Shown one piece after another: positions 1 to 64,000 of a stretch of 64,000 bases of DNA. The stretch comes from a virus (Duplodnaviria; Caudoviricetes). Each line of letters opens with the position of its first letter. Positions within the stretch are counted from its first letter, which is position 1. The notes beneath the pieces are model-generated. The model ran no database searches and had not been told where the DNA came from. It saw only the letters and a program-made list of their open reading frames with translations. The position numbers were made by a program, and so were the translations under genes. The stretch lies in IMG/VR virus record IMGVR_UViG_3300023170_004399, positions 32,001 through 96,000 of that record. One strand, 5' to 3'.

Positions 1-1
1 T

Positions 2-541
2 TTAAGAAACCCCAGCTTCACACCTTTTTCTCGAGAGTTGTTTGAGTATATTCACAACCTTCAAGATAAGAAAATTATATATATTGTTGGTAATCACGAC
101 GTTGCTTTTCATGCGTTTGTTAATACGACTTTAATGAATGTTGAATTTAAGAAAGAACACGTGTTTAAATATTGCGGCAGAGTTTATAGAGTCGTACATG
201 GTGATGAGTATGACACCGGTTTAGTTAAGAAAGAGTATTTAATGCAACTAGTTTCATTTGCGCAAAACGCATTTGAAAGATTGTTTAAAATTGATTTGAC
301 TACTTTGTATGCTAATTGGAAGTTAAAAAAAAGGAAACTAATTAGGATTTGGGATATAATATCTTGGAATAAAGATATTGATGTATTAATTATGGGGCAT
401 ACACATGTACCTGAAGTGTTGATATGGGTAGACAAAAATGAGAAAATAAAAACGTATATAAACAGTGGGGATTGGGTTGGCAACTGCACGTACGTTATTA
501 TAAAAGATGGTCAAGTTAGACTTCGTAAATATGAAGAATGA
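2..541 (+). CDS. Calcineurin-like metallophosphoesterase (LpxH-like), 5'-truncated by the window edge
   Basis: Motifs GNHD, HGD, GHTH and NSGDW. The frame is open back to position 2, so the TTG at 38 is probably not the real start. Confidence 0.8.
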   Translation, partial: LRNPSFTPFSRELFEYIHNLQDKKIIYIVGNHDVAFHAFVNTTLMNVEFKKEHVFKYCGRVYRVVHGDEYDTGLVKKEYLMQLVSFAQNAFERLFKIDLTTLYANWKLKKRKLIRIWDIISWNKDIDVLIMGHTHVPEVLIWVDKNEKIKTYINSGDWVGNCTYVIIKDGQVRLRKYEE

Positions 542-591
542 TCAAATTAAATAAATTTTTGTCATAATTAATATAGTTTAGGAGCTAGTTA

Positions 592-3500
592 ATGTTAGAT
601 CAGAATGTGCAAAAACTATTAATAGAAAGACTTCTTTTAGTTGAAAATAAGAAAAATTTAATAAAGCTGTATCCACAACATGCAGATGATATTAATACAC
701 TTCCAAATAAATATTTAATGTGGTTAAGCTCGCGCTTTGTTTCTAAAAAAGTGCAAGAAGTACATCCAATAGAAGATTGTTTTGAAACACTACAAAAATA
801 TAGTAAAGTAGAAAATAGTGTTAATGCAAAATTCAGAGATAAACAATTTGTTAATGTAGTAAATCGCATGTTACCTGACAAAGAATGGAACGACCCTAGG
901 GATATAATGAAGTTGACAATTGACGAAATGGAAATGTTGATTGTTTTAAGAGAAAGAAAGAAACCACCATTTGATATTGAAGCGGTAGAAATACAAAATG
1001 ATGAAATAGTAGGTAACATCGATGGTTGGAACATATACGTGCCTTTATCGCGCGAATCTAGCTGCGTTATAGCTCAATATGACGAAATGACAATGATGCC
1101 AAAAACTACATGGTGTACTGCTAGAATTCATGGCTCAAATCTTTTTTATAATTACGTCGGAAGAGAAGAAGCCGATATTATTTTATATTATGTAATAAAA
1201 GATGATGCAAAAGACGTTGAAGATTTTCTTTCAATTGGATTATATAATGGCAAAGTAAGACTTAACGGCCAAAATGGTGGACTGAGCGTTGATAGAGACA
1301 ACATTGGACTTACAGTTGAAAGAGTTAAAAAAATATTTGGTGCATCTACGTGGTCTAAAGTGGAAGCAAAAATATTAGAAGATGCTAAAAGATGGAAAGA
1401 CAAAGACGGCAACTTGGTGCACCCTGCTAAACAAAAAGTTAAATTAGCAAGAACAGACAGAAAAGAACTTCAAAATTTTATTCGAGGCTTAAGTGCTAGT
1501 GAAACTGAAGATGCTATTAACATGGTTTTAGATGGAGACTGTACCAATGAAATTAGGCTAGATATTTTTAACAATAAGAAATATTTTAATGCAGTTACAA
1601 AAAACCCACCGACACAGCGTAATACAATATCTACACCGGTGGATAAAAGTCATAACACTTTTGTTAACATGTATTCTGATATTGCTAGAAAAGTTTTAAG
1701 AAAACAAAGAAATTATGGCGTTAATTTACCCACAGATAAGCAGGCAGAAGAAGATGCTTTTGTTAGCATTGTTACAAGTCAGTTTATTTTTAATCTGATT
1801 GATAATATTATTAAATCACGTGATGATGCAGTTTTTGATTTATATAAAATGTCAGACATCTTTAATTCAAAGAATGGTGATGTAGGCAGTGACAGTGTAG
1901 CTTATGGCAAGCTTAACAGAGCTGTGCACAACTTATATGCAGCTGAATATTTAGAAAACATAAAACGCGCTCATATATTGGCAGCAGTTGATGATGCTTT
2001 AGAAGGGGGAGATAAATTAGAAGAAATTAATAAACCAATTAACTTTGCAGCCGCGATTAAAGATCAAACCAGCCTGAACAAACATGTCGGTGGAAATCAA
2101 AAACCCTTAAATCAAACTATGGTAAATACTACATTTGCGAAAGTGTATGGGTTGGATAGAATGTTAACATTCGGCAAGAATTATGATGAGCGTAGAGATG
2201 ATGAAATAAAATGGTTTTCTTACAAGGCTGATGAGAGCATATTTAGTCCGAAAGGTAGAGGGACTACGAGTTTGGCGCCAAACATTCGAAAAGCTGACTT
2301 AGATTTGATTAATCAATATAAAAAAATAAATAATAGCAAAATTTTGCCTACGCCAGAAGGTTCGATGCCAGCAACGTTGTTGCAAATGAATTTTTCTGAC
2401 AATTTCAACTGGTCGAATGATACTCGTTCTAAAAAGAAAAAAGTTTTATTTTTACACGGAAAATTATTAATCCATGTACCAATTTTAAATACTTCTGTGT
2501 ATTTTGACGATTTAATATACCATTTGTTAAATGATGACCCTGCAGCTCATGGCAGTCGCGGGACTAGGTTTCTTCACGCTGTTAAGGAAAACAACTTATA
2601 TAATGAATACATAAAAAAAATAAATGAATTAATAAGTAATATAAATTCTAGAATATTTTCACTGATTAGAAACCCTAATGTCGAAGTTGTATCAATTCCC
2701 GTTAGTGCAATGCCATTAATTGCGAATAATCCGATTAGTGGTAATTCTAAAAGTTGGCAAATAAATAGTGAAAGAAATCATTATGCACCGCCTATTAATT
2801 TAAATAGTCCAAGGTTGGAAGTGGCCCGCGGAAAAGACATAAAAGAATCTTTTCTGACGTCAGAAAATGTACATGAAGCTTTCCAAAAAAGTTTGGGTTA
2901 TAATCCAGTTTCTGCAGACTATACTGATTCTAGCAATATAGGTAACATTGATTTGCAAATTGTTTCTTTAGATTTGGACAGAAAAGTAAAAATTTTTGAT
3001 AAGTTTTTCGAAAAATTTGCTAGCAAGAATGTTACAAATGATAAACCAATTCATGAAATGCAGGGCAATTATTATAACACAGCATCGGAAAAAATAAGTA
3101 CATTTAAGAAAGAAGTTGCTGCTGGTTTTAAAACAAGTTACAGTTTTGAGATAGGACAAATAAATCATATTGGAAGACATGATCGAGCTAATGATACGTA
3201 CTCAGAAGGAGATTTTCTTGCAAGAGTAAATAGATCCTACAGTGAAAATTATTTATCATCAGTCTTTATATCTAGAAACAATTTTACTAGTCCATTTACT
3301 AGAGGCGAAAATCAGGAAGTAGGTTATCACGAGGGCGGATGGCCATTAGAATTAGATTTAAATAAGCGTTATGAAATTTTAGAAAAGTTAATAAGTCATA
3401 TGAAATATTTAAATGAAATGTGTGATTTGCTTGGTTTTAAAATTAGCCATAATTTCCCATGCATTTCACGTGCTTACAACCAAAGATTTTTAAGAACAAG

Positions 3501-5550
3501 CAATTTAAGGTTTTTAAAACACAAAGATGGTTCAGATGCTTTTGATAGCCTTTATGAAAAACCATTGAGTTATTTATCAATTAAAAAATACGAAGAGAAA
3601 AAACAGACAGAAACAGCTCAAGTGGTAATGGTGCAATGCTATGTTAAAAATGGTAGAATAGATACTGATAAATTTGAAAAAGATTATAAAGCCATTGACA
3701 ATGGCGAAAACACTCAGGATTGGGCACAGGAAGATGCTGTTGATTTTTTAAACATGTTGCATTACAATGTAATAGAAATATTGTCACATTTTAATATACC
3801 TTTGCAAATACATGTCACTAATATTATTAAAAGTTGTTTGGCAGACATTTTCGGTGAAGGTGAATATATTACAAACCCTAATGATTTTTTTAATATGGTC
3901 GAAAAATCTAGAAACTTTTATTCAAAATTAAAGAATGAAAAGTCAAAACAGTTTTATAAAAAATGTATAGAACATCATTTTTTAGGCATGATTGGTGAAT
4001 TGCACTTTATGTATGGTAGAGAAGCAATGAATCAAACCCGGGTTGGGAAAGTCAATAATATTTATAAAAATTATTCTGTTTCTGATATTGACAAATTAGT
4101 AACTTTTTATATAAAATATATTAAAGAAAATCCTGATGTAGAAGCATATTTTGACGTGCACACAAGAGCAAGGCATGAAACATACACTAATGATATGATT
4201 CTTGCTTTGTTTGATAATGCAACATCATTATCAGAAATCAACCAATCTATGGAAGTGTTTGATAAATACTTAGATTTTTTACTGGAAGCTAAAGACCACG
4301 CAGAATTTCCTAAATCATTAGGGTTTGTATTAACGCACAAAATGTATGAAAGCGGAGAAGATAGAAACGAAGCTGCTGGTTTAAACCAAAATTCTCACCG
4401 GTTAAAATATGCAGCTGAAGCCGGCAGTTTCATGAAAGAAAGCAAAGAAAAATTTGAGATTTTATTTTCATTACTCTTGCACGCAAAAAACCTGCCAGAT
4501 GGTCTTAAGAAAACATGTTTTATAAACACAGCTATATTCGCAGCATCAACTATAGGCTATAAAGATATACATGTCGAAAACCACAATATTTCTGAAATTG
4601 CAATAAAACAATTACTTGAACTAGTTTCTAAAAACAATTTTATAAAGGATATTCAGTCTGTAACGTTTCATAAGCTGAGCACATTACTTACACAAATATT
4701 ACCAGCTGCTTATGTTATACATGCTTATAACGCTTGGAAAGAATTGTACAAAACTATAAATAATAAAGTTTATCATTCAGGCGGTCTCAAAATAATAAAG
4801 TCGGATACTTTACAAGATATTGCCAGTCATATAGTAAGAGGAAAAATACATAAACATGTGCAGGATATTGGTGATGAATACCCTCCTCTTGAAATGTCTG
4901 CTGCAGATGAACAAGAATTTTATACGAAAGTTGCTAGTATGTATAATGAAAGAGCTAATGTTACATTCAACAACAGTGGTGATATAATTAAGGGCCACAT
5001 GTTAAGCGGACTTGATGATAAATTTTATCAAACTCTAAACACAGTACTTTATATATGTTGGCATTTTGGGTTGAATAAAGAAAACACTGATATTCCTGTT
5101 GTTGCTAGCAATTTTAAAATTTCTGACAGTCACACTATGTTTTTTATTGACTTTGTGTTTAAAGCTGTTAAAATGCATCGCGGTTACAACATGGGCGATA
5201 TTGGTAAAGAAAGGCTTTATAAAGCTCTTCTATCAGCAGTTTACCCGGGAAAAACTACCAGCATGTATGATGTGCACATATTGGATATGCCTTTTGAATA
5301 CTTTCTTCTTTGTCTGTTAAAGAAATATTTTGATAAATCAAATACTGGTAGCCCGGGGATAACAAAAAATATTACGCCTAGCAATGGTAAGGCTTTTTTA
5401 GAACAAGTTAAAAAATATGGTTTTGACTATGCAGATAACAGCAAGGGTGTACCTGCCATGAGTAAAACTAGCTCAGAAATTAACGATACGCATAATGACC
5501 AGGTTATATTAATCAAACAAATATTTGACTTGCACGATGGTGGAAATTAA
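592..5550 (+). CDS. Giant hypothetical phage protein (1652 aa), paralogue A; conserved N-terminal WCT-motif domain, unassigned C-terminus
   Basis: Long ORF with AGGAG SD. The first ~290 aa align with the next ORF, including an identical PKTTWCTARIHGSNLFYNYV. Confidence 0.7.
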   Translation: MLDQNVQKLLIERLLLVENKKNLIKLYPQHADDINTLPNKYLMWLSSRFVSKKVQEVHPIEDCFETLQKYSKVENSVNAKFRDKQFVNVVNRMLPDKEWNDPRDIMKLTIDEMEMLIVLRERKKPPFDIEAVEIQNDEIVGNIDGWNIYVPLSRESSCVIAQYDEMTMMPKTTWCTARIHGSNLFYNYVGREEADIILYYVIKDDAKDVEDFLSIGLYNGKVRLNGQNGGLSVDRDNIGLTVERVKKIFGASTWSKVEAKILEDAKRWKDKDGNLVHPAKQKVKLARTDRKELQNFIRGLSASETEDAINMVLDGDCTNEIRLDIFNNKKYFNAVTKNPPTQRNTISTPVDKSHNTFVNMYSDIARKVLRKQRNYGVNLPTDKQAEEDAFVSIVTSQFIFNLIDNIIKSRDDAVFDLYKMSDIFNSKNGDVGSDSVAYGKLNRAVHNLYAAEYLENIKRAHILAAVDDALEGGDKLEEINKPINFAAAIKDQTSLNKHVGGNQKPLNQTMVNTTFAKVYGLDRMLTFGKNYDERRDDEIKWFSYKADESIFSPKGRGTTSLAPNIRKADLDLINQYKKINNSKILPTPEGSMPATLLQMNFSDNFNWSNDTRSKKKKVLFLHGKLLIHVPILNTSVYFDDLIYHLLNDDPAAHGSRGTRFLHAVKENNLYNEYIKKINELISNINSRIFSLIRNPNVEVVSIPVSAMPLIANNPISGNSKSWQINSERNHYAPPINLNSPRLEVARGKDIKESFLTSENVHEAFQKSLGYNPVSADYTDSSNIGNIDLQIVSLDLDRKVKIFDKFFEKFASKNVTNDKPIHEMQGNYYNTASEKISTFKKEVAAGFKTSYSFEIGQINHIGRHDRANDTYSEGDFLARVNRSYSENYLSSVFISRNNFTSPFTRGENQEVGYHEGGWPLELDLNKRYEILEKLISHMKYLNEMCDLLGFKISHNFPCISRAYNQRFLRTSNLRFLKHKDGSDAFDSLYEKPLSYLSIKKYEEKKQTETAQVVMVQCYVKNGRIDTDKFEKDYKAIDNGENTQDWAQEDAVDFLNMLHYNVIEILSHFNIPLQIHVTNIIKSCLADIFGEGEYITNPNDFFNMVEKSRNFYSKLKNEKSKQFYKKCIEHHFLGMIGELHFMYGREAMNQTRVGKVNNIYKNYSVSDIDKLVTFYIKYIKENPDVEAYFDVHTRARHETYTNDMILALFDNATSLSEINQSMEVFDKYLDFLLEAKDHAEFPKSLGFVLTHKMYESGEDRNEAAGLNQNSHRLKYAAEAGSFMKESKEKFEILFSLLLHAKNLPDGLKKTCFINTAIFAASTIGYKDIHVENHNISEIAIKQLLELVSKNNFIKDIQSVTFHKLSTLLTQILPAAYVIHAYNAWKELYKTINNKVYHSGGLKIIKSDTLQDIASHIVRGKIHKHVQDIGDEYPPLEMSAADEQEFYTKVASMYNERANVTFNNSGDIIKGHMLSGLDDKFYQTLNTVLYICWHFGLNKENTDIPVVASNFKISDSHTMFFIDFVFKAVKMHRGYNMGDIGKERLYKALLSAVYPGKTTSMYDVHILDMPFEYFLLCLLKKYFDKSNTGSPGITKNITPSNGKAFLEQVKKYGFDYADNSKGVPAMSKTSSEINDTHNDQVILIKQIFDLHDGGN

Positions 5551-5551
5551 A

Positions 5552-8500
5552 ATGAATTTAATAAACGAAACATACAAAATAATTTTATTATTAGAAAACA
5601 AGAAAAAGTTAATTAGTGCATTTCCTGAATACGCTAATGAAATTAATGCATTGCCTAATAAGGCATCTAATTGGTTGAATAGTAGATTTATTAAAGACAC
5701 TTATACAGAAGTGCATCCTATACAAGATTGTTTTTCTGTCCTGGACGATTATTTGCGCAAAGAATCTCGTGTAAAGTCAAAATACAAATCGGGTGGTGAA
5801 TACAAAGATGCCGTCGATAATTCTTTGCCAAACAAGTCATGGGAAAACCCAAATGATTTTATGAAATTATCAGTTGATGAAATGTTAATTTTAATCCAGC
5901 TTTTAGATTATAGAAAACCACTAATCGACGTAGACAATACTAGAATCCAGAGAGAAGAAATAATTGGGCGTGTGGATGATTGGCAAGTATACATGCCTAT
6001 AACACGAGCATCAAGTTGTGTAATAGCGGGGTATGATGAGAAGACATATGTCCCAAAAACAACTTGGTGCACTGCTAGAATTCATGGGTCTAACTTGTTT
6101 TACAATTATGTAGCTCGAGAAGATGCAGATATAGTATTGTTTTATTTAATTAAAGATAATGCTAGTGGACCAGAAGATTATTTATCTATTGGTTATAGAA
6201 ATGGGAAGGCTTTATTAGATGGCACGAATGGAAGTCTTAGTGTTGATGGTGACAATGTTGGTTTAACTGAAAGTAGGTTATTAGATATTCTTGGGTCATC
6301 GAAGTGGAATGCAATACAAAGAAAACTTACTGATAAAGTTGACACTTTGACTGATAGTCGAGGGCGATTGATACACCCAGTAAAAAAAGAAATAGAGAAA
6401 GCAAGAACTAATTCAGATGTATTTATGAAATTTTATTCAAATCAAAGTGGCACAGAATCAATTGACTCACTTAAACTTCTGTTAAACGCTAGTTATTATG
6501 ACAAATTTATTCACATGAAGGGGCCAATACATCCTATTCAAAGCGGTGTATACGGAAAATATATCAAGGAAGCTTTTTCAAAACTACAAAGTAATGAAAA
6601 GTTAAAATCACACAAAGGTTTTAAGCTAGATAGAAATTTAAATTTGTTAACCAACAACAGGGGTCACTATTTGACAATTGACGAAAAAATATTTTCTGAC
6701 TTGTTAAATGATAGAAATATTAAAAAAACTAGTTTTTTTCATGAAATTGATGCTAGCAATGATAATGAATTTGATATGGGTAGTTATAATAATGATGATT
6801 TTATGCATTTTTATAATGAGTATGTGTGCACCCTTTTAGCATATTGCAAACCAGAGAGTTATGATAAATGTGTGGAAATAGCACGTGAAAAAATAAGAGC
6901 TATTATTCTTGATATATTGAATACTGGTTTTAATATCAATGAAAACGTTTTTTCTAGATCAACATTGTTAAAAAATAGTGTAGGCACAAGGATAGAAAAT
7001 GATGCTGCTGGAACTAGAGAATTTTTGCCATGGAATGCTCAACAAGATATTATTGGCAATAAGTTTAAATTAAATAGTGCACTAAGAACAGAAGATATTG
7101 ATAGATGTATTACCTTTCTTAACCTTGTTTTTCTTAACGAACAAGTTAGCAAAGAAGATAAAGAAAAGATAATTGCACATCTTAAAAAAATATGTAACAA
7201 ATACAAAATGGCGTACGGCATAAAGTCAGATTATACTGTAACTGATTTTATAAATGATTTTTTCGTACCAGAAAGTAGCGATGAAAAATTAGAAAATATA
7301 GAAAGCGAAAGCTCACTAGACAAAAACAAAGAAACTGTCAAGAAATTAACTTTGAAATATGACAAAAGTACAAAACTATGGGATCCTAAAGACATTGGTC
7401 CGGCAGCTATCTTCGATGGTGGTAATGCGCCAACAGAGGGAAATTATTTAATTAATATTCATTTAGGCATCGACCCTTTTAGTTCTTGGGAACAAGCAAA
7501 AAAAGCTTCGAAGAATAAGATTTATGTCTTAACTGATCAGCCGAAAGCATATTGTAAAGATATTAATTTGTCTGTGTCTTTAGGTAGTTTGATGTATTTT
7601 ATGTGTAAGAAACTCGATAACAAACCAGTTTTTGCGCCAGCCGAAATTCTTAGTTTTTCTAGAAAGTTTGTAAAAAAATATGAACACATGTTAGAAAATA
7701 TTTTTAAAAATAAAAACATTGATATAATAATAAACAACAAATATGCAGAAGATAATAAACATAGATCATTCATAGATGAACGTATATTAGATGATACGCA
7801 ATTATTTAGTGCAGACAATACCAGTTTGGTACAATATGCTCATACTCAAGTTATGAAGTCTTTCAAACGTAAATTTGACATGTCAAATTCCATAGCTCAA
7901 TCTTCAAAACAAGTAACTGGTGACTATATTAAAAAATATTTTGCTGAAAATGAAGATGCATCAGTACATAATTTTATAAGTGATCATCCAAAAATAGAAT
8001 TGTTTAATGTTTATAACTTAAGTGCTGGAAGAAAACATTCCTTAAAAGGGAATATTCTACATGATTTACGACTCCAGAATGTGGAAATAGAAGAAACAGA
8101 GGAAAATGCAGAGTTTTTCGAGGAAAGAGACAAAAGTTTAGAAAAATTACGAAACTTATTCAAAGCTTCAGTAGATAAAGAACACATGGCTAATTGGAAC
8201 ACTGTTTACTGGGGTGAATTAAAAGAACTAATGGTTAAATTTTACAAGCACAGAATGAAAGAGGAAGGAGCGGAGAAAAGTTTTAAGAAAACATTTAGCA
8301 AAAATTTAAACAACAGTGCTTTCAGGATATTGTACTTTGAGAATATGTATAATCACATTAATGCAAGTAGATCATTTTATCCTCGAGCGAATGACGGAGG
8401 TTTAAATAACTCTGGTTGGTATTTTAATGAAAATAAATCTTTTTTAAATAAATACGTAGGTATACTTGGAGCTGACGCTGTTAAGGATTTAAACATAGAT

Positions 8501-10276
8501 AAAAAAATAAACTTGTATAAAAAACCAAACTTTAATGTACAAGAGATGGAAGAAATATTTGAAATGTTAGATACACTGAGTGCTTTTGGTGACTATAGCG
8601 AAATAAAAATGTATGCATCTCGAGCACTGATTGGAGACACAAATAAAGATAGAACATACAATGTGTTTATAAGTAAAATAATGTCGTCTATATTCCACAC
8701 TGGGACTACTGGAGGCTTTTATTCTGAAAGCTCATTTAAAAACCTTATTCAGTTTTATGAAAAAACAAAATCTATGCTTGGGATAGAAAAGGTTGTTAGA
8801 CTAGTTAATGATGGCCAAAATGCAGAATACAATGACTTTAATGACTACATGTTAGAAGGGATAATTGGTATTAGATTTATCAATGCGTTAGGTTATTTTT
8901 ATCAAAGAAGAACAGACGATCCAAGTGAAATAGAAAAGACAAGTCGCATTATAGAAGCAATTTCTAATTTTTTAAATCATGTAAAAAGCAAAGATAGAGT
9001 TTTGTACGATATATTAACGCAAGTCTTTCTTTTTACTGAAAAAATATATAATCAGTTTGTAAAATTAAATCACACTACGTTTGAATCTAGATTCTTAGTT
9101 TTAGGTCTTGTTAATGCATTAGCAATAAAACCAAAGGCAGTTCAAGATTTTATGGTGCATTATCAACACGGAGCAAAACTATATGCTAATTTAATATCAT
9201 ATGATGGAAAAATATTTTATAATAATTTAAAAGATTACGGTTTGTATGGTTTTAAATCAAGTGGAGCAAGTCGTATGCCATTGTTTGATAGTAATACTTA
9301 TTTGAATGACGGGTTTTCTATGTGGGAATATCTTTGCGGTAAAGCTACTATTACGGGCACAGAAACTAAAATAAGAGCATTTGAAAGTTGGTCTACTGTA
9401 TACGGTTCCGATGAATTTGTAGATAAGGTTAATTTTATTGACTATATGTACGATTATAAAAACTTTTATTTAAGCAACAAAAACATGTTTACGGAAGCAG
9501 TACCAGAGGATTTTTTCTGGGCATATTTTAAATTTGTCGGCGCTGGTGCTCATCAAGAAATGGCGAAAAAACAGCCGGCTAAATGGAAGCATTTTGTGCA
9601 GGACATAGTAGATAACTCAAAACTTGCGAAGGAAAGCATTAATATATTTATTAATTACTGTTATCACATAACAGGATATGGTTATATATTGGATAAATAC
9701 TTTCAATATTCTGCCAGTCTACAAAAAGATATTGAGAATCCATTGCCATATAGAATATCAAATCACGTAGAAAAAATATATTCAAGTATTTTTAACAATC
9801 CTGTAGAAGTTGAAAGTTTTAAAAAGCAAATAGAATATTGGAAACATGCTGGTATTGATGGTCACTGGCAAAACAAAAGACACCCATCAGATGTTTTTGC
9901 TGGTTCATTTGCGAGTAGATACAAAAAAATGTATGGAGCTGCTTTAGAAAATTTTAATAATGCAGAGAGCACTGAAGAATCTGATACTGCTGCGCCAATG
10001 TCAGTTGTCGGAAGAAAACCTACGACAGACAAAACAATAGAGTTAATTAAGCCTAATGAAACCATAAATATTATGAATTTACCATTTTATTTATTTTCAG
10101 ATGCTTTTATTATTTTATATGCTTTTGCCTATAAAAATACACAGTATCGTTCATTATTTTTAAACACAGTAAGTTTTGATATAAAGGAAACTGTTAGTGC
10201 AAAAGATTTGGCAAATTTAGTTTCAAATTCTACATACACTGATATTTTGATACCTAAAATAAAAATAAAAAATTGA
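5552..10276 (+). CDS. Giant hypothetical phage protein (~1574 aa), paralogue B
   Basis: ATG at 5552, 1 nt after the stop of paralogue A. The N-terminus MNLINE..LLLENKKKLI aligns with paralogue A; the C-terminal ~1280 aa show no similarity by eye. Confidence 0.7.
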   Translation: MNLINETYKIILLLENKKKLISAFPEYANEINALPNKASNWLNSRFIKDTYTEVHPIQDCFSVLDDYLRKESRVKSKYKSGGEYKDAVDNSLPNKSWENPNDFMKLSVDEMLILIQLLDYRKPLIDVDNTRIQREEIIGRVDDWQVYMPITRASSCVIAGYDEKTYVPKTTWCTARIHGSNLFYNYVAREDADIVLFYLIKDNASGPEDYLSIGYRNGKALLDGTNGSLSVDGDNVGLTESRLLDILGSSKWNAIQRKLTDKVDTLTDSRGRLIHPVKKEIEKARTNSDVFMKFYSNQSGTESIDSLKLLLNASYYDKFIHMKGPIHPIQSGVYGKYIKEAFSKLQSNEKLKSHKGFKLDRNLNLLTNNRGHYLTIDEKIFSDLLNDRNIKKTSFFHEIDASNDNEFDMGSYNNDDFMHFYNEYVCTLLAYCKPESYDKCVEIAREKIRAIILDILNTGFNINENVFSRSTLLKNSVGTRIENDAAGTREFLPWNAQQDIIGNKFKLNSALRTEDIDRCITFLNLVFLNEQVSKEDKEKIIAHLKKICNKYKMAYGIKSDYTVTDFINDFFVPESSDEKLENIESESSLDKNKETVKKLTLKYDKSTKLWDPKDIGPAAIFDGGNAPTEGNYLINIHLGIDPFSSWEQAKKASKNKIYVLTDQPKAYCKDINLSVSLGSLMYFMCKKLDNKPVFAPAEILSFSRKFVKKYEHMLENIFKNKNIDIIINNKYAEDNKHRSFIDERILDDTQLFSADNTSLVQYAHTQVMKSFKRKFDMSNSIAQSSKQVTGDYIKKYFAENEDASVHNFISDHPKIELFNVYNLSAGRKHSLKGNILHDLRLQNVEIEETEENAEFFEERDKSLEKLRNLFKASVDKEHMANWNTVYWGELKELMVKFYKHRMKEEGAEKSFKKTFSKNLNNSAFRILYFENMYNHINASRSFYPRANDGGLNNSGWYFNENKSFLNKYVGILGADAVKDLNIDKKINLYKKPNFNVQEMEEIFEMLDTLSAFGDYSEIKMYASRALIGDTNKDRTYNVFISKIMSSIFHTGTTGGFYSESSFKNLIQFYEKTKSMLGIEKVVRLVNDGQNAEYNDFNDYMLEGIIGIRFINALGYFYQRRTDDPSEIEKTSRIIEAISNFLNHVKSKDRVLYDILTQVFLFTEKIYNQFVKLNHTTFESRFLVLGLVNALAIKPKAVQDFMVHYQHGAKLYANLISYDGKIFYNNLKDYGLYGFKSSGASRMPLFDSNTYLNDGFSMWEYLCGKATITGTETKIRAFESWSTVYGSDEFVDKVNFIDYMYDYKNFYLSNKNMFTEAVPEDFFWAYFKFVGAGAHQEMAKKQPAKWKHFVQDIVDNSKLAKESINIFINYCYHITGYGYILDKYFQYSASLQKDIENPLPYRISNHVEKIYSSIFNNPVEVESFKKQIEYWKHAGIDGHWQNKRHPSDVFAGSFASRYKKMYGAALENFNNAESTEESDTAAPMSVVGRKPTTDKTIELIKPNETINIMNLPFYLFSDAFIILYAFAYKNTQYRSLFLNTVSFDIKETVSAKDLANLVSNSTYTDILIPKIKIKN

Positions 10277-10277
10277 T

Positions 10278-10493
10278 ATGAAAGAAAAGAGTACCAAAAT
10301 ACATGTTGATCATTATTTTGAAGGAATGTTAGTAGCTACTGATTATACTAGGAAAAAGAATTTAATTGGTATAGTTATTGGATGCGAAGAAAGATGGTGT
10401 TTGAGTATGAATTGTAATGCTATGCTAGTTGTATTTTTTGCAGAAAATAAATTTTATGAAGAATGGATGCACAATTTAAACATGTTAAGGTGA
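10278..10493 (+). CDS. Small hypothetical protein
   Basis: 71-aa ORF filling the gap between neighbours, translationally coupled. Confidence 0.55.
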   Translation: MKEKSTKIHVDHYFEGMLVATDYTRKKNLIGIVIGCEERWCLSMNCNAMLVVFFAENKFYEEWMHNLNMLR

Positions 10494-10497
10494 TATT

Positions 10498-11310
10498 ATG
10501 TTAATAACGAAAAGTAGAATTATTCAAATATTTGGAAATAAAAACTACAAAGCTTTTAAAAAACAATTAGCAGAAGCAAAAAGAAAGAGAAAAACAAAAA
10601 CAGTACCTCAAAATACTGGAACAGTTGTTGGTCAAACTTACACTCCAGCAAATTTTCCATTTAATACAACTAAAATTACATGTAGTATTGATAAAAGAAT
10701 GTTGCCTGGTGGCGAAGTAAGTAAAAGAATGGGTCTAGATACTTTTTTACCAATGGACGCAGCTGTAGTTGAGAGTGAAGCTGAGTTATATAGAATAATA
10801 GATTCAATTGAATACGCAGCTATAAAGAAAACTAAAAAAATAATAGGCACAAAAGGATTAGCTAAGTTGCCAAAAGGAGCTGTGACGCCAGATTCAGAGT
10901 CAGAATTTGGTGCATCATTTGCTGGTGAACTGGCAGCAGCTTTAGAGTTTGGTAAACAGCATGCTAAAAGATTTAAAGCACCATTATATATTGTTAGAGT
11001 ACCAAATTGTCAAGGTTGTTTGTGCGCAACTAGTGACATGGGGGATTCTTTTGGCGGGCGTAAAGGAAAATTTTACAAGAAAATGAAACCATTTAATATT
11101 CCTTATGACGCAGCTGGTGGGCTGACTAAAAAAGCTGATAAAACACTTAAATCTAAAGGGAAAATAACATTTGATATTCATCCTCAAACTTTTCACCCAG
11201 CATTTGGTGGTAGTTTTGAAATAGATATGACAGAAACGCCAACTGAAATATATGAATTAATAGGCGATATAGCAAACCCTGCAGCACTGCAAATGAAAAG
11301 AATTTTATAA
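10498..11310 (+). CDS. Hypothetical protein, possible ADP-ribosyltransferase fold
   Basis: LYRxxxxxEYxxI, then GASFA..AALEFG, then LYIVRV: a pattern reminiscent of ART toxin domains. The ORF is solid; the function is tentative. Confidence 0.35.
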   Translation: MLITKSRIIQIFGNKNYKAFKKQLAEAKRKRKTKTVPQNTGTVVGQTYTPANFPFNTTKITCSIDKRMLPGGEVSKRMGLDTFLPMDAAVVESEAELYRIIDSIEYAAIKKTKKIIGTKGLAKLPKGAVTPDSESEFGASFAGELAAALEFGKQHAKRFKAPLYIVRVPNCQGCLCATSDMGDSFGGRKGKFYKKMKPFNIPYDAAGGLTKKADKTLKSKGKITFDIHPQTFHPAFGGSFEIDMTETPTEIYELIGDIANPAALQMKRIL

Positions 11311-11337
11311 AATGTTATACTATGTTATATAATCATA
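11306..11337 (+). promoter_or_regulatory. 32-bp promoter-like element, copy 1
   Basis: TATAAAATGTTATACTATGTTATATAATCATA, 30/32 identical to 12235-12266; contains TATAAT and lies upstream of an SD and ATG. Confidence 0.6.
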
Positions 11338-11354
11338 AAAAGTTAGGGGGTGCT

Positions 11355-12239
11355 ATGATTACGTCGTATACAAATATATGTTTTAGCGAACAAAATACGT
11401 GGGAAACCAATGTAATTGAAAATTTAGGAAAACAAACAGCTGTATTTGTATGTATTGATGAATATCCGGAACAATATAGAAATAATTTAAAATATATTGA
11501 AAGTAACTGCAAAATATATATTTCTAAAGAAGTACATGAAATAAGTAAAATTAATTTATTTTATGAGCAAATATCAAAAGATTTTGATTTTTTTGTCAGC
11601 ACTCAAAAAAGAATGTTTGCGCACGAAGCCTTTTCCAATGTGCCACCAACAAAAAAATACAATATACCAGTTTTTATAAATTGGTGTGAACCATTACCCA
11701 TTGAAAAGAAAAAAGAAAATTATTTGTTAACAAAGCAAAATAAAATAAGTTTCATGCCAGGTAAAAAAAATTTTTTAATTGGTCATAGGTTAAGGCATCA
11801 CATATATGATAAAATAAAAAACAGAAGAAATGTTATTAATAATAATTTTGTTTTATACCCATCTAGCACGTGGGTGGAAGATAAAAAAAGCATATTTGAA
11901 AATAATCAATATTCAATAATAATAGAAAACATACATACCCCAGGTTACATGTCAGAAAAAATAGTTGACTGCTTATTAAGAGGCTCAATCCCAATTTACT
12001 GGGGTGCAAATGATGTTATACAAGAATATTTTGATACAAAAACTGTTTTGTTTTTTGATAGTGAAAGTCAATTTGAAAATATCGTTAATAATATTGCAAC
12101 TGATGCTTTTTACAAGAGTAATATTGAATCAATAATTAATAACATGATTATTTGTGAAAAAAACCTAGATAAGGGTAAAGATAAAATAAATCCTTTTTAT
12201 TATTATTTTATAAACAATATTTTAAAAAATATTCTATAA
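11355..12239 (+). CDS. GT10 family glycosyltransferase (alpha-1,3-fucosyltransferase-like)
   Basis: SIIIEN..PGYMSEKIVDCLLRGSIPIYWGA fucosyltransferase motif. ATG at 11355 follows an AGGGGG SD. Confidence 0.8.
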   Translation: MITSYTNICFSEQNTWETNVIENLGKQTAVFVCIDEYPEQYRNNLKYIESNCKIYISKEVHEISKINLFYEQISKDFDFFVSTQKRMFAHEAFSNVPPTKKYNIPVFINWCEPLPIEKKKENYLLTKQNKISFMPGKKNFLIGHRLRHHIYDKIKNRRNVINNNFVLYPSSTWVEDKKSIFENNQYSIIIENIHTPGYMSEKIVDCLLRGSIPIYWGANDVIQEYFDTKTVLFFDSESQFENIVNNIATDAFYKSNIESIINNMIICEKNLDKGKDKINPFYYYFINNILKNIL

Positions 12240-12266
12240 AATGTTGTACTATATTATATAATCATA
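12235..12266 (+). promoter_or_regulatory. 32-bp promoter-like element, copy 2
   Basis: TATAAAATGTTGTACTATATTATATAATCATA, near-identical to 11306-11337. Confidence 0.6.
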
Positions 12267-12278
12267 TATGGAGAATAT

Positions 12279-12863
12279 ATGTTATATAATGAAAATACTG
12301 ATCGTGCTAAAAGAGGTAAAAAATTTCAAACGGAATTTTATAATTTAATGTTAGAAAACAAGTTAAATGTTATTCCTACTTGGGATTATTTTAAACAAAA
12401 AAATAAAAATTACACAAAGGTAGATTTAGCAAAATTAGAATTAAGAAATGGTGATATACTTTTATTTGATGAACGAAAATATATTATTGCACATTTTGAA
12501 TTATTTACTTTGTTAAATGATGATGGGCTGTTCCCTGTTTCAAAAACTAAGAATTTTATTGGTGATAACAAATACTATGTAATTAAACTGTTGTCAAATG
12601 ATGATGTGTATCTAATGCATTCTAAATCATGGAATAGTTATGCACGTAAAATTAACAAACAAGTTAATGTGCATGGTAAAGATTTTTACTGCTATAATAA
12701 GAACATAATATTAAATTTTAGAAATAAAATAAAAATTGATTGTGGTGTAAATGGTAACATAGGATCTATAAAAGATTTTGTTTTAGGTTCAAATCCTAAC
12801 AATCAAAAAACTTACTTACACAACGAGGTTAAACATGCAAACTCCAGCATACAAAGTAAATGA
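12279..12863 (+). CDS. Hypothetical protein, possibly PD-(D/E)xK nuclease-like; its 3' end overlaps a tRNA-like element
   Basis: GKKFQTEF...GDILL...HFELF loosely resembles restriction-endonuclease-fold motifs; GGAG SD. Confidence 0.4.
   Translation: MLYNENTDRAKRGKKFQTEFYNLMLENKLNVIPTWDYFKQKNKNYTKVDLAKLELRNGDILLFDERKYIIAHFELFTLLNDDGLFPVSKTKNFIGDNKYYVIKLLSNDDVYLMHSKSWNSYARKINKQVNVHGKDFYCYNKNIILNFRNKIKIDCGVNGNIGSIKDFVLGSNPNNQKTYLHNEVKHANSSIQSK
12736..12807 (+). tRNA. tRNA or tRNA-like cloverleaf with non-canonical anticodon loop (nominal anticodon TAA, A at position 33, short variable loop, no encoded CCA)
   Basis: Acceptor TTGATTG/CAATCAA (7 bp); D stem GTGT/ACAT with loop AAATGGTA; anticodon stem GGATC/GATTT with loop TATAAAA; T stem TTAGG/CCTAA with loop TTCAAAT. 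U8, A14, G18G19, A21, U54U55C56 and A58 are present. Confidence 0.75.
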
Positions 12864-13101
12864 CTGGGTTATTTTGACACAAAAATTTGTAGTCGACTTA
12901 ACTCATATCAAAAGAAAGAAAACACAGCCATACTTAGCAAAGATAGTAGAAGTAAAACCTACTGTCAGCTTAGGCCCATGTTACGTTATAGAAATTAACG
13001 GTGAACGTCAAAAGTTATGTTATTGGGAAACTGATATAGAAAGAAAGTTTGATAGAAACGCTAATGAAGATTTACTATGGCAAACATGGGGTGATAAATG
13101 A
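12835..13101 (+). CDS. Small KOW/SH3-like hypothetical protein
   Basis: 88 aa, YKVNDWVIL start, beta-rich; GAGG SD. Confidence 0.55.
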   Translation: MQTPAYKVNDWVILTQKFVVDLTHIKRKKTQPYLAKIVEVKPTVSLGPCYVIEINGERQKLCYWETDIERKFDRNANEDLLWQTWGDK

Positions 13102-13319
13102 ATAAAAACATTAAAAACTATTTTAATTTTCTAATTGCTATTTATGATACTGAGATTAATATATTTTATGATGAAATAGAATATATTATAAGTTGTATAC
13201 GGGCAAATAAAAAACATTTAGAGTATCCTGAGTATGACACAAACACGTGGGTAAAATTTGTCAATAGCATAAAAAACCATTTTCATTTTGACCGGACTTG
13301 CATTTTACAAATTAAATAA
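13098..13319 (+). CDS. Small hypothetical protein
   Basis: 73-aa ORF with ATGA overlap to the previous gene. Confidence 0.5.
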   Translation: MNKNIKNYFNFLIAIYDTEINIFYDEIEYIISCIRANKKHLEYPEYDTNTWVKFVNSIKNHFHFDRTCILQIK

Positions 13320-13370
13320 TATTTCACAATACTTATAATTAGTGACTTATTTTTAAGGGAGGTGTTATGT

Positions 13371-14915
13371 ATGTTATTTCTTGCGTTAGGCTGTGTTGAT
13401 TATGGTGTCATAAAAACTGATCCAAAACAACCGACATTATTAGTTCATCCACAGCACATTGATTTTGGCCATTTGCTGTCGGGGCATGAAAACGCAAGTG
13501 AAAACATATATATTATAAATTCGGGGGACTCTGATTTAGAAATCTTGTCCCCCGAGTTAATTTCTGGTAATAGTAGATTCTCTATTGATACAAATATACC
13601 ACTTGTTATAGGCATCGATGAAATAGTGGAATTAAAAGTTGACTATACGCCTGAAACTTATGAAGCAAATGGAGGAATAGTAAGAATAATCAGCAGCGAT
13701 GAGGAAACGACCACTGTAGAAGTTACACTTGAAGGTTACGGCGACGCCCCAGTGCTAAATATAGAGCCAGAAACTATTGATTGGGGAGACATCACAATCG
13801 GCTGTGATATTGAAGAACGTATAACGATAGAAAATAGTGGCAATCTAGATTTGATAATTGAAGATCTAGATCAATTAGTAAATTCACCAGTGGATATAAT
13901 TTTAGAAAATGGCACATTGCCATCTACGCCGTGGGTAATACAACCTACGCACCAGTTAGACTTTTTAGTTTCTTATATACCAAACGATATTGGTAATGAT
14001 GAAAGTATTATAAAAATTACCAGTAATGATCCACAGAAAGCGGAATACCAAATTACTCAAAAGGGTTATGGAGAAGTTGAACAATGGTATGATGAAACTT
14101 GGGTCCAAGATGAGGTACCAGTTTTAGATATATTGTGGGTAATTGATAACTCAGGCTCAATGAACCGTTTTCAAACTAATTTGGCTAACAATACTGGCGT
14201 TTTCGTAAATGCATTTTTTAATGTTGGTGCTGATTTTCACATAGCAGTTATCACAACTGATGATCCTTCATTTACTACGATCGTAAGTAATAGTACTCCA
14301 AATGCTTCAAATGTATTGGCACAGCTTTTAATGCCAGGAATAGGCGGAAGTGGTATAGAACAGGGTATAGAAATGTCTTTTCAGTCATTGTCTAATGGTT
14401 TATACAGTGGTCCCGGGAGCCCATTTTTTAGAACAGATTCTAAACTAGTTGTAATATATGTTTCTGATGAGCAAGATTGGTCGTACAATGGTTGGCAAAC
14501 ATATACTACATTTTTTGATAGTTTGAAACCAGCTGGTGATTTTATACCGTACGGTGTAATAGGTGATATACCTAACGGGTGCCAACTTAGTAGTTGGGGT
14601 TATAACGTTGCTCAACCAGGTTATGGTTACCATGAATTAATCAATCATTACGGAGGAAAATGGTACTCTATTTGTGCGGAAGATTGGGGGATGCAATTGC
14701 AAGATTTAGCTGAAGAAGTAAGTACTTCTAGATTTTTTCCGCTTAGTGAAAATGATGTTTTAATTGAAACAATAGAAGTTACAGTCAACGGTCAGATAAG
14801 TGCTGATTGGGAATACATTGAAGATGATAACAAAGTTTCATTTTTTGAAGACAGTGTGCCGGAACCAGGGCAAACAATTAATGTAAAATATGCTGTCAGA
14901 GGGTGTGGAGAATGA
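13371..14915 (+). CDS. Putative lipoprotein with two Ig-like (ASH/choice-of-anchor D-like) domains and a VWA domain
   Basis: Lipobox LALGC; repeated IDFG/IDWG Ig-like units; VWA MIDAS DNSGSM plus VSDEQD. ATG at 13371 follows an AGGGAGG SD. Confidence 0.7.
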   Translation: MLFLALGCVDYGVIKTDPKQPTLLVHPQHIDFGHLLSGHENASENIYIINSGDSDLEILSPELISGNSRFSIDTNIPLVIGIDEIVELKVDYTPETYEANGGIVRIISSDEETTTVEVTLEGYGDAPVLNIEPETIDWGDITIGCDIEERITIENSGNLDLIIEDLDQLVNSPVDIILENGTLPSTPWVIQPTHQLDFLVSYIPNDIGNDESIIKITSNDPQKAEYQITQKGYGEVEQWYDETWVQDEVPVLDILWVIDNSGSMNRFQTNLANNTGVFVNAFFNVGADFHIAVITTDDPSFTTIVSNSTPNASNVLAQLLMPGIGGSGIEQGIEMSFQSLSNGLYSGPGSPFFRTDSKLVVIYVSDEQDWSYNGWQTYTTFFDSLKPAGDFIPYGVIGDIPNGCQLSSWGYNVAQPGYGYHELINHYGGKWYSICAEDWGMQLQDLAEEVSTSRFFPLSENDVLIETIEVTVNGQISADWEYIEDDNKVSFFEDSVPEPGQTINVKYAVRGCGE

Positions 14916-15454
14916 TTGAAAAAAGTGAAAAAACAGACATGGTGGTTATTTTTTCAGCTTTGTTTTTGTCTTTAGTTTTGGGTATGATTGTTGGTTTTAA
15001 TATGAAATTAGTATATGAATTAAATACTTTTAAACAGTACAGCTGGGAAAATCCACCTAATATAGTCAACTGTTACGGCAAAGAATTTTCTGAGCAATCA
15101 ATTAAAAGAGCAATGACGTATTGGACTAGAAAAGGTGAAAAGTTTGGTTTTTATGAACACAGACCTCCTAAAAACTTGTGTGATAAAAAATATATCCCGG
15201 GTTTTATAATTTTAAAAAAAGTTAAAAAGAGAGATGTTCATATAAATGAAACAGCGTTAGCTGCTACAATAAGGCAAACTAGTTTTTTAAATATTATTTC
15301 ATCAATAATATATTACAAAGAAGAAAATTACAAATTACATCTATTAAATGAACATGAGTTAGGACATGCATTAGGTTATGCGCACGTAAAAAAAGCCGGA
15401 CACATAATGCACCCTTCATTTTCTTTAATGGGTCCAAATTTTTACGTTCCTTAA
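14912..15454 (+). CDS. Matrixin-like (metzincin) zinc metalloprotease with N-terminal membrane anchor
   Basis: HELGHALGYAH zinc motif, IMHP Met-turn, hydrophobic N-terminus, ATGA overlap. Confidence 0.8.
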   Translation: MIEKSEKTDMVVIFSALFLSLVLGMIVGFNMKLVYELNTFKQYSWENPPNIVNCYGKEFSEQSIKRAMTYWTRKGEKFGFYEHRPPKNLCDKKYIPGFIILKKVKKRDVHINETALAATIRQTSFLNIISSIIYYKEENYKLHLLNEHELGHALGYAHVKKAGHIMHPSFSLMGPNFYVP

Positions 15455-15464
15455 GGAGAAGTTT

Positions 15465-15998
15465 ATGTTAAATATGTTTATGTTTTTTGCATGCGCAGAT
15501 ATGGCACCAGAAAGCGTTGAAAAAGAAATTCAGTATGTTTACACAGAAGAATGCGCAACATTGAAAGGGAAGCAAATTTGCGACTTTATGGCTACAAACG
15601 AATATGATCAGCCGGTGTGGTTTCATGACATAGATGGACCAGTAGTCATGGACCTTAGTGCAATGTGGTGTGCACCGTGCCAAACTGCTGCACAGGACTT
15701 GTCAGATTTGCACGATCAATATCCTGATGTTACTTTTTTAACACTACTTATTGAAGATGGCGTAGGTAATCCGCCAGATGCAAATGATATTGATGGGTGG
15801 AAAAACTCATTAGGAGTTGATACACCAGTTTGGGCAAGTAGTAGAGAAATTTTGACGTCAAACCCTACAGAAGTAGAAAACAAATTATACTTAGATGCAT
15901 GGCCAACTTTTTATGTATTCGATGAAAATAAAACAGTCATAGATTACGTAAGAGGATACAACAAACAAATTTTAAGTGAATACGCTAGTAATTTATAA
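15465..15998 (+). CDS. TlpA/ResA-like thioredoxin-fold lipoprotein
   Basis: WCAPC active site, WPTFY cis-Pro motif, lipobox-like MFFAC, AGGAG SD. Confidence 0.8.
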   Translation: MLNMFMFFACADMAPESVEKEIQYVYTEECATLKGKQICDFMATNEYDQPVWFHDIDGPVVMDLSAMWCAPCQTAAQDLSDLHDQYPDVTFLTLLIEDGVGNPPDANDIDGWKNSLGVDTPVWASSREILTSNPTEVENKLYLDAWPTFYVFDENKTVIDYVRGYNKQILSEYASNL

Positions 15999-16556
15999 AT
16001 GGTATCCATCATCAGCACCCGCATCATAAAAATAAAACCCGGCACCATCCGATTGCCATGTGCCACTATCACGTCTAAACTGTACAGTTATTGTTCCTGG
16101 ACCTGTGTTATTTGCAGCAAAAATACAGATAGGGTAGTACACGCCGGCGTTCAATGTGATGTTACCACTTGACGCGGTTACCACAGAGTGAAGACCACCA
16201 TTGTTGACAGTTGCATCAGCATTAACCATATTTGCATTTGTTTGCTGCGCAGCATTTCGAGGTTCGTTTGTATCTTGTCTATTAATCCAGAGAAATGAAG
16301 CATCATCTGAAACAGTACGGAATTGCCATGTAGACGATGATGCATCAGGTAAAAAATAGCCACGCCATATTAAGGCATCCGTCGTCCCTATTGAAAGTTG
16401 GAAAATATTTGTGTTTGTTGTTTCGAAAACAGGGTCCCCACCGGAAGTTGCAACTGCAGCAGGGTCTGCATAATAAGCATCGTCCCAGCCTTGCCTGTAT
16501 AAGCCCGAAGTGTAAACTTTTAATTGCCCTGGGTTTTGTATATCATTAATTATCAC
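15993..16556 (-). CDS. PA14/GLEYA lectin-like domain protein
   Basis: WRGYFLP...WQFRTVSDDASFLWI...YYPICI; GTG start overlapping the fibre stop (GTGA). Confidence 0.7.
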   Translation of the reverse strand: MIINDIQNPGQLKVYTSGLYRQGWDDAYYADPAAVATSGGDPVFETTNTNIFQLSIGTTDALIWRGYFLPDASSSTWQFRTVSDDASFLWINRQDTNEPRNAAQQTNANMVNADATVNNGGLHSVVTASSGNITLNAGVYYPICIFAANNTGPGTITVQFRRDSGTWQSDGAGFYFYDAGADDGYHL

Positions 16557-19500
16557 AATGCTCTCCGATAATAAAGTGTAACTTTTAAACCTCTGCCACC
16601 GGTGCCGGCTGTGTCGACATCAATTCTAATTTGCGCATCATCATTTATAGATGTATTTGTAAGTACACAAGCAGTTGAAGCTGTTCTAGATGTTGATTCG
16701 GTACCGTCAATACGTAAACGTGATCCTGAAGCTGTTTCATCCATAATAGTGGTACCATCAACATGTATATCAACTGTTGTTAATGTTGTAGCTGCAGTCG
16801 TCAAACTAGCTCTCGGCGGCTGGTATAATTCCATTGCAAAAGGTGCTCTAAAAACAGCTTGAGCTGCACCAACTTGAATATCTGTATTGTCTGCAGTTAC
16901 GGAAATAATCATATAATCTTCAAAACTTGCTTGTTGTTTAATATCTAAACTACCACTTACAATGACGTCTCCACCAAAAACAGAGTTTTTAGCAGCGTTT
17001 CCTGATAACCCTATTGTACCAGAAACGAAAAGCGAAGTATCTATAGATGAGGCATCAGTGTTTGAAAGATCATTTTCATGCAATAAAATAGATCCAGATT
17101 TAGTTATCATAAACCTATCCGCAAAATTTGATGTTGCCGTTGCTCCGTTAAATGTCCTCGTTCGAATAGTGAAATCTGCATCAAAACTATCACCACTATT
17201 TCTTTTAGTTATAATACGTGCATTTTCAATAGTTTGGTTGTAAAAAGATATGAACATGTCTCTATCAGCTGATGTGTCAGAAACATTGTTAAATGCTAAA
17301 TCAGCACTTAAACTTGAAGCTACTGGTTTCCATATGTTAACGTAACCATTGCCAGCATTAGTACTTGACCCCATGTTAATTTGTCCATCATTACCAGTAG
17401 TAGTAGCAGATGATGTCATAGTCAATAGTGCACCACCATTCGCACTGTCAAACCTAAATTGAAAATCTGCATTACTATCCGGATTAAAATATGCTCTATT
17501 AGGTTGTCTGGGATATACTATATCACCATCCACAAGATCTTCTGTAAATGTGTTAAAATTAGCCATAAATGTTGCATATCTTACAACACCACTTGTATCG
17601 CCTTCTCCAAAAAAGTCAATTCTTTTTCGAACATCAATGTTTGGTCCAATAGGCACATCAATATTATCAAAGTCAAATTTTATTCTTTGATTTGATACTT
17701 CCGTACTTAGACCACGAAGTGTATCACATTCCCATTCTTTGTCACTAGTAAGAATAGCTGCATTTGCTGCAGTGGTACTACCAGAAACTGTTGTTCTAAA
17801 CACTAATTCAGAACCAACACCATGATTGACAAATGCTTCATTTTCATCATCTGATATGTGTACAATTTGTATGTTTCTAGCCAATATTTGTGCCGGCGTA
17901 AAATAAGGCAGTTCGTCATCTGTGCCGCCCCTTATTGAAAAATTTATCATCCCTAATGTTTTATCAGCGTCGATATTTTTTCCTCGTCTTACGATGCCTA
18001 ACTCTGGAAAAGTGCTAGCTGATCCTGTTCGTTCTACGTGTAAAGTAAATGCGGGACCAGGGTTGCCAATCCCTAAACGCCCTCTCGATGTTATTCTCAT
18101 TCTTTCTGAAACAAGGGAGCTATCTTCTTGCCCGGTGTTAAAAACTATTGATGTTGGTTTATCAGATGCATAATTCCATGTATCGCGATCTGCCTTTGCT
18201 TGTATAGATGCTACTGCCACTGTGCCGGCATAACTATCATCAGAGCTATTCCAAACTAATGATCCAAAAATTGTATTGTTGTCATCAGGTAAGTCAGATG
18301 AAGCTACTGCAGAAGATGATCTTATATAACTGAAAGTTGGTACACTTCCTACTCTTTCAATAATCATTTGGCCATCAAACATGTTTTTGGTTGTATTAAT
18401 CCCTAATTTATTTGGCCTAAATGTACCTGTCACATATAAGTCACCTAAAACATAAGCATCATTTTCAACCCTTGTGTTTCCACCTGCATCAACTACAGCC
18501 CTAATAGCTGAGTTTGTTTTGATTTGAAAATCATGAGAGCCTATAGTGCCAACACTTCCAACGCTGCCGCCACCGGAAGTATCACTGCTTGCTATAAAGG
18601 ATTGTACATTATTGCTTTGATTACTTGATTTTAAAATTATTTCCGATAATTCGTTTTGAGTAGCATTATCGCCAATTATAATTTGTGTTGTTCCAGAGGT
18701 ATCATTTACGTGAAGCCTAGAATCAGGTGTAGAAGTACCAATTCCTATATCTCCGGAAGCTGATACTATCATTTTTGCACTGTTGTTAACAACAAATTTT
18801 ACATCATGATCTGAAAGAGATCCTAGTTGTACATAACCAGCACCACCTTGTGTACTTACTGATCCGAATGAACCAGTGACAGATTCATCTCCATAGAATG
18901 CTTTTGTGCTGATTGAACTAAAATACGTGCTTTTATTAAGACCATCACCAACAGTTATGGTGGTATAAAGTGCACCTGACACGTGTAAGTCTGTTTCAGG
19001 AGAAGTGGTACCAATACCTACACTATTACTTGGTACCAGAACATACCCGTTTTCACCCCCTACCAGAACTGTGTTGTTTGACCCACTTAAATTTAAATCT
19101 TCGCTAGAATCCAAATAAAGGGTTCCTTTGACCGACTGTGCTGTACCTGTCACAGCATCAGTTCCTCCACTAAATGTTTGATCTTGATTTAGCGGGCTGT
19201 CATTTGTTAGTGTGGAAAAATTTGCTTTGAAATAAAAGCTGTTTCCAGATGATCCTGCTGTTGTCGCTGTAAGGTTGATACCCCCATTAAAAGAACCGTT
19301 TTCTATCGCAGTTATATCTGCTCTATTGGCAATACTATTGTTGTAATAACGTACTTCAGCAGACCCTCCATTAGTCCCATCATATATGGTAACTCCCGAT
19401 GCGTTGATGGCACCTATAATTCTATCTCTCATTGTTGAGAAACTTGATGCATCTCTTTTGATAAAAACTTTATTTGCAAGATTAGGACCTTGGGATGATA

Positions 19501-19861
19501 TATCGTCCTTGATAAAATATGTAAAGCTTGTTCCGTCGTTAAGTATGAAAGTTGATCCATCTCCTGGTGCTGAATATGGGTCTTGGAGTCTTAAACCACC
19601 GCTACTATTTCCATTTAGAAATGCTGCTTCTGCAGGGGTGCTAGTTGTTCCTTGTGTAACAAAAACAATGTCTTTTTGCTGACTGTTGGTGATAACTCTC
19701 AAGACTTCATCATTTGTGCCATTGCCCGATATCTCAACAGATCCTGTGCAAACTATGGCAACACCATCTTGTGATGCGTAACTTGTATCTATAGAACCGC
19801 TTACAACAATACCCTCGTTAAAACGCATTGTAGCAGTTCCCATATTTTTTATTTTTGCCAT
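16553..19861 (-). CDS. Tail-fibre-like virion structural protein (1102 aa)
   Basis: Repeated VGIGTTSP/IGIGTSTP/LGIGNPGP..LHV units, Gly/Ser/Thr-rich, SVFGGDVIVSGSL motif. Confidence 0.65.
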   Translation of the reverse strand: MAKIKNMGTATMRFNEGIVVSGSIDTSYASQDGVAIVCTGSVEISGNGTNDEVLRVITNSQQKDIVFVTQGTTSTPAEAAFLNGNSSGGLRLQDPYSAPGDGSTFILNDGTSFTYFIKDDISSQGPNLANKVFIKRDASSFSTMRDRIIGAINASGVTIYDGTNGGSAEVRYYNNSIANRADITAIENGSFNGGINLTATTAGSSGNSFYFKANFSTLTNDSPLNQDQTFSGGTDAVTGTAQSVKGTLYLDSSEDLNLSGSNNTVLVGGENGYVLVPSNSVGIGTTSPETDLHVSGALYTTITVGDGLNKSTYFSSISTKAFYGDESVTGSFGSVSTQGGAGYVQLGSLSDHDVKFVVNNSAKMIVSASGDIGIGTSTPDSRLHVNDTSGTTQIIIGDNATQNELSEIILKSSNQSNNVQSFIASSDTSGGGSVGSVGTIGSHDFQIKTNSAIRAVVDAGGNTRVENDAYVLGDLYVTGTFRPNKLGINTTKNMFDGQMIIERVGSVPTFSYIRSSSAVASSDLPDDNNTIFGSLVWNSSDDSYAGTVAVASIQAKADRDTWNYASDKPTSIVFNTGQEDSSLVSERMRITSRGRLGIGNPGPAFTLHVERTGSASTFPELGIVRRGKNIDADKTLGMINFSIRGGTDDELPYFTPAQILARNIQIVHISDDENEAFVNHGVGSELVFRTTVSGSTTAANAAILTSDKEWECDTLRGLSTEVSNQRIKFDFDNIDVPIGPNIDVRKRIDFFGEGDTSGVVRYATFMANFNTFTEDLVDGDIVYPRQPNRAYFNPDSNADFQFRFDSANGGALLTMTSSATTTGNDGQINMGSSTNAGNGYVNIWKPVASSLSADLAFNNVSDTSADRDMFISFYNQTIENARIITKRNSGDSFDADFTIRTRTFNGATATSNFADRFMITKSGSILLHENDLSNTDASSIDTSLFVSGTIGLSGNAAKNSVFGGDVIVSGSLDIKQQASFEDYMIISVTADNTDIQVGAAQAVFRAPFAMELYQPPRASLTTAATTLTTVDIHVDGTTIMDETASGSRLRIDGTESTSRTASTACVLTNTSINDDAQIRIDVDTAGTGGRGLKVTLYYRRAL

Positions 19862-19979
19862 AATTTGTCCTTTTTTTTTATAAAAACATAATTTGGTGAT
19901 TATAATAATCTAGTCATGCAAATGACGTCTACATTTTTATCTATATTTTATTATTAATTATACTTTGGAGAATAAATAT

Positions 19980-20423
19980 ATGTCAAAACTATATCCTTTA
20001 ATGAATTCTTTTGATCCTTTTTCACGTGACATGTCAAGTGTTTTCGATGCAATGGATCTTTTTTTTCCAACTAATTACAAAAGTAGCAAACAAAAATCAT
20101 CTGGAATTTTAGCCAACGTCAAAAAGTTGGATGACAGATACACATTAGAGTTATCAGCGCCTGGATTTTCTCGAGATGATTTTAGCTTAAATGTTGAAAA
20201 CAATGTTCTTACTGTACGCGTTGAAAATTCCACTGATTCGAATAAAGACAGCGGGTATATCCATAGAGAGTTTTCATATAATAACTTTAGCAGATCATGG
20301 ACCTTGCCAGAAACTGTTAATTTAGAAATGATATCAGCAAAATACGAAGCTGGTCTTTTGCTAGTAAATGTGCCATTTAACGTTGAAAATAAAACAAAAT
20401 CTTTCAACATTGATATTGATTAA
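19980..20423 (+). CDS. Small heat-shock protein (HSP20/IbpA family)
   Basis: LELSAPGFSRDDF..HREFSYNNFSRSWTLP..AKYEAGLLLVNVP alpha-crystallin motifs; ATG at 19980 after GGAG. Confidence 0.9.
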   Translation: MSKLYPLMNSFDPFSRDMSSVFDAMDLFFPTNYKSSKQKSSGILANVKKLDDRYTLELSAPGFSRDDFSLNVENNVLTVRVENSTDSNKDSGYIHREFSYNNFSRSWTLPETVNLEMISAKYEAGLLLVNVPFNVENKTKSFNIDID

Positions 20424-20447
20424 GAAATAGCTGTTAGTATTAAAATT

Positions 20448-20476
20448 ATAAGAGGGCGTATGTCCTCTTATTTTTT
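20448..20476 (+). terminator. Rho-independent terminator between convergent genes, probably bidirectional
   Basis: ATAAGAGGGC-GTAT-GTCCTCTTAT hairpin followed by a T tract. Confidence 0.75.
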
Positions 20477-20749
20477 GTTTCGTAATATGTTAATAATTTC
20501 TTCTGCTTGTTTTCTCATCCAGTGCTGAGCTTCTTGCTCTGTAGGAAATGAATATGAATCTGTGCTTAAGCTAGGATTAGATTTACATTCTATTTTGCAT
20601 GTGTATTTATCACCATTTGCAAATATAACTGAGTTAATATCCGGATGATCTTGCCAATTATATGGATCAGTTTCTATTGTATGATAATTACGACCAATTT
20701 CTTCTGAGATAATATATCTAATATATTTTTTTAAATTAAATTTATACAT
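20468..20749 (-). CDS. Hypothetical protein with LKKYIRYIISEE leader
   Basis: 93-aa ORF ending in the terminator; the leader resembles that of 29929-30195. Confidence 0.6.
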   Translation of the reverse strand: MYKFNLKKYIRYIISEEIGRNYHTIETDPYNWQDHPDINSVIFANGDKYTCKIECKSNPSLSTDSYSFPTEQEAQHWMRKQAEEIINILRNKK

Positions 20750-20837
20750 TTTAAATTTGCCTTTATAATTTAATTAATTCAATTAATTACTGACTTAAAT
20801 TGAATTAATAATTATTAACTTACTTATAGGAGCTATT

Positions 20838-21302
20838 ATGAATAATTATAAACATAAGAATTTATATTCTTTTAGTGGAGAAGAAAATTACTTAAGTATG
20901 TATGCATACTCAGTTTATTTAAGATCAGGAGGAGATGCAATTACTGGCCGTTTTCAAATTACTATTGATACAGTGCCTGAATGGGAGGCTGATGGATCTA
21001 CACATGTGTCTGTATACTGGGCAAAATTAGAAAAGTGGACAGACAAAGGATTTGTATTAGTGTCGAGTTACAGATTTGATATCACTAATCATAATATATC
21101 AGATATAGAACATCTTTTGGCTTCACATTTTGAATCATTTACTTTAGGTACATATGTTGATGGTGCAGTATCAAATCCAGTTGATACAAAGCCAAAAAAA
21201 ACAAAAAAACCTAATAAGTCAAATGAAATAAAAAAATTAGCTGACAAATACATAAAAAACGTTAACAAAAGTAAAAACAAAAAATATTTTGATTTTTTAT
21301 AA
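20838..21302 (+). CDS. Hypothetical protein
   Basis: 154-aa ORF, AGGAG SD, Lys-rich tail. Confidence 0.6.
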   Translation: MNNYKHKNLYSFSGEENYLSMYAYSVYLRSGGDAITGRFQITIDTVPEWEADGSTHVSVYWAKLEKWTDKGFVLVSSYRFDITNHNISDIEHLLASHFESFTLGTYVDGAVSNPVDTKPKKTKKPNKSNEIKKLADKYIKNVNKSKNKKYFDFL

Positions 21303-21318
21303 TTATTTTCTGCAAATA

Positions 21319-21347
21319 TTGCAAAAACATTCTGAGCTAGTTATATT
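21319..21347 (+). promoter_or_regulatory. Sigma70-type (early) promoter
   Basis: TTGCAA-N17-TATATT; the same architecture recurs at 21839 and 23262. Confidence 0.7.
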
Positions 21348-21367
21348 ACATATATCAGGAGGTCAAC

Positions 21368-21811
21368 ATGTCTAGAAAAAAATTATACAATTCAATCAAA
21401 CAACAGATTATGCAAAACAACCCAGAGGAATTTGCTGCTTATAAAAAGAAGCGTGTTAATACTAGTATGAGAGAACAAAAAGCTCAGCACAGTGTTGAAT
21501 GGAAACAAGATCGCCGTCAAAAACGCAAACCAGAATTCGATTGGGATATTAAGGAAAATGATTTAGTAAAAATAAAAGTAACTGGAAAAAACGCAGAATG
21601 GCAATTTGGTGGCACACCACTGGAAGAAATTGAAAACACTGTGTTTATAGTAATAGCTAAATCAAAACGTAATCCTATTAACTGGGGTCTTTGTGAAAGC
21701 GTTGATAACATGTGGGGCCGAATGCATTCTGATGAAAAGACCGAGTTTGCAAACATCATTGGTGGCGTTCATAATGTTTGGATAAAAGTTTCAATGCTAA
21801 GAAAAATATAA
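21368..21811 (+). CDS. Hypothetical protein with KOW/SH3-like C-terminal part
   Basis: 147 aa, AGGAGG SD, IKENDLVKIK. Confidence 0.6.
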   Translation: MSRKKLYNSIKQQIMQNNPEEFAAYKKKRVNTSMREQKAQHSVEWKQDRRQKRKPEFDWDIKENDLVKIKVTGKNAEWQFGGTPLEEIENTVFIVIAKSKRNPINWGLCESVDNMWGRMHSDEKTEFANIIGGVHNVWIKVSMLRKI

Positions 21812-21838
21812 AAAAAATTATTTTTTTTCAAGCAAAAT

Positions 21839-21867
21839 CTGCAAATATTTCTAAAATCAATTATATT
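21839..21867 (+). promoter_or_regulatory. Sigma70-type (early) promoter
   Basis: CTGCAA-N17-TATATT upstream of the MoxR ATPase. Confidence 0.65.
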
Positions 21868-21914
21868 ATATATACAACTTAACCAATCAACTAACTTATT
21901 TTTTCGGAGTCTTT

Positions 21915-23012
21915 ATGTCTACAAAAACAACTACAACAATCTCTTCATTTCTTGCTGTTGCATCTAAGTTGCCACCAGAAATTGCTGTCTTAATGCAAGG
22001 TCCTACTGGTATCGGTAAATCTTTTTTAGCTAAACAAGTTGCTGAGGATTTAGATTTACCATTTATCCCTGTCTTTGGTTCTACTATGTCTGAAGGTGAT
22101 GTAGGTGGTTATCCAGATATTGAAAGTATGAAGGAAACCGGTGTCATGACTTTCTGCATGCCTTCTTGGTTTATTCGTGCTTGTTCTGAGCCATGTGTTG
22201 TAATGCTAGATGAGCTTAATCGTTCTCTTCCTGGCGTTCAACAATCATTCTTCCAATTAGTTTTAGATAGAGCTCTTGGTAACGACAAAAACGGTGCTCC
22301 ATATAAATTGCATCCAAATACAAGAATATTTGCTGCGGTAAATGTTGGTTCAGAGTATGATGTCAACGAAATGGACCCTGCACTTCTTCGTCGTTTTTGG
22401 GCAGTTAATCTTGAACCTAGTACACAAGATTGGGTTTCTTGGGCTAAGAATAATTCTATAGATAAATTGTTAGTAGAATTTATTCAACAAAACCCTGTTC
22501 ATCTTAGAGTCGATCCATCAACTGTTGAACCTGGAACTGTTTGTCCAAACCCTGCTTCTTGGCACAGAGTTGATACCTGTCTTAAGCATATGGGTGTCAA
22601 TCCTAGCAGCTATGCTGGTAAGGAAATGCCTGATTATGTATACACTTTATTAATTGGTATGGTAGGTGTAGAAGCTGGTATTGCATTTAACACTTTTGTC
22701 AAAAATGCTGAAGCAAATATTACTGCTGAAGACATTCTAGCTGGGTATGATTTAACTAAACTAGAAGGTGTTTCAACTGGCATTATTATTGGTATATGTG
22801 ACAAACTTAAGGAACATTGCATGGATAACGACTGGGATGCATCTGAAGCAGCTAATGTAGCAGCCTTCTCTGAAGTTATTTCAGACGAGCTTACTGTTAC
22901 ACTTTGGGGTAATATTTCATCTTCTGGTAATCTAAAAAATATTAGTGCTATTCACAAGCTTATTGGTGCAAAAGTAACTAAGATTGTACAAACTTCTAGA
23001 AACTTGAAATAA
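21915..23012 (+). CDS. MoxR-like AAA+ ATPase (AAA_5, dynein-related)
   Basis: Walker A GPTGIGKS, Walker B VMLDELNR, sensor/arginine finger AAVN..MDPALLRRF. Confidence 0.85.
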   Translation: MSTKTTTTISSFLAVASKLPPEIAVLMQGPTGIGKSFLAKQVAEDLDLPFIPVFGSTMSEGDVGGYPDIESMKETGVMTFCMPSWFIRACSEPCVVMLDELNRSLPGVQQSFFQLVLDRALGNDKNGAPYKLHPNTRIFAAVNVGSEYDVNEMDPALLRRFWAVNLEPSTQDWVSWAKNNSIDKLLVEFIQQNPVHLRVDPSTVEPGTVCPNPASWHRVDTCLKHMGVNPSSYAGKEMPDYVYTLLIGMVGVEAGIAFNTFVKNAEANITAEDILAGYDLTKLEGVSTGIIIGICDKLKEHCMDNDWDASEAANVAAFSEVISDELTVTLWGNISSSGNLKNISAIHKLIGAKVTKIVQTSRNLK

Positions 23013-23056
23013 TATTAGTATCATGTGCAGAGAGGTCTTTCTTTGGCCTCTCCTGC

Positions 23057-23248
23057 TTGGAATATATTATGGTAGGTAAATTAGTTAAAATTAAACAATA
23101 TAAGTGTGATGAGTCACAGTTTGCATTAGTAATAAGTCTCCTTAGAGGCTTAACTGATAATACTAATGATGAATATAGCGTGTACAACGTTTTGTTTAAT
23201 GGGGAAATTAGACATTTTTTTCGAAGAGAAATAGAAATTATAGAATAA
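23057..23248 (+). CDS. Small KOW/SH3-like hypothetical protein
   Basis: 63 aa, VGKLVKIK..YNVLFNGE; start uncertain. Confidence 0.5.
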   Translation: MEYIMVGKLVKIKQYKCDESQFALVISLLRGLTDNTNDEYSVYNVLFNGEIRHFFRREIEIIE

Positions 23249-23261
23249 TTTCCGGCGTTTT

Positions 23262-23290
23262 TTGCAATTTTTATATTACTTAGTTATATT
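23262..23290 (+). promoter_or_regulatory. Sigma70-type (early) promoter
   Basis: TTGCAA-N17-TATATT upstream of the VWA gene. Confidence 0.7.
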
Positions 23291-23323
23291 ACTAATACAA
23301 CAACTAACAATTATGGAGTTTAT

Positions 23324-24730
23324 ATGTCTGCAAACACTGTTGAAACAAACAAATCTCTTATTTCTAAAGAAGTTACTCAAGAACAAATGGATAACTTCAA
23401 TCTAGACTATTATTTAATTTCTCTCATGTGGAATGAGCCTTTTTATGCGCACATTATCAGACAAATTAACAAGTCTGAAACTACTAAAATTCCTACTGCG
23501 GGTGTGTATGTCAAAGACAGTGAAATACACATGATGTGGAATAGAAAGTTTCTCGCTGGTTTAAGCAAAAAAGAAGTTTTTGGCTTGCTTAAGCATGAAG
23601 CAATGCACTTAATCTTCAGTCACACTACAACACGTAGATTTGACCCACATATAGTTTGGAATTATGCTACTGATTTAGCTATTAATAGTATGATACCAGA
23701 AGATGAATTACCGGAAGGTGGTTTAATACCTAGTAAAAAATTTAAACCTCTTACTGCAGAGCAAGTTGAACAAATGGGTCAACAAGCTGCTGATAGATAT
23801 GAAATGATATCTAACAAAATTGCTTCTTTTCCTAAAAACAAAAATGCTGAATGGTATTTCTCTAGACTTATGGAAGACCCTGAAGTCAAAGAGGCTATAG
23901 AATCTGCGCAAAAAATGCAAGGAAAATCTTTGCAAGATGCTTTAGCAGATGGCACTGTCAAAATAGACGAAGATGGCAACCTCGTTGACCAAGATGGTAA
24001 TCCAGTTACAGTTGTTCCCGGAGAAGGTGGCGAAGGTTCTATGGATAGCCATGAAGGTTGGGATAGTATGTCTGATGAAGAACGTCAAAAAATGGAAGGT
24101 AAGATTAAGGTCGCACTTGAAAAGTCTATTAAGGAATGTGATAGAACAAATAAGTGGGGTAACATTAGTGCATCGATGCGCTCTACTTTACGTAGCTTGG
24201 TTTCACGTGAAATCCCTTGGCAATCAGTGCTTAAGCAATTTTGTGGAATGTCTAGACGTGCTGATAGAGCATCATCTATTAGACGCATACATCGCAAGTA
24301 TCCTGGAATACACCCAGGAGCTTTTCGTGATTACAAATCTAATATTGCTGTATACGTAGACCAGTCTGGTTCCGTTTCAGATAGTGACTTAGAATTACTT
24401 TCAGGCGAACTTCAAAATCTTGCTAAAAGAGTAACATTTACTATGTACAACTTTGATACTGAAGTAGATGTCGACTCTGAACAAGAATACAAAAAAGGTA
24501 AGCGTATTGATATTAAGCGTACCAGATGCGGTGGCACATGTTTTACTTGCGTTATTAAGCATGCTAATTTAAACAAATCTAAGTATGATGGTATACTTAT
24601 ATTAACAGATGGTTATGCTTCTAAACCACAAGTTAAATCAAACCTTAAGGTAGGCTGGGTTATTGTACCAGACGGAAAACTTGCTTTCAAAAAGAAGAAC
24701 AGAGACTTCTTAATAGAAATGAAAGAATAA
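23324..24730 (+). CDS. DUF2201-type putative metallopeptidase plus VWA-like protein (MoxR partner)
   Basis: HEAMH (HExxH), WNYATDLAIN, MIDAS VDQSGSVS, GGT and TDG. Confidence 0.85.
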   Translation: MSANTVETNKSLISKEVTQEQMDNFNLDYYLISLMWNEPFYAHIIRQINKSETTKIPTAGVYVKDSEIHMMWNRKFLAGLSKKEVFGLLKHEAMHLIFSHTTTRRFDPHIVWNYATDLAINSMIPEDELPEGGLIPSKKFKPLTAEQVEQMGQQAADRYEMISNKIASFPKNKNAEWYFSRLMEDPEVKEAIESAQKMQGKSLQDALADGTVKIDEDGNLVDQDGNPVTVVPGEGGEGSMDSHEGWDSMSDEERQKMEGKIKVALEKSIKECDRTNKWGNISASMRSTLRSLVSREIPWQSVLKQFCGMSRRADRASSIRRIHRKYPGIHPGAFRDYKSNIAVYVDQSGSVSDSDLELLSGELQNLAKRVTFTMYNFDTEVDVDSEQEYKKGKRIDIKRTRCGGTCFTCVIKHANLNKSKYDGILILTDGYASKPQVKSNLKVGWVIVPDGKLAFKKKNRDFLIEMKE

Positions 24731-24795
24731 AAATATAGACGTAGAACGCGTTTAGGGTTTTATAAAATAAAGTTCAACAACATCGATTAATAAGT

Positions 24796-24828
24796 AAGCG
24801 TCCTCTACCCTAAGGGACGCTTTCTTTT
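24796..24828 (+). terminator. Rho-independent terminator between convergent genes
   Basis: AAGCGTCC...GGACGCTT stem followed by TCTTTT. Confidence 0.7.
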
Positions 24829-25520
24829 ATAAATCTTTTGATATATTTGTGTTGTATAGATATTGACATATTGTTAAATTCTGGATATGTAGCTATTAGA
24901 AGACCTACAAAATCTCCTTTGTTGTCATATATAGGACCACCAGATGATCCTCCAACAGCAGGTATATTAAATATTGAATATGTATTATCTAACTCACCAG
25001 CATAATAACCGAACAGTTTGTTAGATAGATTTTTGCCTTTTATGCCTAAAGGATATCCTATATAATAATATAAGTCAGATCTATTTGGTTCTTTTTTAGA
25101 AAGCTTTGAAGGTTTTATACCTAGATTGTAATCACTTTCAAATAAACAAATATCATAAAAGTGATCTATACTTATAGGTTCACCGGTCCAATAGTTGCCA
25201 TAAACATCAATTGCAATAGTCATACTAGCATATCTTTTTTCAATATCAACCATATATTTCCATGGTTCACAAACATGAGCAGCAGTTAATATGTATTTAT
25301 CACTTATAATGACACCTGTACCTCGAGAAACATCTTCTTCACTTAAGTCAGCTGACATTAATGTAGTTTGTATTAACACAGTAGTTTCGTTAACTCTACC
25401 GAATTTAATCTCTTTTTTATTACTGATTTTTTTCACGTTACATGACATGCAACTTGAAACACAAACTAAAAAAATTATGAACAATAGTATGTTATTTAAT
25501 ATTTTATTAACGCTAATCAT
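24810..25520 (-). CDS. Trypsin-like serine protease with N-terminal signal or anchor
   Basis: LTAAHVC, DICL and GGSSGGP catalytic motifs; hydrophobic N-terminus. Confidence 0.85.
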   Translation of the reverse strand: MISVNKILNNILLFIIFLVCVSSCMSCNVKKISNKKEIKFGRVNETTVLIQTTLMSADLSEEDVSRGTGVIISDKYILTAAHVCEPWKYMVDIEKRYASMTIAIDVYGNYWTGEPISIDHFYDICLFESDYNLGIKPSKLSKKEPNRSDLYYYIGYPLGIKGKNLSNKLFGYYAGELDNTYSIFNIPAVGGSSGGPIYDNKGDFVGLLIATYPEFNNMSISIQHKYIKRFIKESVP

Positions 25521-25575
25521 TTATACACTTCTTATTAATTAAGTATTATTTAAAATAAAATATGGAGTCGATAAT

Positions 25576-26388
25576 ATGAAATTAGTTATGTTTGATATGG
25601 ATGGCACATTAACTGATGCTAGAAAACAAATATCTTTGTCAATGATGACAGCGCTAGGTAACTTACAAAAAAGCGGTTATAAAATAGCTATTGTGACTGG
25701 TTCCGACTTAAATTACATAGAGCAACAATGTGATCCAATTTTTGATATAGGTAGTCCTGTTGATCCAACAGCTATTCTATACTATCCTTGCAATGGCACG
25801 AAAAAATATAATTTTTCAAATGGTAGGTTTTCTTGCGAGTATACTCATAGTTTGTGTCATCATGTTGGAAGAGGAAGATACAGCGATATGATTAAAGCAA
25901 TATTTGACTGTCAAAGTTATTTATTAAGATTAGAAGGTACTGATGGAATATTGTTGACTTCTACGTTTATTGTCTCGCGCGGATCTATGATAAACTGGTC
26001 ACCTATAGGTAGAAATGCTGATAGTAATGATAGAGAGAGATTTGTTGCAGTTGATAAAAAGTATAACATAAGAATGAGTATTTTAGAATACATCGATAAA
26101 AACTATAAAGATTTATTTAAAGGTGTCACAGTAAAGTTAGGTGGTGATACTAGTTTTGATATATTCCCTACGGGATGGGATAAAACTTACGCTTTAAATG
26201 ATCAATTAAACAGTGATATTAAGTACGAAGAGATTATCTTTATGGGCGACCGTTGTGAAGACAATGGCAATGATAAAGAAATTTATGACGCATGTAAAAA
26301 ATTAGAGAATGGAAAATCATACAAAGTAAGAAATTATTTTGAAACAACATACATTATTGAACAAATTATTGGAGGTAAAGATGAGTAG
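25576..26388 (+). CDS. Eukaryote-type phosphomannomutase (HAD-IIB, PMM family)
   Basis: FDMDGTLT, VTGSD, RGSMINWSPIGR, GGDTSFDIFPTGWDKTYAL and FMGD..GNDKEIY match PMM2/Sec53 motifs. Confidence 0.85.
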   Translation: MKLVMFDMDGTLTDARKQISLSMMTALGNLQKSGYKIAIVTGSDLNYIEQQCDPIFDIGSPVDPTAILYYPCNGTKKYNFSNGRFSCEYTHSLCHHVGRGRYSDMIKAIFDCQSYLLRLEGTDGILLTSTFIVSRGSMINWSPIGRNADSNDRERFVAVDKKYNIRMSILEYIDKNYKDLFKGVTVKLGGDTSFDIFPTGWDKTYALNDQLNSDIKYEEIIFMGDRCEDNGNDKEIYDACKKLENGKSYKVRNYFETTYIIEQIIGGKDE

Positions 26389-26686
26389 TGAAAATGAAAC
26401 AGGCACAATAACAGAATCTGAAAATACACAAGCAGGTGAAATGCAACTTGAGCTGACAGATGATGTTTTAGATAGTTTGGGTTTAATTAAAAGAGAGGAT
26501 ATAGAAAAAATTGCATCCAATAGAGATTTAAAAATACAGCTTATTACTCAAGCAAAAGAAATACTATATAGTAACATTCAGATGCACTGGGAGATAAATA
26601 AAGAATATAAAAAATTGCCAGATGCAAAAGAAATAGTTGATTGCGCAAGTGTATTATATGACTTTGTCACCCAGATAGATGATTGA
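26381..26686 (+). CDS. Hypothetical protein
   Basis: ATG at 26381 after a GGAGGT SD. Confidence 0.6.
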   Translation: MSSENETGTITESENTQAGEMQLELTDDVLDSLGLIKREDIEKIASNRDLKIQLITQAKEILYSNIQMHWEINKEYKKLPDAKEIVDCASVLYDFVTQIDD

Positions 26687-26973
26687 TGTTTAAAGAAGGA
26701 GACCTATGTCGTATTGATTTTTCAACAATAGAATCAACCGCAACACTAGATAATACTTTTGTAATGGACAATTCTTATTTTTTTGATACATCACTTGGGT
26801 TTGGTGAACATAAATTAATACTTTTTTTAGAAACTAAGTTTATGGGAGATATATTGAACGAAGACGTTTTTCAATCAACAGTTTTTTGCGTTAATGAATC
26901 GTGTTTTTATCACATTATATTTCGTGCAGACATAATAAATTACACACTTATAGGAGAATTCGATAATGAATAA
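26686..26973 (+). CDS. Small hypothetical protein (FKEGDL start, KOW-like)
   Basis: TGATG overlap with the previous stop. Confidence 0.55.
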   Translation: MFKEGDLCRIDFSTIESTATLDNTFVMDNSYFFDTSLGFGEHKLILFLETKFMGDILNEDVFQSTVFCVNESCFYHIIFRADIINYTLIGEFDNE

Positions 26974-28591
26974 TTACGATATTAAAAAATATTTCCCGTA
27001 TGACACTGTCAGGGAACAGCAAAGGAATATTATAAATTTTGCGTTACATAATTTTTTGCAAAATAATAAAAAGTTTGTCATAGTAGAAGCTGGTACTGGT
27101 ATTGGTAAATCTGCTATTGGCGTTACAGTAGCCAATTATCTTATTGATCATTTAACAGATGAGACAATGAATAAAAAAGGCGCTTACTATCTTACTACGC
27201 AAAAAGTATTGCAACAACAGTATATCAAAGATTTTGCTACCGTAGATTATGTAAAAATGAAGTCTTTACAATCAGCTTCAAATTATCGTTGTAAATATTA
27301 TACAAATCAAACTTGTGCAGAGTCTTTGCCTGAACTAAAGGTATCTAAAGACGATAGTTTTAAAATGTGCTGTGCCATTAACTGTAATTATTCTAATGCT
27401 AAGAAAGAGTTTGATGAAAGTAATAATGGTGTCACAAATTTTTCTTATTTTTTAACTGAAAAGAATTATAGTGGCAAGCTTTCTAATAAACAAATAATGG
27501 TTATTGATGAATGTCATAACGTTGAAACTGAGTTAAGCAAGTTTGTAGAAATGACTTTTACGCAATATTTTGCTGAAAAAATATTAAAGTTAAAAGTGCC
27601 TGAATTAAAAACCCAGTTCCAAGTTTTGAAATGGATTAAAGAAAATTATCTTCCAGCACTAGTAAAAACTCGGAACAAAATGGAAAAAATGATTGAGTCG
27701 ACTGGTATAAAAGATCGTATAACGGAATTTGTCATGTTAGAAAAAAAGTGGAAAATGGTTGATGGCCATTTGCAAAAAATACAGAAGTTTTTTACTATAT
27801 ACAATAAAGACAACTGGATTATGAATATTGTAAAAACTGATAGGAAAAATTATACTAAGTGGGAATTTAAACCTATTGATGTAAGTCCTTACACTAACGA
27901 AGTTTTATTTTCAAAAGCTGATAAAATACTAATGATGTCTGCAACTATTATAAACAAAGATGCTTTTTGTGAAGTTTTAGGAATTAAAAAAGAAGAATGT
28001 GCATTTATTTCTGTGCCTAGTCCTTTCCCAGTAGAAAATAGACCAATATTGTTTAGTGGTGTTGGTTCAATGAGTTTAAATAATATTGATGCGTCTCTAC
28101 CTAGAATGGCAGTAGCAATTCAAACAATATTACAAAATCATAAAAATCAAAAAGGCATAATTCACTGTCACAATTATAAGATAGCTAAGTATCTCAAGGA
28201 AAAGTTAAAAACAAAAAGACTATTAACACATACTGCTGAGGATAGAGAAAAGGTTTTAAACAGACATATTTTTGAGAAAGCACCAACTGTTTTATTGTCT
28301 CCATCGATGCAAGAAGGTGTTGATTTAAAAGGAAAAGCTAGTGAATTTCAAATATTGTGTAAAGTGCCTTACCCTTATTTAGGTGATAAACTAGTAAAGA
28401 AACGCATGCATAAATGGTCATGGTGGTATCCTTTACAAACGGTAAAAGTAATCATACAATCTGTAGGTAGAAGTATTAGATCATCTGATGACAAAGCAGT
28501 AACATATATTTTAGACAGTGATTGGAACAAATTTTATGGTAGGAATAAAGATATATTCCCAGTTGATTTTCGAAAAGCAATTTTAAAGTGA
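26966..28591 (+). CDS. DinG/XPD/YoaA-family SF2 helicase
   Basis: Q motif FPYDTVREQQ, Walker A EAGTGIGKS, DECH box, Cys cluster for a possible Fe-S, EGVDLKG and QSVGRSIRS. Confidence 0.85.
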   Translation: MNNYDIKKYFPYDTVREQQRNIINFALHNFLQNNKKFVIVEAGTGIGKSAIGVTVANYLIDHLTDETMNKKGAYYLTTQKVLQQQYIKDFATVDYVKMKSLQSASNYRCKYYTNQTCAESLPELKVSKDDSFKMCCAINCNYSNAKKEFDESNNGVTNFSYFLTEKNYSGKLSNKQIMVIDECHNVETELSKFVEMTFTQYFAEKILKLKVPELKTQFQVLKWIKENYLPALVKTRNKMEKMIESTGIKDRITEFVMLEKKWKMVDGHLQKIQKFFTIYNKDNWIMNIVKTDRKNYTKWEFKPIDVSPYTNEVLFSKADKILMMSATIINKDAFCEVLGIKKEECAFISVPSPFPVENRPILFSGVGSMSLNNIDASLPRMAVAIQTILQNHKNQKGIIHCHNYKIAKYLKEKLKTKRLLTHTAEDREKVLNRHIFEKAPTVLLSPSMQEGVDLKGKASEFQILCKVPYPYLGDKLVKKRMHKWSWWYPLQTVKVIIQSVGRSIRSSDDKAVTYILDSDWNKFYGRNKDIFPVDFRKAILK

Positions 28592-28599
28592 GGTAAAAA

Positions 28600-29139
28600 A
28601 TGATTATAAAAGATATATACGAGTTAAAAAAGAAACTAGAAAGCGCAAACCATCTTAGACCCATATATTTAACGTCAGGTGGTTTTGACCCAATTCATCC
28701 GGGGCATGTAAGGTGCATTAAACACACCGGCACTTTAGCAAATAACCCTCATAGGCATCCATATTATGATACTGGTATAGTTGTTGTAGTTGTTAATTCT
28801 GACAATTTTTTAATTAATAAAAAAGGTTTTGCATTCATGTCACTAGATGAAAGAATGGAAATAATTGATGCTATTTCTGGCGTAGATTTTGTAACTTCAT
28901 GGGATAACACAAAAGATGACACTACAGTTTGCAAGCCAATTGAAATACTAAAACCAAAATATTTCACAAAAGGTGGAGATAGATTTGATGCTAGTACTAT
29001 TCCGGAATGGGAAACATGTCAAAAAATAGGTTGTGAAATAATGACTGGTGTCGGGGCTGGTGGAAAAATTCAATCATCTTCTGATTTGGTAAAAAATCTA
29101 TTAAAACAAATATTTAAGAAGGATCAAAAAAATGAGTAA
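28600..29139 (+). CDS. HIGH-motif cytidylyltransferase (TagD/RfaE-like)
   Basis: GGFDPIHPGHV, VVVVNSD, ERMEII, KGGDR and QSSS. Confidence 0.8.
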   Translation: MIIKDIYELKKKLESANHLRPIYLTSGGFDPIHPGHVRCIKHTGTLANNPHRHPYYDTGIVVVVVNSDNFLINKKGFAFMSLDERMEIIDAISGVDFVTSWDNTKDDTTVCKPIEILKPKYFTKGGDRFDASTIPEWETCQKIGCEIMTGVGAGGKIQSSSDLVKNLLKQIFKKDQKNE

Positions 29140-29491
29140 TATTAAAAGAGTAAAAAAACCTTGGGGTAGAGAAGAAATTTGGGGTGATATTGATGGTGTT
29201 TGCATAGGCAAGTGTATATTTATCAACATGGGCGAAAGACTTTCTAGACAGTATCATGAAAAAAAAGAAGAGGCAATCTACGTTGTAAGAGGTGTGTTAA
29301 GATTAGAAATAGGCGAAGATGCGGACGGAAATCCGGAACAAGTTATGACTGGAGGCCCAGGTTTTACGTATCATATTAAGCCTGGTTTAATACATAGATT
29401 TTGTTCAAATGGCGGTGACGTAATGCTTTGCGAAATTTCTACATATTACCCGGATGACGTTGTCAGATTAAAAGATGATTACAAAAGATAA
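29132..29491 (+). CDS. Cupin, mannose-6-phosphate isomerase type II C-terminal-like
   Basis: KPWG..RLSRQYHEKKEEAIYVVRG..HRF..EIST..DDVVRL. Confidence 0.75.
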   Translation: MSNIKRVKKPWGREEIWGDIDGVCIGKCIFINMGERLSRQYHEKKEEAIYVVRGVLRLEIGEDADGNPEQVMTGGPGFTYHIKPGLIHRFCSNGGDVMLCEISTYYPDDVVRLKDDYKR

Positions 29492-29505
29492 ACAAGAGAG
29501 GAATA

Positions 29506-29925
29506 ATGACTGGTGCAGGCATATATGTTGTTAAGTTTAAAAATGATAAACCATTAGTTTTAGGTCTGATAGGACCTGATAATATTATCAAAGACAAAAA
29601 AGGTATATATGATCTGCCAAAAGGTCATGTGGATGGTGGCGAGTCTGTTTGGGAATGTGCTAAAAGAGAATGCTTAGAAGAAGCTGGCATTTGGTTCGAC
29701 CAAAGTGATATACAATATGGCCCAATTATACATAAAAATCTTACGTTATTTATTTGCTTTGCAGAGCCTTTTGTGACATGTAAAATAAAAAGAAACCCTG
29801 TTACTAAAGAAATAGAACATCAAGGTTATAAGTGGTTAACACCAGAAGAATTAGAAAAAGATTGTTATAATTATCTCAAACCCATAATTAGGATATGTAA
29901 TAAAAAATTATCAAACTTGAGATAA
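29506..29925 (+). CDS. Nudix hydrolase (Ap4A hydrolase-like)
   Basis: Nudix box LPKGHVDGGESVWECAKRECLEEAG plus EHQGYKW. Confidence 0.85.
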   Translation: MTGAGIYVVKFKNDKPLVLGLIGPDNIIKDKKGIYDLPKGHVDGGESVWECAKRECLEEAGIWFDQSDIQYGPIIHKNLTLFICFAEPFVTCKIKRNPVTKEIEHQGYKWLTPEELEKDCYNYLKPIIRICNKKLSNLR

Positions 29926-29928
29926 ACA

Positions 29929-30195
29929 TTGGAAAATTTAAGAAATTTTATTCGTCAAATATTAAATGAAACAAAATATGCACAACATCGATGCTTAGAT
30001 GGTAGTTTAGTTGATCATGATTCTATAGAATGTCTAATAGATGTAGAAAAAAGATTAAAAGATATGTTGTACCATAGAGATGGGTATGACAGAGGTACAG
30101 CTAACAGAGTGCACTACAATGGCTTATTGAGCAATTTAAGGTCAAAAAGACGTAAGTTATTAAAAAAATACCCAGATTATGAAACAATAATTTGA
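29929..30195 (+). CDS. Hypothetical protein with LRNFIRQILNE leader
   Basis: 88-aa ORF with TTG start, filling the gap. Confidence 0.6.
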   Translation: MENLRNFIRQILNETKYAQHRCLDGSLVDHDSIECLIDVEKRLKDMLYHRDGYDRGTANRVHYNGLLSNLRSKRRKLLKKYPDYETII

Positions 30196-30208
30196 TATTA
30201 TTAAAGAC

Positions 30209-30237
30209 TTGAACATTTTTGATAAGCCATGTATAGT
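30209..30237 (+). promoter_or_regulatory. Sigma70-like promoter for the yeaH-spoVR-yeaG block
   Basis: TTGAAC-N17-TATAGT, with TG immediately before the -10. Confidence 0.45.
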
Positions 30238-30256
30238 TATTTAACATGGAGATATT

Positions 30257-31441
30257 ATGAGCTCAGTTTTTAGTCATCACAGAACAACAGCAGATAGATC
30301 TGCTTCCGACAAAAGACGACATAAGCAAAAAATAGAAAAAGCAATAAAAGATGGCATACACAATATTGTAGCAGAAGAAAGTATAATAGGTCAGGATGGA
30401 AAGAAAAAAATTCGTATACCAGTAAGGGGTATAAAAGAATACAAATTTGTTTATGGAGCAAATCAAAAAAACTCACAAAAAGTCGGTGAAGGCGGTGATT
30501 TAGACGTAAAGCGTGGACAAAAAATTTCACAAGGTCAAAAAAAAGGTAAAAAAGGCAAAGATAATAAGGCAGGAGATAAAGCTGGCGAAGAATATTATGA
30601 CGTTGAAATAACTTTAGAAGAGTTGGCTGATTACTTATTTGCTGATTTAAATTTGCCTGACTTGCAAAAGAAAAATCTTAAAAAAATTATTTCATCTGGG
30701 TTTAAAAGAAAAGGTTACAGGAATTCTGGTATAAGACCCAGATTAAGTAAAAAAGAAACAGCGAAAAGACGCATAAAAAGAAAGAACGCAGCAATTAGAT
30801 CAGGTACATATGACCCTGAAAGTGATGAGTCGTTTTCATACCACGATGCTGATTTAAGATATAAACATATTAGTAAGAAAAATAAATACGCTAGTAATGC
30901 TTGTATATTTTTCGTAATGGATGTTAGTGGATCTATGAGTACTAATAAAAAGTATTTAGCTAGATCATTCTTTTTCTTACTTTATCACTTTATCAGATCA
31001 AAATATGAACAAACAGAGATAATATTTATTGCTCATGATACTAAACCATATGAAGTTGATGAAGACAAATTTTTTAAGAGAGGCTCCGGTGGCGGAACAA
31101 TTGTAAGTCCAGCTTACGAATACGTTTGCGATGCAATAGAATCTAGATACAATTCTGATAGTTGGAATTTGTATACATTTCATTGCAGTGATGGTGACAA
31201 TTGGGGTAATGATAATGAAAAAGTATTAACATGCATGCAAAAATTAAAAGAAAAGTGCCAATTTGTAGGATACTGTGAAATAGTGCCTGACAATGAAAAA
31301 TCGTTATGGTTAGATTCTGCGTCTCTTTCAAATACTTTAGCTCATTTGCAAGATGAGAAAATGAAAATATCGCATATAGAATCAAAAAATGATGTTTGGC
31401 CAGCTTTTACAGGATTTTTTGGAGGTATTGATGTCATTTAA
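30257..31441 (+). CDS. yeaH: YeaH/YhbH (UPF0229, DUF444) VWA-domain protein
   Basis: DKRRHKQKI..EESII..IPVRGIKEYKF, FFVMDVSGSM, GGGTIVS and FHCSDGDNW; clustered with spoVR and prkA. Confidence 0.9.
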   Translation: MSSVFSHHRTTADRSASDKRRHKQKIEKAIKDGIHNIVAEESIIGQDGKKKIRIPVRGIKEYKFVYGANQKNSQKVGEGGDLDVKRGQKISQGQKKGKKGKDNKAGDKAGEEYYDVEITLEELADYLFADLNLPDLQKKNLKKIISSGFKRKGYRNSGIRPRLSKKETAKRRIKRKNAAIRSGTYDPESDESFSYHDADLRYKHISKKNKYASNACIFFVMDVSGSMSTNKKYLARSFFFLLYHFIRSKYEQTEIIFIAHDTKPYEVDEDKFFKRGSGGGTIVSPAYEYVCDAIESRYNSDSWNLYTFHCSDGDNWGNDNEKVLTCMQKLKEKCQFVGYCEIVPDNEKSLWLDSASLSNTLAHLQDEKMKISHIESKNDVWPAFTGFFGGIDVI

Positions 31442-31754
31442 ACCTGGAGATTTAGTTAATTACACATGGGAAATATTTAAATCCATACCAGACAAAGATG
31501 GCAATTACAATCCAGGTAATAACGATTATGACCTCGCGGAAACATCAGTTTTGATAGACGATACTGAGAAACTTGGCGGTATAATTGTCGAATGTTTTCA
31601 ATCACACATTATTTCTACAGAGATATTGGTGGAGTTAGAAAAACCAGGTGATTATTTAATTGATTATATTAATGATTGTGAAGATTTTGCAAATGTGTTA
31701 TTTGGCAAAGAGTTGCATGTTTGTTCTTTCAACAATTTAAGGAAAGTGTTATGA
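31431..31754 (+). CDS. Small hypothetical protein (FKPGDLV start, KOW-like) between yeaH and spoVR
   Basis: ATG at 31431 after a GGAGGT SD; overlaps both neighbours. Confidence 0.6.
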   Translation: MSFKPGDLVNYTWEIFKSIPDKDGNYNPGNNDYDLAETSVLIDDTEKLGGIIVECFQSHIISTEILVELEKPGDYLIDYINDCEDFANVLFGKELHVCSFNNLRKVL

Positions 31755-33040
31755 GTTGGACATTACAAGATTTAGAAGAGTGGGATGAAAAAATATGTGA
31801 TATTGCAAAGAAGCATAATTTAGATTGGTATCCTATAACATATGAAACATGTGATTACTATGAAATGTTAGGAAATATGTCATATCATGGTATGCCTACA
31901 CATTATGGTCATTGGTCTTATGGTAAATCATTTGAGTTACAACATAGTCAATATCAGCATGGGATGACTGGTCTTCCCTATGAGTTAATCATTAATAGTG
32001 ACCCATGTATATCATACTTAATGTTAGAAAATCCACTTTATTTGCAAATATTAATAATGGCACATTGTGTAGGTCACTCTGATTTTTTTAAAAATAACAG
32101 AATGTTCAAATATACAAGGGCTGATACAGTTGTACCTAGAATGCGTAATGCAAAAAAGAGAATACAGTCATACATTGAAGATCCGAGTATAGGAATTGAA
32201 AAAGTAGAAAGAGTAATTGATGCATGTCATGCTATTTCATATCAAATCCCGAGACATCCTAGCAAAATATCAGTTATTAGTGAAGATTATAATGCTTGGC
32301 AGATAGAAAATAAAAACAATAAAAATGTTGATATAGAGCAACTACCACATGAAAAAATATATGACATAATGGGTTTTATTTCTAGTTTCGGTGAAATAAA
32401 AGAAGATTGGAAAAAAGATATTATAGAAATAGTAAGAGATGAAGCTTATTATTTTATGCCACAAATTAGAACAAAGATTATGAATGAAGGATGGGCATGT
32501 TTTTGGCACTACAAAATACTACATGATTTAGATTTGCCACAAGAATATCACTTACCTTTTCTTAAATCTCACAACCAAGTTGTAAGGCCGCACATAGGCG
32601 GAATAAATCCTTACAATTTAGGGTTTCATTTATTTAATAAAATACATGAAAGACATGGTTTAGAAGAGTGTTTTATAGCAAGAGAAGCGCATAACGATGA
32701 ATCATTTGTTAGGCAATATTTAACGCAAGAAGATTGCGAAGAACTCAATCTATTTTCTATAAAGAAACAAGGCGATGACTTATATGTTGGCGATGTATCT
32801 GATGAAGAAGGTTGGAAAACAATCAAAAACAGCCTGTTGCAACAAATAGCTGGCAATCAAATTCCCGTCATATACATTCAGGAAGTAGAAAAAAACAAAA
32901 ATTTAATTTTACATCATGAGCATGATCATAGAGAATTGGATCTAAATCATGCTTCTGCAGTTGTTGGACATATACAAGAATTGTGGGGAAATGATGTTTC
33001 ACTAATTACAATGATAGACAATGCACCTTATGAAGTTTAG
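31751..33040 (+). CDS. spoVR: SpoVR/YcgB family protein
   Basis: GMPTHYGHWSYGK, YELIINSDP, AHCVGHSDFFKNN and TKIMNEGWACFWH; ATG at 31751. Confidence 0.92.
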   Translation: MSWTLQDLEEWDEKICDIAKKHNLDWYPITYETCDYYEMLGNMSYHGMPTHYGHWSYGKSFELQHSQYQHGMTGLPYELIINSDPCISYLMLENPLYLQILIMAHCVGHSDFFKNNRMFKYTRADTVVPRMRNAKKRIQSYIEDPSIGIEKVERVIDACHAISYQIPRHPSKISVISEDYNAWQIENKNNKNVDIEQLPHEKIYDIMGFISSFGEIKEDWKKDIIEIVRDEAYYFMPQIRTKIMNEGWACFWHYKILHDLDLPQEYHLPFLKSHNQVVRPHIGGINPYNLGFHLFNKIHERHGLEECFIAREAHNDESFVRQYLTQEDCEELNLFSIKKQGDDLYVGDVSDEEGWKTIKNSLLQQIAGNQIPVIYIQEVEKNKNLILHHEHDHRELDLNHASAVVGHIQELWGNDVSLITMIDNAPYEV

Positions 33041-33056
33041 TTAGGAGAATAACAAT

Positions 33057-34979
33057 ATGTCAAAATATTTAGAAATTATTGAGAAACAAAGAAAAGACAA
33101 AAAGTCTGATAAGTTTGAAGGTACTTTTTTAGATTATCTGAAAGAACTAGAAAGCGATCCGTCCATAGCACAACATGCGCACAAGAGATTGTATAATGCG
33201 ATATGTGAAAAAGGTATTAACACAATATCAGCTGATGACGACAGAAAGCATAAAATATTTAATGGTGATAACATTAAAATTTATGATTATTTCAAAGATC
33301 ATTTCTATGGCAATGAAAGAGTAATAGAAAAGCTTATGAGGTTTTTAAAAGGAGCTGCACTTAGAGGTGAAGAATCTAGACAAGTGTTGCTTTTAATGGG
33401 ACCAGTTGGTGCTGGTAAATCAGCATTGACGGAACATATTAAAGCAGCATTAGAAGACAAACCTTATTATCACTTAAAAGATGATCCTCAACGTGGAGAA
33501 CCATTGCAACTGTTGCCTAGATCTTTGAGAGAAGACTTTGAAAAAATGTTAGATGTTAAGATTGAAGGTGATTTATCGCCAATAGCTCGGTATAAATTGT
33601 TAGAAGAGCATGATGGTAAATATGAAAATTTCCCTGTAGTCAAAAGTACTTTTTCGCAAAGGGGACGTCGTGGAATTGCTTCTGTGCCACCTATGGATGC
33701 TAATAGTCAAGATGTTTCTGTGCTTATTGGTTCAGAAGATATAAGTAAGTTAGATAAATTTAGTGAAGATGATCCCCGTGTTTTAAATCTTACTGGCGCA
33801 TTTAATGTTGGTAACAGGGGTATCGTTGAGTTGATAGAGGTGTTTAAAAATGAAATTGAATTTCTTCACACGATTATTACAGCAACTCAAGAAAAACGAG
33901 TACCTGCTCCTGGTAAGCATGATATGGTGTTTTTCGATGGTGTTATTTTGGCACATTGTAACGAGTCTGAATGGAATAGATTTAAATCAGAACACACAAA
34001 CGAAGCAATCCTCGACAGAGTAGTTAAGATTAATGTCCCATATGTTTTAGAATTAGATCAAGAATCCAGAATTTATGAAAAGATTTTAGCAAAATCAGAT
34101 TTTGATGCTCATATTGCACCACATACAATCAAGGTTGCAAGTATGTTCTCTGTTATGAGTAGACTTAAAGAATCTGCTAAGTGTGATTTGCTTACAAAGA
34201 TGAAAATTTATAATGGGGAAGACGTAATTGAAAAAGGTCGAGTTAAAAAAATAGACATAAAAGATTTGCGAGAAGAATCACGTGATGAAGGCATGACTGG
34301 TATTAGTACAAGGTTTATCATGAAAGCTATTGACAATGCTTTGTGTGACAGTGAAAATGAATGTATTACTCCGGTGGGTGTTATTAATTCCGTGACCAAG
34401 ATGGTGAAAGAACAAATAGTTAATGCTGATTTTAGAGAAAAGTGTTTGGAGATTATACAAAAAACTGTACGCGAAGAATATCTTAAAATACTTGAGACTG
34501 AGATTGCTAAAGCATTTATTACAGCATATGAAGAACAAGCACAGTCATTATTTGATACGTATTTAGATAATGCTGAAGCTTATACTACTAAAACAAAACT
34601 TAAAGACAAAGTAACTAAAGAAGAAAGATCAGCTGATGAGCAATTTATGAAGTCTATAGAAGAAGTTATCGGTATTAGTGGTAGTTCTAGACAGGGCTTT
34701 AGATCTGATGTGACAGCTTATATGTTCTCGAGAATGAGACGTGGCGAAAAAGTAGATTATAAAAGCTATGAACCTTTGAAAGAAGCAATTGAGAGTTACC
34801 TAATTAATTCAGTAAAAGATATGGCTAGAATTGTTACAAAGTCTAAAACCAGAGATGATGAACAAAAAGCAAAATATTCTGATATGGTAAAAACACTAAT
34901 AGATGAATATGGTTACAATGAAACTTCAGCTGAAGAAATTTTAACTTATGCATCTAATAACCTTTGGAGAGATTCATGA
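33057..34979 (+). CDS. prkA: PrkA/YeaG AAA+ ATPase (annotated serine protein kinase family)
   Basis: Walker A LMGPVGAGKS, EDDPRV..GAFNVGNRGIVELIEVFK, NEAILDR..VPYVL and EGMTGISTRF. Confidence 0.92.
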   Translation: MSKYLEIIEKQRKDKKSDKFEGTFLDYLKELESDPSIAQHAHKRLYNAICEKGINTISADDDRKHKIFNGDNIKIYDYFKDHFYGNERVIEKLMRFLKGAALRGEESRQVLLLMGPVGAGKSALTEHIKAALEDKPYYHLKDDPQRGEPLQLLPRSLREDFEKMLDVKIEGDLSPIARYKLLEEHDGKYENFPVVKSTFSQRGRRGIASVPPMDANSQDVSVLIGSEDISKLDKFSEDDPRVLNLTGAFNVGNRGIVELIEVFKNEIEFLHTIITATQEKRVPAPGKHDMVFFDGVILAHCNESEWNRFKSEHTNEAILDRVVKINVPYVLELDQESRIYEKILAKSDFDAHIAPHTIKVASMFSVMSRLKESAKCDLLTKMKIYNGEDVIEKGRVKKIDIKDLREESRDEGMTGISTRFIMKAIDNALCDSENECITPVGVINSVTKMVKEQIVNADFREKCLEIIQKTVREEYLKILETEIAKAFITAYEEQAQSLFDTYLDNAEAYTTKTKLKDKVTKEERSADEQFMKSIEEVIGISGSSRQGFRSDVTAYMFSRMRRGEKVDYKSYEPLKEAIESYLINSVKDMARIVTKSKTRDDEQKAKYSDMVKTLIDEYGYNETSAEEILTYASNNLWRDS

Positions 34980-35111
34980 TACTAGCTAATCTAGTATATT
35001 ATTTGTGTTTATTAATATATACATTTCCTATAGCCTTAATATTTGGTTATATATTTTATGAAATGTTTAATGAATACAAATAAATTTTTATAAAAATTAT
35101 GTGTGCATTGT

Positions 35112-35157
35112 ATAATGAATTATACTGTTAATAGCGGTATAATTCATTATCTTTTTT
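35112..35157 (+). promoter_or_regulatory. 14-bp perfect inverted repeat with T tract (terminator, attenuator or operator) just upstream of an SD
   Basis: ATAATGAATTATAC (35112-35125) and GTATAATTCATTAT (35137-35150), followed by CTTTTTTAGGAG. Confidence 0.6.
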
Positions 35158-35168
35158 AGGAGTAAACT

Positions 35169-36440
35169 ATGGGTGGTGGTGCTGGTCACATGAGACATCC
35201 TTTTGATTTATTTAAAATCAAAAACGGATCTGATCTTTTAAATTTCTTTTATAACATAAAAAATGATATACAGTCTGATAGACAAAAAAGTTATAACTTA
35301 AAATCTGATGGCACGAACGTGCTTTTAAAAGTAAGCGGCAATCAGTTAGTCGTAGATAGAGGTTCAATGAAACCTGAAGATGTTAATGGTATGACGTTAA
35401 CGGATGCTGCTGAAAGATACCCTGAAGGGCATGGTTTGCGAGATGCAACTTTAATTTGCACTAGTATTTTAAATAAAGCATTTCCAAAAATACAAAATGA
35501 GCTTAAGTCATTAGGGCTGCTTGACAATAATTTTTATTGTATTAATGTTGAATATGTTCCTGCTGGTAAAATGAATGCTACTGATTATGAGAAAAATTAT
35601 TTATTTGTGCATGGCGTCAATGCTTATTATGAAAAATCTTATAGAGGCGTAGAAAGACCGGGTTTGGAAAGACCGTTGGTTTATGATCCAAAAAAGCAAA
35701 AACATGTACCTACTAAGGACAAAAGCGTTGAATTGCCATATGATAAAAATGCTTTATTCAGTTTAATTAATAAGTTAAACAACGTAGCGAAAGACTTAAG
35801 CTTTGGAGATTTAGGCAATTTCGAAGTAGTAGGACCAGTTGATGTTATGCATCTTGATGAAAGAGAGATACAATACACTTCGTTAAAAAAACCATTTTCT
35901 ATTAATTTCTCAGAAAGATTTTTAAGAAAAAATGAAGAAATTAGGCATTTACAAGGTTCATCACTTAAAACTTGGTTGCTTCACGTGAAAAATAAACCAG
36001 CTCAATATCATAGTGGAAATTATGATGTATTTTTTGAGACATCTGACAGAAAGAAAATTAACCCTTATCATAAGAAAACTTATACTGAAACTGTTATCGA
36101 CAAAACCAGGTTTTTAGATGAAATTGTTATAGATCATGATATAAGAAGTTTTATTGATGGAATGGTTTTAATTCATGCAACAAAGGAACTAGGGCAAGAT
36201 TTTTTAAATGGTTTGACTACAAAAGACTTTGGACACATTGTTTACAGTGATGATGGACAACATGAAGGCGTAGTTATTCGTGATAAATCTTACAGTGATT
36301 TTCCTTTTAAAATTACCGGCGACTTTATTGTGGATGGACAATATGGGAGATTAGCAGCTAAAATGGCAGAAAAAAAAGTGACTTTAGAAGTTGCTGCTAA
36401 CGCAAAAATATTACTACAAACTTTAAAAAATCATTTTTAA
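35169..36440 (+). CDS. Conserved phage protein with ATP-dependent ligase-like nucleotidyltransferase motifs
   Basis: GGGAGHMRHPFD start; KSDG (motif I KxDG), EGVVIR (motif IV) and FKITG (motif V). Confidence 0.5.
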   Translation: MGGGAGHMRHPFDLFKIKNGSDLLNFFYNIKNDIQSDRQKSYNLKSDGTNVLLKVSGNQLVVDRGSMKPEDVNGMTLTDAAERYPEGHGLRDATLICTSILNKAFPKIQNELKSLGLLDNNFYCINVEYVPAGKMNATDYEKNYLFVHGVNAYYEKSYRGVERPGLERPLVYDPKKQKHVPTKDKSVELPYDKNALFSLINKLNNVAKDLSFGDLGNFEVVGPVDVMHLDEREIQYTSLKKPFSINFSERFLRKNEEIRHLQGSSLKTWLLHVKNKPAQYHSGNYDVFFETSDRKKINPYHKKTYTETVIDKTRFLDEIVIDHDIRSFIDGMVLIHATKELGQDFLNGLTTKDFGHIVYSDDGQHEGVVIRDKSYSDFPFKITGDFIVDGQYGRLAAKMAEKKVTLEVAANAKILLQTLKNHF

Positions 36441-36449
36441 GAGGTCAAT

Positions 36450-36635
36450 ATGAAAATTATAAATGAATTATTTAGCGAGGACAACATCTATAGATTTTTA
36501 TTAGCATTTGCAATATTGTTGATTGTGTATAGCGGATATGTAGAAGTTAAAGAAAGAAAAGCTATTGAGAAAAGATTTAAGAGAATAGAAACTATTTTAG
36601 ATATATGTCACGAAGAGGTGTGTTATGAAAATTAA
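36450..36635 (+). CDS. Small single-pass membrane protein
   Basis: 61 aa, one hydrophobic segment, GAGG SD. Confidence 0.55.
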   Translation: MKIINELFSEDNIYRFLLAFAILLIVYSGYVEVKERKAIEKRFKRIETILDICHEEVCYEN

Positions 36636-36876
36636 TTTAGGCTTCCCAGAAATTTTGCTAGTATTGAGTTATCTTTTTTACAAAGTTTCTTTTACATATT
36701 CTGTCCTTTGTTTCATAATTGCTATTGCAGCAAAGATTATTGATTATGCTCTAGAGTACAGTAAGGTTGCTGAAATACAAAAATTAGTATTTAATTCTAT
36801 AGAAAAATTAACGCAGTATTTTGAAAATGAAAAACAAAGCAAAAAAGTATCAGAAGACAAAGTTCTTAAAGGTTGA
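36625..36876 (+). CDS. Small membrane protein
   Basis: 83 aa, two hydrophobic segments, GAGG SD. Confidence 0.55.
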   Translation: MKINLGFPEILLVLSYLFYKVSFTYSVLCFIIAIAAKIIDYALEYSKVAEIQKLVFNSIEKLTQYFENEKQSKKVSEDKVLKG

Positions 36877-38044
36877 AAATCTGTCACAAAGTGTTATATC
36901 ACACGTGGTTTCTACTGCGGACATGTGGCATAATAAAAAAGGTTTGATTAAGTCAAATATTTACCATCTGGGTGTATCAAGTGCATCTAGATGGTTTTTA
37001 TCTTTAGAGAAGAATGAAGTTGATAATGAAATATCCAAGATAATATTAGATGCGTGTCAAGCTATTGAAAAATATGAACCTGGCAGCTCATCTTTACTTT
37101 TTTATTATTTAGCAAATAAAATAAAAAGAGAATCTGATTTTAGATTAGGAACAAAAGAAATAATAAAAAATATTAAAAGACACGTGTCTGCAGAAGCAGC
37201 TACTATAGTTGAAAATGTTTTTGACAATATAAGTCCGACAACTCATATATCTGTTATAGATAGCAATTCTAGTGAAAACGTAATTGAATTAAAAAATGGA
37301 TACAGGTCAGATTTAGTAATAGACAAGAATTTTTCGAAAATGATAGGTACAAACAACATTGTTTTAAATGATGTTAGTATACTTTTAATTGAAGGTGCCA
37401 TAGCAAGTGTAAGCGAAATAAATACATTTCTAACTAAGGCAAATGAAACTCAGCAAAATTGGTTGTTAATATGCAGAAGCTTCCCAGAAGAATTAATTGC
37501 TACGCTGGGTACTAACTGGCTTAAAAGAAAGTTAAATGTTGTACCATTGCAATACGGTACATCATACAAAAATATCAATGCGTTAGTAGACTTAATTAAA
37601 ATTACTGGAGGAATGAGTATTAACTGTCAGTTTGGCGACGTGATAGCTATTGCATGTAATGAAGAAGAACGGTATGGTTTTGTTAACAAAGTACAAATAT
37701 ATAATAAAAACATAGTCCTAAACACTGATAAAGATATATCTGCGCATAAAAAATCACTTATAAATAAAATGTTAAGCGCAGAAGAAACATTACAACAAGT
37801 ATATGCGGAGAGAGTATCGAATTTAGCTAATGAGCTTTGTGAAATAAGATTAAGGAATAGTGACACATTAATAAAAGAAGAAGTCGACTGGGCCGTAAAA
37901 TATTATGTTAGTGGAGCATGCGGAGGCTTTATTAAGTGTGAAAATATTGTAATACCTAAAAAATGGCATGACGTGTGCGCACAGGTAGCTAAAAACTTAA
38001 CTGAAACATTAAAAACTATTGGTGGTGTTGTTAATTTTGCTTGA
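36827..38044 (+). CDS. Highly divergent, shortened GroEL/chaperonin-like protein
   Basis: Apical-domain pattern ILLIEGAIASVSEI..LLICRSFPEELIATLGTN..LVDLIKITGG; the GDGTTT ATP motif is replaced by PGSSS. Confidence 0.6.
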   Translation: MKNKAKKYQKTKFLKVENLSQSVISHVVSTADMWHNKKGLIKSNIYHLGVSSASRWFLSLEKNEVDNEISKIILDACQAIEKYEPGSSSLLFYYLANKIKRESDFRLGTKEIIKNIKRHVSAEAATIVENVFDNISPTTHISVIDSNSSENVIELKNGYRSDLVIDKNFSKMIGTNNIVLNDVSILLIEGAIASVSEINTFLTKANETQQNWLLICRSFPEELIATLGTNWLKRKLNVVPLQYGTSYKNINALVDLIKITGGMSINCQFGDVIAIACNEEERYGFVNKVQIYNKNIVLNTDKDISAHKKSLINKMLSAEETLQQVYAERVSNLANELCEIRLRNSDTLIKEEVDWAVKYYVSGACGGFIKCENIVIPKKWHDVCAQVAKNLTETLKTIGGVVNFA

Positions 38045-38114
38045 TATAGTTTTACAATTAAAAAAAATATTGTAATTATTCATTATAGCATATTTATATA
38101 CACGGGGAACAAAG

Positions 38115-38372
38115 ATGAGTGATAAATATTTGTCAACATACAAATCAGTAATGTCTATTTTGAAACAAGACGTAATACAAACTATTATCGATGGTACAAA
38201 CACTGGCACTTTTAACATCAACATTGAAGAAAGAGACAAGTTAATCAGAGTATTAGAAGCAAGCTTTGATGCTAAAAGTTATGAAATGTATAACGTAATG
38301 CAATCTGCGGTACCCAAAGAGACTAGTGTACCAAAAAAAAGTGGTGGCAGATCTGGAAAAAGTAAAAAGTAA
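38115..38372 (+). CDS. Hypothetical protein with basic tail
   Basis: 85-aa ORF in the operon. Confidence 0.6.
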   Translation: MSDKYLSTYKSVMSILKQDVIQTIIDGTNTGTFNINIEERDKLIRVLEASFDAKSYEMYNVMQSAVPKETSVPKKSGGRSGKSKK

Positions 38373-38860
38373 TGACTAGTCAAAAATCATGGTGTAAACA
38401 TTTAGTTGAATGTCATTGTGTTTTACCACAAATGCGTCAGCGTAAAGAAATAATATATCATAAATTTATTGTTTTCTCTACGATTGATCTAGATTCAAAT
38501 GTTGTTATACCAAAACATGCGGCATGTAACAACTGTGGTGTAATACATAACGTTATTGACATTTGCAAGAGTGAAATTTATGGTGGCAAAGAAGTAGGAG
38601 CAACAATATCAAAAGAAGATATTATGCTAATGATACCAAAAGAAATAAGTAATGTTCTGCAAAATTACAACTGTGAGTTACACGACTGGGAACACGTATT
38701 ACATATTTTTCAAAACAATTTGTGGATAGTAGAAGATTGTTTTATAGTTTTGTCGCGTGAAAGCGATGAAGATTCTGTTAGTGGAAAACTATTAAGAATA
38801 ACTGGGTCCAGTGCTTTCAGAATTGAGCCTTACATGTATAATACAATGGTGAAAAAATGA
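38372..38860 (+). CDS. Hypothetical Cys/His (zinc-binding-like) protein
   Basis: HLVECHC and CNNCG..C motifs; TAATG overlap. Confidence 0.6.
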   Translation: MTSQKSWCKHLVECHCVLPQMRQRKEIIYHKFIVFSTIDLDSNVVIPKHAACNNCGVIHNVIDICKSEIYGGKEVGATISKEDIMLMIPKEISNVLQNYNCELHDWEHVLHIFQNNLWIVEDCFIVLSRESDEDSVSGKLLRITGSSAFRIEPYMYNTMVKK

Positions 38861-39084
38861 GTGATGATGTAAAAGCAATAGAAGATAATATAAAAGCTAG
38901 AGAAATAGTACAAACAGTTTTAGATTATGGTGTTAACAATAATCAAATATTACAGATAATATATCTGTTTGCTTTGGAGTTAGAAGACCAACAGCATGTA
39001 AAAACAATAACAAAAATAATAAACGATATAAAATCAAACAAAAACGTTGCTAGTCAAAAATCTAGCATTTTATTAGGAGAGTAA
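38857..39084 (+). CDS. Small hypothetical protein
   Basis: 75 aa, ATGA overlap. Confidence 0.6.
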   Translation: MSDDVKAIEDNIKAREIVQTVLDYGVNNNQILQIIYLFALELEDQQHVKTITKIINDIKSNKNVASQKSSILLGE

Positions 39085-39085
39085 T

Positions 39086-39286
39086 ATGTCCATGGATATT
39101 AAAGAAAAATGGGAAGCAATTAAAGTTATCGTAGAGTCGCTTGAACTTGACGTACAAAAGAATGCTAATGGCAACGCGTCTGCTGGTGTTCGTGCACGTA
39201 AAGGTCTACGTCTTTTGAAAAAAGAAGCTGCTGAGCTAGTAAAAATTACTATTGAAGCAGAAAAAGCTTCAAAAGACAAAAAATAA
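39086..39286 (+). CDS. Histone H1-like nucleoid protein (Hc1/HctA-like)
   Basis: NANGNASAGVRARKGLRLLKKEAAELVK matches the GNKAAGTRARK(A)SLE core of Hc1-like proteins; AGGAG SD. Confidence 0.7.
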   Translation: MSMDIKEKWEAIKVIVESLELDVQKNANGNASAGVRARKGLRLLKKEAAELVKITIEAEKASKDKK

Positions 39287-39314
39287 ACATCATTTTATTT
39301 GCTTACATAATAAA

Positions 39315-39337
39315 AAAAGGCGGTTTTACCGCCTTTT
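39315..39337. terminator. Bidirectional Rho-independent terminator
   Basis: AAAAGGCGGT-TTT-ACCGCCTTTT between convergent genes. Confidence 0.85.
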
Positions 39338-39369
39338 GTTTATTTTGGATATAATTATTGTATGATAAT

Positions 39370-39624
39370 TTACCTAATAAATTTTTTAAATATTTGAGTT
39401 AGTTTTTTAATTGCACTTTTTTCAATTTGACAGATGCGCATTCTAGTAAGTCCATGTAAATCCCCTATTTCCTGTAAAGTACGAGGCCCATCTTTGGCCG
39501 CAACTATTGCGCAATTTAATTTACTACTACAATTTAACCAGTTCCTGCACTTTTTGTTTTCGCAGGCCTTGTTTAATGTTTCGCATGAAGAAAAACATGT
39601 TTTTTGTTCTCTATTGTGACTCAT
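39370..39624 (-). CDS. Stand-alone sigma-70 region-4 HTH protein with Cys-rich N-terminus
   Basis: PRTLQEIGDLHGLTRMRICQIEKSAIKKL matches sigma region 4.2; six Cys upstream; ATG at 39624 with GGAG SD. Confidence 0.75.
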   Translation of the reverse strand: MSHNREQKTCFSSCETLNKACENKKCRNWLNCSSKLNCAIVAAKDGPRTLQEIGDLHGLTRMRICQIEKSAIKKLTQIFKKFIR

Positions 39625-39690
39625 TACAACTCCATAAAAATAATATATTATATTATACAATAAACCTAACATATTTCTAAAGGTAAAAAA

Positions 39691-40989
39691 ATGACAAGAA
39701 AAACTTTTATATTAGATACATCAGTAATGTTGTATGACAAGCAATCAATCCACGCTTTTATTGGGAACAATATTGTTTTGCCATTAGTTGTTTTAGAAGA
39801 GTTAGATAAGTTTAAAGACAGAAGAGGCCTAGTTGGTGATAATGCTAGATATGTAAATAGATTTTTAGATCAAATGAGACATGCACCCAAAAATGGCACA
39901 GGATGGAAGATAGATGAAGTGCATGATATTTGGTTTAAGTTTGAAACAGACCCAAAAATACATGATCAAGTACCTGAAGGTTTTGACTATGGTTATAATG
40001 ACAATGTTATAATTGGTTGTGCTTTGTTTCTAAAACTGCATAGTGCAACCAATGATGTTATAAGAGTTATCACTAAAGATATTAATCTTCGTGTAAAATG
40101 CGATGCCGTAGGTGTTGATGTTGCTGATTACGTAAAAGATAGAATTTCAACTGACGTCGATACATTTAAAGGCTTTAATAGCATAGACTTGACATGTGAG
40201 CAAATAGATCAGTTTTATAAACAAGGTCATATTGAAACAGAACACAAGCTAAACGAAAACCATTTTGTCGTTGGCACATCATCTCAAAACTCAATGTTAG
40301 GCATATATAAAAAAGGCCAAGTAAATAGATTAAAATACAAAATGGATTCTTTAATACAAGTTGAACCAAGAAATTCTGAACAAAGATTTGCTATAGAAGC
40401 CCTGCTTGATCCTCAAATACCACTAGTGACATTAACTGGGTTAGCTGGTTCTGGTAAAACATTTTTAGCATTGATGGCTGGTATGTTAGGCGTAAAAGAT
40501 GGAAAATCGGGTGATTATGAAAGATTGTTAGTTACGAGAACATTACAACCAGTAGGAAAAGATTTAGGTTATTTGCCTGGTTCTATGGATGAAAAAATGG
40601 CCCCATGGATGATGCCTATCTTAGATAACGTACGAGTTGCTTTTAAAGACACTAGTTTTTTTAAAATGCAGATGGCTTCTGGTGTTATTGAGGTTGCTCC
40701 TATTCCTTACATACGTGGTAGAACATTTAATAATAGTTTCATGATAGTAGATGAAGCACAGAACGCTACAATACATGAATTAAAGACTATCATCACACGG
40801 ATGGGTACAGGTTCTAAAATAGTATTACTGGGTGACATCGACCAAATCGACACACCATATATTGATCGACAAAGTTCTGGTTTGAGCATAGTTATAGATA
40901 AATTTCAAGATAGCACACTTGCCGCGCACGTTAATTTGTCAAAAGGGCAAAGGTCTGATTTGGCCAGTGTAGCTTCAACAATATTGTAG
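39691..40989 (+). CDS. phoH: PhoH-family protein (PIN domain plus PhoH ATPase, YlaK/PhoH2 type)
   Basis: ILDTSV, EELDKFK and NDNVII PIN motifs; GLAGSGKT, RGRTF, IVDEAQN and GDIDQID. Confidence 0.9.
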   Translation: MTRKTFILDTSVMLYDKQSIHAFIGNNIVLPLVVLEELDKFKDRRGLVGDNARYVNRFLDQMRHAPKNGTGWKIDEVHDIWFKFETDPKIHDQVPEGFDYGYNDNVIIGCALFLKLHSATNDVIRVITKDINLRVKCDAVGVDVADYVKDRISTDVDTFKGFNSIDLTCEQIDQFYKQGHIETEHKLNENHFVVGTSSQNSMLGIYKKGQVNRLKYKMDSLIQVEPRNSEQRFAIEALLDPQIPLVTLTGLAGSGKTFLALMAGMLGVKDGKSGDYERLLVTRTLQPVGKDLGYLPGSMDEKMAPWMMPILDNVRVAFKDTSFFKMQMASGVIEVAPIPYIRGRTFNNSFMIVDEAQNATIHELKTIITRMGTGSKIVLLGDIDQIDTPYIDRQSSGLSIVIDKFQDSTLAAHVNLSKGQRSDLASVASTIL

Positions 40990-40998
40990 AGATAGTAA

Positions 40999-41301
40999 AT
41001 GCCAATAAGATATGACAAAAACAGACACAGAAAAATATATCCAATTAATAGAAAAACACCCGTATATGTTGCAACTTCGACGGTCGCTGGTGTTCAAATA
41101 GAAACTGCAACAGTGTCTTTTTCTAGCAGCAGCAGTGAAACATATACTTTTACTGAGAGTTACAGCGCGGTACCAATAGTAACTGCAACAGCTGATAACA
41201 ACATTAATGTATATATTTCAGCTATAGATACTAGTACTGTCACAATATCAGTTTCTGAATCTTTTACTGGCAATGTTTATTTGCAAATAACCGCGAGTTA
41301 G
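40999..41301 (+). CDS. Small beta-rich virion-type protein
   Basis: Ser/Thr-rich; shares NINV..SESFTGNVY with the next ORF. Confidence 0.55.
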   Translation: MPIRYDKNRHRKIYPINRKTPVYVATSTVAGVQIETATVSFSSSSSETYTFTESYSAVPIVTATADNNINVYISAIDTSTVTISVSESFTGNVYLQITAS

Positions 41302-41305
41302 TAAT

Positions 41306-41503
41306 ATGGCAACAAAATCATCAATAACATCAGAAGGTAAAATTACCTTTACTAATTCAAACAGTGAAGCTTTACCGGTAAGCTTAGGCAGTAATACTTT
41401 AATTTTAACAGTGTACGGTGATAATGTAAATGTGTGGTATGAATCCGGGAATGTAAGAACATCAGAGCTATTTACTGGCGAAGTATACTACAGAGTAGTT
41501 TAG
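41306..41503 (+). CDS. Small beta-rich virion-type protein, paralogue of 40999-41301
   Basis: NVNV..SELFTGEVY. Confidence 0.55.
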   Translation: MATKSSITSEGKITFTNSNSEALPVSLGSNTLILTVYGDNVNVWYESGNVRTSELFTGEVYYRVV

Positions 41504-41513
41504 GAGAACAAAG

Positions 41514-44090
41514 ATGAGTAATTTTAAGGCAAGTGGATTAAACGTTAGCGGAGATGCTAGTGTAACGGGGTCAATACATTTAATAGCTGCAGAAAGTAAT
41601 ACTACTTTATTAAATTTTGAAATGGACACTAACAACTATGATACAATATTGTATAGATGTGGCCAAGGTAATGGTTTTGGTTTTAATTTAGTATATTCAG
41701 GAAGCGGTAGTGGAAATAACAACACATTTGTAATTGAGGCTGATAATCAAGATTCTGATGGCCAAATAAATGCTTTAAAAATATTTCAAGATGGTGATGT
41801 ACAGTTTGCGCAAAAAATAATTGCTCAGGAGTATATACATTTCCGCGGACAGGAAGATGTTGCTTATCCTTTTATATATTCTGGCGCAAGTACCTTCTTG
41901 AATGTCGATGGTAATGACTATTTAAATTTACATGGTGACGTACGTGTTAGTACGCAGGGTAGATTTGTGCACAATCCCGGAGATATGGATTTTGATTTTT
42001 TAGTAAATACTGACGATGAAATAGGATTTTTTTTCATAGATGCGAATGATAATTCTATAATACTTGGCCATAAGGAGTTTACTGATGAATTAACAGCAAA
42101 TGCAGCTGCAGTCACCGGTTATGGTGCTGATGTAAATATAATGTTGTCTGGTTCCGCTGGCTCAAAGGATAGTGAAAATCGTGGTACCACGTTAATTTCT
42201 GGCGACCTTGTTGTTTCTGGCACTGTGTACAATGGCGATGGTGTATCGTTTACTGCAGGTGGCGATATTAGTAGCGTTGTTGCAGGTGCAGGTTTAACTG
42301 GTGGCGGACTAACTGGAGATGTGACTTTAAACGTTGGTGAGGGTGATGGAATAACAGTTGCAGCGAACGAAATTTCTGTTGATTTAACACCAGATTCAGG
42401 GCTACATGTTGATAGTTCCGGATTAACAATTGACAATTCAGTTGTTGCTACTTTGACCGGTTCACAATTTAGCGGAAATGTTGGTATCACTGGCTCTTTA
42501 AGCATTGGTAATGATGTGCTTATCGATAATAATAACAGAATATACTTTAACGGCACTGCAACAAATCAATACATATATGGTGCCGGTACTAGCATGTATA
42601 TTGATGGTGACAACGTTGTTAGTTTAAGTGCTGATGTAAATATAAACTTAAATGCCGGTGCCAGTAGTATTAATTTTGTGACTATTGGAAGTAGTAAAAC
42701 CGAATTTAATACATCTCTGCAGCCTTATAATTTTGAAGTTAATACAGATACTTCTTTTGCTACTCTTTTTGTTGATGGTACTGATGAGACGGTAATTTTA
42801 GGTCATGAAAGCTTTGATGCATCTCCTGCAGCATCAGAAGTCGATGGCTATGGAGACGATGTAAAAATTATGTTGTCAGGTTCAGCGGGTTCCAAAGATA
42901 CCTCAACAAGGGGAGTTGTCCTTGTTCCGGGTGATTTTGTTGTTTCTGGTACTATATATGATGGCACTGGTGCTAGTTATTCTACTGGTGGAGGTGGGGG
43001 ATCTGGTGACATTACTTCTGTTGTTGCAGGTACAGGTTTAACTGGTGGTGGTTTAACTGGCGATGTAACTTTAAACGTTGATGATTCTGTTGTTGCCACT
43101 TTGACCGGTTCACAATTTAGTGGAAATGTTGGAATTGCAGGGTCACTAGAAGTTGAAGGTGATCTTAGTTTAGTAGCTAATTCTAGATTAAGATTAAACA
43201 ACCCCGGGGAAAATGATCAATATATTTATGGTAACAATTCTACTTTAAATATTGATGGAGATAACATAGTTACATTAAGCGCTGATAATAATATAAACTT
43301 AAATGCCGGTGCCAGTAGTATTAATTTTGTGACTATTGGAAGTAGTAAAACCGAATTTAATACATCTCTACAACCTTACAATTTTGAAGTTAATACAGAT
43401 AATTACTTTGCTACTCTTTTTGTTGATGGTACTGATGAGACAGTAATTTTAGGTCATGAGGGTTTTGATAGTTCTCCTGCAGCATCAGAAGTCGAAGGTT
43501 ATGGAGATGATGTAAAAATTATGTTGTCAGGTACTGTTGGTTCAAAAGATAGTACTGACAGAGGCGTTGTATTAGTATCAGGCGATTTAGTCGTATCTGG
43601 TACTATATATGATAGCGCAGGCTTTGGCGCCTCTAAATTTTTAGAAAGAGGTGCTTGTCAGATATCTAGTGCCACTTCAAACAATGATAGACTTTACCTT
43701 CCAGAAGATAGTTTAACTGAAAGTACAAGTATTAGTTATTATCATTCATTTGTTGCTCCTGGGTCAGGGAGCATTGAAAAATTAATAATTAGATCATGGG
43801 GATCCGCTGCAGCAACAAACTTAGCTGCAGTTGGTGCACTTACGGGATCTGTTCACATAGGTAATGCTGGCACTGATGCTGCACTCATTGAAACTGGGTA
43901 TGATTCTATAGAAGAAGTTATTGTTGAAGATGCAGATGTTACCGGAGACACAAATGTTATTTTTAATTTTGTTGAATCTGATTTTGGCCCCGGAGATGTT
44001 TTTGCCATTGGGCTTAAACCAGACAACCTTTGGAACACCGGTGGAACAATAAGTTTATCTTTTACAATTGTTGGTTCATTAAAACAATAA
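41514..44090 (+). CDS. Tail-fibre-like structural protein with three internal ~217-240-aa repeats
   Basis: Repeated IMLSG.AGSKD..RG..L..GD.VVSGT and GDI.SVVAG.GLTGGGLTGDVTLNV units. Confidence 0.65.
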   Translation: MSNFKASGLNVSGDASVTGSIHLIAAESNTTLLNFEMDTNNYDTILYRCGQGNGFGFNLVYSGSGSGNNNTFVIEADNQDSDGQINALKIFQDGDVQFAQKIIAQEYIHFRGQEDVAYPFIYSGASTFLNVDGNDYLNLHGDVRVSTQGRFVHNPGDMDFDFLVNTDDEIGFFFIDANDNSIILGHKEFTDELTANAAAVTGYGADVNIMLSGSAGSKDSENRGTTLISGDLVVSGTVYNGDGVSFTAGGDISSVVAGAGLTGGGLTGDVTLNVGEGDGITVAANEISVDLTPDSGLHVDSSGLTIDNSVVATLTGSQFSGNVGITGSLSIGNDVLIDNNNRIYFNGTATNQYIYGAGTSMYIDGDNVVSLSADVNINLNAGASSINFVTIGSSKTEFNTSLQPYNFEVNTDTSFATLFVDGTDETVILGHESFDASPAASEVDGYGDDVKIMLSGSAGSKDTSTRGVVLVPGDFVVSGTIYDGTGASYSTGGGGGSGDITSVVAGTGLTGGGLTGDVTLNVDDSVVATLTGSQFSGNVGIAGSLEVEGDLSLVANSRLRLNNPGENDQYIYGNNSTLNIDGDNIVTLSADNNINLNAGASSINFVTIGSSKTEFNTSLQPYNFEVNTDNYFATLFVDGTDETVILGHEGFDSSPAASEVEGYGDDVKIMLSGTVGSKDSTDRGVVLVSGDLVVSGTIYDSAGFGASKFLERGACQISSATSNNDRLYLPEDSLTESTSISYYHSFVAPGSGSIEKLIIRSWGSAAATNLAAVGALTGSVHIGNAGTDAALIETGYDSIEEVIVEDADVTGDTNVIFNFVESDFGPGDVFAIGLKPDNLWNTGGTISLSFTIVGSLKQ
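42639..43369 (+). repeat. Intragenic tandem duplication, 651-nt period; 80-nt identical core at 42639-42718 and 43290-43369
   Basis: Direct nucleotide comparison; high identity continues downstream of the core. Confidence 0.85.
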
Positions 44091-44157
44091 TTGACATTTT
44101 TATTTTACATCCTGAGATATGAGACATAATTCCTTTATGTAGAAATAAGGGGGTAAA

Positions 44158-46086
44158 ATGTTTACTAGTAACATGTTTCAACAAGACAAGTTAATTGAAA
44201 GGGATATTGATTTAGTTTTTGTTGCTGATTTATTTGTTGAGGATTATATAGGTGGAGCTGAGTTAACTACGCAAGCCTTAATAGATAGTGCTGAAACTCA
44301 TGGGATAAAAGTGCAAAAAATACATTCTCATGAGGTTACATTAAAAACTCTAGAATCCGGCTCGAACAAATTTTGGGTTTTTGGCAATTTTTCTAATTTC
44401 AACCAACAATTAATCCCTACAGTCGTTGGTAATATTAATTATTCTTTGTTAGAATATGATTATAAATTTTGTAAATATAGATCAGTAGAAAAGCATGCTG
44501 ACGCAGAAGGTGTAGATTGCAATTGTAGTAATGAACAACAAGGCAAATTGATATCTGCTTTTTTTCATGGTGCAAGAACTGTTTTTTATATGAGTGAAAA
44601 ACAAAAAGATTTGTATTTCCAAAAATTCCCATTTTTTGAAAAAGACGAAGGAGCTAAACATTTAGTACTATCTTCAGTGTTTGATGACAATTTTTTTGCA
44701 ACAGTTAAAAAATTAAATGAAAAACACAAAGGGAAGAAAAGAAGTGGGTGGCTTGTATTAGGTTCATCTAGTTGGATAAAAGGTACTGATGATGCTATTA
44801 AGTGGTGCAATGATAATAATAAAGATTTTAAGGTTTTACAAGGTTTGCCAGTTGACGTTGTATTAGAAGAAATGGCGACTGCGGAAGGTATTGTTTACTT
44901 ACCAAAAGGTAATGATACTTGCCCTAGAATTATTATTGAAGCACAAATGTTAGGCTGTGAGCTTGTAATGAATGATAAGGTTCAACATGCTACTGAATTT
45001 CCTTTTAAAGATGGAAGCTATGAAGATTTAGAAGTATATCTTTACACTAGAAGAGAGTTTTTCTGGGAAACAATAAAGGGTGACATGAATTGGCAACCAA
45101 AAATCTCTGGATACACTACAACATACAATTGTATCGAAGGTGGCTATCCATTTGAGGAATGTATAAAGTCTCTAGTAGGTTTTTGCACAGAAATAGTTGT
45201 AATGGATGGTGGATCAAATGATGGAACATTTGAAAAATTAGTTGAAATGCAATCTATAGAACCTAAAATTAGGATATTCCAACATAAAGTAGACTATAAT
45301 CATCCTAGATTTGCTGTGCAAGATGGTTTGCAAAAAGCGAGAGCTAGAGAAAAATGCACTCAAGCTTTTTGTTGGCAAATAGATAGTGATGAGATTGTGC
45401 ATGAAGATCATCATGTTTCTATATTCAAACTTTGTCGACAATTTCCAAAAATGATTGATTTAATAGCACTTCCAGTTATAGAATACTGGGGGTCAGATGA
45501 AAAAGTAAGAATAGATGTTAATCCTTGGAAATGGAGGCTTTCTAGAAATAAGCCAAACATTACACACGGTATACCAGCCGAGCTGCGCAGATTTGATGAT
45601 AATGGTGACCTATATTCTGCACCTGGCACTGATGGTTGTGATTATATCGATAAAGAAACTTACCAAAGAATTCCACATGCATCATTTTATACAGAGCAAG
45701 TGCATCAAGTAAGAATGGCAGCTTTAGGTGGCAATAAAGATTTACAAGAAAATTATGAAAAGTGGTTTAATCAGTTAGTTAAAAACATGCCGGGTGTATT
45801 TCATTACTCGTGGTTTGATTTAGAAAGAAAAATAAAAACATATAAAACTTATTGGTCAAAACATTGGCAAAGTATGTATAATATAACGCAAGAAGACACA
45901 GTTGAAAATAACATGTTTTTTGATAAAAAGTGGGAAGATGTTACTGATCAAGATATTAAAGAAATGGCAGCTAAATTAAAAGATGAAATGGGCGGATGGG
46001 TTTTTCATCAAAAAATAGATTTTAATCGTAAAACTCCGCACTTACATGTAGAATTAAAACAACCTAAATGGATGATAGATGGATAA
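44158..46086 (+). CDS. Two-domain glycosyltransferase (GT-B/GT4-like N-terminus plus GT2-like C-terminus)
   Basis: DTCPRIIIEAQMLGC; SGYTTTYN..VVMDGGSNDGT..QIDSDE. Confidence 0.75.
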   Translation: MFTSNMFQQDKLIERDIDLVFVADLFVEDYIGGAELTTQALIDSAETHGIKVQKIHSHEVTLKTLESGSNKFWVFGNFSNFNQQLIPTVVGNINYSLLEYDYKFCKYRSVEKHADAEGVDCNCSNEQQGKLISAFFHGARTVFYMSEKQKDLYFQKFPFFEKDEGAKHLVLSSVFDDNFFATVKKLNEKHKGKKRSGWLVLGSSSWIKGTDDAIKWCNDNNKDFKVLQGLPVDVVLEEMATAEGIVYLPKGNDTCPRIIIEAQMLGCELVMNDKVQHATEFPFKDGSYEDLEVYLYTRREFFWETIKGDMNWQPKISGYTTTYNCIEGGYPFEECIKSLVGFCTEIVVMDGGSNDGTFEKLVEMQSIEPKIRIFQHKVDYNHPRFAVQDGLQKARAREKCTQAFCWQIDSDEIVHEDHHVSIFKLCRQFPKMIDLIALPVIEYWGSDEKVRIDVNPWKWRLSRNKPNITHGIPAELRRFDDNGDLYSAPGTDGCDYIDKETYQRIPHASFYTEQVHQVRMAALGGNKDLQENYEKWFNQLVKNMPGVFHYSWFDLERKIKTYKTYWSKHWQSMYNITQEDTVENNMFFDKKWEDVTDQDIKEMAAKLKDEMGGWVFHQKIDFNRKTPHLHVELKQPKWMIDG

Positions 46087-46828
46087 CGTAAAAATATGTG
46101 TTGCTATTTGTAATTACAATCATTTGAAATATTTGGCTGATTCTATAAAATCAATACAAAATCAAACACATAAAAACTTAGATATATGTGTAATTGATGA
46201 CTGTTCTGAAAATCAAAAAGAAGTTAAGTTACTAGTAGAATCTTTTATGATGTCAGATGAACGTATTAGATTAATATTACACAGCGAGAATAAAGGTAAG
46301 TGGCACTGTTTAAATGAAGCATATAGGACGACTGATGCACAAGTGTGTACTTCTAATGATGCGGATGATGTTTCACTTAAAGAAAGATTAGAAGTACAAC
46401 TAAAATGCATGATAGCCACAAAGACTATACACAACTTATGTACGCATTTAGATTTTTTTGATGATGATGAGTTAAAAATGTATAATGAAAATTATGAATT
46501 TAAGCATGAAAAAATAGAAGTTATACAACCTGAAGTTGTAAAAAATCTAGTTTTACAAGGTTATCAGATAAAATATAAAATGGGGTTAGGTTTAAATCAC
46601 TATTTTGTTGGTAAATATCAAACGACCGGTGCTTCTGCTATGTTTGATAGAGAAATATGGTTGCAAGGCATTAGATTTAACCCACCAGAGCAGGATCTAA
46701 GAGTATTGGTAAGCGAAGATTCTGATTTTAATTTTAGATGCACAGCACTTCTGGGAAAGACTTCTGTCGTAAATTTACCCCTTTATTTATATCGCAGAAA
46801 CACTAGCACTAACGAGGAAAAAATATAA
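46079..46828 (+). CDS. GT2 family glycosyltransferase
   Basis: ICNYNH..SIQNQT..VIDDCS..NDADD, SEDSDF and LYLYRR. Confidence 0.85.
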   Translation: MDNVKICVAICNYNHLKYLADSIKSIQNQTHKNLDICVIDDCSENQKEVKLLVESFMMSDERIRLILHSENKGKWHCLNEAYRTTDAQVCTSNDADDVSLKERLEVQLKCMIATKTIHNLCTHLDFFDDDELKMYNENYEFKHEKIEVIQPEVVKNLVLQGYQIKYKMGLGLNHYFVGKYQTTGASAMFDREIWLQGIRFNPPEQDLRVLVSEDSDFNFRCTALLGKTSVVNLPLYLYRRNTSTNEEKI

Positions 46829-47580
46829 TGAGCGTTAAGATGAAAATAGTTGTTCCTACTTATAATACGGAACATTGGATACAAAGGTGCATTCGTAGTA
46901 TTGCTGCACAGTCTTATAAGAATTTTGAATGTGTGATAATAAACGACTGTTCAACTGATAATACAGGGCACATGATTGATCAGTGTAAAGAAATACAAGG
47001 TGATCCAAGATTTAAAATTGTTCACAATAAAGAAAATGTTAAGGCATTAAAAAATATTGTTGACGGTTTCAACATGTTAAATGCAAAGGAAGAACCTGAA
47101 TCTGTGCTAATGGCTATTGATGGTGATGATTTTTTATACAGTTCAGAGTCTCTTACAGTAGTTGCCCAGTATTATGCGCAACTAAAACCTCTTTTGACTT
47201 ATGGAAATTGGGTTGGGTGGCCGCATGGTACTCATTCTAATAATCGACCTATACCGGATCATGTGCACAATAGGAGAAATTACAGAGATTTGCCTTTTGC
47301 TTTTTCACATTTGCGCACTTTTAAAAGTAAGCTTTGGTACAACATTAAAGATGAAGATTTAAGAGGTCAAGATGGCAAGTATTTTGAATCTGGTTGGGAC
47401 GTTGCTTTTATGTTACCAATGATAGAAATGGCAGGCAAAAGAACTGTTATGATCCCAAATGTTCTATATTGTTATAACATGGTTAATCCTATAAGTGATT
47501 GTAAAATTAGGGGACAACAGCAGATTAGCATTGATAACTATATAAGGACAAAAAAACAGTACAATTTGTTAGGGGGTTAA
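46828..47580 (+). CDS. GT2 family glycosyltransferase
   Basis: VVPTYN..SIAAQSY..INDCSTD..IDGDDFL. Confidence 0.85.
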   Translation: MSVKMKIVVPTYNTEHWIQRCIRSIAAQSYKNFECVIINDCSTDNTGHMIDQCKEIQGDPRFKIVHNKENVKALKNIVDGFNMLNAKEEPESVLMAIDGDDFLYSSESLTVVAQYYAQLKPLLTYGNWVGWPHGTHSNNRPIPDHVHNRRNYRDLPFAFSHLRTFKSKLWYNIKDEDLRGQDGKYFESGWDVAFMLPMIEMAGKRTVMIPNVLYCYNMVNPISDCKIRGQQQISIDNYIRTKKQYNLLGG

Positions 47581-47581
47581 G

Positions 47582-48664
47582 ATGAATAACGCATACACAG
47601 AGTGGAATAATATTACTAGTCAATTATTTGATTCTTATATTTTAAAATATGAACTTCAAGAAATTATATATACTAACAACTATGTTTTATATGATGCTGA
47701 TAATATTAAAATTGACAGTATTAATAATAAATTTGCAAACGTTGCTGATATATGTGTAATTGTACCTTTTTTTGGTCGTTTCCAACATGTTGTCAACACA
47801 TGTCAATCAATAATAGATGCTGCTGCAAAAACTAAATTAAATATTGAGCTAGTACTAATAGAAAAAGCTGATACCCAAGAAGATTTAAAAGCACATAATT
47901 TTTTTGCTTATTCAAGATTTAACATGATGCCAAAAAATTTACAATTTTTCTGTATACAAAAAGTGCATGCAAACTATAAATCAAAAGGTTTGTTAATGAA
48001 TTTGGGCGCACTACTTCGGCCGAATGCAAAATATTATTTAGTACACGATAGTGATATCATTGTTCAGTCTAGTTTTTTTAACAAAATACAAAAAAATATT
48101 GAACGTAGAGGTGAAGTAAATTTTATGCAACCTTATAGTAATAATAGAATATTGTTGACTACTCCGATGTTAGCGGAAATGTACTTTACAAATATTATAA
48201 GTAATGATGATTTAAATGAAAAAATGCCTGGTGTTTTTGTAAATAAAAACTGGTATCAAAAACAATATTCTTATGGTGGTTCCGTGCTAATTTCAAATAA
48301 AGCATATTACGGTGTTGGTGGGTTTGATGATCAAATTTTCTGGACTTGGGGTGCTGAAGATATAATGTTTTGGACAAAACTAATAGATAAATATGGCCAA
48401 CCAATATATGCTGATTATGACATAAACATGTTTCACATTTATCATCCACCATCAATTAATGAACAAACTTCACAGGGTGATTTTTTAAATAAAATGTTTA
48501 CTTTGTCAGAAAAAATGTGGAACATGTATCAAAATATTGATCTTAACTCTAGGCTAAATTATATTAATAAAAAATCAAAATTTTTATCTAAATATAAAAA
48601 CTTAGACATTGACATAAAAGATGCTATTTTTAAATTTAAAAAAATTAGCAGCAGGAGATTATAG
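47582..48664 (+). CDS. GT7-like (galactosyltransferase-type) glycosyltransferase
   Basis: KGLLMNLG, VHDSDI and GGFDDQIFWTWGAED. Confidence 0.7.
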   Translation: MNNAYTEWNNITSQLFDSYILKYELQEIIYTNNYVLYDADNIKIDSINNKFANVADICVIVPFFGRFQHVVNTCQSIIDAAAKTKLNIELVLIEKADTQEDLKAHNFFAYSRFNMMPKNLQFFCIQKVHANYKSKGLLMNLGALLRPNAKYYLVHDSDIIVQSSFFNKIQKNIERRGEVNFMQPYSNNRILLTTPMLAEMYFTNIISNDDLNEKMPGVFVNKNWYQKQYSYGGSVLISNKAYYGVGGFDDQIFWTWGAEDIMFWTKLIDKYGQPIYADYDINMFHIYHPPSINEQTSQGDFLNKMFTLSEKMWNMYQNIDLNSRLNYINKKSKFLSKYKNLDIDIKDAIFKFKKISSRRL

Positions 48665-48667
48665 ATC

Positions 48668-50245
48668 ATGAAAAATAATAAAAACATACTAGGGTTTTAT
48701 GGCTCACATGATGCATCAGTAACCTATCTAGACAAAAAAGGAAAAATAAGAATTCTAGAGTTTGAGAGATTTTCTAAAAAAAGATACGCAATGTATTCAG
48801 ATAGGTTTGACCACAGGACAATTGGTACGAATAATGAAACAAGATCAGCTTTTTTAAACTACGTGTCCCAAGATATAAAGACTACTGATGATTTAGTTAT
48901 TGCTTATAATGAGCTTTCTGAAACTGATATTGCTTTTATAAAAAAACATTTTGAAAAAGCAAAATTTATACAATGCAACCATCATCAAGCGCATGCTTAC
49001 TGTGCATATTACCAGTCCCCTTATAAAACAGCACATGTTATATCTTTGGATGGAGGAGGTCTAGATAATGGTGCAGTTTCAATGTCAAAAGTTTTTTATG
49101 CTGACAAAGATAAAGTAGAAGAAATTTTTGACCCAAAGATAGATTTAGGTAATCCATATGCAAAGTTAGGTTACGTAATATCTGAAATAAATCATGGTTA
49201 TGACGGTCAAAAAATGTCACTTGCATATGCTGGTAAAATAATGGGTTTATGTGCATATGGTAATGCAAGAATGGAATGGCTTAAACCAATGCAAAAGTAC
49301 TATAAGCACAAATCTTTGGATAAACTCGCAAAAGATATCGGCTTAATTTTGGGTCAAAATAGCTTAAGTGGACAAGTTGGTTTTGATTTAGCAGCGACCA
49401 GTCAACACGTTTTTGAAGATATAGCTTTTAATTTAGTTAAAAACGTTTTTGATAAGAAAAATGATAATATTATTTTAACCGGTGGTTGTGCACTCAATGT
49501 TTTATTTAATCAAAAATTAAAGCTTTTTTTAAAAAATACTGATTACGATCTTTTCGTGCCACCTAATCCAAACGACTGTGGGCTTTCTTTTGGTCAGTAT
49601 TGCATGTTTAACAATGTAAAGCATAATGACATATTATATAATGGTTTCCCCGTATTAGATTTACAAAAATTAGACGCTGTTGTCAAGAATTACAATGCAA
49701 AAAAAATAAAAACTAGTGACATTGTAGACTTGTTATCGCAGGGAAAAATAATTGGTTTAGTTTATGGTGATTCTGAAGTAGGACCTCGTGCGCTAGGAAA
49801 TAGAAGCATTATTTGTGATCCTAGTTTTAAAAACATGAAAGATGTTTTAAATCTTAAGGTTAAATTTAGAGAGTGGTTCCGTCCATTTGCCCCAGTTTCT
49901 CTTTTAGAAGACGCACCAGTTTTTTTTGATGATGCTTTTGAATCACCGTATATGAGTTATGCCCCAAAAGTAAAGGAAGAATATCAAAATATTTTAAAAG
50001 CTATTACACATGTAGATGGAACGTCAAGACTGCAAACAGTTACAAAAGGGCAACACAAGCTTTTTTATGACATTTTAGTTTGCATGAAAAAAAATAAAAA
50101 AACACCAGTACTGTTAAATACTTCATTTAATATTAAAGGTTATCCTATACTGACAACAATTGAAGATGCGCTGTATGTTTTAAATAACACTGAGCTTGAC
50201 CATGTTATAATTCAAGGCTACTTGTTTTCGAAAAAAGGTTTATGA
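48668..50245 (+). CDS. O-carbamoyltransferase (NodU/CmcH/TobZ family)
   Basis: HDAS, EFERF, HHQAHA, DGGG, AGKIMGL, GGCALN, EVGPRALGNRS, REWFRPFAP and LLNTSFN. Confidence 0.92.
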   Translation: MKNNKNILGFYGSHDASVTYLDKKGKIRILEFERFSKKRYAMYSDRFDHRTIGTNNETRSAFLNYVSQDIKTTDDLVIAYNELSETDIAFIKKHFEKAKFIQCNHHQAHAYCAYYQSPYKTAHVISLDGGGLDNGAVSMSKVFYADKDKVEEIFDPKIDLGNPYAKLGYVISEINHGYDGQKMSLAYAGKIMGLCAYGNARMEWLKPMQKYYKHKSLDKLAKDIGLILGQNSLSGQVGFDLAATSQHVFEDIAFNLVKNVFDKKNDNIILTGGCALNVLFNQKLKLFLKNTDYDLFVPPNPNDCGLSFGQYCMFNNVKHNDILYNGFPVLDLQKLDAVVKNYNAKKIKTSDIVDLLSQGKIIGLVYGDSEVGPRALGNRSIICDPSFKNMKDVLNLKVKFREWFRPFAPVSLLEDAPVFFDDAFESPYMSYAPKVKEEYQNILKAITHVDGTSRLQTVTKGQHKLFYDILVCMKKNKKTPVLLNTSFNIKGYPILTTIEDALYVLNNTELDHVIIQGYLFSKKGL

Positions 50246-51084
50246 TGAAATATGTTATAACAGCAAAAGGATTATTAGATGTCAATACTGGCAATGGTTC
50301 GTTTTCCGGCGGAACACCAGTTTCTCAAACAGAGTGCGCGACAGAACTTATAATTACAAGATTAGAAGCTATTAATTTATTTAAACAAGGCTTGATAAAC
50401 AGTGACACATGTGTTGTAACATTACCGGAAAGAAGATTTTTATATGAGAATATTTTTACTAAAACAGAGGTGTATAACCCAAGTAAAGTTTATAAAGATT
50501 GCATTGATTTAGTTTCAAATGAAAGTATAGAGAGATTGTGTAAAAAATTGCCTTATAAACCTTTTTACAAATATTTTGACCGTGACAAAAAAGAGATATT
50601 AGATATACCACTTAACAAATCAATACTAAATATGGAGTGTGATCAATTTCTTATTTGTATTCCTAGACTAAAAAACTCAGACACTAGAAGAAATTTAGAA
50701 CAGAATTATTGGGAAAATTTTATAAAAAAAGCTAGTAAAATATATAGTAAAGTATGTGTTTTTGGGAAAGGCAATCAAAATTTAGATAATGGTAAAAATA
50801 TTGTTTATATTGATACACTAAAAGATTATTGTAGTTATTTGCACCACCCAAATTGTGCGCATGTTGTTAGTACAATATCAGGACCATGTCATTATGCGCA
50901 ATCATTTTCAAATACGGGTGGAAAAACTTTGTTAACAATGATTGATAATTATAATTTAATAGAAAAGCATGGAGATGATCCTTCTTACTTTCACCCATGT
51001 ATCAACTTTACAAATATTAAAATTAACTTTATTAAAAAAGTGCCAACAGTTGATGAGCTATTGGAAACACTGGAGGAAAAATGA
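50242..51084 (+). CDS. Hypothetical protein, possibly GT9-like glycosyltransferase
   Basis: RRNLEQNYWENFI and VVSTISGPCHYA resemble GT9 motifs; adjacent to a DUF4254-like gene. Confidence 0.4.
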   Translation: MMKYVITAKGLLDVNTGNGSFSGGTPVSQTECATELIITRLEAINLFKQGLINSDTCVVTLPERRFLYENIFTKTEVYNPSKVYKDCIDLVSNESIERLCKKLPYKPFYKYFDRDKKEILDIPLNKSILNMECDQFLICIPRLKNSDTRRNLEQNYWENFIKKASKIYSKVCVFGKGNQNLDNGKNIVYIDTLKDYCSYLHHPNCAHVVSTISGPCHYAQSFSNTGGKTLLTMIDNYNLIEKHGDDPSYFHPCINFTNIKINFIKKVPTVDELLETLEEK

Positions 51085-51431
51085 TAGGTAAAAAATTAGA
51101 CAAATATATTGAGGAAAAAGTTGCTGAAGTGCTTAATAAAACAAAATTTCCGGAATATGATAATATACATAGTGATTCTTTTTCTGAATTGATAGATAAA
51201 CTAATAATTGTGCACACCAGGCTTTGGTATCTTGAAGATGCTTTAAATGTTGAAACTGACCCACATAAAATTGCTGAGTTAAAAAGAAAAGCAGATGTTA
51301 CATTTAAAGAAAAAAGACCTATGTTGGTCAAAGCAATCGATAAAACAATCACAAATATGTGCAATGGAAAATATAATCCAACAGTTGAAAATATAAAAGC
51401 TTATAAAGGTTATAAAAAAGAAAATGAATAA
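51081..51431 (+). CDS. DUF4254-like helical protein
   Basis: LWYLED..KIAELKRKAD..R..LVKAID. Confidence 0.45.
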   Translation: MIGKKLDKYIEEKVAEVLNKTKFPEYDNIHSDSFSELIDKLIIVHTRLWYLEDALNVETDPHKIAELKRKADVTFKEKRPMLVKAIDKTITNMCNGKYNPTVENIKAYKGYKKENE

Positions 51432-52383
51432 AGATGATAAAATTTTAGTTGCTGGTCATAGAGGATTTGTAGGAAGTAATTTAGCTAAGCACTTAAAAAA
51501 TCTAGGTTATACAAATATTAGTGGTTACACTAGAAAACAAGTAGATCTATCTAACGTACATGAAACTAACTCTCTTTTTAAATCACAAAATTTTGATTAT
51601 GTTTTTATGTGCGCAGCAAAATGTGGCGGATTACAAGCAAATTTAGATGACCCATATAGTTTTTTGTACGATAATTTAGTCGTACAAAATAATTTAATAC
51701 ATGCATCAATAGAAAACCATGTTAAAAAAGTACTGTTTTTAGGTTCAAGTTGCATTTATCCAACAAATTATAAGCAACCACTAAAAGAAGAATACATATT
51801 ACAGGGTCCAGTTGAACCAACAAATGAAGGCTACTCAATTGCTAAAATAGCAGGGCTTAAACTTTGTGAATATGCTAACAGCCTGCTAGGACAAACTCAT
51901 GGCGGCATAAAACATACGACCAAGTTTATTTCACTAATGCCTTGTAATTTATATGGGCCAGGCGACGATTTTGATCTTAGAAATTCACACGTAATGGCAG
52001 CATTAATCAGGAAATTTGTTGAAGCAAAAAAAACAAATGCAAATCACGTAAAAATATGGGGAACTGGTAAAGCCAGGCGTGAATTTTTATACATTGATGA
52101 TTTGTCAAGTTGTATGGTGTGGGCTATGACAAATATTGAAAAGACTAAAACATTTTTAAATGTAGGTACTGGCTGTGACATAAGCATAATAGAATTAGCA
52201 AAAATGATAGCAGAAATAGTAGATTTTAATGGTGACATAGTTTTGCAAAAAGAAAAACCAGAAGGCATGATGAGAAAGTGTTTGGATGTTGAAAAAATAC
52301 AAAAACTTGGTTGGCGACATCAGGTTCTACTGCAAGATGGTGTCAACAAAACAGTAAAATATTATATTGATAATTATTCGTGA
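51424..52383 (+). CDS. fcl: GDP-L-fucose synthase family reductase (Fcl/WcaG; could be ColC)
   Basis: AGHRGFVGS, AAKCGGLQAN, FLGSSCIYP, EPTNEGYSIAK, PCNLYGP and GTGKARREFLY. Confidence 0.9.
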   Translation: MNKDDKILVAGHRGFVGSNLAKHLKNLGYTNISGYTRKQVDLSNVHETNSLFKSQNFDYVFMCAAKCGGLQANLDDPYSFLYDNLVVQNNLIHASIENHVKKVLFLGSSCIYPTNYKQPLKEEYILQGPVEPTNEGYSIAKIAGLKLCEYANSLLGQTHGGIKHTTKFISLMPCNLYGPGDDFDLRNSHVMAALIRKFVEAKKTNANHVKIWGTGKARREFLYIDDLSSCMVWAMTNIEKTKTFLNVGTGCDISIIELAKMIAEIVDFNGDIVLQKEKPEGMMRKCLDVEKIQKLGWRHQVLLQDGVNKTVKYYIDNYS

Positions 52384-52390
52384 GTTTCAT

Positions 52391-53218
52391 ATGAATTCTA
52401 AAAAGCCATTAAATATAAATCTCTATGGGGGTGATTTTAGTCACCAATCTTGTAGTACATTAAATCAAGTATCAAAAACTATATCATGGAACATAACGTC
52501 TTATGATAGTAATATAAGTTTTTATGCTGATAAAAAAATAGATAAGTTATTAAGTGATAAAAAAAGTGATGTAGTTTTTGGCTGGCTTCTAGAAGCTAGT
52601 TGTTTAATAAAAAAACAAGTCAGGTATTGCATAAATAATCATAACGCGTTAAAAAAGAAAGCCAAGTTTATTTTTACACATTGTTCAGAACTTTTAAATC
52701 TAGATCCAGATTTTTACAAATTTGCACCGACAGATGGCACATGGATAAAAAAACCAAAAATACATGATAAAACTAAAGCAATATCTTTTATCACTAGTAA
52801 TAAATCATACACAGTCGGACATAAAAAAAGATTACATTACTTAAATAAGTTTCGTTCACACGTCGACCTGTATGGAAGGGGTTTTTTTGAAATAGAAGAA
52901 AAAGAGTATGGCCTTAATGATTACATGTTTTCAATATGCATTGAAAACGATTTTGACAATTTGTTTTTTACAGAGAAAATTTTAGATTGTTTTGCAACCG
53001 GTACTATACCAATATATTTAGGGGCGAAAGACATTGGTAAATATTTTGCTACTGATGGTATTATTTTTTTAGATGAAAATACTGACGTCACCTTGCTGAA
53101 TAAAAATTTGTATCTAAGTAAACTTGATGCTATTAATTATAATTATAAAAAAGTAGTAAATGAATTTATGAATTCTGAAGACTTTATATATCACAACTAT
53201 TTACAAAATATTTTGTAA
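52391..53218 (+). CDS. GT10 family glycosyltransferase
   Basis: YMFSICIEND..FFTEKILDCFATGTIPIYLGA; start uncertain (52367 or 52391). Confidence 0.8.
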   Translation: MNSKKPLNINLYGGDFSHQSCSTLNQVSKTISWNITSYDSNISFYADKKIDKLLSDKKSDVVFGWLLEASCLIKKQVRYCINNHNALKKKAKFIFTHCSELLNLDPDFYKFAPTDGTWIKKPKIHDKTKAISFITSNKSYTVGHKKRLHYLNKFRSHVDLYGRGFFEIEEKEYGLNDYMFSICIENDFDNLFFTEKILDCFATGTIPIYLGAKDIGKYFATDGIIFLDENTDVTLLNKNLYLSKLDAINYNYKKVVNEFMNSEDFIYHNYLQNIL

Positions 53219-53239
53219 GAATTTTAGGATACTGTTATT

Positions 53240-54052
53240 ATGCTTTGTAGCATTGAAAAATTAATAAATAAAGAATTAAATAAAGATTGTTATGTTCTAG
53301 GTTTAGGACCATCATTAAAAAATAGTTTAGATTTTTTAAAAACTATTGACAGAGAGAAAACTGTTATTATTTCATGTAATCACATTGATGCAATGACGGA
53401 TATTGTGCCAGATTACTGGGTGATTGCTAACAATTTACCTGAATTTAATATTGAACAAAACTATAAAAAGTATAACAAATTTAGAAATACAAAATTGGTA
53501 TATTGTTATAGAGCTTGTAATGCTAGTTATAGAAAAAAATACGTATATCTGAAGCATGACAAATTTTATGATCAAAATCATTTACAGCATGATTTAAACT
53601 TAGTGTCTTGCGATTTTGTCCCCTTTTCCGATTGTCTTTTTTGTCCTCCGGAGTTAAAAAAAATAAATATTAGCGCATGTAAAAGGACACTAAATGAAGT
53701 ATACTGTGATTACATTGGACAAAGTGACTATATGTATTATCACAAAAACGGTGGAAGATGTCATACTGTCGCAACACATATGTTAAAGTTAGCTATAATA
53801 CTTGGCTGCAAGAATATAAATATATCCGGAGTAGATTTAGATTACAGCAAAGGGTATGTTAACAACAGTCCAAAAAATGGTGTTAAACCTAGGAAAAAAT
53901 TGGGTTTAACCCTTATGAAGGCCAAAGGGAGAGATGAAACTATAAAATACATCAAGTTAATTAAAGATGATAGCAAAAAAGTCGGTGTTAAGCTGTATTC
54001 TCTAATAGAAAATGGCAATATAAATTCTGTTCTAGAATATAAAAAAACTTAA
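53240..54052 (+). CDS. DUF115/MptE-like (Maf-type) protein
   Basis: VLGLGPSL, ISCN and HMLKLAIILGCKNINISGVDL. Confidence 0.6.
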   Translation: MLCSIEKLINKELNKDCYVLGLGPSLKNSLDFLKTIDREKTVIISCNHIDAMTDIVPDYWVIANNLPEFNIEQNYKKYNKFRNTKLVYCYRACNASYRKKYVYLKHDKFYDQNHLQHDLNLVSCDFVPFSDCLFCPPELKKINISACKRTLNEVYCDYIGQSDYMYYHKNGGRCHTVATHMLKLAIILGCKNINISGVDLDYSKGYVNNSPKNGVKPRKKLGLTLMKAKGRDETIKYIKLIKDDSKKVGVKLYSLIENGNINSVLEYKKT

Positions 54053-54110
54053 GAATAATTTAAACATGTTTAAGTCTAATAGTATTATATTATAAAAATT
54101 AGAGGTAAAT

Positions 54111-54689
54111 ATGCACATAGATTTTGAAAATATCGAAAATAAATTAGCGTCAAGTATCGACAGCGATGAATATAAAAATTTAGTTGATAAAATTAAAAAA
54201 GTTGATAGAATTTACTTGCTAGGAAATGGTGGTTTGCATTTTGTCGCAGGACACATGTCAACAGATTTAACCAGGTTAATTAAAAACAAAGTAGCTTATT
54301 CATTTGATTCGGTTGGCTTTGTTACTAGTAATGCTAATGATCATGGTTTTGAAAATCTATTTGTTAGATGGTTAGAAACAACGTCTTCTGTTGATTCACC
54401 CGAGAAATGTTTAGTAATAGGCATGTCATGTTCAGGAAACTCTACTAATGTTGTTAATGCACTAGACTGGGCTGAAAAAAATAATTATAAGACTTTTCTA
54501 ATAAGCGGCCAAAAATCACAAAATTTAAGTGCCGGTATCGATGAACTTACTTTTAATTGTAAATATTTTCACACTGTTGAGGTTTTGTGTATGATGTTGT
54601 TTTATGATGTTGTTCATGCTGTCGGCAGTTTGTGTCCATCGATAAATGAAGAAAAGAAAAGATTAGTTAACTCATCTTTGCGAGGTTAA
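54111..54689 (+). CDS. SIS-domain sugar-phosphate isomerase, GmhA-like but divergent
   Basis: LLGNGG..AGHMSTDL, ANDHGFENLF and GMSCSGNSTNVV. Confidence 0.75.
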   Translation: MHIDFENIENKLASSIDSDEYKNLVDKIKKVDRIYLLGNGGLHFVAGHMSTDLTRLIKNKVAYSFDSVGFVTSNANDHGFENLFVRWLETTSSVDSPEKCLVIGMSCSGNSTNVVNALDWAEKNNYKTFLISGQKSQNLSAGIDELTFNCKYFHTVEVLCMMLFYDVVHAVGSLCPSINEEKKRLVNSSLRG

Positions 54690-54690
54690 T

Positions 54691-55077
54691 ATGATACCAA
54701 GATTGCATTCATTTGATGATGAAACTAAACAAATAGGTATAGATTTTGACGGCGTTATTCATGCAAACTCTAAAGGTTTTTTTGATGGCACCGTTTATGA
54801 TGTACCTGTTCCAGGTTCTATAGAAGCAATTAAAAAAATATCTAAAAAATATGACATTGTAGTTTTTAGCGCAAAAGCGAGAACAGATAGAATGTTAATA
54901 AATGGTAAGACTGGTGTAGAACTCATTAAGGATTGGTTGCAAAAACACGGCATATTAAAATATGTAAAAGAAGTAACAGCAGAAAAGCCTCGTGCTGTTG
55001 CTTACATTGATGACAAAGCGATAAGATTTACCACATGGGAAAATGTGTTTGACAATATGGATGATTTAGGAATATGA
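54691..55077 (+). CDS. Small HAD-superfamily phosphatase
   Basis: GIDFDGVI and YIDDKA. Confidence 0.75.
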   Translation: MIPRLHSFDDETKQIGIDFDGVIHANSKGFFDGTVYDVPVPGSIEAIKKISKKYDIVVFSAKARTDRMLINGKTGVELIKDWLQKHGILKYVKEVTAEKPRAVAYIDDKAIRFTTWENVFDNMDDLGI

Positions 55078-56264
55078 AAATAGTTGCAATAGTACCAGCG
55101 CTATCTGGTGGGCAAAGGTTACCAAATAAAAACCTTTTATTGGTCGATGGTGAACCAATGATAAGTTATGTACTTTCCGCTTTAACAAAAACAACTGCCA
55201 TAAACGATGTGTTTGTAAGTACTGATATTCCGGAAATTAAAAACTTCGTAAATTTAAATTTTAAAGAAGTAAAGTGCGTTGATAGATTATCAAACTATGG
55301 TGGGACTAGCTGCAAGATGAAAAATGCATCTGCAGATTGCAATGGAAAAAGATGTCAGGTACACGATCACTACCTCTATGATTTTATTAATAATGTTGAT
55401 GCTGACATATTAATACAAGTGCATACCACATCACCACTTTTAAAAGCTTCAACCATTAATTCTTTTGTACAAAAAATGTTAGATGAAGATTTAGATTCTT
55501 GCTTTGCAGTTAACAACCACCAAAAAGAGTGTTTGCTTTCTTCCGCACCTATCAATTTTTCTTTAAAAAAGAAGACTCCAACACAAGATTTAAAAGTTGT
55601 TTCAGAGATAGCTTGGGCAATTTCCGGATGGAAAATTACATCATTTAGAGACGCTTATGAAAAAAATCAAAGTCCATCGTTTGTTGGCAAAATTGGTTGG
55701 CACCCAATAAACAAGCTGGAAGCTATAGACGTTGACGACTGGGAAGATTTATACATTGCTGAAGCTTGTTTATCACATGCAAAACGTATTGAAAATGTCG
55801 GACAAAAAAAATTAACAATCGAAACAACTAGCATAGAACGAGAATTAAAAGATTTAATTGAGAAAGATGGTTGTACACAATCTGAAAAAGTAACATATAA
55901 TCAAATTCTAAACAATATATATATTGCTAAAAATGAAATGGGCACCGGGTCATGGTGTTACCCAGTCATTATCACGGACAATGATCAAGCGTGTTTTATC
56001 CAACAAGTACCGGGTGAAGGCTGTAGATGGCACAATCACCCAACTAAAGATGAGTTCTGGATTGTTATGGATGGTAAATTTGCATTTGAAATAGACGGGT
56101 TTGAACCGGTTATTGCAAAAAAAGGCGATGTTGTTTATGCAAAAAAAGGAATAAATCACAGAATTACATGTGTTGGCGATAAACCAGGTATAAGATTAGC
56201 TTGTGGAGAGAGAAATTTTGCTCACATATATGAAAACAATGAGCCACCTAAGAGATTTAAATGA
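55074..56264 (+). CDS. Acylneuraminate/Kdo-type cytidylyltransferase fused to a C-terminal cupin
   Basis: IVPALSGGQRLPNKNLL, VSTD, TSPLL and IDVDDWEDL; cupin HNHPTKDEFWIV..INHRI. Confidence 0.8.
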   Translation: MKIVAIVPALSGGQRLPNKNLLLVDGEPMISYVLSALTKTTAINDVFVSTDIPEIKNFVNLNFKEVKCVDRLSNYGGTSCKMKNASADCNGKRCQVHDHYLYDFINNVDADILIQVHTTSPLLKASTINSFVQKMLDEDLDSCFAVNNHQKECLLSSAPINFSLKKKTPTQDLKVVSEIAWAISGWKITSFRDAYEKNQSPSFVGKIGWHPINKLEAIDVDDWEDLYIAEACLSHAKRIENVGQKKLTIETTSIERELKDLIEKDGCTQSEKVTYNQILNNIYIAKNEMGTGSWCYPVIITDNDQACFIQQVPGEGCRWHNHPTKDEFWIVMDGKFAFEIDGFEPVIAKKGDVVYAKKGINHRITCVGDKPGIRLACGERNFAHIYENNEPPKRFK

Positions 56265-56926
56265 ATTTAATAATGCTTGGACATACTGGCTCAATTGGTC
56301 ATTACATTTTTAATAAATATAAAAATCAAGGTTTCAATATCACTGGTTACTCGAGTAAAGATTTTAATGCGGAATCTGATAGTGACGTAAAAAATATTGC
56401 CGAAAAAATACGTAATACTAAAAAAATCGACGGTTTTATAAATTGTATGGGTGTTGTCGATTTACCTGAGTATAAAAATGTGGTTTCTTTTAACAAACTT
56501 TTAAACATTAATTTAAAAGCTGCATTTGCTTTAAGCGTAGCCGCAGCTGAAAATATGAAAAGCCACAAAAGTGGTTCAATCATAAACATTGGTTCAATTG
56601 CATCAAATAATGTGAGAATTGGCCGGGTAGGTTATACTGCTACAAAAGCTGGTCTTGAGGGACTAACTAGAGCTTTGGCAATAGAATATGCACAATATAA
56701 TATTAAAATAAATTGTGTTGCCCCTGGACCTACTGAAACTGATTTGTTAAGAAATACCTTAAGTAAAAAAGATTTTAAAAATTTAATAACACTAATGCCA
56801 ATGCAAAATTTAGTACAACCTAATGATATTTACACTACAGTTGATTTTATTCTAACAAAAAATAACTGTATAACTGGCCAAACAATTGTGGTTGATGGTG
56901 GATTAAGTATCAAATCTAATTTTTAA
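56261..56926 (+). CDS. Short-chain dehydrogenase/reductase
   Basis: GHTGSIG, IINIGS, YTATK (YxxxK), NCVAPG and VDGG. Confidence 0.85.
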   Translation: MNLIMLGHTGSIGHYIFNKYKNQGFNITGYSSKDFNAESDSDVKNIAEKIRNTKKIDGFINCMGVVDLPEYKNVVSFNKLLNINLKAAFALSVAAAENMKSHKSGSIINIGSIASNNVRIGRVGYTATKAGLEGLTRALAIEYAQYNIKINCVAPGPTETDLLRNTLSKKDFKNLITLMPMQNLVQPNDIYTTVDFILTKNNCITGQTIVVDGGLSIKSNF

Positions 56927-56937
56927 TAAAGGAAAAT

Positions 56938-57726
56938 ATGATATCAGTTAACTTAATGGGTCGTTTTGGAAATCAGCTTTTTCAAATTGCCACTGCAGAA
57001 TCATTGGCTATTGATAATGGTGCATCGACAGTCTATTTTAACACTGTTGCTGGTACAACCCCTAAGCTGCATGAAACAATGTTATATATGAATACTTATT
57101 ACAACAAAATAAATTTTTTACCACATAACCTAATAAAATCTTTTAAATTTAATGTGTGCAGTGAGAAAGAATTCGCATTTAATCCAATTCGATACAGCCC
57201 AAATATGCTGCTAAATGGATATTTCCAATCAGAAAAATATTTTTTTCACAATGGTCATTTGATTAAAAAATTATTAAGCATGCCCGACAAGCAAATTAAA
57301 GTTATAAAACAGTTGCACCCGGATTTATTTGCGACAAACTTAAATGATTATGCTTGTGTACATGTACGCCGCGGCGATTATGTAAATTTGTCTAATGTAC
57401 ATACGAATCTAGCAGAGGATACTAATTATTACATTGATGCAATGCGTGAATTCGAGAATAAAAAATTTATTTTTTTCTCCGATGATATTTCTTGGTGTGC
57501 TAATTATTTTGGTAAAGAGCATACGTATTTTACTAGTGCATGTGACATATATGATTTTTACATAATGGGTTTGTTTAATAATGTTATAATGAGTAATTCA
57601 ACCTATTCATGGTGGTCTACTTGGTTGTATGAAAAAGATGACAAAAAAATAATAGCACCAAAAAAATGGTTCTCTAATAATATAAATTCAAATGATTTAA
57701 TACCTAACAGGTGGAGTTTAGTATGA
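56938..57726 (+). CDS. GT11 family alpha-1,2-fucosyl/colitosyltransferase
   Basis: GRFGNQLFQ, GYFQSEKYF, HVRRGDY, FSDD and SNSTYSWW. Confidence 0.9.
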   Translation: MISVNLMGRFGNQLFQIATAESLAIDNGASTVYFNTVAGTTPKLHETMLYMNTYYNKINFLPHNLIKSFKFNVCSEKEFAFNPIRYSPNMLLNGYFQSEKYFFHNGHLIKKLLSMPDKQIKVIKQLHPDLFATNLNDYACVHVRRGDYVNLSNVHTNLAEDTNYYIDAMREFENKKFIFFSDDISWCANYFGKEHTYFTSACDIYDFYIMGLFNNVIMSNSTYSWWSTWLYEKDDKKIIAPKKWFSNNINSNDLIPNRWSLV

Positions 57727-58874
57727 TAAAATTAGTACAAGATACTATTGACTACAGTGACATAGAATACTTAATTAGTTGGTTGAAAACAAACCCAAGA
57801 TTAACTAAAGGGCCAATAACTCAACAGTTTGAGAAAGAATGGGCATCTTTTCAGGGTGTTGGTTACACTACTTATGTTAACTCCGGTTCTTCTGCAATAC
57901 TTTTAATGTTATATGCACTAATAGTTGCAAAAAAAATAAAGCCCGGTGACAAAATAATTGTGCCGGCAATTTCTTGGGCAACAGATTTAGCACCAGTTAT
58001 ACAGTTAGGCCTTGTACCAATATTATGTGATTGCAATCTAGATGACTTATCAGTTGACCTAGATGCTTTGGAAAAACTATGTGCTGATGAAAAACCAAGT
58101 GCTTTGATATTAGTTTCAGTTTTAGGCCTAGTTCCTAAAATGGATAGTATTGTAGATATATGTCAAAAGTATAACGTTGTATTACTTGAAGATGTTTGTG
58201 AATCTTTGTATTCTCAGCACAAGGGGAAACAGCTTGGTAATTTTGGTTTAATGTCTTGTTTTTCATTATATTTTGGTCATCACATTTCTACGATTGAAGG
58301 TGGTATAATTTCTACAAACTGTGATGAAATGAATTGCATTTTAAAATCAATAAGAAATCATGGTTGGGACAGAGATCTAAACACAAACAAACAAAAAGCA
58401 TTACGAAAAGAACATAACGTATCTGACTTTGATGCTTTATATACTTTCTACTACCCGGGTTTCAATGTGCGTGCCACAGATTTGCAAGCATATTTAGGAC
58501 TAAAACAGCTAGGAAAAATAAAACCTTATTCAGAAAAGCGTGAGGAAAATTACAAGCATTACCAAAAATCCTTACCGGATTCTTTTTGGAAACCAGTCTA
58601 TAGAAAAAATACGTTTATATCTAGTTTTTGTTATCCTATCATACATGAAAAAAGGGACAAAATAGTTGCTAACTTATTAAAAAACAATGTCGAGTGTAGA
58701 CCGCTTATTTGTGGCACAATGGGTAGACAGCCAATGTATGTTTCAAGGTATGGTGTAAAAAAATTAAAAAATGCTGATTATGTTTCTAAATATGGTTTTT
58801 ATATACCTAATCATCAAAATTTAACTTTTAAAAATATTGATAATATAGTTAATATTATAACAGAAACAATTTAA
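57723..58874 (+). CDS. DegT/DnrJ family PLP enzyme of ColD type (GDP-4-keto-6-deoxymannose 3-dehydratase)
   Basis: VNSGSSA, VPAISW, LLEDVCES, RNHGW and CRPL. SLYFGHHISTIEGG has His at the Schiff-base Lys position, as in ColD (SFYSHHIATMEGG). Confidence 0.8.
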   Translation: MIKLVQDTIDYSDIEYLISWLKTNPRLTKGPITQQFEKEWASFQGVGYTTYVNSGSSAILLMLYALIVAKKIKPGDKIIVPAISWATDLAPVIQLGLVPILCDCNLDDLSVDLDALEKLCADEKPSALILVSVLGLVPKMDSIVDICQKYNVVLLEDVCESLYSQHKGKQLGNFGLMSCFSLYFGHHISTIEGGIISTNCDEMNCILKSIRNHGWDRDLNTNKQKALRKEHNVSDFDALYTFYYPGFNVRATDLQAYLGLKQLGKIKPYSEKREENYKHYQKSLPDSFWKPVYRKNTFISSFCYPIIHEKRDKIVANLLKNNVECRPLICGTMGRQPMYVSRYGVKKLKNADYVSKYGFYIPNHQNLTFKNIDNIVNIITETI

Positions 58875-58887
58875 ATAGGTAAACACA

Positions 58888-59865
58888 ATGAAGAAAACAG
58901 CGTTAGTAACCGGTGTCACTGGTCAAGATGGCTCTTATTTAGTAGAATTTTTACTCGAAAAGGGTTATAGAGTTATTGGTATTAAAAGAAGGACTAGTCT
59001 TATAGCAACGGGGAGAATAGACCACTTATTATCAAATGACAATTTTATTTTAAAATATGGTTCAATGCATGACTCCGGATGGATGTACGAAGTTATTTCA
59101 AAATATAAACCGCAAGAAATATATAATTTAGCAGCACAAAGTCATGTACGCGTAAGTTTTGATTGTTCTATTGAAACTGTTGATATTGTTGCGACAGGGA
59201 CTTTGCGTTTATTAGAAGCTTGTCGATTATTATGCCCGGAAGTAAAATTTTATCAAGCTTCATCTTCTGAAATGTTTGGTGACAACCCTGTCAACCCACA
59301 GAGTGAAACTACAAAGCTGCAGCCAGCATCACCATATGCATGCGCTAAAGTTTTTTCACACAATCTTATGCATAATTATCGGCAAAGTTATAATATGTTT
59401 TGCTGCTCAGGCATACTTTTTAATCATGAATCTCCCAGAAGAGGGGAAACTTTTGTTACTAGAAAAATTACAAGAGCTGCAGCTAGAATTAAACTAGGTT
59501 TGCAAGATAAATTATATTTAGGCAATCTAGAAGCCAAACGTGACTGGGGGCATTCAAAAGATTATGTTGAAGCAATGTGGTTGATGTTACAACAGAAAGT
59601 GCCTGATGATTTTGTCATAGCGACGGGAAAGACTTACTCTGTAGCAGAGTTTTTAAAGACAGTTTTTGATTATGCTGGATTAAGTATTGAAAAACATGTT
59701 GAGTTTGATAAAAGGCTGCTAAGACCTCATGAGGTGCCTTTGTTGTTAGGGGATCCAAGTAAAGCTAAAAAAGTTTTAGGGTGGAAACCTAAATATGACA
59801 TGCATAGTTTAGCAAAAGAAATGTATGATTCTGATTACATATATTTTAAAAACTTTTTAACATAA
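58888..59865 (+). CDS. gmd: GDP-mannose 4,6-dehydratase
   Basis: TGVTGQDGSYL, YNLAAQSHV, QASSSE, SPYACAK, ILFNHESPRRGETFVTRKI and RDWGH. Confidence 0.97.
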   Translation: MKKTALVTGVTGQDGSYLVEFLLEKGYRVIGIKRRTSLIATGRIDHLLSNDNFILKYGSMHDSGWMYEVISKYKPQEIYNLAAQSHVRVSFDCSIETVDIVATGTLRLLEACRLLCPEVKFYQASSSEMFGDNPVNPQSETTKLQPASPYACAKVFSHNLMHNYRQSYNMFCCSGILFNHESPRRGETFVTRKITRAAARIKLGLQDKLYLGNLEAKRDWGHSKDYVEAMWLMLQQKVPDDFVIATGKTYSVAEFLKTVFDYAGLSIEKHVEFDKRLLRPHEVPLLLGDPSKAKKVLGWKPKYDMHSLAKEMYDSDYIYFKNFLT

Positions 59866-59919
59866 AAACACAAAACTGTTGGTATATTATCTTATATATT
59901 TAAAATAGGATTAATTATT

Positions 59920-60771
59920 ATGATGTTACCAACTGGAAAAGCACACATATCGTTTAGTGAAATTAAGCTATGGGCAGAATGTTCTTATAGGCATAAGTTG
60001 ACATATGTTGATAAGTTAGATGCGTATCAAGATAACCAATATGCTGATTTTGGAACAATATGCCACAACCATATTGAGATATTTTTAAAATCAAAAAAAC
60101 CAATATCAGAAGATCAAGTAATTATTGATTTTAAAAACATGTGGAAAGAAAGAAGGTACGATAGTGATGAGTTTATTTTAGAAAAAAAGGAAAGCGATAA
60201 GAAATACAAACATGTTTATTTAGAAACCTGGGTTAAATATGCATTGCAAATATTAAGTGAATTCCCGGAGTGGATGAATAGCACGTTTCCCGATTATCAA
60301 GTTTTATCAGTCGAAGAATTGCTGATGGAAGACATAGAAGGTCATGATCAAAAATTTAAAGGCTTTATTGATTGTATAATAAAAGTGCCAAAGAAAAATG
60401 ATAAATATTTATATTACATTATTGATTGGAAAACGACAGGCCCTGGAGGCTGGTTTTATCTCAAAAAAAGGGATTTTAACAGTTTAGCACAAATTGGTAT
60501 GTATAAGCTGTTTTGGTCAAAAAAATATGAAGACATCAATGTCAAAGATATAAGAACCGCTTTTGTATTTCTAAAAAGAGGTGCAAAACCTGGGAAGTGT
60601 ATAGATATATTTACAGTGTCAACTGGGCCGAAGTTTTTAGAAAAATCTAGTAAACTAATTAACACAATGCTTTATAATGTTAAGAAAGGTGTTGCATTGC
60701 GAAATTATAGCAATTGCAAATTTTGTCCATTTAAAAATACGGAGCATTGCAGTGGTGGAGAATACACGTAA
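59920..60771 (+). CDS. PD-(D/E)xK Cas4/RecB-like exonuclease
   Basis: ISFSEI..ECSYR, FGTICH, FKGFIDCI, IIDWKT, Q..MY and C-terminal CKFCPF..C. Confidence 0.85.
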   Translation: MMLPTGKAHISFSEIKLWAECSYRHKLTYVDKLDAYQDNQYADFGTICHNHIEIFLKSKKPISEDQVIIDFKNMWKERRYDSDEFILEKKESDKKYKHVYLETWVKYALQILSEFPEWMNSTFPDYQVLSVEELLMEDIEGHDQKFKGFIDCIIKVPKKNDKYLYYIIDWKTTGPGGWFYLKKRDFNSLAQIGMYKLFWSKKYEDINVKDIRTAFVFLKRGAKPGKCIDIFTVSTGPKFLEKSSKLINTMLYNVKKGVALRNYSNCKFCPFKNTEHCSGGEYT

Positions 60772-62008
60772 AAAAAAGATAGTAGTTTTATCAGATCACG
60801 CGCTATCTACTAGTGGCGTAGGTACGCAGACTAGACACTTAATACATGGTTTGTTAGAAAAAGGCACGTGGTCTTTTAGGCAGTTAGGTGCAGCTATGAA
60901 ACATGCATCATATGACGTTATTACAGTAAATGATGATTTTATTATTAAACCAGTTGATGGATTTGGCACTAAAGAACAAATACGATTAATATTAGCTACA
61001 GAGAAACCTGACGGTATTTTAATATTTACTGACCCAAGATTTTTCGTTTGGTTTTTCGAAATAGAAGATGAAGTAAGACAAGTTTGTCCAATATTTTATT
61101 GGCACGTATGGGATAATGCACCATATCCGGCTTTTAATAATCCTTATTATGATTCATGTGATCTGATTAATTGTCATAGTTACCACACCTTCGAACAAGT
61201 TTCCGAAAAATACCCAGAAAAGACTAATTTTGTGCCGCACGCTTTGCCAAACGATATTTTTTATGAAATACCAGAAGAAGAAAAAAATGCAATGAAAAAG
61301 CAGTTTTTTGGCGACTCCGGGGAAGATTTGTTTATTGGTTTCTGGATGAATAGAAATGCAAAAAGAAAGAGGCCAGGCGACTTATTGCTAGCATGGTCTA
61401 TGTTTATAAAAACGTTAGAGAAAAATCACGGACACAAAAAAGCTAAACTAATAATGCACACTGATCCTAGAGATAATGAAGGGCCTAATTTAATTGCAAT
61501 AGTAGATATGTTAGGAATAAGAGATAATGTTTTATTTTCTAATCAGAGAGTTGGATTTAAAGAAATAAATATATTGCATAATATTGCTGATTTTACTATC
61601 AACATATCTTTTGCAGAAGGGTTTGGTCTTTCAACACTAGAAGCTATGCAAACGGGGACACCTATTATTGCTCCTAAGACTGGCGGTCAAACACGACAAG
61701 TAGTTGATCACCGTGATGGCAGCGAAAATGGTTTTGCTTTGCCTATTGAATTTAAAACTTTAGTTGGCTCACAAAATGTGCCTTACATTTATGAAGATTA
61801 CACTAGCATAGAAACTATTGCAGAAAAAATTACTGCTATGTATGAGTTAGGAAAAGAAGGTCGAAAAGCTTTAGGTGAAAAAGCAAAAAAATATGTCGAA
61901 AGTGAGTTTAACTATCAAAAAACAATAGACTTGTGGCATGATACAATGAATGAAACAATAGAGAAGTTTCAAAAAAACACTAGAAGATTTACTTGGAGTA
62001 GTTTATAA
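60752..62008 (+). CDS. GT4 family glycosyltransferase
   Basis: SGVGTQTR, NRNAKRKR and AEGFGLSTLEAMQTGTPII; probable GTG start at 60752 or 60755 after GGAG. Confidence 0.85.
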   Translation: MVENTRKKKIVVLSDHALSTSGVGTQTRHLIHGLLEKGTWSFRQLGAAMKHASYDVITVNDDFIIKPVDGFGTKEQIRLILATEKPDGILIFTDPRFFVWFFEIEDEVRQVCPIFYWHVWDNAPYPAFNNPYYDSCDLINCHSYHTFEQVSEKYPEKTNFVPHALPNDIFYEIPEEEKNAMKKQFFGDSGEDLFIGFWMNRNAKRKRPGDLLLAWSMFIKTLEKNHGHKKAKLIMHTDPRDNEGPNLIAIVDMLGIRDNVLFSNQRVGFKEINILHNIADFTINISFAEGFGLSTLEAMQTGTPIIAPKTGGQTRQVVDHRDGSENGFALPIEFKTLVGSQNVPYIYEDYTSIETIAEKITAMYELGKEGRKALGEKAKKYVESEFNYQKTIDLWHDTMNETIEKFQKNTRRFTWSSL

Positions 62009-63183
62009 TGAAAACAATGCTTATAAGAGGTCCACTTTTAAGTCAAAGTGGTTATGGCGTACACTCAAGACAAATATTTAAATGGGCACTAGAAAACACT
62101 GATTATCAAATATTTGTGCAGGTGTTACCTTGGGGGATTACACCATGGTATACAAATAGTGATGCATGTGATGGGCTAATTGGTGAAATATTTAAACGGA
62201 CGGCACCAATTAATACTAAGTGTGATGTTTCAATGCAAATACAACTTCCTAATGAGTGGGATACTAGTTTAGCAAAAACAAATATTGGTGTCACTGCAGT
62301 TGTAGAAACTGACATATGTAGCAAAGAATGGGTAAACGCTTGCAACAATATGAGTGCTGTAGTTGTGCCTTCTAAATTTTGTAAACAGACTTTGCTAAAT
62401 TCAGGTCACAGTGGCAAAAATCTTTTTGTAATTAGCGAGTCTTTTATTGATGAATGCAATTTGCCTATTAGAGAAAGTTACCCTTTTAGGACCAGCGTAA
62501 ATTTTCTTCTGTTCGGCCAAATAACAGATATGAACGTTGAAACAGATAGAAAAAATACCTTCAATGCTATTAAATGGTTTTGTGAGACATTTGAAGAAAC
62601 TGTTGGTGATGATGTACATCCGGATGATGTTGGATTAGTTATCAAAACTAATTGTGGTACAAATAGTAAAATCGATTACAATTTAACAAAAAGGCAATTA
62701 GAAGCATATATAAAAAATGTGCGCAAAGGTAATTATCCAAAAATATATTTATTACATGGTCATATGACGAATGAAGAAGTTGTTGGTTTATACAAACACC
62801 CAAAACTTTTAGCTTTGTTAGCGCCAACTCGTGGTGAAGGATTTGGTTTGCCAATTTTAGAAGCAGCAGCATGTGATTTACCGGTAATAGCAACAAATTG
62901 GTCCGGACATTTAGACTTTTTAGGTGATGATCATTGGCTCAAAGTAGAAAAAAGAACGGTGATGGTGCCACCCGGGAAAATAGATGGTCGTATCTTTGTA
63001 GAAAATAGCAAATGGGCTGAGCCATTAGAGTTCAGTTACAAGCAAAAACTAAGATATGCAGCTATGAATATGGTAGAAGTTAAATCTGAAGCAAAAAAAC
63101 TAGGTAAAAAAGTAAGATCAAAGTTTAGTCACAAAGTCATTGTTAAAGATTACAATAAGTTATTTAGGCGTTTGAAATGTTAG
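62008..63183 (+). CDS. GT4 family glycosyltransferase
   Basis: SGYGVHSR, RKNT and RGEGFGLPILEAAACDLPVIATNWSGH. Confidence 0.85.
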   Translation: MKTMLIRGPLLSQSGYGVHSRQIFKWALENTDYQIFVQVLPWGITPWYTNSDACDGLIGEIFKRTAPINTKCDVSMQIQLPNEWDTSLAKTNIGVTAVVETDICSKEWVNACNNMSAVVVPSKFCKQTLLNSGHSGKNLFVISESFIDECNLPIRESYPFRTSVNFLLFGQITDMNVETDRKNTFNAIKWFCETFEETVGDDVHPDDVGLVIKTNCGTNSKIDYNLTKRQLEAYIKNVRKGNYPKIYLLHGHMTNEEVVGLYKHPKLLALLAPTRGEGFGLPILEAAACDLPVIATNWSGHLDFLGDDHWLKVEKRTVMVPPGKIDGRIFVENSKWAEPLEFSYKQKLRYAAMNMVEVKSEAKKLGKKVRSKFSHKVIVKDYNKLFRRLKC

Positions 63184-63476
63184 AAATATTAATTTGTTTA
63201 GGTTTAGTTTTATTTATAGTATGTTGCGTTTCACTATACTATAATTACAAATTTGCTATGGCATTATTAAAAATTGAAGATTCTTTGACGGAATGTCTGG
63301 ATATATTAGATGAACGTTACGCTAGCGTTGCAAAAATATTAGAGACACCACTGTTTTATGATTCACCGCAAATAAGACAAGTTGTTATAGATATGCAAAA
63401 GTGTCAAGAGAGTATTTTAATGGTAGCAAACGTTATATCAAAGGTAGAAAATGTAAATGAAGAAGAGAGTAATTAA
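63177..63476 (+). CDS. Small membrane-anchored hypothetical protein
   Basis: N-terminal hydrophobic helix followed by a coiled segment. Confidence 0.6.
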   Translation: MLEILICLGLVLFIVCCVSLYYNYKFAMALLKIEDSLTECLDILDERYASVAKILETPLFYDSPQIRQVVIDMQKCQESILMVANVISKVENVNEEESN

Positions 63477-64000
63477 AAGAAAGCCTTCCGGAAAAAAACC
63501 ATATTTTACGAAGGAAACACAAGCTAATATTAAACTTTTTATTGAATCAGAAGATTTTGATGAAAGAGAAAAGATATATAGAGAAAAAATAAAACCAGCA
63601 TTAGAAACTTTAGTTGAAAATTTAATATTTGTATATGGGTTTCATAAGCAACACGCAGACATACAAGCTTTAAAACATAATTGTGTTATAAATTTATTTG
63701 AATCTTTGCATAAATTTGATCACGATAGAAATAAAAATGCATTTTCTTATTTTAATGTTGTTGCAAAAAACTGGTTAATTATATACAGTCGAAAAGTTAA
63801 TAAAATAAAAAGAAAGACAGTTTATTTAGCAGATCAAGCTAGCTTCTCGGCTGGTGATATGTTGACTCTTTCGGAGTATCACAAAGCTGGTCCAGCAATG
63901 CTCCCAATTGAAAAAGAAGAAAAACAACAAGCTTTAATGGATATGTTAGGTTATCTTAAAACACAGTGTAAGTCTGATAATGAAAATCGATGCATGGATG
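63457..64000 (+). CDS. Phage sigma factor (sigma region-2, gp55-like late sigma), 3'-truncated; not in the ORF track
   Basis: Read manually from ATG 63457: MKKRVIKRKPSGKKPYFT...LHKFDHDRNKNAFSYFNVVAKNWLI, the region 2.3/2.4 pattern; open to the window end. Confidence 0.7.
   Translation, partial: MKKRVIKRKPSGKKPYFTKETQANIKLFIESEDFDEREKIYREKIKPALETLVENLIFVYGFHKQHADIQALKHNCVINLFESLHKFDHDRNKNAFSYFNVVAKNWLIIYSRKVNKIKRKTVYLADQASFSAGDMLTLSEYHKAGPAMLPIEKEEKQQALMDMLGYLKTQCKSDNENRCMD

Follow-up and report, generated by a model that had tools for sequence, protein, structure and literature searches.

A large, uncultured salt-marsh phage with a ~270-kb T4-like genome carries, within the 64,000-nucleotide stretch of DNA analysed here (the window), a glycan-building island at positions 44158-63183 that probably serves phage-encoded, lipid-carrier-independent glycosylation of the phage's own virion proteins. 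In a more specific and more tentative form of this reading, the island represents an O-glycosylation pathway of hundreds of aquatic jumbo phages, in which a catalytic GT4 heterodimer and a GT-B/GT2 fusion would attach the first sugars to baseplate and fibre proteins at Ser/Thr-Gly/Ala-Ser sites. An exchangeable cassette of rare-sugar genes, in this phage for colitose, a carbamoylated sugar and a CMP-sugar not described before, would generate virion serotypes.

A fixed core brackets a variable sugar cassette

The island consists of 20 intact, co-oriented plus-strand ORFs, most of which overlap or abut in the ORF calls (Table 1). The original prediction of about ten glycosyltransferase genes was borne out: there are 10, with 11 domains, namely a GT-B/GT2 fusion, two GT2, a GT7-like, a GT9-like, a GT10, a Maf/MptE-like, a GT11 and two GT4 enzymes. 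The nucleotide-sugar enzymes and carbamoyltransferase that it listed are likewise present, as Gmd, Fcl, a cytidylyltransferase-cupin, SIS, HAD and SDR proteins and a complete carbamoyltransferase. A PD-(D/E)XK nuclease, missing from that list, also lies within the block. Gene order is identical in independent assemblies, and the GC content (29-33%) and GC3 of the island are those of the remaining window. The idea that a host O-antigen locus was captured recently was rejected, since GC and GC3 are phage-like and isolate genomes yielded no GT4a.

Table 1. Features of the island, its flanks and a putative supply gene
Feature	Position	Strand	Remarks
858-aa G/S/T-rich fibre-like protein, left flank, candidate acceptor	41514..44090	+	composition, repeats, position
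Core GT-B (GT4-like) + GT2 fusion, left anchor	44158..46086	+	
GT2a	46079..46828	+	adjoins fusion in closest relatives too, 46-51%
GT2b, semi-conserved	46828..47580	+	
GT7/chondroitin GalNAc-transferase-like GT-A enzyme, cassette	47582..48664	+	
NodU/TobZ-type O-carbamoyltransferase, glycan-context type	48668..50245	+	
GT9-like GT-B transferase	50245..51084	+	travels with carbamoyltransferase and DUF4254
DUF4254 protein	51081..51431	+	
Fcl/ColC-type GDP-4-keto-6-deoxymannose epimerase-reductase	51424..52383	+	
GT10 (fucosyltransferase family)	52391..53218	+	
Maf/MptE-like putative CMP-sugar transferase	53240..54052	+	
Divergent GmhA-like SIS isomerase	54111..54689	+	
HAD phosphatase, weak GmhB-like	54691..55077	+	phrog_1238
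CMP-ulosonate-synthetase-family cytidylyltransferase fused to cupin	55074..56264	+	
SDR oxidoreductase, CMP-sugar module	56261..56926	+	
GT11 (alpha-1,2-fucosyl/colitosyltransferase family)	56938..57726	+	
ColD-like GDP-4-keto-6-deoxymannose 3-dehydratase	57723..58874	+	His at ColD His188 position
GDP-mannose 4,6-dehydratase (Gmd)	58888..59865	+	
PD-(D/E)XK nuclease, conserved upstream neighbour of GT4a	59920..60771	+	54/65 loci
GT4a, lineage core GT4	60755..62008	+	EX7E motif kept; closest solved fold chlorovirus B736L
GT4b, lineage core GT4; predicted heterodimer with GT4a	62008..63183	+	
Conserved 99-aa protein, one N-terminal transmembrane helix, right flank	63177..63476	+	
Gp55-like late sigma factor, 240 aa in L001	63457..64000	+	translationally coupled behind GT4 pair
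Eukaryotic-type phosphomannomutase, outside island; probable GDP-mannose supply	25576..26388	+	

The ends of the island are common to relatives, with the GT-B/GT2 fusion on the left and the nuclease, GT4a and GT4b on the right; the cassette between them varies in content among relatives and is empty in some. The core is shared by hundreds of related phages and forms a lineage-wide locus. GT4a homologues occurred on at least 548 viral contigs compared to only 30 GTDB contigs, all of them MAGs and mostly with phage context, and GT4a profile searches gave no match in T4, P-SSM2, HTVC008M or S-PM2. The GT4a tree was built in a quick version. GT4b follows GT4a in 83 of 84 loci, and homologues of the GT2 domain of the left-anchor fusion are found in the cultured carriers immuto and Mel-JY01. 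Together with RM378, these carriers have Flavobacterium, Rhodothermus and (as recorded) Microcystis as hosts, so the core does not depend on the surface chemistry of any one host.

GT4a and GT4b are predicted by structural modelling to form a heterodimer. The complex scored 0.89, compared to 0.00 for the best of three controls, which were unrelated proteins and not other GT4s; of 80 solved complexes, 58 attain the mark used for such scores, as do 2 of 110 mismatched pairs, these figures being approximate with self-supplied alignments. Contact agreement between runs was at least 96% and partner pLDDT at least 92, and a conserved GT4a C-terminal tail (410-417) with a beta-pattern lies within the predicted interface. 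Conservation of interface residues was not above average (0.52 vs 0.59 and 0.50 vs 0.55). Solved structures of GT-B oligomers exist. Both proteins keep the EX7E motif and have a two-domain GT4 fold with no Pfam match to DUF1975. The GT4a model matched chlorovirus B736L, which has no assigned function (Z 36.9, rmsd 2.9, 368 aligned), the small-molecule GT4s SPS (Z 36.8) and BshA (Z 35.6), T4 AGT (Z 22.8, rmsd 4.6, 333 aligned) and GtfA (Z 23.0 only), whose extra domain is absent from the model.

The cassette encodes predicted rare-sugar pathways

By its sequence, the DegT-family gene of the cassette is a ColD-type 3-dehydratase: His188 of ColD is kept where an aminotransferase would have Lys, and an aminotransferase assignment was rejected. 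Gmd, this PLP dehydratase and the Fcl-like reductase make up the gene set of the GDP-colitose pathway, and we predict that the cassette encodes GDP-colitose/fucose synthesis. The carbamoyltransferase, GT9-like and DUF4254 genes form a co-travelling module; carbamoyltransferase homologues were retrieved with an alignment query, a single-protein query giving nothing. The GT9-like protein had no match in Pfam or in alignments against PDB sequences, and its structural model matched WaaF (Z 14.4). The SIS, HAD, cytidylyltransferase and SDR genes constitute a CMP-sugar module with a CMP-activated sugar as candidate product, and in P0100 the Maf/MptE-like transferase is fused to the cytidylyltransferase-cupin. 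The SIS protein and cytidylyltransferase had no close match among cultured phages, which gave no support for a connection with RB69-type DNA arabinosylation.

Export, initiation and late-promoter signatures are absent

No multi-pass membrane protein was predicted in the island, in agreement with the original observation that no flippase, polymerase or initiating transferase is visible. Export and initiation genes elsewhere would have pointed to a captured O-antigen locus; a search of 13-14 related records, among them one that is 96% complete and two to three cultured genomes that are complete, found none. Wzx (PF01943) was detected in 0 of 13 records compared to 13 of 14 control genomes, WbaP-type PF02397 in 0 of 13 and WecA-type PF00953 in 0 of 14, both with positive controls, and none of 384 upstream ORFs in relatives had three or more TM helices. 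By gene content the island is therefore distinct from a Wzx/Wzy or ABC-type O-antigen locus, lacking exporter, polymerase and initiating transferase, which supports the proposal of a cytoplasmic system building a decorated glycan. A host enzyme could substitute for WbaP/WecA-type initiation.

The island had also been placed next to a fibre gene and the late sigma gene. Both genes are there: the sigma assignment is weak but consistent (15 of 23 homologues match phrog_234, best E 3e-7; no match in alignments against PDB sequences), and the 858-aa protein, which had no fibre match in Pfam or PHROGs, is inferred to be a fibre from its composition, repeats and position. The argument from position was weakened, since fibre adjacency is limited to the near subclade and a late-promoter signature is lacking. 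The late-promoter motif stands before gp25 in 50 of 74 relatives, but before the nuclease in 1 of 61 cases and before GT4a in 3 of 86, and late-promoter control of the island was rejected. Host sigma-70-like sites were enriched before the nuclease and GT4a in a cross-genome comparison, which alone was informative, as a plain sigma-70 scan of the island gave chance level (112 vs 108.7).

A candidate attachment motif tracks the cassette

The 858-aa fibre-like protein contains 10 [ST]GS motifs compared to 2.4 expected, and [ST]GS was enriched 5.9x and 4.8x in two baseplate-region families, whereas it reached 0.2-1.1x in the gp6, gp25, gp5-like, GT4 and nuclease families and permutations of the motif mostly 0.9-1.9x. 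All 34 cassette-bearing loci had an [ST][GA]S density of 9.3-22.3 per 1000 aa, compared to 0-8.2 in the seven empty-slot loci that could be scored, which come from three or more separate branches. All carriers belong to one lineage. The empty-slot contigs checked are 7-17% complete, so their cassette could lie elsewhere. Genome-wide, [ST]GS was enriched 2.5-2.7x in three cultured carriers compared to 0.7-1.5x in four non-carriers; the closest near-complete relative, at only 1.44x, resembles the non-carriers. In three empty-slot relatives (L062, L082 and L083) the GT4 pair is intact and the motif nearly gone, so the pair may have another acceptor, and the motif could also be a structural turn. 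The enrichment of the motif in baseplate-region and fibre-like proteins and its depletion in empty-slot relatives favour virion glycosylation over modification of the host surface. Of the two acceptors originally suggested, virion proteins or host LPS, the evidence leans to the former as candidate acceptor.

Alternative targets of the island

The usual published reading of such islands is conversion of the host surface. Here it would mean that the enzymes extend lipid A-core or undecaprenyl-linked intermediates at the cytoplasmic inner-membrane face via a host flippase, blocking superinfection or grazing, which we regard as rather unlikely. LPS core enzymes are soluble, so the missing export genes are compatible with it; the GT9-like fold, the GmhA/GmhB-like SIS and HAD proteins, the KdsB/PseF-family cytidylyltransferase and the colitose enzymes are LPS-typical, host-type promoters suit early action, and a conserved single-TM protein follows GT4b. 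However, the core persists in phages whose hosts belong to different phyla, known seroconversion cassettes are smaller than a set of ten transferases with donors of its own, and a virion-protein motif that tracks cassette presence is left unexplained. Furthermore, host flippases are substrate-selective (PMC7685785), and the proposals made for pelagimyophages (PMC7029224) and cyanophages (PMC12801897) are, in the available excerpts of these papers, suggestions without chemical data. There is a smaller chance that the GT4 pair has a separate core job, its target being a protein of the host, a small metabolite or a handful of essential sites on the virion, with the cassette a loose accessory from a recombination hot-spot. 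The retention of the pair where cassette and motif are lost, the small-molecule GT4s among the top fold matches and the movement of cassette sub-modules among unrelated phage lineages are in line with this, but in L024/L103 a fusion joins GT4b to the other anchor's GT2 domain and the cassette adjoins the pair, on either side, in near and far clades, both of which point to one pathway.

Hypermodification of DNA, with the pair or cassette glycosylating or carbamoylating 5-hydroxymethylcytosine like T4 AGT/BGT and the MetaGPA carbamoyltransferase, appears highly improbable. The nuclease is a conserved neighbour, promoters are of early/middle type, weak GT4-conflict Pfam matches lie below or near cut-off, and one relative of the CMP-sugar module sits between nrdAB and recA. 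However, immuto_2-6A has both GT4s and a cassette, yet its DNA by LC-MS contained dA, dC, dT and fdPreQ1, with no glycosylated nucleoside reported (10.1101/2023.04.13.536721), which makes DNA an unlikely target. The fit of the GT4a model to T4 AGT is much poorer than that to B736L, and thymidylate-synthase content varies or was not found among carriers. The 5hmC carbamoyltransferase system (Yang et al., 2021) has a linked TS-like hydroxymethylase, whereas with four TS/gp42 queries neither the island nor the 4 kb around the closest carbamoyltransferases (0/80 relatives) showed a TS-like gene; GT-flanked carbamoyltransferases are also found on unmodified contigs (PMC8670742). A TET/JBP search, run without a positive control, gave no match, and the originally noted lack of a DNA hydroxymethylase holds for the window only.

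Relation to known systems and proposed mechanism

Sugar islands of aquatic T4-like phages are already published. The 'LPS'/cell-wall clusters of P-SSM2, S-SCSM1 and S-SCSM2R, the last with 13 GTs (PMC12801897), and the pelagimyophage host recognition cluster (PMC7029224) are like the island in that enzymes for nucleotide sugars and soluble GTs cluster in a variable region close to structural genes, and P-SSM2 has homologues of the island's Gmd (54%), Fcl (42%), GT11 (29%) and carbamoyltransferase (32%). Our island shares the features of these large clusters, being a soluble GT/nucleotide-sugar cluster that varies between relatives; they differ in being without the fixed core that brackets the cassette in this lineage. 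The moraphages (PMC12619734) are alike in being T4-like phages of aquatic origin with genomes of 200-307 kb, one of them from a salt marsh; they have core GTs, PhoH and heat-shock genes as well as variable islands, and their four core glycosyltransferase orthogroups have no assigned acceptor. In mycobacteriophages, phage-encoded GTs act in the cytoplasm to glycosylate proteins of the capsid and tail (Freeman et al., 2023, as cited in PMC12619734 and PMC10877033). These belong to a different phage group from the island's carrier. Their virion glycosylation uses fewer enzymes than the island holds and, to our knowledge, no rare-sugar pathways. A literature search for other papers on phage virion glycosylation found none. 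Chloroviruses glycosylate their capsids autonomously with soluble virus-encoded GTs and GDP-sugar enzymes (PMC9614988), and GT4a matches B736L best in both sequence (identity 16%) and fold, but these are eukaryotic viruses with N-linked glycans. The best functional analogue is GtfA/GtfB O-glycosylation of serine-rich-repeat proteins (PMC6973325), a cytoplasmic, lipid-free system with a conserved two-protein GT-B priming complex and strain-variable extending GTs; however, GtfB is a non-catalytic chaperone, whereas EX7E is kept in both phage GT4s, and no accessory Sec system was seen with the phage pair.

For virion glycosylation, we propose that host-type promoters would drive transcription of the locus ahead of the late phase, and that the late sigma gene would share a transcript with the GT4 pair. 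Nucleotide sugars of the host, supplemented through the phage's own phosphomannomutase, would feed both donor pathways: Gmd, ColD and Fcl/ColC would yield GDP-colitose and possibly GDP-fucose, and SIS-HAD-cytidylyltransferase-SDR a CMP-activated acidic sugar. The GT4a-GT4b heterodimer and the GT-B/GT2 fusion would then assemble, in the cytoplasm, a shared inner glycan on Ser/Thr residues of proteins of the outer virion, with hydrophobic-[S/T]-[G/A]-S as the probable sites. GT2b, the GT7-like, GT9-like, GT10, GT11 and Maf-like enzymes and the carbamoyltransferase would extend and cap this glycan, giving each phage a surface 'serotype' that may act in shielding, stability or adsorption.

In large aquatic phages, sugar-gene islands have traditionally been classed as 'LPS' or auxiliary metabolic genes, with no acceptor demonstrated. 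The locus described here separates a fixed core from a swappable cassette and offers a candidate attachment motif that fades without the cassette, and carriers of the GT4 pair (immuto, RM378 and Mel-JY01) exist in culture. If the pathway is virion-directed, the coats of these phages would resemble serotypes, and protein glycosylation would gain a new soluble, lipid-free tool in the GT4 heterodimer.

Gene content and predicted donor sugars

The island is real, and its proteins recur as identical copies in the same order across many independent assemblies; the longest contig with any one of these proteins has 269,730 bases. The gp55-like sigma gene and the baseplate genes gp25 and gp6 on its 3' side indicate a large T4-like phage. 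Consistent with the original prediction of about ten glycosyltransferase (GT) genes, ten were found, co-oriented and intact. The 279-aa GT9-like protein has no Pfam match, and its confident model fits GT9 heptosyltransferases (WaaF Z 14.4, rmsd 4.2, 233 aligned). No multi-pass membrane protein is predicted in the island.

Features of the island, the window and related loci
Feature	Position	Strand	Description
Island	44158-63183	+	20 intact genes, almost all overlapping or few bases apart
GT-B/GT2 fusion, 642 aa	island	+	glycosyltransferase
Two GT2 genes	island	+	glycosyltransferases
GT7-like enzyme	island	+	glycosyltransferase
GT10	island	+	glycosyltransferase
Maf/MptE-like protein	island	+	glycosyltransferase
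GT11	island	+	glycosyltransferase
GT4a, GT4b	island	+	glycosyltransferases (two GT4 genes)
Single-TM protein, 99 aa	63177-63476		between GT4b and sigma in ~80 loci; sole membrane protein at locus
GT10-like gene	11322-12239		lone; ~500 bases upstream of tRNA-Leu(TAA), 32 kb from island
Lipoprotein-like protein, 517 aa	13362-14915		HYDIN/ASH Ig-like domains, weak VWA domain
Phosphomannomutase	25576-26388		eukaryotic-type (HAD), in a phage; PF03332 E 1e-33
CTP_transf_like nucleotidyltransferase, mannose-6-phosphate-isomerase-like cupin	28600-29491		homologues inside glycan cassette of loci L030, L042, L058, L081, L095, L107
Three-gene block	30257-34979		72-83% conserved in closest relative
GroEL-like protein, 407 aa	36821-38044		highly divergent (phrog_5725, E 3e-10); kept in relatives at 18-30%
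Six-gene GT-containing block	L139 (288-kb relative) 4936-9695		inverted, between fibre and fusion; late-type motif upstream of first gene, perhaps by chance (background 13%)
Cytidylyltransferase-cupin, SIS, SDR, Gmd	L242 (separate large phage-like contig) 5141-9647		between nrdAB and recA/dnaB
Larger CMP-sugar modules	L243 214-8859; L244 5255-13188		dehydroquinate-synthase-like cyclase, Gfo/Idh, SDR, Maf-/GT29-like transferases

Gmd and an Fcl-type epimerase-reductase are both clear. The best match of the DegT-family gene is ColD (E 4e-60), and a His takes the place of the Lys found in aminotransferases. Together, these genes make a GDP-colitose pathway the predicted donor set, with GT11 and GT10 the likely transferases for a donor of this type. 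The phosphomannomutase probably supports GDP-mannose supply.

Two sub-modules travel as blocks between contigs. The carbamoyltransferase, GT9-like, DUF4254 and epimerase block recurs amid GT and sugar genes of other contigs; 49 of the 80 closest viral carbamoyltransferases are accompanied by a gene homologous to one of the island's sugar genes, and in none of the 80 does a thymidylate-synthase-like gene lie within 4 kb. Such surroundings are the context of carbamoyltransferases on unmodified contigs (Yang et al., PMC8670742). The SIS, HAD, cytidylyltransferase-cupin and SDR block also recurs; in other contigs it is joined by a dehydroquinate-synthase-like cyclase and by Maf- or GT29-like transferases, and a protein in which Maf is fused to the cytidylyltransferase occurs as well. 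Its predicted product is a CMP-activated acidic sugar or cyclitol; the island holds no PEP-dependent synthase. The larger modules of L243 and L244 possibly encode a CMP-activated cyclitol acid pathway, and one version lies in a contig that appears to be cellular. Another widespread viral module (loci L302-L324) comprises a ~420-aa GT-like protein, a carbamoyltransferase, a 295-aa protein and a ~790-aa methyltransferase-like fusion, with families assigned by eye.

A conserved GT4 pair beside a variable cassette

At least 548 viral contigs carry a GT4a homologue, versus only 30 GTDB contigs, all MAGs. Contigs L106, L108 and L111 (MAGs of Halobacteriovorax SP2999 and Methylococcaceae TMED69) carry the phage locus including sigma and baseplate-region genes, and are probably mis-binned phage contigs. 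Across 85 distinct loci, GT4b lies 3' of GT4a (83/84), the nuclease 5' of it (54/65) and the sigma gene after the pair (73/83). The usual near-clade order is PhoH, fibre-like gene, fusion, cassette, nuclease, GT4a, GT4b, 99-aa protein, sigma and baseplate. In farther clades, the cassette is on the downstream side of GT4b with no adjoining fibre; fibre adjacency is confined to the near clade. Cassettes vary widely, and seven empty-slot loci (L050, L062, L068, L082, L083, L088, L097) have none. In loci L024 and L103, GT4b is joined to the GT2 domain of the left-end fusion, which suggests that both island ends belong to one pathway. The pair and adjoining GT2s are also present in the cultured phages immuto, Mel-JY01 and RM378; the GT4a profile had no match in T4, P-SSM2, HTVC008M or S-PM2.

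The GT4a model is a two-domain GT4 (pLDDT 93.6) with chlorovirus B736L (Z 36.9) and, tied, sucrose-phosphate synthase (36.8) as best fold matches; GtfA and T4 alpha-glucosyltransferase gave Z 23.0 and 22.8. GT4a and GT4b are distant paralogues that both keep EX7E. Their predicted complex scored 0.89 (best of three controls 0.00), with contact agreement of at least 96% between runs and partner pLDDT of at least 92; the score mark is reached by 58/80 solved complexes and 2/110 mismatched pairs, counts that are only rough with the alignments used here. The predicted contact joins GT4a C-terminal residues 410-417, in a tail whose basic-aromatic-alternating pattern is retained across homologues, to GT4b 245-253. 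Because mean conservation at the interface does not exceed the average, the controls were proteins other than GT4s and GT-B oligomers are present in the PDB, the predicted heterodimer is supported, short of proof.

Predicted timing of expression

The motif ATAHTTA precedes gp25 in 50/74 relatives (5 expected) and also sheath, portal and head genes, identified by inspection, in the 288-kb relative, and was therefore taken as the late promoter. It is rare before the nuclease (1/61) and GT4a (3/86), where sigma-70-like sites are enriched (23/61, 5.5 expected; 21/86, 7.4 expected). This pattern suggests that the island is probably transcribed before the late phase and that the sigma gene shares a transcript with the GT4 pair ahead of it; its position next to sigma is no evidence of late timing.

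The glycan acceptor

The candidate attachment motif [ST]GS is enriched 5.9x and 4.8x in two baseplate-region families and ~3-4x in both fibre-like proteins of the window, with no enrichment in gp6, gp25 or enzymes. The signal is order-specific save for SGT (2.5-3.1x), and [ST]AS shares it. Genome-wide, enrichment is 2.5-2.7x in three cultured carriers versus 0.7-1.5x in four non-carriers; the closest 288-kb relative reaches only 1.44x. Per 1000 residues of the two baseplate proteins, [ST][GA]S density is ~12.8 in this genome and 9.3-22.3 in each of the 34 loci with a cassette. The seven empty-slot loci have 0-8.2; they are short contigs from at least three branches and are not independent of one another. 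Since the empty-slot loci retain the GT4 pair, the motif is tied more closely to the cassette than to the GT4 genes. This pattern favours virion glycosylation without proving it.

LPS-core enzymes are soluble proteins and several island genes are LPS-like, so the enzymes could possibly act in host-surface conversion instead. A captured O-antigen export pathway, already disfavoured in the original prediction, fits poorly: the island falls outside O-antigen loci, and flippases and initiating transferases, not visible here, had no match in 13-14 related records, most of them incomplete, while positive controls matched. DNA is an unlikely acceptor, since immuto_2-6A carries the pair and a cassette, yet LC-MS of its DNA gave dA, dC, dT and fdPreQ1 (10.1101/2023.04.13.536721), and thymidylate-synthase content varies among carriers. 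Overall, the island more likely than not directs glycosylation of the virion.

Virus-encoded GTs glycosylate virions of chloroviruses (PMC9614988) and, as cited in PMC12619734, mycobacteriophages. Glycan gene clusters of large aquatic T4-like phages (PMC12801897, PMC7029224) and four core GTs of moraphages (PMC12619734) are already published, the available parts of these accounts showing no acceptor. GtfA/GtfB with variable extending GTs (PMC6973325) is closest in design, but the island lies outside that family. The present analysis adds the prediction that the GT4 pair forms a heterodimer, the two promoter classes, the contrast with empty-slot loci, the assignment to colitose synthesis and the argument from the immuto nucleosides.
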